From Octopus sinensis (taxonomy: Eukaryota): a stretch of 64,000 nucleotides of DNA. Shown one piece after another: positions 1 to 64,000 of the stretch. The translations under genes were made by a program, and so were the position numbers. Under the pieces are notes generated by a model. It was not told where the DNA came from. It was given only the letters and a program-made list of their open reading frames with translations, and ran no database searches. Each line of letters opens with the position of its first letter. The stretch's first letter is position 1. Where the stretch lies: assembly GCF_006345805.1 (NCBI RefSeq), contig NC_042998.1, forward strand, positions 40,796,001 to 40,860,000, read 5' to 3'.

Positions 1-107
1 ACCACAGGATCAGTGCATTCCACTTTAACGGAGGGGTTATGCATGTGGAGAGTGTTGGTGAAATTCATCCCCAAGGTGCTGGTGGAGCAGCAGAACCAAC
101 TCCACAT
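1..107 (-). CDS. Possible start of an unidentified protein-coding gene running off the left edge (MWSWFCCSTSTLGMNFTNTLHMHNPSVKVECTDPV...)
   Basis: Open minus-strand frame from ATG 107 (second in-frame ATG at 68) to position 1. In-frame TGA upstream, locally higher GC, and a possible acceptor AG at 479-478 after a T-rich tract. No family motif recognised. Confidence 0.3.
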   Translation of the reverse strand, partial: MWSWFCCSTSTLGMNFTNTLHMHNPSVKVECTDPV

Positions 108-1179
108 GGAAATTGCATCATGTATATGGTGGTGGTGGTGGTGATGAGTTCAAATTTTACCAATGTTGATTCAACTTTTCATCTCTCTCATGAAGCAGTA
201 GAATGTGTAACTATTATTGTTGCAACTACATGGATTAGAACAAAATACAATCAAAATGTTCATGCATTTCATGTGGTCATTGAGATTTGATATTTTATTT
301 CACTGTTTCAGTGAATGATAGGTGTGTTGCTTAAATGAAGCTTTTTAATAATCTGAAAGCATTCTTTTCAATATTTTGTTTCAGATTTGTATCTGAGAGC
401 TATTTTGCCAAGATGGACCGATATTTTTTATGAATCTAGCGTATTCTCTGTTGTTGTTATTAGTACCAAATCACTGCCTTTAATTAATTTGAATTAAAAT
501 TTACAAAATGAACAAAAACAAATTTACAATATACATAATAAAAAAATTAATAAAAAAAAAGCAATTCGAAACCAAAAACAGCTGAAAATTAAATAACCAG
601 CACTAACAGAATACAGTTACACATAAATACATAATTAATAGGCCCACACAAAGAGAATAAAATTAAATTCATTGGTAATTAAAATATTACACATAGACAC
701 AACAGTATTCAAATTTTCACATAATTGTGAAGACTATAGAAGTCTACTTGATGACAGAGTGAAATATAATCTATATGAAGAGAAAATGCATAATAACCAA
801 TGGATTGTTGTATTTACACAACAATCAAGTACTAAGCAAGATACTTATAAAATCACTGTTTCTATATGCAAATTTATGTCTGGGTTATTTTTAAACTTCC
901 TTATTTCAAATTAATGATATAATATCAATAATTTATTCAGATGCTGAACTAGAGAAACTGAAGTATTCAAAATGTCCAGGAACATGTTCTAATGAAAATA
1001 ATCCAGCTTTCATTGCATCAATTTATGATTGTATCAATTTAAGAAAACAAGCAAGTGTTCATTTAAGAGGAATGCCATTTGAAGAATATTCATTCATAGC
1101 TTTCACAACCATAATTAAAAGAATATTTCGAGATTAAAATATTCAAACATTATATTTATGTCTACATACAAGTATTTAA

Positions 1180-1402
1180 CCCTTTTGTTATCATATTTCA
1201 GTTTAAATACACTACCTTTGTTTCAGTTCATTTTTAAATTACTGAAGAATTTGTCGAAATAACTTTGCTGTTTTTAAGCGGGTGTTTAGAACATAAATTA
1301 ACATAAAATTTTGAAGGAAGGCTTTAATTTTGATCACTTTAAAACTTGAAGCTTGTATCATAGAACCAGAAACAGTCTCAGGAGGACTGGTATTAAAAGG
1401 GG
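1180..1402. mobile_element. piggyBac-type MITE
   Basis: TTAA at 1176-1179 and 1403-1406 flanking imperfect inverted ends CCCTTTTG... / ...AAAAGGGG. TTAA TSD plus CCC termini is the piggyBac signature. Confidence 0.65.
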
Positions 1403-2279
1403 TTAAATATATTGCATTGAAGAAGAAGTGATTAATTGGATGTAAAACATCTGAAAAAAATAGTAAGAAAATGGATACACTAATAGAAATAATGATGATT
1501 ATGATGCTGCTGCTACTGCCGATGATAATGGTAGCAGTGCTGATTTTCAAACAATGTCTTTGCATTTTCGTCATAATTGCTGTTGTGATTGTCCTTGTCA
1601 CTGCAGCTGCCACCATCATCTTCACCACCCACACCACCATTGTCATTGATTGTAAATAAGTATTTAATTTCATCCTTTTGCTGAAACATCACTGTTTCCA
1701 TCCTGTCTTAAGTATTAGTGAAAGCTTGCAATCCTGATCAGATTTTTGCAAGTCAACACTCAGATCCATCTTCAGGCTGACTACCATAAAATGTGTCTCT
1801 TTTAATTTTTATTTTCTTTCTCTTCTTATATTGCACCAGAACTCTAGATTGTAATAAAAGATCTGTGAATCTCTTCTGGTTACTCATTTAATTCTTTTAT
1901 CAAGTATTGTTACTGGAAGGCATGTCTATAAACAGCAGCTTGTCTGACATTTTACCTAGTCAACAGCTGAGAAATATTTTTTTTCCATTGGATAGGATGC
2001 CAATTTATTGCAGGGTTTTCATAAAAATAAATTGAAGTTGAGATCTAAAGTGAATGAAGCACTCACCAATTACAGTTATTTTGCTACATACAACAATGAG
2101 CTGTACAAAACAATGCTATCTGTTTTGTCATAGATGATAAAAGTTAATTATCATCATCACATTTTTGTGATCAAATCCATATTATTCTGCTCATGTGTTC
2201 AAATATGATTTAAAGAAAATTAAAATTTTGTGCTAGAAGCTGCTCAGTGATGTGGAACCATGTGGTACCATGTTGTAAA

Positions 2280-2974
2280 TGTATGTTTGCTGTTAAACAC
2301 TACATTGCTGTAATATTTTGTCTAAGAAAGGACCCTTTAAAAGCATATAGTGCTAAAAACACAGCATATTTCAAATCTAGGCAAAATGAAATTGTCTCAG
2401 CAGTTAATAAAAGTAACAGATACTGATATTTTGTGGTTATTTCTGATCATTAGTGTTACATACTTCTCCACTTCCAAAACAAATTGCAACAGTCAGTTAG
2501 AAGTATGTATACAAATGGGGTAAAATCTATTTGCTGATGTGTGAAATTTTGTTAGAAGTAGCTTAATAATGTAAACATTATCAATAATCACATACTTAAT
2601 GTATGTGTGTTGTTAGACACTAAAGAGCTGCTGTAATTTGTCTAAAGGAGATCCTTCTAAAGATGTTGTATTAAAAAAAAAAAAAAACTTCAAAGTTTTG
2701 TGAAATGCTTTTGCACATCAGCAAATAGATTTTATGCTATCTGTATATATACTTCTAGCTGACTGTTGTAATTCATTTCAGGAGTGGAAGAGTATGAAAT
2801 AACTGTGAAATATTGGTACCTGTTGCTCTCATTTGCTTCCTGAGCAATTTTCTTTCACCTAACATTGAAGTAAGCTGGGTTTTTAACTCTAAACATCTTC
2901 AAAAGGATCTCCCTTAGACAAAATAACCACAGCCTTGCAGCATTTAACAACACGTATACATTAAATATGTGATA
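2280..2974. repeat. Old degenerate inverted repeat (arms ~2280-2545 and ~2712-2960) with a partial third copy ~2575-2675
   Basis: AAAATCTATTTGCTGATGTG (~2522) vs CACATCAGCAAATAGATTTT (~2714); ACAGTCAGTTAGAAGTAT vs ATACTTCTAGCTGACTGT; TTTTGTCTAAG vs CTTAGACAAAA. Confidence 0.65.
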
Positions 2975-3371
2975 TCTTTATATATAAAAGAGAAGTTGTG
3001 TGTCTGTCTCCTACGATTTAGATTCCTAACTACTCCCACATTTTGCGGTGCAGTTTAACCAAAACCGGGTATCTTATAGTCATGATTCATATCGAGCCCT
3101 TCTGGGTATTAGCGTGCATCTACGATGAGTCTACGATTTAAAAAAAAATTTACCATCATTTTTTCCATTTTAATGCATTTTTTCGCTATTATATAAGGGA
3201 AGTAACTCTCTAAAAATGTCTACGATGAGTCAACGATTTTTAAAAAAATTTACCATAATTTGATTTCCATTTTTAATGCATTTTTTTGCTATTTTTTGGC
3301 TATAACTCTCTAAAAATGCTTATATAGTTATTTCCCTTACAAACCCAAGCAACGCCGGGCGATACTGCTAG
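2975..3371 (+). mobile_element. Non-autonomous Helitron
   Basis: Starts TCTTTATATATAAAA after an A. Ends with a GC-rich subterminal hairpin (CCCAAGCAACGCCGGG) then CTAG followed by T. A|T insertion with no TSD. Confidence 0.85.
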
Positions 3372-3509
3372 TTGATAATATTTTAAACAATCTTAATAGC
3401 TGAATGATATTGAAGACATAATTGAAAATTTTAACACAATGAAGCAATATCTGAAGTTCTAAAAATTTATAAAATGTGGAATTTCCATAGGTCCTGTTAG
3501 CATAATAAC

Positions 3510-3730
3510 TGTTTCAAATTTTGGCTCAAGGCCAGCAATTTTAGAGGGAGGAGATAGTCAGTTACATTAACCCCCAGTACATGACTGCTACTTTATATTA
3601 TTGATCCAAAAGAATAAAAAGAAAAGTTGATCCTGACAGGATTTGAACACAGAACATACAGAGCTAGAAGAAATGCCACAAAGCATTTTGTTCAATGTGT
3701 TAAGGTTTTTTCTGCCAACTTACAACCTTT
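3510..3730 (-). mobile_element. Degenerate tRNA-derived SINE
   Basis: Minus-strand B-box-like GTTCAAATCC (~3640-3650) followed by a SINE-like body. Confidence 0.5.
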
Positions 3731-6700
3731 AGTCTGATAATGATAGCAATAAAATATCAAGATATTCTGACCAGTTGTGTCAGTTTTAAACACTGCCTTG
3801 CAACCACAGCATTTTTTTTTCCATTCTATGGAAAATAGCTTTGCTCTTTCATTTGAGAGAAGAGTAATTTAAAAACGATATTGAAAAGTTTGTAATTTTA
3901 TCAGGTTGTAAATATTACAGTGAGTATAGAAATATTAATTTACAAGCCAATAAAGAAGCCTCTATGTAGTTGCTTACCTTGCTAGAAAAAGCAGCCAAAT
4001 CTCCTTCAAATTACACCCCGACTTCTTGAGAGGAGAGGATGCATTGGATAATACAGCCCTAGACATACAATGTTCAAGGAAAAGACAAAAAGATGATGGC
4101 TTGAAAGCCTTTGATCATAGGTATACACACCAAGCTCACTTGGAGCTAAATAGCAATAATAATAACAGCAGGAGTAATCAATAATCCAAGAACGACATGG
4201 AGAAAGTATCTGTGATAAGTCAGAAACTCAATAGTTGCAATATTGTAGATTATTAGCATCTCTTCTTTCTATTGATTATAATAAAGCAATAGAAACAAAA
4301 CATAATCAAAATACAAGAATATTAAATTCCTGCAAATATTATAACAAAATAGTATCATTTAAAAACATTTCATAGGGGAAAAAATAATTTCATTTACAAA
4401 TCCTAATCTTCTTTTAGGAATATTTGGATTTTTGATCATAAATATGTAATCCATTACAGAATATTGTGTGCAAATTAGTACAAGTCTCTGCACAGATTCA
4501 GATCATTATCAATATCTTTATAAATACTGTTGAATTATGATTTCTAGTGATTTACCAAAAGAATATAATTTCCCAGAATGCAATCCATTGTCAGAAACTT
4601 TGGCTATATTTTCATACCAATCTAAGTACATTTTACACATTCACTTAATTGCATTCCAATATTTTTACTCTACATTACAATTCTTTGCAGATAAAATTTT
4701 ACATGATATGCATTTCTGGGTATATATACTTTACTAACTCATTTTAAGACAATATACTTGGTTTAAATAATCCACAATAAAAATTCTGAAATATTTTCAT
4801 AATGTATTTTTGAATACTTTTTCTTCTATAAATATTCAAAATATAACTGCTCAAATAAATGTCACTGAACATTTTTAGATTTGTAACTTTATGATTTAAG
4901 ATTTTATAATTTTGTTATCAAAGTGTAATTATTGATTTATCAAATGAGAAATTTAATTCTGGTGGTTATGGAAGTAGATGAATTTTTAGAACTCAGATTC
5001 TTGCCAATTTGCAATTGGAAAGCCATTGTTCTGCACAAAAAAAAAAAAGAAGATTAATCTAATTTACTATTACACACAAATTTTCTTTCCTTTTAATGAC
5101 TGACAACACATTGTATAAAGTAGATTATGTTACTTGCTAAAGGTTATTAGAATAAATGTAGAAATTTATATTTCTAAGATGATGAAAGACACATTCATGA
5201 AGAAAAACTTTTTTTTTTTAAATCTTGCCAACATGTTGCGTGAAGCATAGAACTGCACATGTAACAATACATATGCATTAAATTCCTAGAATCAAAAGAA
5301 GAGGAAGAATTATTTGGAATCAAAGTGTGATATATGATTGAGATATAGCCATCCATTCTTATAGATAAAAATATTATATACAAAAATGGCAAAAAGTATA
5401 AGTAGAAATTAAATGTTAACGGAGACAAAGTAGGGAACCATTCACTAACAAAAATTAAGAAAGTTTTGTTTCTACATACTCATAGAGTTTAGCATTTAAA
5501 GATTCCCAAAGAAAATATTTGGAACTATATAAGTAAAAGGTTTTCTAAGAAGACCAGTAACTTGCAAATATAGGTGAGAGATAAGAAAAATAAGAAAAGA
5601 AAATCAGATTTGTTCATATTTATATTGATGAAGGAACATTAAATCAGATTATGAAGTAGATCAAAATACAAAAATTTATGTGTGAAAACTATTGTGTTTA
5701 AAGGTTAAAAAGTATATATATAAAAAAAAGATAATAAACGAAAATAAATTTGCGTGTAACTTTTCTCCTTTAAATATACATGCTATAAGACTTATTTATG
5801 AAAAAATACAAGAAAAGGAATATTAATGTTAAATTTTCTCAAATGAATATATATTCTTGACATTTTACTTGATACAATTTTGTGTTATCAATTTTTTTAA
5901 TATCAATAGAATTATAGAAAATTATGATGCATCAAAACTTTTTTTTCATGCGTTGACAAGAATAATATGAAATAGCCTTTAAGTTTACATTTTCTGAAAG
6001 CAAATTCAGTTTTATGTTGTTCAAATATAAAAAGCGATTTAATTATCTACAGAATAAGCATGCACGTATGCAAATGCACAAACATTTATCTACATATGCT
6101 ATATATGTATTTATATGAAAAACAAAGTGAGCATTGTATGTGTTAATCATGTTTACAGAAGAATTTGAGCCAGTGAGGTAATTTTTAATTGGTTGCTCAG
6201 TCTGCTTTTGATAATAGCTAAATTTCACTCAAGTACCTCCCTACCATCCTAAATAAGAAGGGGACACATTTGATAATCTAATTCTAGATACCCTAAAAGT
6301 ATGAGATGGACATAGTCAAATGTCTTTGATCGTAGACCTGCTCCGTTAGAACTGACCATTCAACAACAACGTAGAAAGGCTTGTTTAGTACAATGATGCT
6401 GATTATCTTGTGACTTTCTTTTATAATTGCTTGCATAATAGATTTTAGCCATAAAGAACAAACATGCGATGTTTGAATTAGTTTGGGCCATTATAATAGC
6501 TTTATTAGCATTTTATGTTTTCAGTTCAAATCCTTTACTTAGTTTTATTAGCTTTTTATGTTTTTATTTCAAATCAAGTTTTTGAGCTTCATTCTTTTAT
6601 GATTGATAAATAATGTATCAGTCCAGAGTAGTGGATTGGCAGAGTTGTTAAAACCTTCAAACAAGATGAAGCAGATCTTTTCTGCTTGGTTGCACCAGTA

Positions 6701-6819
6701 GAAATTTTGAAGTTTAGTGAAAATTTTTAAATTTGGTGTATTGCTGTAGTTTTCCATGCTCAATCTCAGGGAATATTCAACTTTTTCCAGAAAAATTTTT
6801 AAAGAACATTATAGAAGTT

Positions 6820-7945
6820 TAAAGTTTGATAACTTTTATCCAGTCAGAAAACAGGATTTGGAAGCTGTCATTTTGTGCATGACTGCACAAGTTGTTGACG
6901 TTCTAAAAATAGCACGTGATTTGATATGAAACTGTAAATAAATCAAATTCTGCTTTAAGCACAACATATAGCCCCTAATTTTTTATTTTTTGGAATTTTC
7001 ATAAAATTTTTGCTAATTTGTATTATACACGCGGGAATTCATACGATTATGCAAAAGAAAATTGGAGATGCGTGATTTAAGGTCTATTTAGCTGTTGTTT
7101 TTAGCACACCTCACAATCAGGGTACATGCAACAGATGGGTACAAGCAGCAGAACATACCTTCAATGCACGTGGTTTCGCGTAGAATATATTTGTCAACAT
7201 ACGTGTTTTCTCACAAACAAAAGGGCTCTCATGTTTGGCTTGTTACTGTGAAAACAGGCATGAATGTGTCTGTGGCTTACGATTGGCTAAAATTACCCAA
7301 AATTTGCAAACTTTAAAAGCTATTAACTCTTTACTTATTTATGGCGAAAATGAATTTCATGTCAATGATCAGCACACAAAACGGATCTTTTCTGTTTGGT
7401 TGCAACTTTTCAATATCTTCAATTTTTGTTCCAATTGATTTCATATTAGGTGTAATAGTGCAGATTTGTATGCTGATCATTGACATGAAATTCATTTTCG
7501 CTGTAAATTAATTAATAATAAGTTAATAGCTTTTAAAATTTGCAAATTTTTGGTAATTTTAGCAGATCGAAAGCCACATACATATAGGTGCCCGTATCCA
7601 TAGTAACAAATCAAGCTGCTACCAAGCTGCTTACCATATGCTTAAAACACATGCGGTATGAGGACAATTATGAGATATGCTAAAAATAACAGCTATATAT
7701 GCCTTAAATCACGCACCAAAATTGATTTTTGCATAATCGTATGAATTCCCATGTATAGAGTATAAATTCGCAAACATTTTCTGAAAATTCCAAAAAAACA
7801 AAAAAGTTACGAGGGGTTATATGGCGTGCGTAAAGCAGATTCCGCCAATATTTCATTTGTTTACAATTGACAACACACGTTGTCAAGTACAAAATAGCAG
7901 CTTCCAAATCCTGTTTTCTAACTGGGTAAAAATGATCAAACTTAA
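6820..7945. mobile_element. ~1.1 kb fold-back (long inverted repeat) non-autonomous DNA element
   Basis: Outer arms ~6820-7115 and ~7668-7945 share AGAAAACAGGATTTGGAAGCTG and GGGAATTCATACGATTATGCAAAA in opposite orientation. Inner arms ~7280-7380 and ~7465-7570 share CGAAAATGAATTTCATGTCAATGATCAGCA in opposite orientation. Confidence 0.8.
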
Positions 7946-8039
7946 CCAAGAGACCTTATCTTATTGCCCATCACTTGTTATGCGCTCATAAAATGGTTTG
8001 ATAGTTGAACTCTGATTGGTTGTATGCAAATGAGTTCAT

Positions 8040-8226
8040 AACTGGGGTCCGGAATTCGCGTGGGGAAAAAAAAAATTTCGCGGCCGCCTCAAGGTACCAG
8101 CAACTCGAGTAAGTCGCCCGGGGTGCCATGTGCTAGGGAACGCCGAGGAGGACATGACAAAGACAGGGAAATTTACATGACAGTCAGCTTGCCCGGGGCT
8201 CCAACAACCCTAAAACAGGCCCTGGC
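8040..8226 (-). mobile_element. GC-rich DNA-transposon end fragment (hAT-like terminus)
   Basis: Minus strand begins CAGGGCCTG...GGAGCCCCGGGCAAG, resembling hAT-family MITE termini. Other end not found. Confidence 0.35.
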
Positions 8227-11058
8227 TTTACCGTATCTCGATTTCCCTCCGGTTGCAAACCATGTGTGCTGATTTTCTTTATATTATCTCAACATTTTCC
8301 GTTCACGCTGCAGGTGTAACACAAAATAACTTTATTTGAAGAACATATGCAAAACTCGACTTACATAGTAAATTTAACTTAAACATAGTTTTTTTCTTTC
8401 ATGCCTATGTTGTAATCGAAAATTGTTATATTTTCTATATATGAATTATTATCTCATTCAAACCTGTACTTTCTGAACTTTTTGAACGTAAACACATGCT
8501 GTTCAATCACATTAAACTATCGTAACACTTAGACCTGTAGACGCTTACCTTCAGGTGGCAGGTAAAAAATAAAAAAGAAGCTATATATAATTTATTGTTG
8601 TTGTCTCTGGTATCCATTATTTTCTTCTGTCTATTGCTACTGGGTTTAAATTACTTAACGCATCATAAACCGAACAACCAGCTTAGAAAGGTATGTATGT
8701 GTGTATGTAAGTATTGGTGCTGCATTACCGAATAGTTAAAAAGTTTGCTTCGTAATCACAGAGCCACGGGTTCGATTTTGCTGCGTGGTATCCTGAACAA
8801 GAGTCTTTGAGAATTGCCCGTGGCCTTTAATATAAAAATATTGAAAGCCACGGTGTACATCGACATTATAAAACAATTATACTGAAATTTCATGTTTAAC
8901 TGTGCAATTAATAGCAACATACTATCACTCGCTCTCTAAAGGTAGCTTGTAATCTTGTAATCAAACATTAACAACAAACCTGTACCTAAAGTAAGTCATG
9001 AATACAAACAAAGCAAACCGATTAACTGGAATACAAAGCCACTGTATTATATTGTAAAGAGAAGAGATGTCGACTTTTCGGATAGTTGTCTTTTGTCAAA
9101 ATAGACGGAAAGGGAAGTGAACAAAAAATTGTAAAAGGGGAAATGTAATATGCCTATCGAAAAAGAAGCATGCTGACTTATGACGGACAGAGAGTAAGTA
9201 GAGTTAATGGCTTTTTGCAGAGAAGAGTAAGCAAAGTCGAGGGTTGTTGTGGACATACACTTGGAGATAAAGCGCGTGAGAAGTTATAAATAGGTTGTGC
9301 GTATGCCTGAGTATGAAAAATACAGAATTAAGTGTGTGAGAGAAAGAGAGAGAGAGAGAGTGTGTGTTATGCAAAGTGTGTGAAGTGTCTGGGTGGACAT
9401 CTGAGATATTGCAGTCAGTATCTCTTTGTGTGTCTATGTATGTTTACAAGGTGTGAATTAAGTATAAGAGAGACGTTGTGGGTGAATATGTACATGTGTG
9501 AACTTTATCAGTGGGGACGAGGAATTCAATGAAAACTATTTAGTTGAAGCCACTTATCACTGCTGCTATGTCCAAGTGGAAGGTTAACTATTGTTCATAA
9601 AATGGGAGGAGATGGTTTGTAAAAGGTCACAAAAGACAAATGCATGAGTAGCATAGAGAATGAAATAGCGAACAACAAACGTGAACGACTTAATGCTATT
9701 TCATTGGACGTTCAGCAAATTCTCACCAAACCCCCTAGCATAAACAAATGCATTTTAGTCCAAGAAGCGATGGTGTGCACCATCAGCTACTGTGCCAAAA
9801 TTACCGACAGGCGTGCCAAAGTCATCGAGCCAATCAACCGGCGTAACAGCTCGTTCATTTCTCCAGACATACAGGCAGTAGTAAACGTAGAAACTTCATT
9901 ACCGTTTTGAACAAGCTGCTAGAGCATGTATTTCATTAACAAGCGTGTCAACAACATTTTTTCGGATCAATCAGTTATTCCACCTACTTCATCAACATAC
10001 ATGCCTACATTATTACCATTCAAAGCAATCAGCAACGCAGACCGATTCTATATGAACAAGCTTCTCTGTTAAGGATTATTATCGTAGAAAAGCTTAGCAA
10101 CAGGAATTATTGATATTGTAGTCGAGCTTACAGCCCACCCAGAATGGCAATGCCAGTCGATACTGAAGATATCAATAGTGACGATGTTTCTGGCAATCAC
10201 TGTGCCAGTGGGTGTTATAAAAAATAATTTTGTTTGGATAATATAGACAGCAGACTAACTATAAAATCTTCAATTCAGATACTGCTCTTATTGGTAACTC
10301 AAATACAGCCACACGGAGAAGTGATCAACCAATCAATCACATCGCCAACAAGCAGACCTACATCTGAGCTCACACTTTTACTAAGAACTCAGCCTTTCTA
10401 AAATCAATAATTTTTACCACTGATACCGAACTTGAAACCTACCCACCTTACACACATACACACACTCTCTCATCTTCCAGATTTTATCTTCATGATACGG
10501 TGGCCAGAGCGGTCTAGAACAAGATAACAAGAAAGAGAATACCTACAAACGAAGTTGACCATATTGAGACCGCTAGGTTAAAAAGAATACTGGTGGGACT
10601 TGGAAATTAAAACAACCAACAGATACTGCTGTGTAGGACCACGTAGAAAAGACATGTTCTGTTGTGGAAATCCTATCCTCCTGGACACGAATGTGGTTAG
10701 AAAAATACAAGAGAAAGAGGACATCTATAGGCCATTGATAAAGTTTCCAAATCCAGTAACCAAGGTACACTTTCAGCTTCATACCCGTAATTATTAGAGC
10801 AACAGGATAAATACCAATTCATCCAGAGAGCAAAATATGACTGAACTTGGAATCTTGGGGTGGGGGTGGAAAGAATGCAAATCCTTAGTTCATAAGCTAC
10901 AAATGACCACGACATCCAAGACTATTAAAATCTGCAAGATCTTAAAATTTAAAGGACGATGGTTAAATCATACTTTTCTTCACAACCTTGCTACCAAGTC
11001 GGTGGCCGGTCAAAATTTAGTCTAAATAAGAGAAACAGAAGACGTACGTACATACATA

Positions 11059-11426
11059 TGTAGTGACGCCAGGGTTTAGATGCCATTTTGGGATGTCCAT
11101 CTGCGCATGTGCAATGTTTGGTGTCTTCCGGTATGCTGCCGGAAGCCCCCTGATGCGCATGCGCAGTAATCTGGAGCAGTTAGCCTTTCCCGCTATTCCA
11201 AATTCTCTTGGTTCTTGGCGGTCGATGAATTAAGACGTGTCCTGACAAGGCTCCGAGCGAACCAGACTCTGCGGCGGTGAAGACTGTTTTAACCATGATG
11301 ATTTAATCCGACTCTGCTGCCTTCCTAACCCAGATGTTCATGCCACTGATGACCAGCGATGAAGTATCTTCTATTATTCCTATTTGTTCAGCTATTCGTG
11401 TTCCTGCCGTTTTATTCCTTTCTACA
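11059..11426 (+). mobile_element. Probable solo LTR
   Basis: GC-elevated block bounded by inverted TGTAG...CTACA termini. Flanks ACATA / ACATT resemble a 5-bp TSD with one mismatch. Confidence 0.5.
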
Positions 11427-11430
11427 ACAT

Positions 11431-11593
11431 TGTAGGGAAATGTGTGAGGTGCCCTACAAGTGCAGATATCACACAGAGATAGATAACAACAACCCTACAA
11501 ATTGGTGACCCCGGACAAAGAACATTAGAAGCAACAGATTCTATTGTGGCGGCTGGAATCGGTTGATGAAATGGCGCGAACCCAGTCAGACTT
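11431..11593 (+). mobile_element. LTR retrotransposon remnant: short TGTAGGG...CCCTACA unit, tRNA-Trp-type primer binding site and leader
   Basis: LTR-like end CCCTACA (11499) followed 3 nt later by TGGTGACCCCG (11503-11513), matching the start of the tRNA-Trp PBS used by ALV and many Gypsy elements. Confidence 0.7.
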
Positions 11594-11757
11594 GTGATTT
11601 CGACGTCAATGAATAAGCTCCGTCTATCTTTTCACAACTTCGACAGAGGAAGTCTGACTGGGTTCGCGCCATTTCATCAACCGATTCCAGCCGCCACAAT
11701 AGAATCTGTTGCTGCTAATGTTCTTTGTCCGGGTCACCAATTTGTAGGGTTGTTGTT
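11485..11757. repeat. Near-perfect ~108-bp inverted repeat with a 56-nt spacer
   Basis: 11485-11593 is the reverse complement of 11650-11757 apart from one substitution and one 1-nt indel. Confidence 0.95.
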
Positions 11758-14322
11758 TTGTCATATTCGTTTAGAGCAAGTTGTTTTACACCTATTACAC
11801 TATTTTCTTTTTGTTTTTGTGCCTGGGTCAGACCCTTTCGGAAATTCACGATGTGAATTTTCCGAGTCCTCTCCCCCACACCCTTTCGCGAGCGCGAAAT
11901 CAAATGTCAATATCTTTAAAACAGCAACCACTTTAACAGTAGCAGTTTCACCATCCCACTACATCTACACATTCAAAGCATCTTGCCAATGGTCCTTCAG
12001 CAACAGCACACCCTGATAAACTAAGTGACTACTACTAAATTCAGGCCACGACAAACAGAGGATGTTCTTGACACAAAGAATTTTTTGAACTTACGGAGAC
12101 AATATTCACATATCGCCTGAGGAAACACAGCTAAATTTCATAATGCAGGGAAACTATAGCATAATCAACTGCACGCCTGGAGAAATACGTTGCGTGGAAA
12201 CAATTGTAGTGACTGAAAAATATATGTCCAACCGTACTCCTTCTTAACTCCAATTTCATCAATTATGCCCAAACGCAAACCTGGAAGTACGTATAATTGG
12301 ATAGCATAGGGTGGGTAAATCTGAAGGTGGACGAGGTTTATACTGTACACAACTACGTTCCTAACACAATATACCATAATTATATATATATATAGCGAGA
12401 GAGATGATGTGTGTGAACAACTCCTTCAATTCGCTGACAATGACTTTTAAAAGTTTATTTGCAAAATTCAACATTCATCGTTTTGAGTGTATTACGCACA
12501 TCATTTTCTGTTTCTAAACTGAAGTCCCATATCAAATGTACAATTTATAATTCTTTCTATTAGAGATAGAAATTGTGGGCAAGCTAACTTGGATGGGGAG
12601 CAGATATTCTTTCGTTTTAAGTGTAGCAAGTGTCAACCTTATACCAGCCGATTTCCCAACACATTTCTCAGTAGTTTAAGCTCCAATTTTGTTTGTTTTT
12701 TTAATATACTTAAATTTTTTACCAGAGTTTGTGTGTGTGTGTCTTCGGCAATTTCTCGCACATTAAAAACATTACCTAACAGGAAAATACATAAAACAAA
12801 TAAAAAAAAAAATTCCGTAGTCTGCCGAGAATGACTTTATGCGCCAGGAAATCAGCCGGCATGGGTTTGGCCCTTATCGTATTTAAAACGGAAGAGAGCC
12901 AAGAGAGCATCTTTCTTATTCGTAGATAGATATTAGATTGTCCAAGATACACTACAAGTTATAAATTACCCTGACAGTTTCCTCGCTACACAAGCATATA
13001 TACTTTGGTAAGTTATAGAATGAACAAATGTGTAAATAAATAAAAATGGGCAGCTCATTTATCAAATACCAGGTGGGTTCCATATGAGTGAAGCTATTAG
13101 AATTCTCATGTCGTTCTCATAATCCTTCAACATAATTGAAAAATATATCAAGTCTTCTCGTATGGATTGTGAAATTGACTGAACCACTAAGCAATTGCTC
13201 TACAAACGATACTTCGAAGTAGAAGTTTACAATAATTAATTTGCATGATGGTGAGAATAAAATCAAATTATTTTGGAAAATATTTCTATAATATTATACA
13301 AATTTCTTAAATTTATATTATAGACATACATGCAAGAAAGAACGTTAACAACTTAGTTTACGTTAGCGAAGGCTTTCAATTACACTAACTTTCGCGTCTT
13401 GAACTGCGTGACGATTATTTAAATATTAGGGATGCCCATAAAAATTTAAATGTATCGATATATAAGATATAGGATGCAGAGCAGGCATGGGCCTTTTTCG
13501 AGAAGTAGGCCACATAATTAAAAAGAAACTGAAGGTAATTTTTCGTTTGATGTGCCAAGGACCACAGCACTTGTTTTCTGGTCAGTTTGAAAACCATTGA
13601 ACTAGTGTCTAGATGAATAGGAGGCTGAAGGAGATACACAAAATAATACATCCCTATAGGGCACCCCGAAATGCGAATGGAAAATATAATAGAAGACAGT
13701 TTTTTTTTTTTTTTTCATATAGAATATATCTTTATGAATACTTGCCGTATGTTATCTATGTCATCTAAACTCTCTTTGACCGAAGTTATAAAAAGTAATG
13801 CTAATACATTATTTCGGAGGGCCAATGAGCGATTCTATTCATAGTGGCTTGGTATGCTACAAATAGCGGCAATATTTTTATTAAATCACAGCCAATTGTT
13901 ATATACATCCGTGGGTTCAAACGAAAGTGCTGCATAATGGAACATCCATGAAACTCTCGTTTCTCTTATGTCTCGCTTCCAGACGGGTCCAGCTGTCAGG
14001 TTCAAGCGCCCTTTATGCGTTTTCTCTATTGGAGAGCTACATAGGTAGCTAACAATTGTTTTATTATTACCCACTAGGGGCGAACATAGAGGGGACAATA
14101 CAATCTGATGTGGGGTCAGATACACGAATGGGGTTACACAAAGATGAGTTTTAAAAATTCAAAAAATACAAATATAAAATCGAATGAAGAACAGACCGGA
14201 AGACATTACGGATGGAGTGGGAGCGGGTTTAGCTCGGACCCCAGGAGCCCCGCCTCCCCACTGATACTTTGGTTTCGTCTAGTTTTACATTTATGTGGTA
14301 TCATCCACTCGCAACTTTCGTG

Positions 14323-17300
14323 CTACATCCTTCCATCGTTCTTCATACACTCTCTTAGGCATTTTCTCTCCAGCCCTATCTTCCTTTTTAGGTGAAAGAT
14401 GAAGTAATTCATCAATCCAGGGCCGAAGATGAACTTACCTGACCGTAAACCTTTCATCCTAGTCTTCCAAATCACCTCTTTCGCAATTACTACTACAACG
14501 AGAAAACAATTCTTACCTTCTTTCGCGAGGAAATCTGGTGGGTCAATTTTTATAATAGACTCAGTCGACAGCTGTACTCTTCGTGTGCTTGACAACAGCT
14601 GTTCGGCATAAACCCACACCTCTGACACGATCGAACAATGAACAATAGCGTGCGAGACAGTTTCCCTATCCCGCTCGCATCTTGGACATATCGGACTGTC
14701 TTGTCCACCGTGCCTTGCGAGTTTATCCAGAACAGGTAGAGCTCCTCTGTAGCACTGCCATGCCAGAGACTTCTGGAAGTTGTCCAGAGTCTTCGGCCCG
14801 AATGTACGTTGGAACAGACTGGCCAGCTGGTTATCGTCGAGACCTAGGGCTTCCCTAAGGTATCTTCACATTCCGCCTCTACCAACCCTCTATAGAAGAA
14901 TGTGGTGGAAGCCCCACCGCAGGCGTTGCCCGAGCGACGGAATAGCAGGAGAGCCTTGCGACACTCCGTGTACCATGTGCCCAGTTTCGATCTACGATTC
15001 AGCCAGGTTTCCCATCCACCGAAACTAGTGAACTTGGGAAACATCAGTTTTGCTAGCGGAGACCACACCCGTTCACCATCCAGGTAGCTCCACAGATGTC
15101 TTAACCTCAGCGCATGTCTGCGCATCATCAGCCAAGGCATCCCTAGTCCACCCTTTAACGGTTGTTGACAGCAAGTAGAGCGTTTCACAAGTGGTTTCCC
15201 GTCCTTCCACAAGAAGTAGAAGAGCTGTCTTTCCAACTTGATCAACCACGAATCAGGGCAAGGAACGACGGATAGGCGGTAGGTGATAACCGATGCTATA
15301 AACACATTGGCTACCTCCGCCCTTCCTTTCAGGGATAGCCACCGCCAAGACCAGGTCTTGGCTGCCGCAGCCACCCTGCTCGGTACCTCACCCCAGTTCT
15401 TTTCTATTTGGAGGTCTGGTCCGAACCAAACCCCTAGCAACTTAATCGGACCCTCCGTCCAACGTCCCACGACGCTGTCAGGAGGCATCGACTTGCCTCT
15501 CCAGGTGCCGAGTTGCAAGCCGACTGACTTTTCACGATTAACCTTTGCTCCTGTCACCGTCTCGTAAACCTCTATGGCCTTGCCTACCCTCTGTAGGTGA
15601 TCCATTTCGGTTACGATGATGGTGATGTCATCCGCGTAAGCTGACACCGATTTTCCACAACCTGGCTGTCTCGGGATGCCGCTCAGTTTTCGCAGTAGTG
15701 GCTCAAGAGCCACCACATACAAAAGCGGGGAGAGCGGACACCCTTGACGAACCGAGCGCTTGATGTTGAACGGCCTCGAAAAGAAGCCGTTCACTCGAAC
15801 TACCGAGTCGATGTTATCATAAATTTGGATAATCCACCTGAGGAAGCCAAGGCCCAGCCCGAACTGTTCCAGGGCAGACACCAGGTAGCGATGGTCGACC
15901 CTATCAAATGCTTTAGATTGGTCTAAATGGACCAGTGCCCCACCCTTGCCAGAATCACTATTAAACCCCTCTATATTGTACCGCATAAGATGGAGATTAT
16001 CCTGAATGGATCTGCCGGGAACGGCACATATCTGTGCCTCCCCGATCAGACCATCCGCGACACGGGCCAATCTTTTCGATAACATTTTGGCCAAAATCTT
16101 CAACTCTGTGTTTAGCAGAGTGATGGGCCTGAAATTATCAATGCACTCCCCCTAGCTCGGGTCCTTTCTGACAAGTGTCACTACTCCCCGGCGCACAGAT
16201 CTGAGTATGAACCCGTTCTGCTGCCAGTTCGCATAGACCTCCGTCAGTAGGTGACCGAACAAGTCTGGCATACTCTTATATAACTCATAGGGTAGACCAT
16301 CCAAACCCGGCGCCTTGCCCACGCCGCAGTCCGCCATCGCCTCAACCACCTCCTCAGGCGTAATTGGCCCCTCACAGCCCTCCGCATCTCGCCCCGATAG
16401 GCGCGGCAGCCCGTCGAGGAGCTCCGTAAAGACCCTTCTTCTATCCAGTCCGCCGCCCCCACCGAAAAGCTGAGCGAAGTGCTCCTGAAAGGCCTCACAC
16501 ATCTCCTCGGGTTCGTTTATCAACTTACCTTGTTGGTTCGTCAAAGATCGAATTGTGGCATCATTACCACGCTGAGCTTCCACCACTCGGGCCCATCTCA
16601 CGGCGTTGATTCTTTCACAACCCATTGCGCGGATCCTAGCCCTCACAATGCAGCCCATGTGTTTGGCTTCAAGGTGCTGGTTTAACACCAGTCTCTTGGC
16701 CGTCACCTGAGCCGCAGAGCCAGTTTTCAAGGCTTCCTCTAATTCCTTAACTAGAGTTAATTCCCTCCTAGCCTCTCTAGCCACTAATCCTATGCTATAT
16801 CTAATTGACTCCAATTTGATGGCTCGCTTGAGGGCATACCACCATTTGTTATTAATGATGGCACCAGATAGCGCCCTCTGAATTATAGTCCTAATCCGGT
16901 CTCTGTACTCCTTAATCGCCAAAAGGGACGTATTAAGTTTCCAATAACCGGAGCCTCTATTTTAAACCTTATCTATGTCAAGCTTACAAGTGACCATTTT
17001 ATGATCACTGTAGCTGACCAGGTAAAACTGTGGACACTTAGCTATTTTTCTGTCTACTTTTCTAATTAGTATCCTATGTATGACCTGGAAGATCCGTCGC
17101 TGCTTGACCATATCCACAATGGAGCGTTCGGAAATTCCAACCTATTAGGATCTGCTAGCTCAAAGCGGCTTAGCAGTTTCAGGAAGCCGATGTTTTTCTA
17201 TCTGGACGCAAGCCAACACAATCTACATCCGCTTTGCAAATTGTGTTAAAGTCTCCTAGCACAACTAATGAATGTGAAGTACCAAGAAACTTCTCCAGCT

Positions 17301-17672
17301 CTCGAAAATAATCACTTTGCCCCTTTTGGTTGGGTGCGTAAATTGCAACCAGTCTGATAACTTTACCGTTACTGAACGTCAAATCCATGACGATCAGCCT
17401 ACCTTCTGGATCTGAAAAAATAAACTTTTTCTCAAAAACCCGGTTTCTTTTTAATAGGACCAACACCCCACCCCCGCCGGTAGGACTGGCCGGAGAGAAA
17501 AAACTCTCGTAGCCGTCAAACAGCGGGAGTAGATTCTTGGCCCCTCTAACCGGGTTTCTGTAGCAACAATAACATCCAAATTACGTGACCTGATATCATT
17601 AAGGAAACGACCTTGCTTCCAGCTTGATCCCAGGCCGCGCACATTTAAACAACCAACATAAATGTAATCCAT
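14323..17672 (-). pseudogene. LINE ORF2 (AP endonuclease - reverse transcriptase - zf-RVT), broken by several frameshifts/stops
   Basis: APE motifs CLNVRGL, VIVATETRL, AIYAPN, LGDFN. RT motifs KAPGLDGLP, LDQSKAFDRVDH, VRQGCPLSPLLY, AYADDIT, LLGVWF. C-terminal AWQCYRGALPV and CPRCERDRETVSHAIVHC. Split across ORFs 17451-17672, 17179-17466, 16152-16922, 14844-16103, 14323-14628. Confidence 0.92.
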
Positions 17673-17680
17673 GGCTTACC

Positions 17681-18283
17681 TTATATCAGTGGTTCGACTT
17701 GTTCTTTTTCACTTTTTTCTTCACTTTTTTTTCTTTTTCCTGGGCTCGCGGGGGAGTCCGACGCAGGCCCTCGTATATATATGGAGATATGTCCAATCTC
17801 AGGGCCCACGTCATGAAAAAATTCGGACTTTATCCGTCCGTAATCCTTCCGGCCTATTCTATAAACAATAAAATCTTTCGTTTTTTTAATTTTTTCCACC
17901 TTTGCCATAGCTGCCAAAACGTTAATTAGCCTGTTGTTGGCTGCCTTAATGGCCATAAATGTATTCGTAGTTTCTTTTCTCTTTTTTTGGCTCTCTTTCT
18001 GAGGGGTGGTTTCTGTTTTCCGTTTTTTCATGGTGATTTTTGACCACCCCTCCTCTTTTTCCTTTTCCTCGCCGCTTGTTGTTTCTGTTGCTTCTTTGTT
18101 TTCTGTTGTTTTCGCTTCTGGTTTTTCTTTTTCTGACGGTGCTGCTTCCTGCGGCCTAGGTTGGCACTCCGCTCTCACGTGCCCCTTTTTACCGCAGCCA
18201 AAACACCTCGGCTTTCTGCCCTCCACAAACACTATCACCCTCTCCTCCTCGCTGATCCTCAATGTCTCTGGAATTTCTTCCAA
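17681..18283 (-). pseudogene. C-terminal part of LINE ORF1 (gag-like zinc knuckle)
   Basis: CFGCGKKGHVRAEC (CX2CX4HX4C) followed by a K/E-rich tail. The ORF track start at 18298 lies inside the TSD, so ORF1 is 5'-truncated. Confidence 0.85.
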
Positions 18284-18663
18284 ATAGGTAGCTAACAATG
18301 GTATTTGTTCCTCCTGCTTCCATGTTCTTGTCGACGCAGTACCAAGACTTTAAAAAGGGACACGTTGAATGAAGTAGTTTTGGGTACATTATACTGAAAA
18401 CAAAGAGAGAAAAATGCAGTTGAGGGGATGGAACGATCACTGCTGAAAAGCTTTTGACTGTATGTCCACATTATCAAAACTAACCCTGGGCTAGACAACA
18501 GTGTAATTGATGTCATAACGAGATGAAACTGTTGTACGTTTACTATGTCTTCATTTATATTCTAACGAGCACGAAGCCAGTAGAATGAACCTAGATAGCA
18601 ATGAGACAAATGGTCTCTACAAAATTTGATCTCACTACCACCACATTTGAAAATACAAAAATA

Positions 18664-18737
18664 CAGTAACCCCTCGACTATCGCAGGTATTACGTTCCAA
18701 ACACCCCGCCATAGGTGAAAATCCGCGAAGTAGAAAC

Positions 18738-18782
<45 letters not shown>

Positions 18783-18922
18783 TATATATATTATATATAG
18801 AGATATATAAAAAATTTTATAGTTTTTATATTTTTATTTTATTATAAATGCAAAACAACACCACGGAGGAATCGACGCAAGCTTAAATAATAGGTGAACC
18901 GCGACATGGCGAAGGATTACTG
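18664..18922. mobile_element. Tigger/pogo-type MITE containing a (TA)n tract
   Basis: TA|CAGTAACCCCTCG ... CGAAGGATTACTG|TA inverted termini with TA TSD. Confidence 0.8.
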
Positions 18923-20339
18923 TAGTTTCAAAAGCCTTGAATTACCCCAAGCTCTACTTAATTACATAGAACCTGTTCTATGACCACATGACCATCAAAT
19001 ATCGGCTGCTAAATGACTTGCAATAAAACAGAGTACACTGAACAGACATGTTAAATATACGTTTGAGACGTGGCTATACTATTCATAAAAAACATGAAAA
19101 CTGACGGAAACAGATCAGTCAACGAAGTTGCTAAGACATTAGTAAATTTTAATACTTATTTTACCTTCTAGTCGTATTGTTTCCATTACTATGTATTTCA
19201 AGAGTAATGTTTGTGATAGTGGTGATATACAAAGTAGGGGAGTGCAAAAACTTTTGGTTTTAAATATTTAAAAAAAAACGAAAGAACGAACTTAGCAAAA
19301 ATCATCTTTAATTGGAAACTCAGCAATGAAACTGAACTCTGAAATAGTCATGCAGTTAACAATCGCTTCTGTATTGACATCGCTCTGCGAGATAACCACA
19401 TTGTTTGCACTGAAATGCAGGAGAGAAAAGGATGCTTGTTGCACATAAGGAAATTAAACTATACAAGATCTTCATACAAGCATATATATTTATATCTATA
19501 ATTCGAAGATTGTCTAGGTAAATTTAACTGTCTGTTTTCTTAATGGCATATCAATTTTGGAGAATTCTGGTTTCTTGAGATTATCTTCCATCCTTATTTA
19601 GAGTTCGTCCAATTGCTACCAAGTGATTGTTCTATCTTTTCCGAAAGCGAAGATAATTTCAATAGATCGAGAATTTATCCTGTATCATATTTAATATGCC
19701 CTTATTGATCTTCTTTTAAATGCACGCTACTGGCCACGCTGAGAGATTTCTCTGCTCACTTTCATTTCATAGTCGTGCACACTATTTGATGACATATTCT
19801 TGGCATAAATATAGGTTATTTTGGGGAAAGCTAATGTAACTATATTTAGATTTTAATGAATACTGAGAACAAAATATCACTCGTTCATTTCCTGACACCT
19901 GAAGAGTGGAGGCCAAAAAAAGACTGAAAGAATAAGCCGCACCCAAGAAATGATTGACAAAATTATAACGAGGAGCGGTTTCGACATCTTAAAAACTATT
20001 TGATAGAACGCTAACACAAGAGGAGGTAGTATGTGCTAAGCTGTTAACAGAACAAAATCAGCAACAATGAAATAAAACATTACATATATGTTCATAAATA
20101 TTTATTTCCTTATAATAGTGTTATCAAGGGCCAATCTACTTGTTAAAGGAATTCTTATAGTTTCTCACCACATACCAAATATGTATCAATGTTCATCTGT
20201 CCTGACTCCCACTGCTTGTGCGACGTGTAGTCAGACAAACTTTTTTTTTCTGTAATCCTGCAAGTTGCTTGAAATTGCTTTAAGTCGTGAAAGTTAACAC
20301 AAATCAGTGAGTTCCTCGACACTATATCATGATCCGTGT

Positions 20340-21030
20340 AACAGTGTGAATAACTGAAAGGTTTGTGGTGCGGATTCGAACCCTAACCGCGAGATACTCG
20401 GTTAGATACCACAGTTTAACGCGATCGGTCTTTAAATCGATCAACCAGCGTAAGGCTGTGGTGTAGTATGGTTTTTCTCGAATGTCCTAAAATTTGACTT
20501 CTTGTCCCGATAAAAACAGTTTTGGCGCTCAATCAATCGTAGATGTCTTGAAGGCGGCTAACTCGCGCGTCTCTAGTTATGCAGACTGCTAACGGTCGCT
20601 AACACCACAGATCGTCGCGAAGATTTGCTCAAATGACTTCGTGTATTTTTGGACTGACCGCATGATATCACACAGATGGCTTTCTATATTTTCAAAGTAG
20701 TTTTCCTCTCCTCTCGGTCGGCAATTAATATTGTTCGCTGTAATTAGCCAGTACCAAATATGTCCGGCAATAAATATCAAGTTAATTGTTCGCTAGTTAG
20801 TTTCAATTATTATTCACGTAGCCAACAATGACATCTACACGTACGCTACAACAATGTTAATAAAGCTATCCATTTCGACAATGGCGACGTTTACTTCTGA
20901 AGTATGTTTTCCTTGACCAGCTCAACACAAGCGACAGCTACCCCTCGCGACAGGATATTTCAGATTAGCGAAGAATGATCTGATGTCAATAGACGTTTGC
21001 TCTAATTTTAATATCTTTTTCTTCGCAGCC
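20340..21030. promoter_or_regulatory. CpG-retaining region, candidate (possibly bidirectional) promoter
   Basis: Visibly higher CpG density than flanks, not attributable to a recognised repeat. YY1-like ATGGCG at 20881. Confidence 0.3.
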
Positions 21031-22658
21031 TTCTACAAGGTTAATTTATTAACTACATATATTCAATTATATGATATAAAATGCCGAAAATTTATAGGTA
21101 TGTTATGGCATGCATACTGTACTCTATAACATCATTAACCTTAGTAAAATGTAATGGCTTCAAATGGGAATCAAAATCAGATTGTTGACGCTGGCGAAAA
21201 TTTATGATAATGCAGGGCTTTCATTTCAGGGTAAAGGAACATTTATAAATGAGCCTCTTTTGCTGATGCATCATCTCCATTTGCTTCCATAAAACGCTTA
21301 CTGGAGACTTAAGGATTTCACATTACTGTTTTGTCGAGATCACAAGTTGTCGGTAAGATGTCAGATATTACATCTAGTTACGATATATTGTCCCCATTAT
21401 ATTTAAATTCTTATAAGTTGAAGAAAAAATGCAGGGTACGAAATGAACTCTTTCTTGTTATGACTCAATTAATACTCTACAACTCAGAGAATATTAATTG
21501 CAAACATCTAGTGATTATGGCGTAGCCGATGGCCAAAGGGGCTTTTCTCTCTGAACTTTCATTCTTTTCCTCGATAAATTTTATTTGCTAAGTCATAACT
21601 CACATTGTGTAGATTGTGTTTCATTATCTATTTGCTTGGCGAATAAGAATCTGAGATATCTTTCTGAAGTCTAAATATATCGAAAAAGTCTTGAAATAAC
21701 CGAGAAACTATTTGTAATAGAAGAATATTCGAAATAACAACCCTTCTCTTAGTTCTAGACAATAGACTTCCTTGCATGATTACAAATCCTGTTGCTTTTG
21801 GTTTAGGTAAAGGTGTTTTTGTTTTATTCATATTTATGTATAATTGTATGTTTGTAAGTTGATCGTCTGAAAGTTTTCATTTTGAACTCTTAGAAGTGAT
21901 TACTATAACACGCATCTCTCTCTCTCGCTTTCACTAAACCGCTAACTTATTCATAACTCATGCGAAGTTTACCTGCTACATATTATTAAAGTTGTTTCAA
22001 GATGCTATTCGATTTTTTGTTGAAACAAAATGTTTTACTATATCTTTAATTTGTTTCCAACCCGGAAGTTTACTTCTAAACACTACACAAAATTCACAAA
22101 GCGACAAGTTTGTAAAGTTGTCATTCATTTACAGCAAGTGAACACATTATAAATGAGGGTGTTTTTAATTCGAAGTTGGTTAAAATGCAAGGAATGGATT
22201 GTGTAGGGATAGAGGTGGAGAGAGTAAGATACTGATGGAGAGAGAAAGAAAAACCGAATAGAGAGATATAGTAGATAAATTTACTTGAATTAACACCCAG
22301 AGAATTACATATAATTTCAGAATGTCAGAAAGCGTAATAATATATGGAAGGAGAGAAAACAAGATTACAAATTTAGATAAAGCTGAAGCGCAAACTATAG
22401 AAAATGAATTATAAGTAAATGCATGGAGAGAAAGACAGGATGAGAAAAGAAGTGTAAATGATAGAAAATGGGAGGGATAATATGGTGACGAAAAGAGAAA
22501 AAAAAACGACAAAGGGAGACAGAAAGTGAATGTGTAGTTGTGTGTGAGAGAAAAACAAATAGAAAGAAAGTAGTTTTATGTTAGAAAACATGCACAATAT
22601 ATGTATGAGTGAGAAGGTGGGTGCGAGAACGTTTAAATGATTGAATGTTGTGAGAATA

Positions 22659-22675
22659 AGTCACATGACTATAAA
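22659..22675 (+). promoter_or_regulatory. M-box/E-box (GTCACATGAC) next to the candidate first exon
   Basis: AGTCACATGACT contains the MITF/TFE/USF-type M-box TCATGTGA on the minus strand, ~15 nt before ATG 22685. An ETS-type CCGGAAGT lies at 22062-22069. Confidence 0.3.
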
Positions 22676-22684
22676 GGCGCCATC

Positions 22685-22703
22685 ATGAAAGTAACAGTGA
22701 AAG
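22685..22703 (+). CDS. Candidate alternative first exon of the dystrophin-like gene (MKVTVK + phase-1 G), or an upstream UTR exon
   Basis: GCCATC-ATG context and consensus donor AAG|GTAAGA at 22704. Same phase as the 41416 exon. Confidence 0.35.
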
Positions 22704-23364
22704 GTAAGAAACCTGTATGATTTACACCTGTCATTTGAAAACGTTAACTCTTGACTTCTCTATGAAAAAATGCTGCTTTCTTGTCAGTGTCTATGGTTTT
22801 AACATGAAATAGTTTTCCTCATTGAGTTTTGATTGTTTTATCGTCACTTTATTGTCATTTAATAACATAAATATTAGCACGTGTTTTGTTTATCGCTTCT
22901 TAGATGAAAGTCACTATGGTGGTTACAACGGGGACCAATATATACAATTATAGTCGCATTTTAAATCAATCTTTTACACTGTGGCCATTATGTTGTCGAT
23001 TGTCTGATAGTCATATCAGCCAGTTTTAATTACTTTATATATAAGAATATTATTTTTACTGCACATCAATACATAATGTTTTTCTCCGCCACCTCCGGAA
23101 ATTTTCTTTATTTGTAAATTATCAGTCACATTAATTTCAAATTTTAAAATTATTTTTTATTTTTTAGAAATCTCCAATTATTTGGTAGTATGTCGAAATT
23201 CCTTTACTACAAAATGTTAAAAAGTTTTTGTTTTTTCATTTTTGTAACTTTTTTTAACTTCTCGATCATAAATGTTATCACTCCTTTATTTGATAGGGAA
23301 AAATTAATTTTGATTACTATGATTTTTAAGCACTAAATTTAATTGCAACGGTGGTTGCAGTTCT

Positions 23365-23722
23365 TTATCTTTCTTTTACTTGTTTCAGTCATTTGACTAT
23401 GGCCATGCTGGAGCACCGCCTTTAGTCGAGCAAATCGACCCCAGGACTTATTCGTTGTAAGCCTATTACTTATTCTATCGGTCTCTTTTGCCGAACCGCT
23501 AAGTTACGGAGACGTAAACACACCAGCATCGGTTGTCAAGCGATGTTGGGGGGACAAACAGACACACATATATACGACGGGTTTCTTTCAGTTTCCCTTT
23601 ACCAAATCCATTCATAAGGCTTTGGTCGACCCGAGGTGCCACTTGCCCAAGGTGCCACGCAGTGAGACTGAACCTGGAACCATGTGGTTGGTAAGCAAGC
23701 TACTTACCACCCAGCTACTCCT
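23365..23722 (-). mobile_element. Near full-length tRNA-derived SINE (octopod-type family)
   Basis: Minus-strand head GGAGTAGCTGGGTGGTAAG (A box), GGTTCAGTCTC (B box), CCTTGGGCAAGTG core and A-rich tail. Many related copies in the window. Confidence 0.85.
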
Positions 23723-26700
23723 ATGTTTATCACTTAAATAGTTTCAGTTTCTGTATTCACCCACATTAACCATCCATTTTATAACTGTCATTAGTAACTA
23801 TTTAACCCCCCCCCCAAAAAAAAAACTCCAACTCAGAAAATATCTGTCAGATAATGTGCTTATTAACATGGTTGAGAGTAAATACCTCGGAAACTTTATT
23901 CTTATCAAATCTAAATACGGCATGATCCCACATGTTCGTTACAAACATTTTTGTCATCTGAAATATTTATTAGTGGGTAAAACCTCATTTAAGTGCGTCT
24001 AAACATTTAAGCAATCAAGGGAGATAACTGCAATAAGATCAGTCGATTGAAATTCTTGGACAATACAGATAGTGCAAATTGGAGTGGATCTGGTGTTTAA
24101 AGTCAACTGGTGAAAGCCATGGGACACATTCTGGTTTTAGGCCTTTTCAGCAAAACATTTTACTTGGCAAGACAATACGTTTAGAAATAGGCAAATTGTA
24201 GTGATCCTTTGCAGAACATTCTCTTGGTGTATTTTTTCTCAGTCTTACTGTTGATATTATCTGTGTCACTACATTCCTTTTATTTCTTTAAATAATGATC
24301 ACTCTTAGTAATACTAACAGAGCAGAATGTTTTTTAAGACAATTGATATTACAGAAGCCTGTCAATTGCTTTCGCCGGTTTACTTTAGAGACTGGATCCA
24401 CTCCAATTTTTTTTTGTTTATACTGTCCAAAAAATTTCGGTTAACCGTTTGTATTGGAGTAATTTCTTGTTTTTACATTTTGAAAGTTCTCAGGAAGTTT
24501 TGCCTACAAATTGCTTGAATAATCTCAGTTGATCAAATTTTCAACTCGCTAGATGTGAAAATCCTTTATTACATATGTAAAATGCTTATGCTGTACTTAG
24601 GCACACACAAGAATTTTTTTCGTAAGTTGCAAATGACAGTTGTCAAATGTCCTTTTTATATGTTTTATATGTTGATACTTCTTGAGAAATATGTAGATGT
24701 CAATATTTTGTGAGAAACTTGCTTTTGTCAACAAAGGTGTGTCTTTTGTAATGTTTGTTTGGCATAATCTACATTGATTTCTTTCCTCAAATTTAACATC
24801 TCTCATATCAAGGAAACAACTGTTAACTCTAATCACAATAGATAACAATGGAAAATTTTCATCGTTTATCGAGTTTCGGTACAAATTTTTGAAAATGTTG
24901 GGAAAAAGAAACTTTATTTGAAAGATCTGATACTTTTCTCTATAGTCTTTATGAAGTTGAAATGCAAATTTATTCCCCACATTTAAGCGAACTTATCCAA
25001 TGTAGAATGGTGGTTTAAAAGTTCCATTTAACAAACACCTGTAACAGATTTGAACGTACAGCAGAAACCAGTCTCATTGCATTAACTCCATCCAAGGATT
25101 ATAGACTTGTTATACGTTTTCTCACCAGACTTCTGTGTTCTATTTTATAGCTTTGATTTAAGCAAATATGAATTACGAAAAAAAAAAGTTACAAAATGTC
25201 AGTATCTATGTCTTAAGGTGGGATGGATGAGCTTGAATAACATGGACGAGTTAAGTGATGTGCACTTACACAACGCATTCATACGTTCATTGATATTTTT
25301 ATCCTGTTTGTTTTCTGATTCTTTTTTTGGACGTTATTTTCTCGTAAAAGTATTTTAATTTTTGTTTTTGCTTAACATTTGTTTTATCTGGTAATTTCTT
25401 ATAGTTTTTTTTGTTTCCAAACAAGACTAAATTTAGTGGGGCCTTTCTTTCGTTCTCAAATTTCTGCTTATCATCTTACTATTCTGTAGTTTTGTTGACT
25501 TTGAACATCGCTTACTTTTTTCTTGGGTGTTGTTTGTAGCTAAGAAAAAAGGTACTTGAAGCATGAAAGACTTTTATAAAGAATGTTGGAAATCTTAATT
25601 TGTATCCTTACGAATTCAGTAGCTTCAATAGATATTGGTGTTCGATTTTCGATCGAAGCTAATTTACATTCGCTGTTAACATTTTTCAGCTAGGCATTAT
25701 AGTCATGCAATCAAATCACATTCCCCGTAAACGTTAAATCCTTCTGTCCCAAATCGTTGTTGGTTAAAAATAAAGAAATAAATTTAAAACAGTCACTATT
25801 ATTTAATATTGTATTTACTAGCATTTTTTATGTGTAACCTAATTGAGATGTATTGTTATATGTGCGGCTTGTTAACTATTCTATATTTCTGAATAGATTT
25901 GGCTGTTTTAAATGGTTTTAGGGGAAAGTACAAACTTTTACTGTGACATTGACTAACGATATGGAAGCAGACGATATGATGGAAATTGGGGAAGGTGCTA
26001 GACATCGTTTTTATGTCGTGGTGACAGAAGCGTCAGAACGCCTGGTTAAATATGCATTAAGAGTATTTAGTTTAATCGTTTAGATTCCGAGCTTTAATCC
26101 AACCAGTATCATTAAACTGTAACTTGGTTATATTTTTATAGAGAAAGTACTGTTTGTGTGAAATCATCTCGTTTAATATTCAGCTATCAATATGAAATCT
26201 AAAATCCACTCATAGTATTTTATAACTTGTTGATCTTAAAATGCATTTGATATACTATAGCAAGTTACATATTTTAATTGATAAGGTAACTATTATTCTG
26301 TATCTTTCAATCAAAAGTATTGTTTATTTTCATCTTCTCATTTATTCCTGTATCATTTGAAACGCTAACAAGGAAAATTGGAAAATCTTAATTATAAAAT
26401 GCACTTCATATTTGCAAAGCTTCTATGTCAATCCAAATTTCTATACTTAACAACGTTTATTTTTGATTTTTTTTCTTTTAATTATTATTATTTTTTTAAT
26501 TCAAGCAAGATTGAAAATTTTCTCGTTGAATTTAGATGTAATTTGTATTTACACAGGCATTCCAAGTTACACATCTATAGGTAGATGTATTTTCGTGGCA
26601 AAAGTTTTGGCAATTATCAAATGTTGGTATTTGGGATTGTTCTGGCATTGTGTTCCGGTTGGGAACTTTGTAATATCTAGTTCCAGCTTCCCAAACAAGG

Positions 26701-27012
26701 TCAAGGTGTTAATTTTGTTTTATGTAGAATCATCAGCCACTGTAACAAGCAAACATGACTAACTCACGGCAACGAGTTATATTTAATTCTCTCGTTCTTT
26801 CTCTTTCCTAAAAGAAAACAAAAAAACTTTTTCATAAAAATTTCTGTAAGAGGGTATGAAAATTTTGATTCGGGAAAAAATTGTATCCGACATAGTGATC
26901 CGAGCAAATACATTCAATTAAAAATGTAATATTTCTTTTTCTAATGTCGTAAATAACACACACATACGTACATACATACATGCATACGTACGTACATACA
27001 TTTGTATATGTG

Positions 27013-27046
<34 letters not shown>

Positions 27047-27189
27047 TATACACACACACATGCATGTACCTTTATTTAATGTTAGTCTGTATTCAGTTTG
27101 TATTGCAATAGATGGCATATGTTAATTGTAGTTATTAACTTGCATCACTTATCTAATAATCTATTACAAACTTGAGTTTAGAGAATAAG

Positions 27190-27207
27190 TGTGTGTATAT
27201 ATATGTA

Positions 27208-27266
<59 letters not shown>

Positions 27267-27341
27267 ATCTATATATCTATCTACCTATATCTATCTATAT
27301 ATCTATATATCTATCTACCTATATCTATCTATATCTATCTA

Positions 27342-27412
<71 letters not shown>
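27190..27412. repeat. Compound microsatellite (TATC)n/(TA)n
   Basis: Directly visible. Confidence 0.95.
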
Positions 27413-27416
<4 letters not shown>

Positions 27417-28023
27417 GTCTGTATACACACGTGTAGCAGTGTATTTTAGCTTGAAAACATTCCTAATTTATAGTCCACTAAGCCCTACACTTTGCCTTGG
27501 TTGGTTTCAATATACGATACTGTTTGTTACCGATGCAACTTAGTTAATTAGATATTGATTTGTTTTGTGTAAAAGATGAGTGCTTCGATCTAAATTAGGT
27601 TAAGAAAAAAAAATTAGAAATGCCCTTAAAATATATTTCCAACAATTTGATTTATATATAAAAAAAAATTAAATCAAATCGAAAAATGATCTCAGTGCAA
27701 ATGCTAATCATTTGATAATTTTATAGTTTAAACAGTTTTTGAATGCAACATGATAGAATATTTAGTTCGCATGATAGTATACTGTTAAAGCTATTTGTTT
27801 CTTATAAGTTCAATCGAATTGCCTATTATTTTGTTTCCTACGTTCTGCTACTACCGTCTGACTGTTTTCAATCGAATTTTCTACTTGATCTATGTCTTTT
27901 TCGTTTGTGTGTGATTATTTTTATTCTTAAATTTTATTTTGCACATAATGACAACTTTTGATTGTAGACGCAAACAGCAGTTGGTGGTGGTGTATGTTGT
28001 GTGTACAAACACGCACACCAAGG

Positions 28024-28024
<1 letters not shown>

Positions 28025-28095
<71 letters not shown>

Positions 28096-28482
28096 TATAT
28101 ATACACACACATATAAATATATATACACACACACACATATATGCACACACATATATGCACACATATATGCACACATATATGCACACACATATATGCACAC
28201 ACATATATGCACACACATATATGCACACACATATATGCACACACATATATGCACACACATATATACACACACATATATACACACACATATATACACACAC
28301 ATATACACACACACATATATATACATACACTATCTATATACACACATATATACACACACACACACATATATATATACACACACATAAATATACATACATA
28401 CATAACATATATGTATATACATACACACACACATATATACACACACACACACACACATTATATATACATACACACGTGTGTG
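28025..28482. repeat. Compound (TA)/(CA) microsatellite with a higher-order 14-bp unit ATATATGCACACAC
   Basis: Directly visible; explains the HTHIY/CVYI ORFs. Confidence 0.95.
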
Positions 28483-28604
28483 TGTGACAATTAGTTGGTT
28501 GTCATAATAAACTCAATATGGGATACCGGGGCTGAAGTCTGCAGCAGACTTTAGCCCCAGTTTCCGAAACTGAGTTTTATTATGACAACCAACTAATTGT
28601 CACA
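28483..28604. repeat. 122-bp hairpin (perfect 34-bp outer arms plus inner GGGGCTGAAGTCTGC/GCAGACTTTAGCCCC stem)
   Basis: 28483-28516 is the exact reverse complement of 28571-28604. Confidence 0.92.
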
Positions 28605-29442
28605 TATTATATTTATAGATAAATTCCTCTATTTTACATAATATCGAGGTCTCATTCATTCTTTTGTTGTCATATTATTATTATTACTATTATATATATA
28701 AACATAGGTACATATATAGGCTATATACATATATAGACGTGTGTGTGTGTTTCTGCATAATTTTATTATTTTACATTTTTATTTCATTAGACCATGCTGG
28801 AGTATTATCATAAAGGGTTTAATTCGATATGAGTACTTATTTTTAACCGAGTACTTACTCTTGTTCATTTTATGCTAAACCACTAAGTTACAGGGATGTA
28901 AACATGCACACGTAAACACGACACACACATAGACATATTTGTCTATTCGTTCATTCGGTTTTTACGAACTTTTTCCCGTGCTTGCTTGGGTTAGATGATT
29001 ATATTATTGAGACATATATTTTCATCCAAATGGACCTCCTGAAGCTATTCTTAGTTGTTTTTCAACGCATCTTTTGAGAGTGCAAGGCCAGCAGAAAATT
29101 TGTTTAATATCACCCCTAGTAGTTCGTGGTTTTCGGAGCAGCGAACATGTAAACAAGGATACACACACACACACACACACTATGCTTCAAGTTTTTTTTT
29201 TTTTAACCGGGTGCACAATCGTTGTGTAAGGGTTTATTATAGAAGACGTTTTGCCCCAAGGTAACAAAGTGAATTTCTTTACTACACGCACACACATGCA
29301 GAGCATGGCTTGAGGCACACACCCATACCTGCGCCTATTGACGTGTGTGTTTATGTATATCGATCTATATCGACTTGTGTACCTTTTCGTCTCTCTAGAA
29401 TGTGTGTGTATGTATGTGTGCGTATGTATATGTGTGTATGTG

Positions 29443-29476
<34 letters not shown>

Positions 29477-29539
29477 TGTGTTTTCTGTATATAATGTGGA
29501 TGTGTGTATGTAAGTATAGATACATACATATTTAAAGAC

Positions 29540-29960
29540 ATGTGGCGGGGAGGGGGTAAGAATTTTACTTGTCAACCACCTGGATTTGGATTCAGTCCAA
29601 CTTTGTTGACCTTGATAAATTGTATTTATGAGTGGATTTAATAGATAGAAACTGAAAGAAACCCATTATTTATACATTTGTGTGTGGGTATGTAAGTGTG
29701 TGTATATATATATATATATATACACATATATATATTGTAAGTGGGTGTGTATATTTGTCTTCTTGCCCTGACATTGTGTGATTGCTGTAAGTGAATATCA
29801 TTCATTTCCATTCTGTAAAAACGTCTCTTTATAGGGAAATATTGCTTTGTTTGGAAACAAATAAGCATTGGTGACAGAAGGGGCATCTGTCTGTAGAAAA
29901 ATTTCTTTCAATAAACTCCATCTGATTCATGCAAGTAGGAAAAAGTAGATAAAGGTGTGT
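29540..29960 (+). mobile_element. Degenerate SINE copy with internal microsatellite
   Basis: GGATTCAGTCC B-box variant and GAAACTGAAAGAAACCC segment shared with the 23.4 kb SINE. Confidence 0.6.
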
Positions 29961-30714
29961 ATGTTTATGTGTGTGTGTGTGTGTATATATGTATATTGCG
30001 TGTGTAGATCTATGTATATACAGATGTACGTGCATGTGTGTGCATATATATGTATGCAAAATGAATATATTTGACAAGCAGCAAAAGAAGCTAGTAGAAT
30101 AAGTACCAGGCTTTAAAAAACAAGTACTAAGGTCAATTTGTTTGATTAAAATTCTTCAAGGTGGTGCCCCAGTCTGTCTGCAGTCTAATGATGGAAATAA
30201 GTAAAATATCTGTCTGTCTGTCTGCATAGTTATGTGTGTGTGTGTGTATATATATATAATAATATAAATAATATATAAATATATGCATATATACATACAT
30301 ATATGTACATACCTACATATATATGTATATATACAGATGCATATATGGGTACAGGACATCAAAAAACGTTAAACACAAAAAGAAACGAAAACATAAAAAC
30401 AAAAATATAGAAACGAACTTTTTTCGAACAACAACAAAAAAAAGAAACAGAGAAACGAGACATACAACATAAAGAATATTCCCCTTCTTCAGTTGTCCCT
30501 GTTTCAACTACTCCACGTTTTGAAGGCATGGACAAGACGCGACTTCGTTGAAACAGTCCTTCCTGCAAAGCAAATTAAATAAAATTTGGGATTTTTTGCA
30601 GAGGATAAAAGTGGCAACAAGAACAGAACAGTAAGAACAAAACAGTAAAAACAATAAAAAAGTAAAAACAAATGGTGAGGGCTGTTAAGCCAAGATGATG
30701 GAAAAATTATTCTG

Positions 30715-32142
30715 AACTTGGCAATGCCCGGGAATGAAATTGTTCCTTATATTTGCTTTATAGAAATTTGTTATTCTAAATTGAATTTATTCTTCAATTG
30801 GGAAATCATTTCTGAATTCATAATACAAAGAAAAATAATAATTATAATGAAAAATTTTATATGCACAGTGTTGTTCTGGAAAAAGTTTAGGTTCATGTTC
30901 ATTCACAAATGCAGCCAGGTTTGTGATGTCATTATTTGTCTTTCTTGCTATGTCGCTTGAAGTTAAATCACTAATTTGACAGTTTGCTTTTGGCAATCTG
31001 GAGCCAGACTCTTGCAAATTTTTGCCTCCCATGACCAAAACTTGATCCTTAATTTCAATCAGTGCTTAGTTAAAAATTGTTTCAGAGAACTGAATATTGA
31101 TATCTGGGTTTGCCTGTTAAACTGCATACTTTAAGTCCTCAGCCATGTCCTCGCAATGTTTCATCCAAAGCTGTAGGGGACTGCCAAGTTGACACATGTT
31201 CAGTATAATTGCAAAAAGGTTACGGAGTTTCCTTGGAGAATCTGATACTGATGCTTCAGTCAATGAAAGGTCCCAATGTTCATCATTTTCAAAAAAAAAA
31301 ACATTGTTGTTATTATGCTTCTCTATAAGTTTCACACACATGATCTATCCTCCTTTAATCTTGGAATGATCTGGGACCACGTACTTCATGCAAAAGGAGA
31401 CGTAATTATTTCTACAGGTGTAATACTTGGGTAATTGTGGGTAAAGGAGTTTTCTTGCATCTTCATTACTTGACACAACTTAAAAAAAGGCAGTAAAGAC
31501 ACTTTCTTTTGGAGAAAGTGCTTGTTGCAAGGCTGTTTGTTTTGTAAAGATAACCCTGTGATCATTCTCTTGATGGACTCTCAGATGAATGATAGCTGGG
31601 TGCTTTGCATGAGTGGGAAAATTGAAGATGCCCCAGAAAGCTTCATTGGTACTGATATGTCTTCCTCTGTCATACTGCGCATCCTCATCATTTTTATTTA
31701 CCTGCTGACTGCCATTCTGCATAAGAGTGTATGTTGCAGCATCTAAATCTTTGTTTATATATTTGCAAACATACTTAATAGAGTTAACAGAGTTACAGAA
31801 TTCAACATTGACTCTGGTTACCTGTACTTGTCTTCACTGTAGAATACCGATTGTCTGCATCTACCCCGACTCGTCTTGTAGAGTGTGAGAACATTGTTCT
31901 TGGAAACTTTTTCGATAATTAAAATAGGGGTTAAATGAAAAAAATGAGTTACTTGAATATGTTCACGATAGTAATTGAAATAAATAGCAATTGTGGAACA
32001 CCCCACGCATGCACACACATACACACAGAATATCAAGCATCAGATGAACTGGCTGTGTGTGTGTGTGTGAGAGAGAGGCAAAGAGAGAAGGGGTATTGTC
32101 ATGTATACGTACATACATAAATATGCATACATCTTTTTTGTA

Positions 32143-32174
<32 letters not shown>

Positions 32175-32660
32175 TGAATGCCACTTAGACATCACTCTCT
32201 CTCTCTCACACATAATACAAAAAAGATGTATGCATACGTATTTATGTATGTACAAATACATGACAACACACTCCTTGACTCTCTCTCTCTCACAAACATA
32301 CATACATAAATGTATACAAATGTACTTACAAAAACATGTATGTATTTGTGACTGTTTTGTGTGTGTGTGTGAGAGAGAAAGAGTGGGGGAGAGAGAACAT
32401 TGCGAACAATGAATGAAATAAACATGAAATGAAAAAGTCATATAAATAAAAGCTCCTCTACCGAATGTTTAAATTTGTGAACTTTGTAAATATTTCTTTC
32501 AGAAATTTATCGTAGTTGCTTAAAAATAGTGAATCAAAACTTGAAATGAAAACATCAAAATAGTGAGATTTTGCAAATGAAAACGGAAAATTTTGCCATT
32601 GCTACATCAATATCGGAAGTTGACATTGAGGAACCTTTTTAAAGAAATGAATCATATATA
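30715..32660 (-). mobile_element. Internally deleted Helitron retaining Rep C-terminal motif and Rep-helicase linker fragments
   Basis: Minus-strand NVEFCNSVNSIKYVCKYINKD (~31745-31810), RHISTNEAFWGIFNFP...LRVHQEN (31480-31722) and ENDEHWDLSLTEAS...LRNLFAIIL (31117-31341). Ends are homologous to the 47.7-50 kb copy. Confidence 0.85.
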
Positions 32661-33284
32661 TAAAGCAATATTATTTATTTTTAATAAAAAAAAATCAAAT
32701 CAAAAGCCAAACATGTGTCCAAAGTCAAATTATTCCTGCATCCCAAATATGGAAGCAATTAGTGAAGACATTTTCACGTGAAAAGTGAATACACACACAT
32801 CTGTTTTATATATTAGATGTATATGTATAGATATGTGTGTGTAAATATATATTATATATATATGCTGTATGTGTATATGTTTTATATAAATAGATGAGTG
32901 AGCAGACAAACTAAAGAAAAAATGCACTCAACATATTTAGCAGGAGTTACATTATTATTCAAAACAGTTTGATTTTGACTCCATGTAGGCTTCTTACAGA
33001 AATCTGGCTCCTTCATCTTCAGATTACCAATTGGTAAAATACAGCAAGTCCATGATGGCTACTGAAAAATGTGCTGTTATTGGCCAAGGCTGGTCACATG
33101 GTGTTAGAAATGCCATTTTAATGACAGCAGATGTGTTAGAAAGGAGAATTCTTAGATTGCATGACTGGACAAGAATCTGGTGATGCCATAGTGTCTGATG
33201 GGCCATTGAAGGGACTTGGAAGCTGACAGAAGCAAGGCTGGTGAGAGTGTGTGTAAGTATGTGTATATATATATATATATACAC

Positions 33285-33567
33285 ATCCAAGCGTGGCCGT
33301 CTGCCAGCCTTGTCTGGCACCTGTGTCGGTGGCACATAAAAAAACACCATCCGAGCGTGGCCGTTTGCCAGCCTCGTCTGGCACCTGTGTCGGTGGCACA
33401 TAAAATCACCCACTACACTCTCGGAGTGGTTGGCGTTAGGAAGGGCATCCAGCTGTAGAAACACTGCCAGATCTGACTGGACTGGTGCAGCCTTCGGGCT
33501 CCCCAGACCCCAGTTGAACCGTCCAACCCATGCTAGCATGGAAAGCGGACGTTAAATGATGATGATG

Positions 33568-33570
<3 letters not shown>
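33285..33570 (+). mobile_element. RTE-LINE 3' end / RTE-tailed SINE-like fragment
   Basis: GGTTGGCGTTAGGAAGGGCATCCAGCTGTAGAAAC ... GGACGTTAAATGATGATGATG tail, with two ~60-bp internal tandem units. Related copies at ~37655, 38690, 40240, 51890, 52540 (minus) and 57370 (plus). Confidence 0.75.
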
Positions 33571-33611
<41 letters not shown>

Positions 33612-33649
33612 ATGTGTGTGTGTGCATGTAAATACATGTAGGATAGTTC

Positions 33650-33990
33650 CTCTGAAGAGAACCAGAAAGATAATCTGGTTCAACCCTCCATTTAACTTAG
33701 AAGTTTCCACAAGCATAGCCAGAAGTTTCCTGTTGTTGATTAAGAAGCATTTTCCCAAGGGCAACAAGTACTATAAACTCTTTAATTCCCATAACATCAT
33801 GGTGAGCTACTCTTGCATAGATAATATCACCTCTAACATTGCATGCTGCAGCAGATGCAAACATACACCTGCACAACCTCCAGTCCCAACCTGTAACTGT
33901 CAAAACCTTACCTGCTGTTCTCTAAGAGGATCCTGCCTTTCAAGGGCTGTAGTCTACAGAGCCAACCTCACACCATCCAATGACATCACC
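33650..33990 (+). pseudogene. Penelope-like element fragment (RT C-terminus, Cys-rich linker, start of GIY-YIG endonuclease)
   Basis: RKIIWFNPPF...KHF...LFN...SYSC...CNC...C..RG.CL...VVYRA matches the Neptune/Poseidon-type PLE linker pattern. Confidence 0.85.
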
Positions 33991-34399
33991 AAGAGAAGGC
34001 ACACATAACTTATGTACTTGCTTAAATGCAGGGATAGAGAGAACTCCATCTCTTTGTCTCATTTCCTCTGTAGACTATGTGACCTCCAGTAATAAACTCC
34101 CAACATCAAATGAATCATCATCGACAAGGCCTTTAGTTGCTAGCTCTGCCTCCATGAAAGACCGCATGTTTTCCACCTATCTGCAGTATCTATCAACTGG
34201 AAATATGAACTATTTTATTGCTGCCATCAGAGGTTTGCCTTTCTGGCAAACTTCAAACCATTGACCACTGACAACCTAGATATACCACATTAATATTAGC
34301 TGCTCCACAACCAAGAACAGGGTCTCTAACCACCAATGCCTACAAAGACCTCAGGCCTATCCCACAACTTTATGCAGCCCTTGCAGTTTGTGGCTGAGC

Positions 34400-34900
34400 A
34401 TTATTCTGATGCTTGAAACCATGGATGTTCGCTTTTCTTCTAGCGCTGACTTAAGCCACTCAAGCTGCTTGCAGTAGATTTCCTTTGTTATCATTTGGTT
34501 TGGGTTTAAAGGTTCAAAGTGGACTAAACGTTTCATTATCCCACCAAACAGATAACACCTTACATGGGTGAAGACCTTCTTTAGCCTTGGGTACCAGTGT
34601 TTCTCCTTTCCCTACCGACTGTCTTCGGTGCTTGACATTTTCATAGAGAACCCATTTCTCATCACCAGTCACTATTTGGTCCAAAATAAAGGTTCATTTG
34701 TGAGACATAACAGCAAAGAAGAGCACACATTCACTCTCTGCGTGCGATTAGACTTGGAAAGCTTGAGGAACCTATTGACCCGATTTGCTGATTTTTCTGA
34801 TGGCACACAGGTGTTAGTTAATGAATGGTTGAATGACCAAATCCAAGCTTCTCTGCTAGTTCCTCAACAATTATGATGGTATTTTGTTTTCATATACTGC
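34400..34900 (-). pseudogene. Mariner (DD34D) transposase remnant
   Basis: Minus-strand fragments IVTGDEKW and LHP..KV.SVWWD, with frameshifts. Confidence 0.75.
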
Positions 34901-35479
34901 ATTAATATTCCTCTCACTTTCCATTGCGTTTTTGCCTTTATTGAACTTATAGCTTTGAAAACATAACTGTTAAAATCGAACTGCACTCTTCAAAACTTGC
35001 ACTAAGAATAAGTACAAAGTAAAATTAGTACCTGCTTTTATAGTAAGTTGATGCAGGTAGTTTATCCCATCCCACTCTGACTTTTAGTTCATGCAATTGT
35101 AAAAATTGTACTATCAGTGGGATGATCCAATGTATATATACATACATATATATATACATACATACATACATATATATACATATATATATATACTTGTACA
35201 TATGTTTGTCTTCTGAATATATTTAGCGACATGTATGGTGATGATATATCAAGCCTAATGGTGTTTATCTGCATCATTATCTCTATGTATGTGTGTATAT
35301 ATATCTACTGATATATAGATGTATATATGCTAAACCTACGATTGAGAAATTTCAGTGTCAACTTAGCCAATACAAAGGTTATAGTAAATAGAAAAGAAGA
35401 CAAACCCTTAGTACTTTCAAGGTAACTTCTTTGCTTGAAATGCAAATAAGTATGATCTCCATATGCTGCACGCTATGTA

Positions 35480-36050
35480 AACTATGGATACCTCAGATGT
35501 AGTGGAATTGCAGCAAGACTAGTGGAGAACGTAAGCTCTGTATGTTATAGATGCACTTGAGCAGTATGTACAATAGACCAGAAATAGACTCTCTTGGATG
35601 GTAATTTGTAAGGGAGTGCTTTCTCTGAAAGTGTATTACCAAGTATAAAACAGGTTGGAGAAAGTTCAGGCAACAAACCTCTTTTCGTTCTGGGTGAAAG
35701 GTAGATTGTATGATGCTTGTGTTAGGACTGCAATGCTGCATGGTAGTGGAACATGAGCTTTGAATGCAAAGGACTTGAGAAAACTGTTAAATACGTAATG
35801 TAAGTGTGCATGAACAACATAATATAAATGTACTGAGTGGAAAACTGGGTATGAGAGGAATCAGCTGTAGTGTACAAAAAAGAAAACTGTGCTGACATGT
35901 GATGTGTGTATAGATGATAACAGTTGAATAAAGAAGACATGGAATGTAGTGGTAAAATCTGACCTCAACAGAGGATATGACAACAAACTGGGATGACTGG
36001 CAATATGCAGTTCTTGAGAAAACCTGCCCACCTCATCGAAACTGGGCTCT
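35480..36050 (+). mobile_element. RTE LINE RT C-terminal fragment
   Basis: GWRKFR...VKGRLYDACVRTAMLHGSGT motif, homologous to the minus copy at 38344-38598. Confidence 0.75.
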
Positions 36051-37587
36051 GAAAGCACTCTGTGTGTGTGCGTGTATGCGTGCACAAATGGATACTTCAC
36101 CCAATCTCCTATCCCCACTCTCCTTCATGTCTCACTGCACCTCTCTTGATACAGAGACAGTTTGTATAGCATGTTGCTTTTCCATGCCTGATTGCACATG
36201 AACAAGTTAAATACCGCTGTACATAGCTATTTCATTCATTGCTACTTAGTGTGCCTCTAATTAATATATTCCAGCTTGACAAAACTTTTTGCACATAGCA
36301 AACATGCCATTTGGTACTAGCTATTAGTGGCCATGTATGATGGTTTGTATACATAGCTGATGAAGCATAATAGTACAGAAACACACACATTCTATGGTCT
36401 GGTGATATCATTCATGGCCTAGTGGTGTGTTTACACCTATATTGTCTATAAGAAGAATTTTTTCCCTCAAGACAATTTGTGCAGTATATTGTCTTTCTAT
36501 GTCCGCATGTAAATGAACAAGTTAAATATGATTGTAAATAAGTGTATAATATTTGTTGTGAGTTTTTTATGTTACCATTATATAGTTCTTAACATTTATA
36601 ATATGTATATAGAGGCAACTACTTTGTTGTTTTGAATCTCTTACAATATGAAAGAATATTTTGGACTATAGAGAGATGAGAGAAATATATTGAAAAAGCA
36701 TTTCACTAAGAAGTCGTATTTATTCACACTTTATCTATTGTATGGAATGAGAAGTAAATGTAATTTTAAAATTTACGCGCAGCTTGGAACATTCCCAATT
36801 ATTTTCTTCTCTTGTGAAAATAACTTCTCAGCTGCAGTTGTTACAATAGCTACAGATAAATCATAAGCCATCTCCTTATTGTGCTGTTATTAGAAGTTTA
36901 GTTCAAGCCGTTTCCAGCAGAGTGCTTAAACTTGTACTTCCTCATGCATGTCTCGACAAATGCTCACTCAGTAACGTTCATGTAGAACACCATAGATTAA
37001 AGGAGAACTACAATTGTTTGGTTAGAATGTGTGTTACGTAGTAAGCTGTTTCATTGGTTTTTTCAATCCTATTGCAAGGAAGAGACACATCTTGACAAGA
37101 GTCAATTATATCATATCTTTTCATTGGACAAGTAAATTCAAATTTAACAAAAAGAAATATAGTATATTTTTTCTTTCAACTTTTAAGACCTTGATATTTG
37201 AACACAAGTAATTATTTTAATCTATCTAAATCACTTCAATTTGAAGCAGCTTTCTTAATTTTATCTTTTACACTAAAAAGTGAGAAAATATTTTGTGGAT
37301 TAAGAGACATTAAGATAGCATTTCATTAAGGGGAAGTTGTTTTGTTTCATAGGTCATCAGTTATATAAATGTGTGTATATATATTTGTGCTTATATGTAT
37401 ATATATCTGTGTATATATAATGGTCTATGTTTATGTGTATGGATATGTATATATATGAGTATAAACTATGTTTTTATATATACCTATTATTTTAAGGAAA
37501 TCAATTCCCCCAAAATACTAGGTATTGAACCAGTATTACCATGGATGAAACCATCCCTTCATGTAGTTAACACAACCTTTAATCGAA

Positions 37588-37645
<58 letters not shown>

Positions 37646-37654
37646 ATATAATCA

Positions 37655-39560
37655 TCTTCATTTAATGTTTGCTTTCCATGCTGGCATGGGTTTTTACAGT
37701 TTGACAGAAAGCTGGTAAGCTGGTGAGCTGCACCAGGTTCCAATTTGATTTGGTATGTTTCTACAGCTGGATGCCTTTCCTAATGTCAACCACTCCAAGA
37801 ATGTAGTTAATGCTTTTTGTATGCCACTGGCATGTCACTTGGCTTGACAGATCTTCTCAAGCACGGTATATTGCCAAAGGTCTTGATCATTTGTCATTGC
37901 TTCTCTGAGGTCCAATGTTCAAATAGTGCTTTTTATGTGCCACTAGCATGGGTGCTAGTTACGTAATACTGGCATCGGCGATGACTATGATTTCACTTAG
38001 ATTGGCAGGTCTTCTCAAGCGCGACATATTACCAAAGATCTTGATCACTTGTCATTGCCTCCGTGAGGCCCAACATTTGAAGATCATGCTTCACCACCTC
38101 GTCCTATGTCTTCCTGGTTTTACTTCTTCCACAGATTCCCTCAGCCATTAGAGTTCAGAACTTCACACAGCTGTTGTCATCCATACATATCACATGACCA
38201 TACCAGTGCATTCTCCTCTTGCACACCACCTTTGATGCCTCTTATGCCCAACTTTTCTCTCAAATCCTAGCTTTATTTCTTTCAAGCCTACACATGTCCC
38301 AGGTAGTCTCAGCCCATGTTTCACTGCCGTGTAGCATGACTGTTCATACACAGGCATTATACAATCTACCTTTCACTCTGAGATAGAGGCCCATTGTTAC
38401 CAACAGAGGTAGGCACTCTCTGAACTTTGCCTCACCTGTTCTTATTCTAGCAGCTACGCTCTCAGAGCATCCACTCCTGCTACTGACTTGGTTACCTAGG
38501 TAACGGAAGCCATCGACTACTTTTCGTTTTCTCTCCTGGCATTTGATGAAGTCTATTTTCTGTACACTTTTAGTGCTAATTGCACCTTCCACATGCAACA
38601 GTGTTTTTACTTAAAAATGAACAACATATATCCTTGCATTTCTCTATCACTGTCATCTTTGTAAGTGTGCATATGTGTGTATCAGCATCATCATCATTAT
38701 TATTATTTAACATCTGTTTTTCATGCTGGCATGGGTTGGATGGTTTGACAGAAGATGACAAACTGGAGAGCTGTGCCAGGTTGCAATTGTCTGCTTTGGC
38801 TTGGTTTCTACAGCTGGATGCCCTTCCTAACACCAAACACTTTACTGAGTGTACTGGGTGCATTTTATGTGGAACCAGCATCAGCAGTCGCCAAGTAACT
38901 TATAAGACCTAGTTCAAAGAGGGAGTGGAACCAAGGAAAGTGGCTATGTACCTGGCAGGCAAGAGGTTAGAGTATGGCAAAGGTACAGAGATAGTTGTCT
39001 TGTTATAGATTATAAGGTAATTTGCATCATAGAACTTCAGTAGCCTACTCTCCTCCTCATTGCAGAACTGACTCCATAACCATAGAAGCTACCTGGATGC
39101 TGCCCAACATGCCCATTGAAGTGACCAGTCATGAATAGGTCACTCTCATTTGTCAACGAAGTAGTCTGCTGAAGGGTGTTAAACCAATCTTTCTATTCAT
39201 CTGGCAGCCTCTGTTGAGGAATATAGACAGAAATAATAGATGGTGTACTAATTTGCAAAACTAGTCTAAGCACAAGTATTCTATCACACATTCTAACTAC
39301 CTTGATCACTTTATCAATGCATTTCTCAGCAAGATGTTTGCTTACCAACACCATCACTGCCTATCATTGTCTACTCAGAAGATTTTATACCTTTGTTCTT
39401 TGCCTGTGAGGAACCTGGCAGAAGCTCCCCTCTACCTTACCTCTTGAATGCAACATACATCTACATCCCTTCGTTTCATCATCTCAACAATCTCACCAGA
39501 CCTACCTTTCAATGTGCCCAATCTGAGTATGCCAATTTTAAGTGGGAGGAAGGGGTGACA
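37655..39560 (-). mobile_element. Heavily deleted RTE LINE (APE N-terminus ~39560-39430, RT C-terminus ~38600-38090, 3' UTR ~37655) with another RTE 3' fragment nested at ~38690-38900
   Basis: GTLKGRSGEIVEMMKRRDVDVCCIQEVR (RTE APE) and FRYLG...ARIRTG..KFRE..PLL...VKGRLYNACV. Confidence 0.8.
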
Positions 39561-41278
39561 AGAAGAGACAGAAAGGTGAGAGACAACATTCTGCATTTGA
39601 AAAGGTTTGCATGAACATTTGCCAGATATGCTATATAGTTTCATATATATTTCATCCTGCATCTGATTTACCATCATTCATTCACTTCACACTTGCTATG
39701 TCTACCAAATGAAGAAAGAAGAGGGTGTAGCATAAACCATTGCATACACAGAGATAAAATAACAGCAGTAATTAACCCACTAGCAAGAACATTTGTCATA
39801 TTTCTAATACAAACATACTAGCTAAGCCTTTTTTATATTGTATTGTTGCTGCTTGTGAGCTGTTGTTGGCAGGAGGGAAGGGGCAGAAATGCAAGAGCGT
39901 TTTCCATACAGCTATCTGGTATAAACGGTTTCCATAAGAGAGACTTCCTGTATAGGTTGTGGGGTGGGATGGGAGGGCACACCACAAACAGCCAAGCTGT
40001 ATGGCTACACTGTGACTGAGTCACAGTAATGGGGAGGAAAGATATATCTGTTCATAGGCCAAAATGAAACTAATATGGAAAAAACAAAATGAAGAGGCAA
40101 AAACAGCACATATTTACTTGGATTAATTAACATAAATAATATTTAACACTTAGCTTAAAATAGTGAGGCTGTAGACATGGTAGAAGCAATTTGAATGGAA
40201 TAAAATGATGCTAAAATTAAAAACAAAGAAAAGAACAATCATCATTTAATGCCTGCCATCCATGCTGACATGGGTGAGATGGGTTGACAGGAGCCAGCCA
40301 GACAGAAGCCTGCACCAGACTTCTGTGTCTGTTTTGGTAGATTTCTACAGCTGGATGCCCTTCCTAACACCAACCACCCAGCAGAGTGGACTGAGTGCAT
40401 TTTAAGTGGCACCTGCACTGACAGGGTCACCAAGTAACTTGCATTATGAAGTTGCATAGCATTACCTTCTATTCTTTTAATATATATACAGCTTTATGCA
40501 TGGATGCATGCAGCACACACAAACTAGAAGTCCCATGAACGAAACAGGATTGTTTTCCAAAATGGAGGTGAACACCTTTCTCCATGTGATCAGCTTGAAA
40601 ACTTAAGATACTTGGATATTTTCCCACTCTTCATAACATGAAACCAATGATAGCCTTAATTCACAAATAAAGAAATTATTTATCCACCACTTGAGCAGTT
40701 ATTCCAATGTTCTACTTTTACATACATATATATATTGTTTACATTTTTCTGAACTTGATTCTGCTACTACTTTATGGCTGATTATCCAAATGGAAAAGCA
40801 ATGTATCTAATAATATTAAAATGTCCAAAATTGCAAAACTTAACCAAATAATAAAATTTTAATTTTTAAGTTGTCAGCTTCATCTTAGGAGATGGAACCA
40901 GTTTTAATAGCTATATCTCGCGTGTTTCAATCTCTGATTATCATTGTTTTATTAATGGGTAGTACCAAACAGGATTCTGGCTTGAACCATTTATTTCTAA
41001 ATCAGTTGCATTATTACCCTTAGTTTAAGATAAAATTTTCTCATTTGAATCCAGTGTAGGACTGTCTACACATCCAAGAATAGATACTTGATGACAACCA
41101 AGTGATCAGACTATTTGAAACTATTAAAAATGCTTTCATGTTTAAAGATATGGTTAACAGTCACAAAATTGACTCATTTCAAATGTTTTTAGACATTTAT
41201 CAAACTCATTTTTGAAATTGAAATAACTTATTTAAATGATTGTTGTTTTACAGTGTGCTTATTTTCTTTTTATTCTAG

Positions 41279-41415
41279 GTCTTTGCATTGTAGGTTACTT
41301 TTTGATAGATAACATCTTATCTATGGCCCTTGTTTTTTGAGGATTTTATATAATTGTGGATTTACACTACTGAGTTGGAAAAAATTTAATACTGATTAAT
41401 TGTCATTAATTTGAC
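41279..41415 (+). other. 5' UTR part of the ATG-containing exon of the dystrophin-like gene
   Basis: Polypyrimidine acceptor TTTTCTTTTTATTCTAG|G at 41278 (alternative AG at 41253). In-frame TAA at 41407-41409 upstream of the ATG. Confidence 0.55.
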
Positions 41416-41488
41416 ATGGAGAAATCTATGACAGAAACATTCCCTGAAGAAGATGAGGAATTTGGGCAGAAGATTAAATCACGTGCTG
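41416..41488 (+). CDS. Dys: First coding exon of a dystrophin/utrophin orthologue (MEKSMTETFPEEDEEFGQKIKSRA + phase-1 G)
   Basis: EEFGQKIKSRA-(D) resembles human utrophin NEFSDIIKSRS-D and fish dystrophin DEFGEIIKCRS-D (recalled from memory, not aligned). The phase-1 donor CTG|GTAAGA falls where that family splices to the ERED/EHND-VQKKTF exon. Downstream exon not in window. Confidence 0.72.
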
Positions 41489-41604
41489 GTAAGAAATAAT
41501 TTTTTTCTTTTTCTTCATTTGTATACTTTGAGATTTTATTTTGGATAACTTTTTTGTTGCCCTTATATCATTATTTGGTTTCACAAATTAATATTCAGGG
41601 AGAA

Positions 41605-41666
41605 GGCTGTCTACACCTATTTCAGGCTTGCATGTGGCTGGTGAGGCTGAAATAGAATTGGCAGCC
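41605..41666 (+). other. Intronic stem-loop of pre-miRNA size
   Basis: GGCTGTC/GGCAGCC basal stem, CTATTTCAG/CTGAAATAG 9-bp stem, CTTGC/GTGAG apical stem and ~9-nt loop. Confidence 0.4.
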
Positions 41667-43939
41667 ACTGTAGCAGCTGCAAATGAAATTCTATTCTTAG
41701 TTCAGTGCTACTATATCATGGTTTTTACCTCTGTCTCCTTTTGTCCAGAGAAGAATTCACCTTAGGGAGGTGATTTTGGTAAATTGTCCTACTTAGTACT
41801 GCGCTGCATCTTCAGTAGCATGGTCTTGATAATGATCTCTTCATGTTTGAGGACTTCAATATTAGTAACAAATCACTCCAATGGATATTGAAGAGAGTGT
41901 AGAGGTAGTGCTGTTGGAAGTAAGAGAATGCAAGCTCTACTTTACAAATATTCCTTCTTGGGAATATTTTGCAAGGCATAAAGATTTCCTGATCATAGTA
42001 TCAAACATTTTGATAAGGTTTACAAATATCACATAAGTCACATGTCCTGTTTCTTACATTTCTCTTGAAGCTACCTGAGAATAAATATCATATCAACTAA
42101 CTAAGCTTATGAAAAGGTGTTATAATCACATTGAAAGATATATGCAAACTTATTTTTCACTAATTGAAGTGGCAACTACTGTTCATGTGTTCCTGAGAGC
42201 CAGATTTGGTTCTTAGTTTTTCATTCTTTCTTAACAAAGAATTCTGTCAACAATAAATTTGTAGGTTTTCTTTCTCTCTATTCCAATTTAAAAGTACTGC
42301 GTGATAAACTTCTCTATTGTTATATATTGAAATACATATCACCAGATATTCACTTCTTTTAGGTTGCAGCTGCAAACATTACTATACTGTTTCCAATTAA
42401 ACAACACAGTATGGTTCCAACTTTATGAAGGGAAGAGCAATCCTTTGTTGGTCTAATTTTAATCTTATATTTAAAAGCAATTTGCTCGACCATACAAAAA
42501 TGATGCTCTGTCACTTAATCTCAGTAATCATTATGTATCTATAAATTGGCATACCATCAACTATTACATTGTGCAGGAACTGTTAGGTTCCACTTGCACT
42601 ACATGACCCTAAAGTTTGTACATTAATAAAATGTTTTGATGAACTGCTTTATCAGCTTGTGAATACATTTCAAGTCCAAGTTTACTGCTTTTTTTTGCTT
42701 TTAATATTTTTTTATATTTTCCTATGTATGTATGTATAAAATATACAATTATACAGTATGTGTGTGTGTATAATGTATATGTATGTGCATATGTGTATGT
42801 GTGGGTATTTATGTGTGTATATATATATATATATATGTGTGTGTGTATATGTAAAATGAACCTGTTGTATAGCCTTTGGGTTAGATATTTTCTAGATTTA
42901 GTTTGGAAATTGTTTCATGTAAGCGTATTTATATCTCTAAGTAGGTGTTATAATTTAATGTAAAGCATCTTGGAAGCATAAGAAAGAATGTGCAAGCTTC
43001 TGCTGGAATGTGCCTTTTTATTTGTTTTTAATTCTTTTTAAGGAAGGGTGTTTATTCTTTATATTATATAATTTTAAAAATTAATAAAGAATACTAATTT
43101 GGCTAATTATATTTTAATGAGATTTTAAATTGTAATTTGACACTTCTGTTGATTGTTAAGGAAAGGAAAAAGTGATAGATGAAGTAGGAAATTCAATATT
43201 TAGTTGTTCATATAATGTGAAATGTCGTATGGACAATGATATTCAAATGAAAGGTTATTCAGTGGTTGCCAGTAATTAGAGCATTGGTACAAAGTGAAAA
43301 AAGACTGTGGCATACTTCACTAAAATAAATGTAACACAGGTTTGAATGAATTGATTGATTAGATCTGTAACCCTTCTGTATAGAGAAAAATGTATAGGAA
43401 CACAAGTTTAATTAACTACATAATGAATTTTTTTAAATGTTTAATTGTTTTGCAATGAAATAAACTAGATAGAAACAATTAAAAATAATTTAGTTGTGAT
43501 TGTTTTGTGAAAGGCTTCATTTAGACATTAAAATTCTGTCTTGTGTGTATGAACATTGAAGAACATTAAATTTGTTTTATTCTTTAATTTAATGTCAACT
43601 AGACAGAATTTAGTGCAAATATGTAGAAATGTAATGCATATTTCATTTGTTTTTATGCTTGTTTCTCTATAATAGTATGGGTTAGGTGGATATATTATTG
43701 AGGTATTGTGTCTATCCTGTCACCTTTATCTACCTGTTTTCAAGTAAGAGATCTCTAATTTCAGACATCTTCAAATTTTGAAAGGCACAAAGCCAGTGGA
43801 TGATTTTTTTAAAGTGGGGAAATAGCAATGTCACTACTTATCTAGCTTAACAGTTTATGGAGAAGTGCAAATGTAAACACACATATAAGTATGCATACAC
43901 ACCACATACATACACACAGACAGAGAGACACATACACAT

Positions 43940-44075
43940 ATGACAGGCTTCTTTTAGTTTCTCTTGACCAATTCTACTTACAAGGCTTGGTCAGCTGTAG
44001 TTAGAAGACTCTTGTCCAAAGTACTGTGCAGTTGTGGGATTGAACTTAAAGCGACATGATTGGGAAGCATGTTGC
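43940..44075 (-). mobile_element. Degenerate SINE head
   Basis: Homologous to 23570-23720. Confidence 0.6.
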
Positions 44076-44589
44076 TAATACTAAAATTTGGAATCTATTT
44101 TTCTTTTTGTGGATATTTTAAATTTTGCAAAAACAATAATCTGTACTGCAAAAATGTTTTGGCTAATGCACAAGTCCTACCTAAATAACTTTTAGTGCAT
44201 TTCTGGTCTTTGGAAAACTGAAGAATGCTATTAAATCAACACAGTAAAGTACTTTCCAATTATCCACAGAAATCAGACAATTAAGATTAGATTGATGGGT
44301 GCATTAAAGAGTGTTTTATATAATTTATAAATCTGACTCTGAAAGGGAAAATTTTAAACTTCATTGTACATTAAGAAGAAAGAGGAATGATAGGGGGAGG
44401 TTAAAAAGATTGAAAGCATTATACAGGTGTTAATTAGGTAAAGTTGATATATTGTTAGAGAGGCAAAACAAGGAAGAAAGAGGCACAAAAGAAGGCTGAG
44501 TAGTATTCATTGTGTTCATATGTTTTTGCATATGTTATGCTCATAATAGAAAATACACTCACCTGTATAGAGACATAGGCACATTATAT

Positions 44590-45130
44590 AGGCATGGCTG
44601 TGTAAGAGGTATGCTACCCCACCACATGGTTCCAGGATCAGTCCTACTGAGTGTTGCCTTGGGTAAGTGTCTTCTACTATAACTCTGGGCCAACTAAAGC
44701 TTTGTGAGTGAATTTGGCTGATAGAAATTGAATGAAACCCATTGTATATTTGTATATAATAATAATAATGAAATTATTGTTTACAGTGCTCAGGTGCACC
44801 ACAACTTATCAAAAGTGCGTATAAATCATATGCAGTAATGTACAAATGTCTGGGAAGTGGACAGTGTATGAGTCAGATGCATGCTTGCGTGTGTATGGAG
44901 GGGAGAAAAGAACACATATCTATGTATGTGTTACTGTTTGTTCCCCACTACTGCTTGACAACCAGTCTTGGTTTGTTTACATCCCTGTAAGTTAGCAGTT
45001 CAGCAAAAGAGACCAATAGAGTAAGTACCAGGCTTAAAAGTAAGTGCTGTGGTCGATTCATTTGACTAAAGCCCTTTATGGCAGTGCCCCTGCATGGTTG
45101 CAGTTTAGTAACCAAAACATGTAAAAGATA
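44590..45130 (+). mobile_element. SINE interrupted by a CR1 3'-end fragment
   Basis: Head (TGGCTGTGTAAG...CAGTCC...CCTTGGGTAAGTG) at 44590-44750. The remainder (GCAAAAGAGACCAATAGAGTAAGTACCAGGCTT) resumes at ~44920. Confidence 0.7.
44755..44910 (-). mobile_element. CR1-type LINE 3' UTR fragment with (ATT)n tail
   Basis: Reverse complement of ~57100-57255. Confidence 0.8.
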
Positions 45131-45999
45131 TTTGTTTTTACTACTCTGTCATTGGACTATTGCCATACTGGGGTGCCATCTTCATGAATTTAGTCAATCA
45201 GTACTTAAGTCTGGTATTTATTTCAGCAACATAAAAATAATGCTTGTTTTCAAGCAGTGTAAATATAAATACTAATACACACACATATATTAATAAATAA
45301 GTTTGCACAGTAAATTCTGCTTTATGTATAATTTAATATTCATTGAGCTCCTCTATGAGCCATACCTGTATTTAGGTTGTGTACTTACACCTCTCCCACT
45401 TGCACATAAAGTTGAGGTGTCCTCTTAACTTCACATCTAAAGTTTTCTAGATGACATGACAACCTCTATGTGCTGGTGCTATGATAAAATACATCCAGTA
45501 TCCTCTGGATAAACTAAATCTGTTTTATTCTGCCTTTGTGTGTGTGTGCACGCGCGCGCGCGTGTGTGTAGAAACCAAAATTGAAGCATTAGAGCCAGAT
45601 ATGATTCTGTGATTACTTTTAGAGAAGAGTGATTCTAAATAAGGGCTAACTCAGCCTGTGGAAATTCATACAACCTATACTAGCTTGGAAAGCAAATTAT
45701 AAAAAGATGATTACATAGGTTTTTAAAAATGTTGTGTTATGAATGCACTTAATGGATCAGAACATGATAGGAAGTAACTGATAATGAAACAATTAGTGGA
45801 AAGTGGTATTAATTCAGCTTCTGATAACAATAGATAATGAAATGGTATTGATTAAGCTATAAATCATAATTTGATAAATTTTTAAATTGTTTATACTTAC
45901 ATGTAGTAATAGCAAAATTGGGCATTTTATATGTATGCATTTTTTTTCTTCATGCTAAAAAAATTATTTCATAGTGTGTGTGTATGTGGGTGGATGCAA

Positions 46000-46140
46000 T
46001 GTAGTTGTGTGTTAAGCTTCTCAATCGTTTGTTTTCACATTCAGTTCCACTGTGTATCATCTTGGGCTACTGACTTCTACTTTAGTCTTGGATCAATCAA
46101 AGCCTTGTGAGTGGATTTGGTTGACAGAAACCAAAATGAT
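46000..46140 (+). mobile_element. Degenerate SINE head
   Basis: AAAGCCTTGTGAGTGGATTTGGTTGACAGAAAC segment shared with other copies (also ~47480-47610). Confidence 0.6.
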
Positions 46141-46559
46141 GTACTGCACTTATCCATGCATAATGCTCCTTATGTATAATATGCAGTTTTGTTTTTAATG
46201 AGAAAAGAAATGTGTCCACAGTTAATGCATAGATTTGTTATTATTGCATGTATCGCTTTAAAAGATAAGAATTTTGTCAAATTATGGTTTTTATTTAAAT
46301 TAATATCTTTGCATTATCCACTATTGTCAGACTTCAAATTAACATCACGTTTGACATATTGTCCACTTGGATTTGTTTCATCAACATCAGTTTCTCCTTG
46401 CCATATAATATCATCTTCTACTCTACCAAATATTTTAGTAATTTGGCAGTTTTGAAACTTCATGTTGCATTATCTGTGAGATGGCCACAAAATGAATCTA
46501 ATATAAACATTGATTTTGGTTTAAGCAAAGCACCAGCATGATTCCAAGCCAAATGATTC

Positions 46560-46850
46560 TATTCCTCAACCATATTACTGCATTTTCAGTCCTTTTCATT
46601 AGCATGAGTAGTAATATATTTTCATATTTAATTCCTTTATGCTGTATTTTACATTTGGATATAGTATGAAGAGGCAGTTTACTACCATTAGAAGTTATAG
46701 CTAGTAATACCTGTACAATGCTATTTTCCATTGCTACCTGCACAAACAGTTTTAGTCTCACCTCAGTCAAGTGTCATATCAGCTGGTATCTCAAAATATA
46801 CTGGCATGTTTTTCTTAATTTGGTATAGAATAAATTTTTGTTCATAGTCT
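46560..46850 (-). pseudogene. pogo-like DDE transposase remnant
   Basis: VQVLLAITSNGSKLPL resembles the DDE_1 TV.L...ADG.KLPP motif; YFEIP lies upstream. Confidence 0.5.
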
Positions 46851-47620
46851 TTAGGCATATGTTGACACATAGTATTTCTACAACATACTGATAGAATAAC
46901 TATTTATAAAACATAGCAATTGAACATAGCCTTGAACTGAGAATTAGTAGCGAAATGTTTTAGTTTTAAAGCTTGAATATGCATCATTTCACAAAAATCA
47001 CAAAAATCTTTTTCAGGTTTGCTTCCTCTTCTTTATGCTACAAATGAATAGTGAATTCATTTAATTCCAAATTAAACAGTAGTGTAAATCTTAATTACCA
47101 CATCATTAAAAAATTGGGAGATAATTTGTTGCTGTGGTTATCTTTCAATCATTATTGTTACAATTATCTACCGTATACAGTGCTGGCAAAAGGTTTAATA
47201 GTTGTTCCTGGCCATGTTGCAGTGAATATAGGTCTACAACAAGCCAATCAGTTCTCATAACATTATGCATGTATTGATGATTTTTTTTTCTGTAGGATAG
47301 AAATATCTAATTAGATACTTTTCTTAATCCCAACTTAATCTGAGTAAAATGTGATTTAAAAAACACTCAACATTGTGAGAATTTTACTGTTTGTTTCTGC
47401 TTGTAAGTACTTTATTGAAGACAGTTTTTGTTGTTAACTGATAAATTTATTGATTAGATTTCATAAGTGCAGTATGATTTCTTGGCGAGCAGGTTCTGGA
47501 TTCAGTTCTACTGCATGACATCTTCAGCAAGTGTCTTCTACTCTAACCTCAAGTCAGCCAAATCAATGCAAGCAGATTTGGTAGATGGAAACTGAAAGAA
47601 GCCCATTGCATGTGCATGCA

Positions 47621-47654
<34 letters not shown>

Positions 47655-47664
47655 CATACATATA

Positions 47665-49342
47665 CTAGCAGAGGGACCCGGTGTTGCCAGGAAAGAAATT
47701 TTCCCTTATACATTGGGAGAAAAAAGCAAAATATGTTCTATAGAAATTTGTTATTCTAAATTCAATTTATTCTTTAGTTGGGATACAATTTTTTCTTTAA
47801 CTGGGAAATCCATGCTGAATTCATAATACAAAATAAAAATAATAATAGTAATAAACAAAAATACAAAATTTACTGTTACATATGTTGAAAGAAATTATGT
47901 AAGAGCTTCTGGGTAAACAACATACTTTGATTTTTGGTTTTGAGCATAGACAAATAAGTCTTGCACACTACCTACCCTGGAGCAACCAACAAAGTTGACC
48001 ATGAGAAAAGCAAGCCAGTAGATTTTAAAGACTGACCTTGAGTTTTATTAATAGACATTGCAAAGCAAAGTTGCACTGGGAATTGTGTTCATTTGAACTC
48101 AAAGGGCATGTCTGTTGGTTTGATTGGAATTCTTGGAACGAAAACCTCTTCCCCAGAGGTACCTCCAGTGATGATGGTAGCTTCTATCACATTAGGTGAT
48201 AATGTCTTCACAATCAACCTTGTCCCATTGCATAATTTAGGAGGATCTAAATTTCTTAGAAGCATTATTGGGACTCTTACCTTCAGAAAGAGTTTATGTG
48301 GAGGAATTCCTGGTGACTCAAGAGAATTAAGGAATTCTGTTGTTAATGGACAACTTGATTTTCATGAAGGACTGAATTAATTAATTTTTACTTCTTAATG
48401 ACTGTTGGTATCTTATTAATTCATGGTTAATTCTTGCTTCTGTCTCATTTTTTTGGAGTAAGAATTGCCCTTTCACAGAACCATTTATGTGAATTATAAT
48501 TATTACTTAAGTCTGGTTCTTCAATTCAGCTGGGGAATTCACCATGAAAGCAATATGAGCCAAACTGATATCACCATTCCCATCAAATGGTACTTTCCCA
48601 TTTCCTAATTGGAGGAGCCAGGTTGAAAACTGTTTTGCATCTTGGTCGCCATGTAATGAAGTTTGCATGTTAGTATTGGAGAATTTCAGTATTTTATTCC
48701 ATAGGTGTGAAGACTTAATGCATGCTTTTATTTCATCAGATCTTGTTTGTCTCAGAATGACTGGTAATGTCTGTCTGAAATCTCCTGATAAAACTAATGT
48801 AACTCCTCCCATAAATTTATTGTTACTGCTGATGTCCTGTAAGGTGTTACCAAGAGCTTCTATTGCACCTCAATGTGACATGGTGCATTCATCCCAAATG
48901 ATAAGGTGGCATTGGCACAACACTTCTGCTGAACTTGAATCTTTGCTTATGTCACAACATAGACTTTCACTTGTGACCAAGTGTAATGGTAATTTAAAAG
49001 CAGAATGAGCTGTTCATCTTCCTGGGAGAATGGTGGCAGCAAAGCCAGACAATAGTACAGCAACTGCAATTTTTTTGTTTTTGTTGCCTTACTTTGGAGA
49101 GAAGCAGTGTCACAAATGTTTTACCTGTGTCACCAGAAGCATCAATAAAGAATTCCTCTGCTTTTTTCTGTCGATTGTGGAACACCGCATGCATGCGTGC
49201 ACACACACACAGATACATACAGTATCAAACATCAGATGAAATGGACGTGTGTGTGTGTGTGTGTGAGAGAGAGAGTGAGTGAGTGAAGGAGTTTGTTGTC
49301 ATGTATAAATACATACATAAATAAATAGGCATACATTTTGTA

Positions 49343-49373
<31 letters not shown>

Positions 49374-50000
49374 CACTTAGACATCACTCTCTCTCTCTCA
49401 CACATACATACATAGAAAAAAGATATATGCATATATATTTATGTATGTACGCATACATGACAACACACTCCTTTACTCACACACTCCTTTACTCACACAC
49501 ACACACACCATACATAAATGTATACAAATGTACTTGCAAAAACACGTGTATGTATGTGGCTGAAAAAGAAAATAAAAAAAATTTACGTAAAATAACAAAG
49601 TGTGCGAGTTCCAACAAAATAATGCCCATATTTTTGGGAGGTCCCATGTTGAATTGCAAAATTTTAACGTGATATTTGTGTAATAAAGAAATCAACCTGG
49701 AGTGTGTGTGTATGTGTGAGAGAGAGAGAGTAAGAACATTGCAAACAATGAGTGAGGTGGACATGGAATGAAAAAATTGTATCAATAAAAGCATGTTGAA
49801 AACTATCTTATACTGAATATTTAAATTTGTGAACTTAGTAAATATTTCTTTCAGTAATTTATCATAGTTGTTTACAAATAGTGAAATAAAACTTGAAATG
49901 GAAACATTAAAATTAGACAGGAACTGACTTTGCCGTTTTTATGTCAATACCAGAAGTTGACATTGAGAAACTTTTTTAAAGAAGTGAATCTAATGTAGTA
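47665..50000 (-). mobile_element. Internally deleted Helitron retaining PIF1-helicase fragments
   Basis: Minus 3' end hairpin CCTGGCAACACCGGG then CTAG|T at 47668-47665. Helicase motifs FIDASGDTGKTF (Walker A-like), IWDECTM, GGVTLVLSGDFRQTLPV, FPVQLCFAMSINK and CSRVG. Confidence 0.9.
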
Positions 50001-50129
50001 ATAATCTAAGGTATATTTGTAGAGAATTTCATTTAAAAATATCCACTTTCTTGAAAGTTGAGATGAATTGAAGTAGACTCCGGTGAATTTTCAGAAATTC
50101 CTCACCCCCTCCAAAGACACTCTCCCCGG

Positions 50130-50285
50130 CTTCTTTCGGTTTCCATTTATCAAATCTACTTGCAGGATTTGGTCAGCCTGAGGCTATAGTAGTAGACACT
50201 TGCCTAAGGTGCCACACAGTGGGACTGAACCCAGAACCATGTGATTGGTAAGCAAACTACTTACCACACGGCCACTCCTACCTGG
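50130..50285 (-). mobile_element. SINE head
   Basis: Minus GGAGTGGCCGTGTGGTAAGTAG ... GGTTCAGTCCCACTG, same family as the 23.4 kb copy. Confidence 0.8.
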
Positions 50286-52229
50286 TCATGCAGAAATATT
50301 ATCCTACTTGGAAACAGTTGAGGGTTGGCAGCAGGAAGGGCATCCAGCCATGGAAAATCCACCCCAACAAATTCTGTCTGGTCCATATGAACATGGAAAA
50401 ATGAACAATGATGTTGATGATAATTTTCATTTTATGTGCATACTGGCTTGTGTTATTTTTTATGCTTATATTTTACTTTTCCTGTTATGTAGGGTTTTAA
50501 TTCTAGCTGTTCTTATATTCAAATGAATAATTATTTGAAAGTTAGCATTCATTTTGTGTTCTAAAACTTTTAGATGCTCCCTAATGTACAGTATTGATAT
50601 ATTGCGAGTAGTTGCAGTTAATTGACTGAGAAGAGAAAATCTAGAATGTAATGTGGCAGCACATTCAAGGTATCAAGGTTTTGTATACAGTACATGACTA
50701 TTTCCTTTTCCCTATATTTTCTGCTGAGAAGTAGAAGGAAAATTATTATAGCTTTTATATGGAAGGTGAGAGTTAAGTCACATTGAATAATTGCTCAGGC
50801 TACAAATGTGCTACATAAATCGCATGGTTGATTAGGCCAAGAATATGTATATTACACTGTAATGGAGATACTATAATCTAAAAATATTAGCTGTCAAAGA
50901 TTTCATCAAAATAATTACTATAAATGCACTTCATCCTCATGAAATGCTAATTTCTTTATCTTCACATTCATTGCTTTAAAGAGAAAATATAACTGTTGTC
51001 TTGTTGCATTTTTTGTTAAATTGGGTACAGTTTTGTTGACTTGGGTGCATTTACAATTTTTGGTATGAGAATACTGATGAGTTCTGGTTATCATGGTTTC
51101 AGAATATTTATTTGTGCTGTATTATTCTCTTTTTATTCATTTACTTCAAATATAACAGTGCTCATTCTATCAATGCATCCTGACAGGATAGAAGTCCTAA
51201 ATCAAAATGCATAAAGTTGAATATAACTTAGCTACTGTATGAGTTAATGGTAAGGATGATGTTCTCATTAAACCATTGATGAATAATATTGATCTGAAAG
51301 TGTAAGAAATATAGAGAAATCCAATACCTTTTTGTCTGTGCAGCTACTAAGTGCACACGTTTAGGTACCCATTGTGGAAAAAAAATCATTGAGTGGTCCA
51401 CTTGGTTCTTGGTTATTTCATGCAATTGTATATTAATCTTGTACAAGTGAAGTATTATGGAACTGAAAGCTTCTAGTACAGGTTGAATTGTATTCAAACT
51501 CTCTTGTTAGAAGTAAATGATGAGATATGCTGGATAATTATTGGGCATAAAAACCTAAAAAAATAGAACTAGAGACTTAATGGTTTAAAATAAATGATAT
51601 TGAGAGATGACAGCTTCAATATCTAGCAGTACTGTGTTTGTTGTGAGTATCTGGAATTACATGAACTGTAAAGACAACTACAAAAGGTATTGAGTCATTT
51701 ACTAAAAATTGAGATTCTGTCTTGAGGTGCCAAAATTGTCAGAGTACTGGGTGAGACAGCTAATGAAGGCTGAATTTTCCTTTTTTTTTTTTGTTCAGTT
51801 TGTTGCCTATTTTTTATTTTATAGTTTGTTGCCTATTTTTTATTTTATAGTTTGTGTCTTCTTTATATGCTATCATTCTGATGATGATCATCATCATTTT
51901 ATGTCCACTTTCCATGCTGGTATGGTTTAGATGGTTTGACAGAACCTAACAAATCAGAAGACCACACTTGCTCCAGCATCTGTTTTAGCATGATTTCTGT
52001 GGTTGAATATTTTTCCTGTAACTATCCACTTCTCATTGTGCACAAAGTACATTTTTCTTATAGCACCAGAATTATAGAGGTTATCTGGCCATCAGCAAAA
52101 CTAAATAGTCCCTTTGATTTTGTATTGTCACTGCTTAATTTGCCAGCTACATTATAAAGTGTACTGGATACATTTTTTTCATGGTACCAGCACTAGTGTA
52201 GTGTCTTGCAATTCATGGCGATTGTGGAT

Positions 52230-52515
52230 CTTTTCAGATTCTTGCTCAATCACTTCATCTTAATGTCTTCTCTAAGTTTCTTGAGCCTATCAATGTGCAA
52301 CTTGCTGCTCACACTATAGCTACCTTCCAGAAAATCAAGAGTAATGACATCTTTCTTGTCTCCCAAAACAATCACCCTGGCTTTGTGCATGTTACTGGTT
52401 CTTGAACTTCTTGGGCCTTTGAGAAAGGGCATAACACCATTCTATGGCCTGAGCCTTCATTTCCAGGTCATAAAGATACACTCGTGCTTCATCTTCTGTC
52501 ATCAAATGGTTCCAG
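52230..52515 (-). pseudogene. Mariner transposase remnant
   Basis: MTEDEARV..YD.EMK.Q..EW and V...DKKDVITLDFLEG....Y...LKKLREDI resemble the DD34D catalytic region. Confidence 0.65.
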
Positions 52516-53069
52516 TACATATATATATTTAATCATTGTTTTAACGTCTGCCTTCCATGCTGGCATGGTTGGGACGGTTTTACAGGAGTTGGCCAAGCAG
52601 AAGCCTGCACCAGACTTCTGTGACTGTTTCGGCAGAATTTTTACAGTTGAATGTCCTTCCTAACACCAACCACCCAGCTGAGTGGACTGTGTGCTTTTTA
52701 CATACCACAAGCACAAGTAAGGTCAGTTTTGGTAAGGTTTCTTGCAGCTGGATGCCCTTCCAAATGCCAACCACTTTGCAGTGTGGACTGGATGCTTTTT
52801 AAGTAACACCTGCAGTGACAGGGTCACCAAGTAACCTGAAAGAAAAAAAGTCTTTTGGGAGGGGAGAGGTATTGGAGGAGGTGATCTTGTGTCAAATGAT
52901 GAAAGGTTATAATGAGACAGACAGAAACAGGTGTCTTGCTGTAGAGGAGGTACATAGTTACCCAACTGGAGAAAGAGAGAGAAAGAGAAAGAGATCAGGA
53001 ATGAGGACATATATATATATATAATCTTCATCCATCTCATAATGTCAAGACAAAGGTATACACACACGC

Positions 53070-53600
53070 ATATGATGGGTTTCTTTGAGTTTCCATTTAC
53101 TAAATCCACTCACAAAGCATGTGGTTAAGAAACTTGCTTCCCAACCATGCCGTCGTGGGTTTGGTCCTGCTGTGCAGCACCTTGGGCAAGTGTCTTCTGC
53201 TCTAACTTGAGGCTAGCCAAAGTCATGTGAATGACATCACATGTTGATTGTAAACAAGTATTACCAACATACAAGTGACATTGTTCATTACCAGTCTTCC
53301 ATGAAAAACCTGTCTGGCTATGGGAAATATTATTTTACTTGGAAACAACTGAAGGCTAGGTGACCCTTTCTATGGTCACGTGGGTTAGCCAGAATTTGTT
53401 GTGGTAGGTTTTCTACTGTCAGATGCCCTTCCTGTCAGCCACTGTTACCTGTTTCCAAGTAAGGTAATATTTCCCCATGACCTGACATATTTTCACAGAA
53501 GATTGGAAATGGAAGACACTGCTTGCATTGTGATGATACTTGCTTACAACTATCACATATGTCAAGGCAAGGAGACAGTAACACAGTAGATGAAAACTGC
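53070..53600. mobile_element. Cluster of SINE fragments in both orientations
   Basis: Minus fragment ~53070-53118, plus head ~53120-53360 and minus fragment ~53420-53590. GGAAATATT...TTACTTGGAAACA occurs in both orientations. Confidence 0.6.
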
Positions 53601-54399
53601 AAAGAGCCATGTGTGTGTGTATATATGTATATGTGTGTATGTATATATATGTATGTGTGTGTATATATATGTATATATATATGAGATTAGTTATTTGTAG
53701 GGTCCATTAGAATCAAGGCATTTTAATATTAAGGACACCAAGCGAGGGTTGAGAACTGCACATCTGTATGTATGCCATATACAAACACTCATATACCCAA
53801 GCATATACTGACATGCTCATGCACTTAGATTTACATGCACATGCAAATATACACATATGTACAGGTTTACATGTACATGAAATTATATACCAATGCACAC
53901 CTGCATGCAGTTACATGATCCAATAAAAGTACCGGATATGTGTGTATGCACACACTCATGTGTATATATATATATATGTATGTACATGTGTGTGTATATA
54001 TTTCTGTACATATTTGTGGTGTAGTGAATGGTTTGCAATGTTTGCAGTCGTGTATGCTTCTCAAGAGCAGGGCTCATTAGTCACCAACGGGGCTGCAAAC
54101 GCAAAATATAAGTTAGTCTGAGAGTGCACAATGTTCCTGAAGGTTTGCAATGGTCTTCCTAGTAATGAGAGGATGGCTATCATCATGATGTATGTGTGTG
54201 TGTGTGTGTGTGTAGGTATATGTATATATGTGGGTGTGTGTGTGTATGGGTATGTATATATATATATGTGTATGGGTATGTATATATGTGTGTGTGTATG
54301 AGTATGTATATATATATATATATATATGTATATGTATCAGGTCATCCCATTAGTTCTGTCCAATTTTACCTTTTTTAAAATTGAATGAAGTTTAATAGT

Positions 54400-54640
54400 A
54401 ATCCTGCAGTACTCTTTCACCACAACTTTCTGTCACTCTTTCTTCCTGTTTCTGTTGTACCTGTATTTCAAAGGGTCAGCCTTATCACACTCTGTGTCAT
54501 GCTGAATCTCCCCGAGAACTATGTTAAGGGTACACATGTTTGTGGAGTGCTCAGCCACTTGCATGTTAATTTCACGAGCAGGCTGTTCCGTTGATCAGAT
54601 CAACTGGAACCCTTATTGCCATAACTGATGGAGTGCCATG
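54400..54640 (+). mobile_element. SINE-like fragment of a second family
   Basis: GAGTGCTCAGCCACTTGCATGTTAATTTCACGAGCAGG block of SINE-core character between microsatellites. Confidence 0.4.
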
Positions 54641-54654
54641 AATATATTTATGTA

Positions 54655-54691
<37 letters not shown>

Positions 54692-54789
54692 TTCGAATCC
54701 GGAGACAAGCAAGATATATTTAGAAGAAAAATAGGAAAAGGAAGCAAACACTCATGGTATTATATCATTTAAATCTTCATATCTCCTCT

Positions 54790-55690
54790 TTTAAGGGGTT
54801 TGATAATGTTGCCATCAACAAAACTACGAGCAAAGAACTGTAAATGGATTTGGAGGAAGAGGAGGACTTCACCAAGTTATTTGAGAAAGACAAACAGCCC
54901 CTGACAAACGAGGATTTGATATAGCTTCACAAGCAGCAAAAGAGAGAAGAAACCGAAGTTGAACCTGAGCTGCATCACTTTACCATTAAGAAAATGCAGT
55001 AAACATTTGCATATATCGGAAAAAGTCTTTCTATAGTTCAAGGATATGTATCCAAATGCTCAACGCTTTTTCCAAGATTATGGGTGCTTTTCACGAAGCT
55101 TTTGCTCCTTATAATGTAATCCTTAAAGCAAAAAAGACTGTTCAAGAAACTCTCAACCAGTTTTTTTAAGTGCATCAAACAACAAAACAGCCAGAGTTAG
55201 CTGTTGATGTTGACAATCCACAGACATCCACATCTGCAATATAAACCACCTAATTGTATGTACGTATTGGTAAATTTAAAATAATTTAGTTTTTCTACTA
55301 TTGCAAAATAATAATAATTACAGAATTTGTTTTTTAAGCTTAAAAAAGGCTTTTATTTTATCAATGCTTATTGCAAACTGCATTCATAAATAAAGTGTTT
55401 GTGATGTACGGTAAACATCACCAAATTGTATTTGGCAATTTAGATAACTTTTTTTTTTACTGTACTGTATTAAAAAATAAAAATTATTTGTTTGTAAGCT
55501 TAAAATAGGTTGTTATTAACCATTTATTATTGAAAATGCATTCATAAATAAAGTACAGAACTGGGAATGGTTATTATCGGTTTAGCCTAGAGACAAGTAA
55601 ATTCAGCCTAGCCTAAAGACAAGTTAATTCGACTTCAGTCAGACTTAAGTCATGTCTCTTGGAACCAATCAACAATGTAGGGTGATGTAT
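54790..55690 (+). mobile_element. Tigger/pogo transposase C-terminus and 3' end remnant
   Basis: FKGFD...DLEEEEDFTKLF...PLTNEDL matches the Tigger C-terminal pattern; GGAACCAAT subterminal motif near 55660. Confidence 0.6.
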
Positions 55691-55693
55691 GCT

Positions 55694-55729
<36 letters not shown>

Positions 55730-56394
55730 GGGAAAACAGATTTTGATTCCTAATACACTCCTGTTTATCATTGTCTTTACCTATAATTTATGAGCATAAC
55801 ATTTTTGTGCATGTTTAAATAAAAGTAATATACTGGTAGTATTTTGGATACTTTTATCCCTTAGACGGTTGTTTTAACCTCTAACTCAACTAACCTTATA
55901 TATATATAGATAGATAGATAGATAGATAGGTAGATATAAATATATAAGTTATATCATATGTAAATGAACATAAGTCTGTTTTTGAAGTGCTGAAATGTAT
56001 TGTAGTACAAGTAGAAAGATATATTTTTCAATGTGTAAGTACTGATAGAACTGCATGTATGTAAATGTCGAACTCCATGTCCTGCTGTTGTAAAGCCATA
56101 ATTCAAAATAATGGCTGTGGGACTAGATTCAAATAATAAATTTTTGTTCATTGATCATTTGTGCAAAAAATTTTCAATTTAAACGAAATATTGTTGGTAC
56201 AGTCTTAAATTTATTTTGCCAACAATTTTTAATTATTTGAATTAATTGTGCAATAAAATTATTCAAATTGTAGTAAGATATATAATGCCTATATCATTCG
56301 AAAGAGAAAAGAATTCTACATAAACTGTAAAAAGTAAAATAATTTTATACAGTTTTGTTAAAGATAAATTAATGAAGGAATCATCAGTCTTAAA

Positions 56395-57258
56395 AAGAGG
56401 TTTGTCACATTTCTAGGACAACACTCTCCACCCTATGAGATGACATCTGGTGTACCACAGGGATCTGTTCTTGGTCCCCTTTTACTTGTTGCATATGTTA
56501 ATGACATAGATGCCAACTTAAAGAATGCCAGCTATTTGTGTTGGACAAAACACATCGCTAAAATTGCCAAGAACACTGAGGGTATCTTGGCATCACTCAC
56601 CAAGTCCTTTGTTAGCCATTCTCCGGCTATCTATCTGCAGCTTTATATAGCTATGGTACGATCTCACCTGGAATTTGCATCACTGGTCTAGAACCCCTAT
56701 CTTGTCCAGGATATTAATCGTCTGGAAGCTGTTCAGCGACGTGCAACCAAGAGAATACCCTCCATCAGGCATTTGTCATATTCTGAACGCCTTACTTCCC
56801 TGGGCATGGACACATTGAAACTCTGACGTCTGGCAGCTGACTTGGCAGACACCCATAAAATTGCTAACCATCTTACAAACAGTAACTCTGAGCACCTTTT
56901 CAAACTCCACCTGTCTAACACCCGTGGACATGGTTACAAAGTCAGAAAACAGCACAGTTCCCATGACTTTCGGAAACATTTTTTCACGCTAAGAGTTGCT
57001 GAAGCATGGAACAGACTGCCGGCATCTGTTGTTAGTTGTTGGAGCACTGCATCCTTCAAAACTTCCATGCTTCCTGAGATTCGCCAACACTACACCTGAT
57101 TTTCCCCCCTCCATACACACGCAAGCATGTATCTGACTCATGCACTGTTCGCTTTCCAGACATTTCTACATTACTGCATATACTTTATATGCACTTTTGA
57201 CAAGTTGTGGTGCACCTGAGCACTGTATACAATAATTTCATTATTATTATTATTATAT
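56395..57258 (+). mobile_element. 5'-truncated, internally deleted CR1-clade LINE
   Basis: SGVPQGSVLGPLL..Y.ND, VRSHLEFAS, LEAVQRRATK, SY.ERL..LG, FFTLRV...WNRLP..VV, then 3' UTR and (ATT)n tail. Confidence 0.9.
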
Positions 57259-58417
57259 TATTAAACTTATTTTGTCCAGTGTGTGTGTATTTATATATAT
57301 AATGTCCCTTGTGTTGTGACAACACACCTGCTTGTCTCTTTGTCACTCTAATTTTCATCCTCTGACACAAATGTGCTGGTGGTATGTTAAAAGCATCCAG
57401 TCCACACTGTAATGTGGTTGGTTTCTGGAAGGGGGCATCCAGCCATAAAATCCCTTCCAAAACTGACACAGTATCCTTGGGTAGATTTTCTACCTGGCCA
57501 ACTCCTGTCAACCATCCTACCCATGCACACATGTTGATGATTATGATGATGATGATGATATATATATATATGTACATAAATAAACACATATGATGAGCTT
57601 TCAGTTTTCATCTATCAATGTGTGTGTGTAAAAATATATATAGTTTTGATTTCTCAGTGGTGTTGGTGTTTTCATTGGAATTGTCTGGGTTGAAGAAATC
57701 AAACTCCACCAAACTTCAGAGTTACTGTCAATAGATTTGACAATGATATGAAACCCTACACTTGTAGTTAGTATTTTATTCTGTTAATATTTTTGTTTTC
57801 ATTTCTATAAAAATACTCATTTTAAATTGTGTGTGTGTGTGTGTGTGCGTATGTGGTGGTGGTGGGGTGTTTGTGTAAATATATATATTTTATAATTTAA
57901 AGAATGTAAAAATGTAAAGTAACTCATTTTTGGCAACTTTATTACATATTTCTTTGAAGTGAAAAATATATTTTAGCTCTTTCTGTGTTACTTCCTCTAC
58001 ATGTAAAAGAGTTGGTACAATCACTACTTCTATACCAGAGGTGCCTTGTCTGCTGCTGTTTTACCAGGGGTGCCTTGTCTGCTGCTGGTGCCTCTCTTTC
58101 TTCATCTATCGTTCTTTCACTCCTCTTCTATAAGATTTTACACTTAACATTTCAGCGAAAATACCTCTATTTTTGCTTATCGTTTGTTGATATCATTTGT
58201 GATGTTACATATCTAATGTTAAGGTGTAAAGTTCTAAGTCCTAAAATTATACAACTAACTTTTACACGTTTTGAAAGATCTCTTCATCATGATCTTATTC
58301 TTAATATACTACATGGATTTAATTTCGTAATTTGTGGATTATTACTTTGGAGAATTGAAGCTTTGGTAGGGGAGATCTGATTCATTTGGATTACCATCTG
58401 TAAATGATTTTGTAACT

Positions 58418-58439
58418 ATGGCAGATGAAGAAGAAGAAA
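58418..58439 (+). CDS. Candidate alternative first coding exon of the dystrophin-like gene (MADEEEE + phase-1 A)
   Basis: Strong Kozak ACTATGG, in-frame TAG upstream at 58367 and consensus donor A|GTAAGT at 58440. Lies in unique sequence; same phase as the 41416 exon. Confidence 0.55.
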
Positions 58440-59750
58440 GTAAGTGTTTCCATGTGTTTATACATTTTTGCTTGCTATATTCCCAACACTGTTTACTATT
58501 TTCTCTGTCCCAGATAAGTGTTATGGTTCTCAAACTTCTTACATCTGATATTTTCTTTTTATATCTGTAGCTATAAAAGAATATTTGATTGAAGAATTGA
58601 AAGTAAAACTTTGCTCTATGTACTCAAAGACAGCAGTTATTAAAAGAAAAACCTTCATTTTATTATTTTATTATCATGTATTCAAAATACATTTAGTAAC
58701 AAAATATATGGAGATTGCTAAAACAGTAAATAAGATATGTTAACATTAATCTTATTTTAAAAACAAAGTAATGTACTTGGTTCTAAAATATATTAGAATA
58801 TTTCTTTCTCATTTTTTTTTCTTTCCCCCTTTCTCAGAGATTAAAAGATGTTCTCTAAAAGTTGAAAAAGTTAAATATGAAATTATAATTTGGATAATTA
58901 TTAATTTGAGTTTTTTAATAAATATAGTTCCATAAATAGATGTTGTTATTTTAATAAATATAGTATATAGTATTCAAGTATAATACTAGTCAATAACAAC
59001 AACAGCAATAATAATAATATTTCTTCTCATAGAAAAGATATGGAAAACTTAATTGCAATGGTCTATGCTTTCCTGTTTGGTATCTTCTTATGGTACTGAT
59101 ACACAGTAACTGTGAAAATCAGACAAATCTTTTAGAATTTAGTAGAAGAACAAATTTATAAATTATTGTGTATATATTGAATCTTTTGAGAAGTTTTTTT
59201 TTCTTTTTAGTTTTATCTTGCTCTACAACTTTGTGATATTTCAAATTGCATGTTCAATTATTTTCCAGTATCGGTATATGAATAACACTTCAAAAATCCA
59301 TTACTCCATCTTCATAATTCATGTAAAAACACAAATATATATTATAGATATTAGTGTAAATAAACTTGTGATTCTTAAAATTGCAATTACTTGTAGCTTG
59401 CAGCTGAAATTTTACCTGTTGCTTTTAATTTCAAGCATAAACAACACTATTAGGAGAAAAATAATTTCACTGGGTCAGTCATTGAATTTGGTGCTTTGAT
59501 CCTATTATCAGGTGTTCAAGTATTTATAAGATAATCTTAATTCAAGTATTTATAAATTTATAGTTGCAACCAAGAAAGTCCTTTGATTGTTGTTCTATAA
59601 GATATTAGCATTTTGGTCTAATTGAGGAACTTCAAGCGGTCAAATAAAAATCTGAACTACTTGCTGAGTACTTGACCTCAGAAGTGAAAAAAAGTAGAAA
59701 TATACCTGTTTAAGAAGAATGATGTTGACCAAAAGATTTAATATGATAAT

Positions 59751-59793
<43 letters not shown>

Positions 59794-59799
59794 ATGCAG

Positions 59800-59841
<42 letters not shown>

Positions 59842-60499
59842 TATAGATATACGCATATACATAAATGTATATATAAAATATATGTATACATATATACACA
59901 TATAAATATATCTGTCTGGTTGTCTGCCTATCTATGCATGCACACACACATACAGTGAGTCTCTGTAGTGCTATTGTTTTTCTGTCTGTTGCATAAATGT
60001 ATTACATCTTTGTGCATATCTTCATATTTATTGTTTTAGAAATGTAACTAGTTATTAGCATCTTTTAAGTTCATATTAATTTTATTACTTGGTATGAAAT
60101 CTAAATAATGAAAGTTGAGTCATTTGTAGTTGATGTTTTTGCATCAACATGTCCCCATGGAGCTTTAAAATAACTAGTATGCCTATAATACTTCTTGTTT
60201 TCATCATTTATTCTTGATTATTTCTCTCTAAATACAGTTACCTATTTCATATATTTATTGTAATCTTTTATTGAGGATTAATTTGGCTTTCAGCTAAATC
60301 ACTTCAACTATCAGTTGTAGTACACATCAACATTCCTATTATCCATGATACAACATAAATCTCTCAGTAGCAAACATTTGATACTCTTAAGTCTGACTTT
60401 TATATTTTACTTCAACACTGTTTATCTTTCACTGTTTATCTTCTGAATCAACATTGCTTATCTCATGAAAATACTTTTATTTTGTATTTTATACCAATA

Positions 60500-61019
60500 C
60501 AGTTGATAATCCTTTTTATCTGAAATGTTTGGGACCAGATGTGTTTCAGATTTTGTATTTGTTCAGTGTTCAGAATTATTGTATATTTAAAGCTATAAAA
60601 TCAGACAACTTGGGCTCAGGACCCAATCTAAATAAAGTTATCCATTTACGTTTTATAAAATGGTATGTCAGTATATACATGTATACACAGTATGCCCGCA
60701 AGCACATGCACACACACACAAACACGTGCATGCACACACACACCATGAAAATAGTTCCATATAAATTTAGTACTTCCTCAGGTATTGCATGTCATATAAC
60801 AATTAGTTTCACTTTTCACCAAAACAAGCACCTAACACTTTCATATCAACTTGTCAACCTCATAAAACAGTTTGTGTGTCAGTTTTGGTTTCATTTTATG
60901 TTGACATAAAACACTCCTTTAAGAGAGAATATTTTCCAAATACTTTCAGAAATTTTTCATTTGTGGCATTTTTCCACACTGAAAAAGTTTTGGATTTTCA
61001 GATAAAGGATTATCAACTG
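60500..61019. mobile_element. MER2/Tigger-like MITE
   Basis: TA|CAGTTGATAATCCTTT..ATCTGAAA ... TTTCAGATAAAGGATTATCAACTG|TA. Internal TTGGGACCAGATGTGTTTCAGATTT resembles MER2. Confidence 0.85.
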
Positions 61020-61094
61020 TACTAAGCTTCTTTTGCCTGTATTTCTATTTCATACAATTTCATATTTCAACGTTATCTTATCCTGTTTTTAGGC

Positions 61095-61495
61095 ACAGGC
61101 ATAGCTGTGTAGTTAAGAGGTTCATTTCTCAACTATTAGGTTTCTGGTTCAATTTCACTGCATGGCACCTTGGGCAAATGTCTTCTGCTATATCCCTGCA
61201 TTAATTCGGTAGATGGAAACTGAAAGAATCTCATCATATATGTATATCTTTATTTGTATCTCTTTATCTTGACATTATAGTCATGAATGAGCATAATTGT
61301 CATACAAGCAGTGTTATTCATTTCTCATCTTCTATGAAAACATGGCCAACATGGGGAAATAATATTTTGCTTGCTTAGGAGCAGGTAAGGGATGGAGACA
61401 GAAAAGATATTTGATTATAGAAGAATCTAATGAATTCCATCTGACTCCTGCAAGTATGGAGAAATGGATGTTAAAATGGTGATGATGATGATATC
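61095..61495 (+). mobile_element. SINE with (TGA)n tail
   Basis: TAGCTGTGTAGTTAAG / GGTTCAATTTC boxes, CCTTGGGCAAATG core and GTTAAAATGGTGATGATGATG tail. Confidence 0.7.
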
Positions 61496-62046
61496 CTATT
61501 GTGTTTCTATATGAAGAGGTTAACTTTGTTTTCATTGAACTGTTTAACTTCACAGCTTTCCAATGAATTTTAAAAATTGTTTTTTCATTAAAAAATACAT
61601 CAATTTGGACCTTTATGATTAATAGAAAATTGTATTATTTTCCATAATTAGTGACAGCTACATACAAGTCATATTCATATTTATTTTTAATAACTTAGGT
61701 TAGAATAATGTTCAGGTTAAAATTCATCTTTTCTGTTAGGATTTCCTTTAGAAACACTCTTTTAAATTGTTTGACTTGAATCTACTGACAGGTGCTCCAA
61801 TTTATGTATGCATGCCTTTTCTGATAGATTTAACTCAATCATGCAGGGTTGAATTCAAATTCTTACACAGTTGCATAAAACATGACAAATATGGCAATTG
61901 GTGACAGAGTTCTCTGTTTCGAATGTATTGTTATTTACTTTGGTTGCATTCATACATGCAAATTGAAATAGTGCATGCATATGCATGCACAAGAAAATTT
62001 AACTGCTTAATGTAATTTCTTTTCCCATGAAATAAGTTTACCAAAA

Positions 62047-62080
<34 letters not shown>

Positions 62081-62298
62081 CTGTAAACATAAGAAGCATG
62101 CTCTAAGTTACAGAGCAGTATAAATGTTAAATAGGGCATGTTTATGGGATTACCTTCGATTTCATGTCCATAAAGGGCTTAGCTTTATGGCATGTCACTA
62201 TCATCAGATCCCAAAATCTGTTGGCTAATGGCCTCTAAGCTAACCCCTTTATGGATATGAAACCTAAGGTAATCCCATAAACCAGCTTCATCCAACTT

Positions 62299-62299
<1 letters not shown>

Positions 62300-62369
<70 letters not shown>
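62300..62369. repeat. Pure (AC)n microsatellite
   Basis: Directly visible. Confidence 0.97.
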
Positions 62370-62373
<4 letters not shown>

Positions 62374-63175
62374 GTGCAGTGAATAAATTGTCACCTAAAT
62401 TATGAAAATAACACTGGCAACTCCTTTTAACAGATATATTTACCAAATTACATTAAAATATCTTGAAATACTAAAGAGTAAATTTATTCAATAAAATTGC
62501 CATTGGCTTCAACCATGGCCTCCAGACAACTTTTGAATTGCCTGCAACTCTTCTAGAGAATCTCCCTGTTTAAGTTGATGAATGCTGCCATAATCTTTGT
62601 CCTCAGTTCATCTTTGGTGTTATAAGGAGTTTTGTTGGTCTCTCACTCAGCTGTGCCTCACACATATTAATCAAGGGGGTTGCAGGCTGGAGAGTTAGGT
62701 GGCCAGAATTTAGGGGTGATGTGGTTGCAGAAATTGGTTGACAGCCATGACTGGGCACTCCTGCTTGCATGGCATGGTGCAGAGTTCTGTTGCCAGACAT
62801 AGGGTCTTCCAGCAGCCACCCTCTTGACCCAGGCAGCATTACCTCCTCCAGGCACATGATGTAGGCATAATGTCATCATCACTAGTGATCACTCCAAACA
62901 GCATGATGACTGGATTTTTGCTAATCTCAGTACATGTCTGCAGATTGACACCAAAACACACTGAAATGTTCATATTGGAGCTTCTGGTGTGAATGCCAAG
63001 CAGTACAGCATGTCATTTCTAAATTTCTGGCAGAGTGAATTGCATCATGGTGCTGTTTTTCTCACAGATAGTGCCCAGCTGACCCTACTATACTGTATAG
63101 TTGACAAAATCAAAAACAATGTGCATGCATGAAATAAAAAATTTGAAATGGCAACAATTTGCCCATTGCACACTG
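62370..63175 (-). mobile_element. Deleted Tc1/mariner-superfamily (maT/DD37D-like) transposon
   Basis: Imperfect ~26-bp TIRs CAGGGTGCAGTGAATAAATTGTCACC / GGCAACAATTTGCCCATTGCACACTG|TA. Minus-strand YVWQQNSAPCH...WPPNSPACNPLD. Confidence 0.85.
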
Positions 63176-63254
<79 letters not shown>

Positions 63255-64000
63255 TTCATTAGTTCTTTCTACTAGTTTATGCAGTATTTTTATTAATATT
63301 CTTTTTGTCATTAATCTACTACAAAAGCAAATTTTTATGCTGTTTCATTTCCATTCAGCTATCGGATATGCTTCCTTTTAAATATATTTTCTGTGCTTCT
63401 ATTCTCTTCTAACATGTACAATAACTTGCAGGAATTTATAAGTACTTTTGTCATTTTGTTGATTTTTCTTATCTTAAATATATTCATTTTGTTTTAGCTT
63501 CTTAAGTACAGTAGAATTTCTTTGTCGTGTGTGTATGTTTATACAACATTGCTGACATATAAGCAGTATTATTTGCCATCTTCCATGAAAATGTGCAGCC
63601 ATAGTGTTGGTCAAGTTCAAAGTGACTAGGGGAAATAGCTGCTTGAAAATGGGTGAGACTTGCTGACAGAAAGGTCATCTGCCAGCAAATGTTAATATGA
63701 TGATGGTATACACACACTGGTCAAAATAAGACTGATGATGACAGTTCCTTCATTAATTTATTTTTAACAAAACTGTATAAAATTATTTTATTTTTTACTG
63801 TTTATGTAGATATTTTTTCTCTTTTGAATGATATAGGCTTTATATATCTTTCTACAATTTGAATAATTCCATGCGTAATTAATTCAAATAATTAAAAATT
63901 TTTTGTAAAATAAGTTTAAGACTACACCAACATTATTTTAATACAGTTCTACATTTAAGAGATAAGGAATTATCTACATTATTTACATTTGACAGATATT

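Follow-up and report, generated by a model that had tools for sequence, protein, structure and literature searches.

Two spliced exons at the 5′ end of octopus dystrophin, likely alternative protein starts, one with the sequence of the utrophin actin-binding helix

Introduction

In how many ways does an octopus begin its dystrophin, and are the exons that encode these beginnings kin to those of vertebrates? The question is raised by a stretch of 64,000 nt of the Octopus sinensis genome (G000:C2:40796001-40860000), called here the window; positions counted on past its end are given in window numbering continued. A preliminary description of this DNA took three short ATG frames, each closed in phase 1 by a GTAAG donor, for mutually exclusive first exons of a dystrophin- or utrophin-type gene, joined to a common exon further downstream. 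A layout of this kind is described for mammalian DMD, whose Dp427 B, M and P forms arise from three promoters, their first exons being different and exon 2 shared (PMC2840664). The features of the window that bear on the question are these:

6001-29000, no strand: CpG-retaining domain, drawn from the ratio of observed to expected CpG
22685-22703, + strand: candidate exon A, MKVTVK, recognised by its ATG frame and donor AAG/GTAAGA
41279-41488, + strand: exon B, 210 nt; 5′ untranslated 41279-41415, coding 41416-41488, donor CTG/GTAAGA
58067-58439, + strand: exon C, with its 5′ end at or before 58067; coding 58418-58439, donor AAA/GTAAGT
58440-64000, + strand: 5′ part of an intron that continues beyond the window

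Results

All three frames are present, with their ATGs at 22685, 41416 and 58418 as first described. By itself the pattern of an ATG and a phase-1 GTAAG donor is in no excess over chance: within the window such an open frame is found at 11 of the 58 GTAAG donors on the plus strand and at 18/42 on the minus strand. Exons B and C are raised above chance by evidence from outside the frame pattern.

Is the gene that follows a dystrophin? The 200 kb following the window were searched for exons. The earlier reading had staked itself on the next plus-strand exon being a dystrophin-family calponin-homology (CH) exon, and an exon of this kind, 62 nt long and in phase 1, does come next. It is referred to here as exon 2:

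119715-119776 continued (C2:40915715-40915776; L007:5715-5776), + strand: exon 2, the proposed shared exon, 62 nt, phase 1, 55.7 kb past the window end
from 169403 continued (L012:5403-5495), + strand: exon 3, 93 nt

Among PDB structures, the best matches of exon 2 are to dystrophin (1dxx, 9d58 and 9c3c, residues 12-31). Exon 3 is identical over its 31 residues to P0451, a transcript-derived protein of 3783 amino acids encoded on a 12,092-nt Logan contig that comes from a related octopod and not from this genome. The Pfam domains of P0451 are PF00307 (twice), spectrin PF00435, WW (under its curated cut-off), EF and ZZ, and the protein is 92% identical to the octopus locus over 1773 aligned residues. 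CH and then spectrin-repeat exons succeed exon 3 in the order of mollusc dystrophins, and the rod matches those of molluscs and fish in a comparison of the exons on either side of a central stretch of about 410 kb. A genome search located the EF-hand family PF09068 on the plus strand at C2:41497237-41499783, ~580 kb beyond exon 2, with the genome's remaining two EF-hand loci both on a different contig, and the C-terminal exons are 92-100% identical to P0451 residues 2971-3497. Octopus exons compared with dystrophin models of Octopus bimaculoides are 96-100% identical. The locus thus displays the tandem CH actin-binding domain, the spectrin rod and, on the same strand, the WW/EF-hand/ZZ region of the dystrophin/utrophin family, and it is the animal's dystrophin gene. 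A genome search with the CH family gave at least 50 matches, none of those listed being at the dystrophin locus, whose exons are small; a protein search with a single rod exon gave no match within a length range that excluded full-length proteins. Invertebrates that have been studied are reported to possess a single dystrophin gene each (PMC1790709).

Which of the donors are used? Contigs from four runs (X1, X9, X11 and X21) were mapped on 41150-58750, an interval that has B and C inside and A outside; the runs consist of contigs only, their RNA status is a guess, and they carry no tissue labels and no start sites. Two contigs, X11 record 9 and X9 record 25, span 41277-41488 with extra letters at each end: beyond the donor there are 30 in X11 and 11 in X9, and ahead of the acceptor 29 and 50, respectively. 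From X1 comes only a piece internal to B. The acceptor AG at 41277-41278 is used, and the letters before it show that an exon upstream of B exists. Being spliced on its 5′ side as well, B is therefore not a first exon, and the proposal that all three are first exons fails on this point; B is a 210-nt internal exon, second in its transcript, with an untranslated part of 137 nt. As for C, X1 record 8 (2639 nt) begins at 58067, runs with zero differences up to 58439 and continues for 2266 nt, X11 record 15 stops 30 letters beyond the donor at 58439, and X9 holds an internal piece only. None of the C contigs in X1, X9 and X11 has extra letters at the 5′ side, and C has the character of a genuine first exon, with splicing at 58439. 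Contigs leave the genome at both ends of B in two of the four runs and at the C donor likewise in two of four; pieces of B and C occur together in 3/4. In X21 neither exon is among the pieces listed, which does not show absence, and none of the listed holders of the C stretch is recorded as RNA. More than one donor is used, as had been anticipated, since contigs depart from the genome exactly at 41488 and 58439.

P0451 starts with the B peptide, apart from a small indel, and the exon-2 peptide comes directly next, so that the join of B to exon 2 is shown in a related octopod. For C we infer the same join. In X11 the B and C contigs both end at 30 letters, which would fit the merging of the two into one shared exon, an argument that rests on assembly words of 31 letters. 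The preliminary claim of phase-1 start exons on a common exon is thus upheld in part, by the join of B in the relative and by the use of the C donor, and is corrected as to the place of B in the transcript. The 30-letter end common to both contigs also speaks against a different fate for C, namely that it starts a transcript bypassing exon 2, whether a separate RNA or an isoform spliced straight to an exon further on. In favour of such a bypass, none of the database proteins fetched begins with C. We nevertheless consider it very improbable, as the phase of C agrees with exon 2, its start context ACTATGG is strong and acidic N-termini stand on exon 2 in bivalves, gastropods, lampreys and sharks. 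More generally, the peptides of A, C and D (a candidate introduced below) stand at the N-terminus of none of the proteins fetched.

What does exon B encode? The 2488 phase-1 ATG-open donors in the 240 kb upstream of exon 2 were ranked against profiles of N-terminal classes, which were chosen by eye once B had been seen. B ranks first of the 2488 with a mixed profile and again with each of three deuterostome-only profiles (fish utrophin-type; vertebrate dystrophin; amphioxus plus echinoderm), and its deuterostome-profile score is reached by 0/2353 minus-strand controls. Between the N-terminus of P0451 and human utrophin (6m5g_F) the alignment has no gaps, and Phe18, Ile22, Lys23, Ser24 and Arg25 are matched, while the dystrophin chains 1dxx, 9d58 and 9c3c align to P0451 from the exon-2 residue onward only; beta-III-spectrin aligns with part of this N-terminal stretch. 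B alone found no match in PDB, and AlphaFold run without an alignment gave a model of mean pLDDT 38 that was not used. The Phe18/Ile22/Lys23 register ahead of CH1 is present in B. It recurs in 48 of the 166 distinct N-termini fetched (47/1483 in controls); these include sequences from gastropods and bivalves, from Lingula and a nemertean, from arthropods, amphioxus, echinoderms and lampreys, and from models named dystrophin in sharks, a toad and pigeons. Judged by these alignments and profiles, B is homologous to utrophin exon 2A and carries the sequence of an actin-binding helix; for this one exon the earlier alternative of ancestral or convergent can be answered in terms of homology.

The utrophin literature indicates what such a helix can do. 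Utrophin residues 18-33 are reported to form a helix that contacts actin, the substitution I22D brings the Kd up to 38 uM, from 1.8 uM, and the helix is there described as found in no CH1 domain but that of utrophin (PMC7360965). Utrophin that lacks residues 1-27 shows reduced binding, and the flanking region shifts its localisation (PMC6938246). Utrophin exons 1A' and 1A are described as splicing to the translated exon 2A, after which comes exon 3 (PMC6032923).

Exon C ranks 1/2488 against the invertebrate acidic class with a score owed largely to composition. When the profile is made from the short acidic starts of vertebrate models (lamprey, shark, frog, lungfish and bird), its rank is 9/2488, and 5 of the 2353 controls score as high. 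C resembles these vertebrate starts in being short and helix-less, a likeness that does not establish homology, and it is without the tryptophan found in most lamprey, shark, frog and bird dystrophin starts.

Where, then, does the B transcript begin? CpG observed/expected is 0.6-1.06 at 6-29 kb, against about 0.2 around it, and A lies inside this domain. Because octopus methylation is reported to mark gene bodies and largely to spare promoters, intergenic DNA and transposons (PMC9476566), the 5′-most promoter likely lies in the CpG-retaining domain. Candidate A is single-copy in a genome search and has a strong donor and a purine at -3; its frame is also open upstream to an ATG at 22637, and a TATA-like word stands 15 nt before its own ATG. 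Were A to enter B in phase 1, the frame would stop at 41338, before the ATG of B, so the ATG of A would then be that of an upstream open reading frame. We lean slightly towards A being a transcribed exon.

The contrary reading, that A is a chance match of an ATG and a donor in promoter or intergenic DNA and that the leader of B lies elsewhere, for example at donor 8690 or 13072, has an appreciable probability, somewhat short of even. The ATG-donor pattern is common, a promoter-like stretch at 7950-8700 contains donor 8690, and the TATA-like word is too near to serve A. The leader of B has to end in AG, and the window has ten strong plus-strand donors of this kind before B, so that A is one candidate of ten. 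Weighing on the other side, none of the ten but A has GTAAG, and the loss of CpG, which begins at about 28-30 kb, would be easier to reconcile with a start site at 20-26 kb than with one at 8 kb.

Three features of the domain deserve mention in their own right. The stretch 7950-8700 has, besides donor 8690, a minus-strand donor at 8549 that closes a 23-codon ATG frame, and contains words that we take to resemble CCAAT, octamer and GC boxes; it may be the distal promoter of dystrophin or the promoter of an upstream gene. A CpG-rich stretch at 20360-20950 was considered as a unique promoter and set aside, for it is an old dispersed repeat that gave 49 matches, its own copy counted, with identities mostly of about 70-80%; this repeat has retained its CpGs. 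At 14320-18350 on the minus strand lies a non-LTR retrotransposon in a broken state, with frames for endonuclease, reverse transcriptase and zf-RVT.

Might A be a protein start after all? One further candidate enters here:

88497-88539 continued (L004:4497-4539), + strand: candidate start exon D, MAALINRVYVRKTK, 24.5 kb past the window end

The start context of D is strong, its donor follows the consensus and it has a CpG peak of its own; its best profile ranks are 9 and 61 of 2488. The original picture, in which A, B and C each join exon 2 directly, so that the protein has three starts, to which D might add one more, gains from the strong donor, the purine at -3, the single-copy DNA and the CpG-retaining setting of A, and from other molluscs with up to four N-termini, among them a Lys-ending basic class that neither B nor C matches. 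It is at odds with the internal position of B and with the fact that A belongs to no N-terminal class (rank 289 to 2081 of 2488). In addition, the X11 B contig stops at 30, not 29, letters. This counts weakly against the joining of a third exon that ends in G, A or D, to exon 2 in X11, as it is one sample and contigs drop rare forms. We regard three direct starts as unlikely. The top match to the basic class, 6 kb upstream of the window, was rejected, as it falls in an apparent fragment of retrotransposon reverse transcriptase; we presume this identity, in part from a neighbouring frame.

Discussion

Based on these observations, we propose that the window holds the 5′ region of the octopus dystrophin gene and that B and C are spliced exons, likely alternative starts on one exon 2; including the leader and promoter arrangement described here, we put the probability of this model at about 0.75. 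A distal promoter at 6-29 kb would drive a transcript whose leader exon is spliced to B at 41279, with translation from 41416, and a second promoter just before 58067 would drive C. As the C transcript would begin downstream of B, the two exons would be made mutually exclusive by the choice of promoter. Candidate A is most likely the leader of the B transcript, its ATG opening an upstream reading frame; a straight path from A to exon 2 would be possible, unsupported as it stands, and we hold the direct use of A on exon 2 to be doubtful. The B start would give an actin-binding domain with a utrophin-type N-terminal helix, and the C start a short acidic tip in which this helix is lacking. If utrophin is a guide, the B form may bind F-actin more tightly than the C form and differ from it in localisation.

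How does this layout compare with known systems? Mammalian utrophin A, as described in PMC6032923, is like octopus B in having a second exon with a 5′ untranslated part and a phase-1 donor, and the helix aligns without gaps; utrophin A belongs to a vertebrate paralogue, whereas B lies in the single dystrophin of an invertebrate. The Dp427 forms are closer to C, a short phase-1 first coding exon before an orthologous exon 2. Drosophila Dys, an invertebrate dystrophin with multiple starts, has the full-length forms DLP1, DLP2 and DLP3, which are distinguished solely by the untranslated exons and the first exon that codes (PMC2840664); the likeness to octopus is drawn from the layout. Fly Dys thus removes the idea of a vertebrate multi-promoter trait newly met in an invertebrate. 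RefSeq models from bivalves, gastropods, Lingula and crinoids also place two to four N-termini on exon 2 in 14 of 21 species (12/19 molluscs) among the members listed, up to 15 per cluster, and the mollusc N-termini tabulated, all from predicted models, include B-like and acidic classes. The multi-start layout is already known from vertebrates, flies and mollusc models.

What is newer is how widely the helix exon occurs among bilaterians, and that it is paired with a start which is acidic and has no helix. In the literature covered, a partial set with few subscription papers, neither the start exons of cephalopod dystrophin nor a helix exon outside utrophin was the subject of any paper. A proposal, which we judge evenly poised, is that the helix called unique to utrophin is an ancestral cassette exon of bilaterian dystrophin, that a promoter switch between helix and acidic helix-less starts has persisted across animals ranging from molluscs to lampreys, sharks and birds, and that the utrophin A and muscle dystrophin starts descend from two exons of one gene, of which B and C would be living counterparts. 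If the helix-on/helix-off pair is ancestral, the gap in actin affinity between utrophin and dystrophin would have begun as an isoform switch within one gene, and naturally paired starts, B and C of octopus for example, would offer a direct measure of that gap.

The locus also supplies start exons that are missing from the O. bimaculoides models: all nine in the cluster begin at exon 3 or later and are without exon 2 and the octopus start exons. Models P0361 and P0443-P0445 begin in the intron preceding exon 3, at an ATG that is present here too, and look truncated rather than a real isoform. P0446, like many mollusc models, starts after the CH domains; an in-frame ATG stands in the present locus at 196734 continued (L015:2734), and this start may represent a conserved isoform devoid of the actin-binding domain or an annotation fallback.

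A Pfam scan of 124 proteins (122 upstream and window frames picked from 266, one more window frame, and P0451) detected no neighbouring host gene upstream, just retroelement domains and weak matches. Within the window, the frames at 48042-49240 and 31117-31833 are, we assume, fragments of helitron helicase. The segment L022-L033 (120 kb upstream of the window) has a CpG ratio of about 0.2, gene-body-like, and its scanned frames carry no host-gene domain; it may hold a gene with small exons or long introns.
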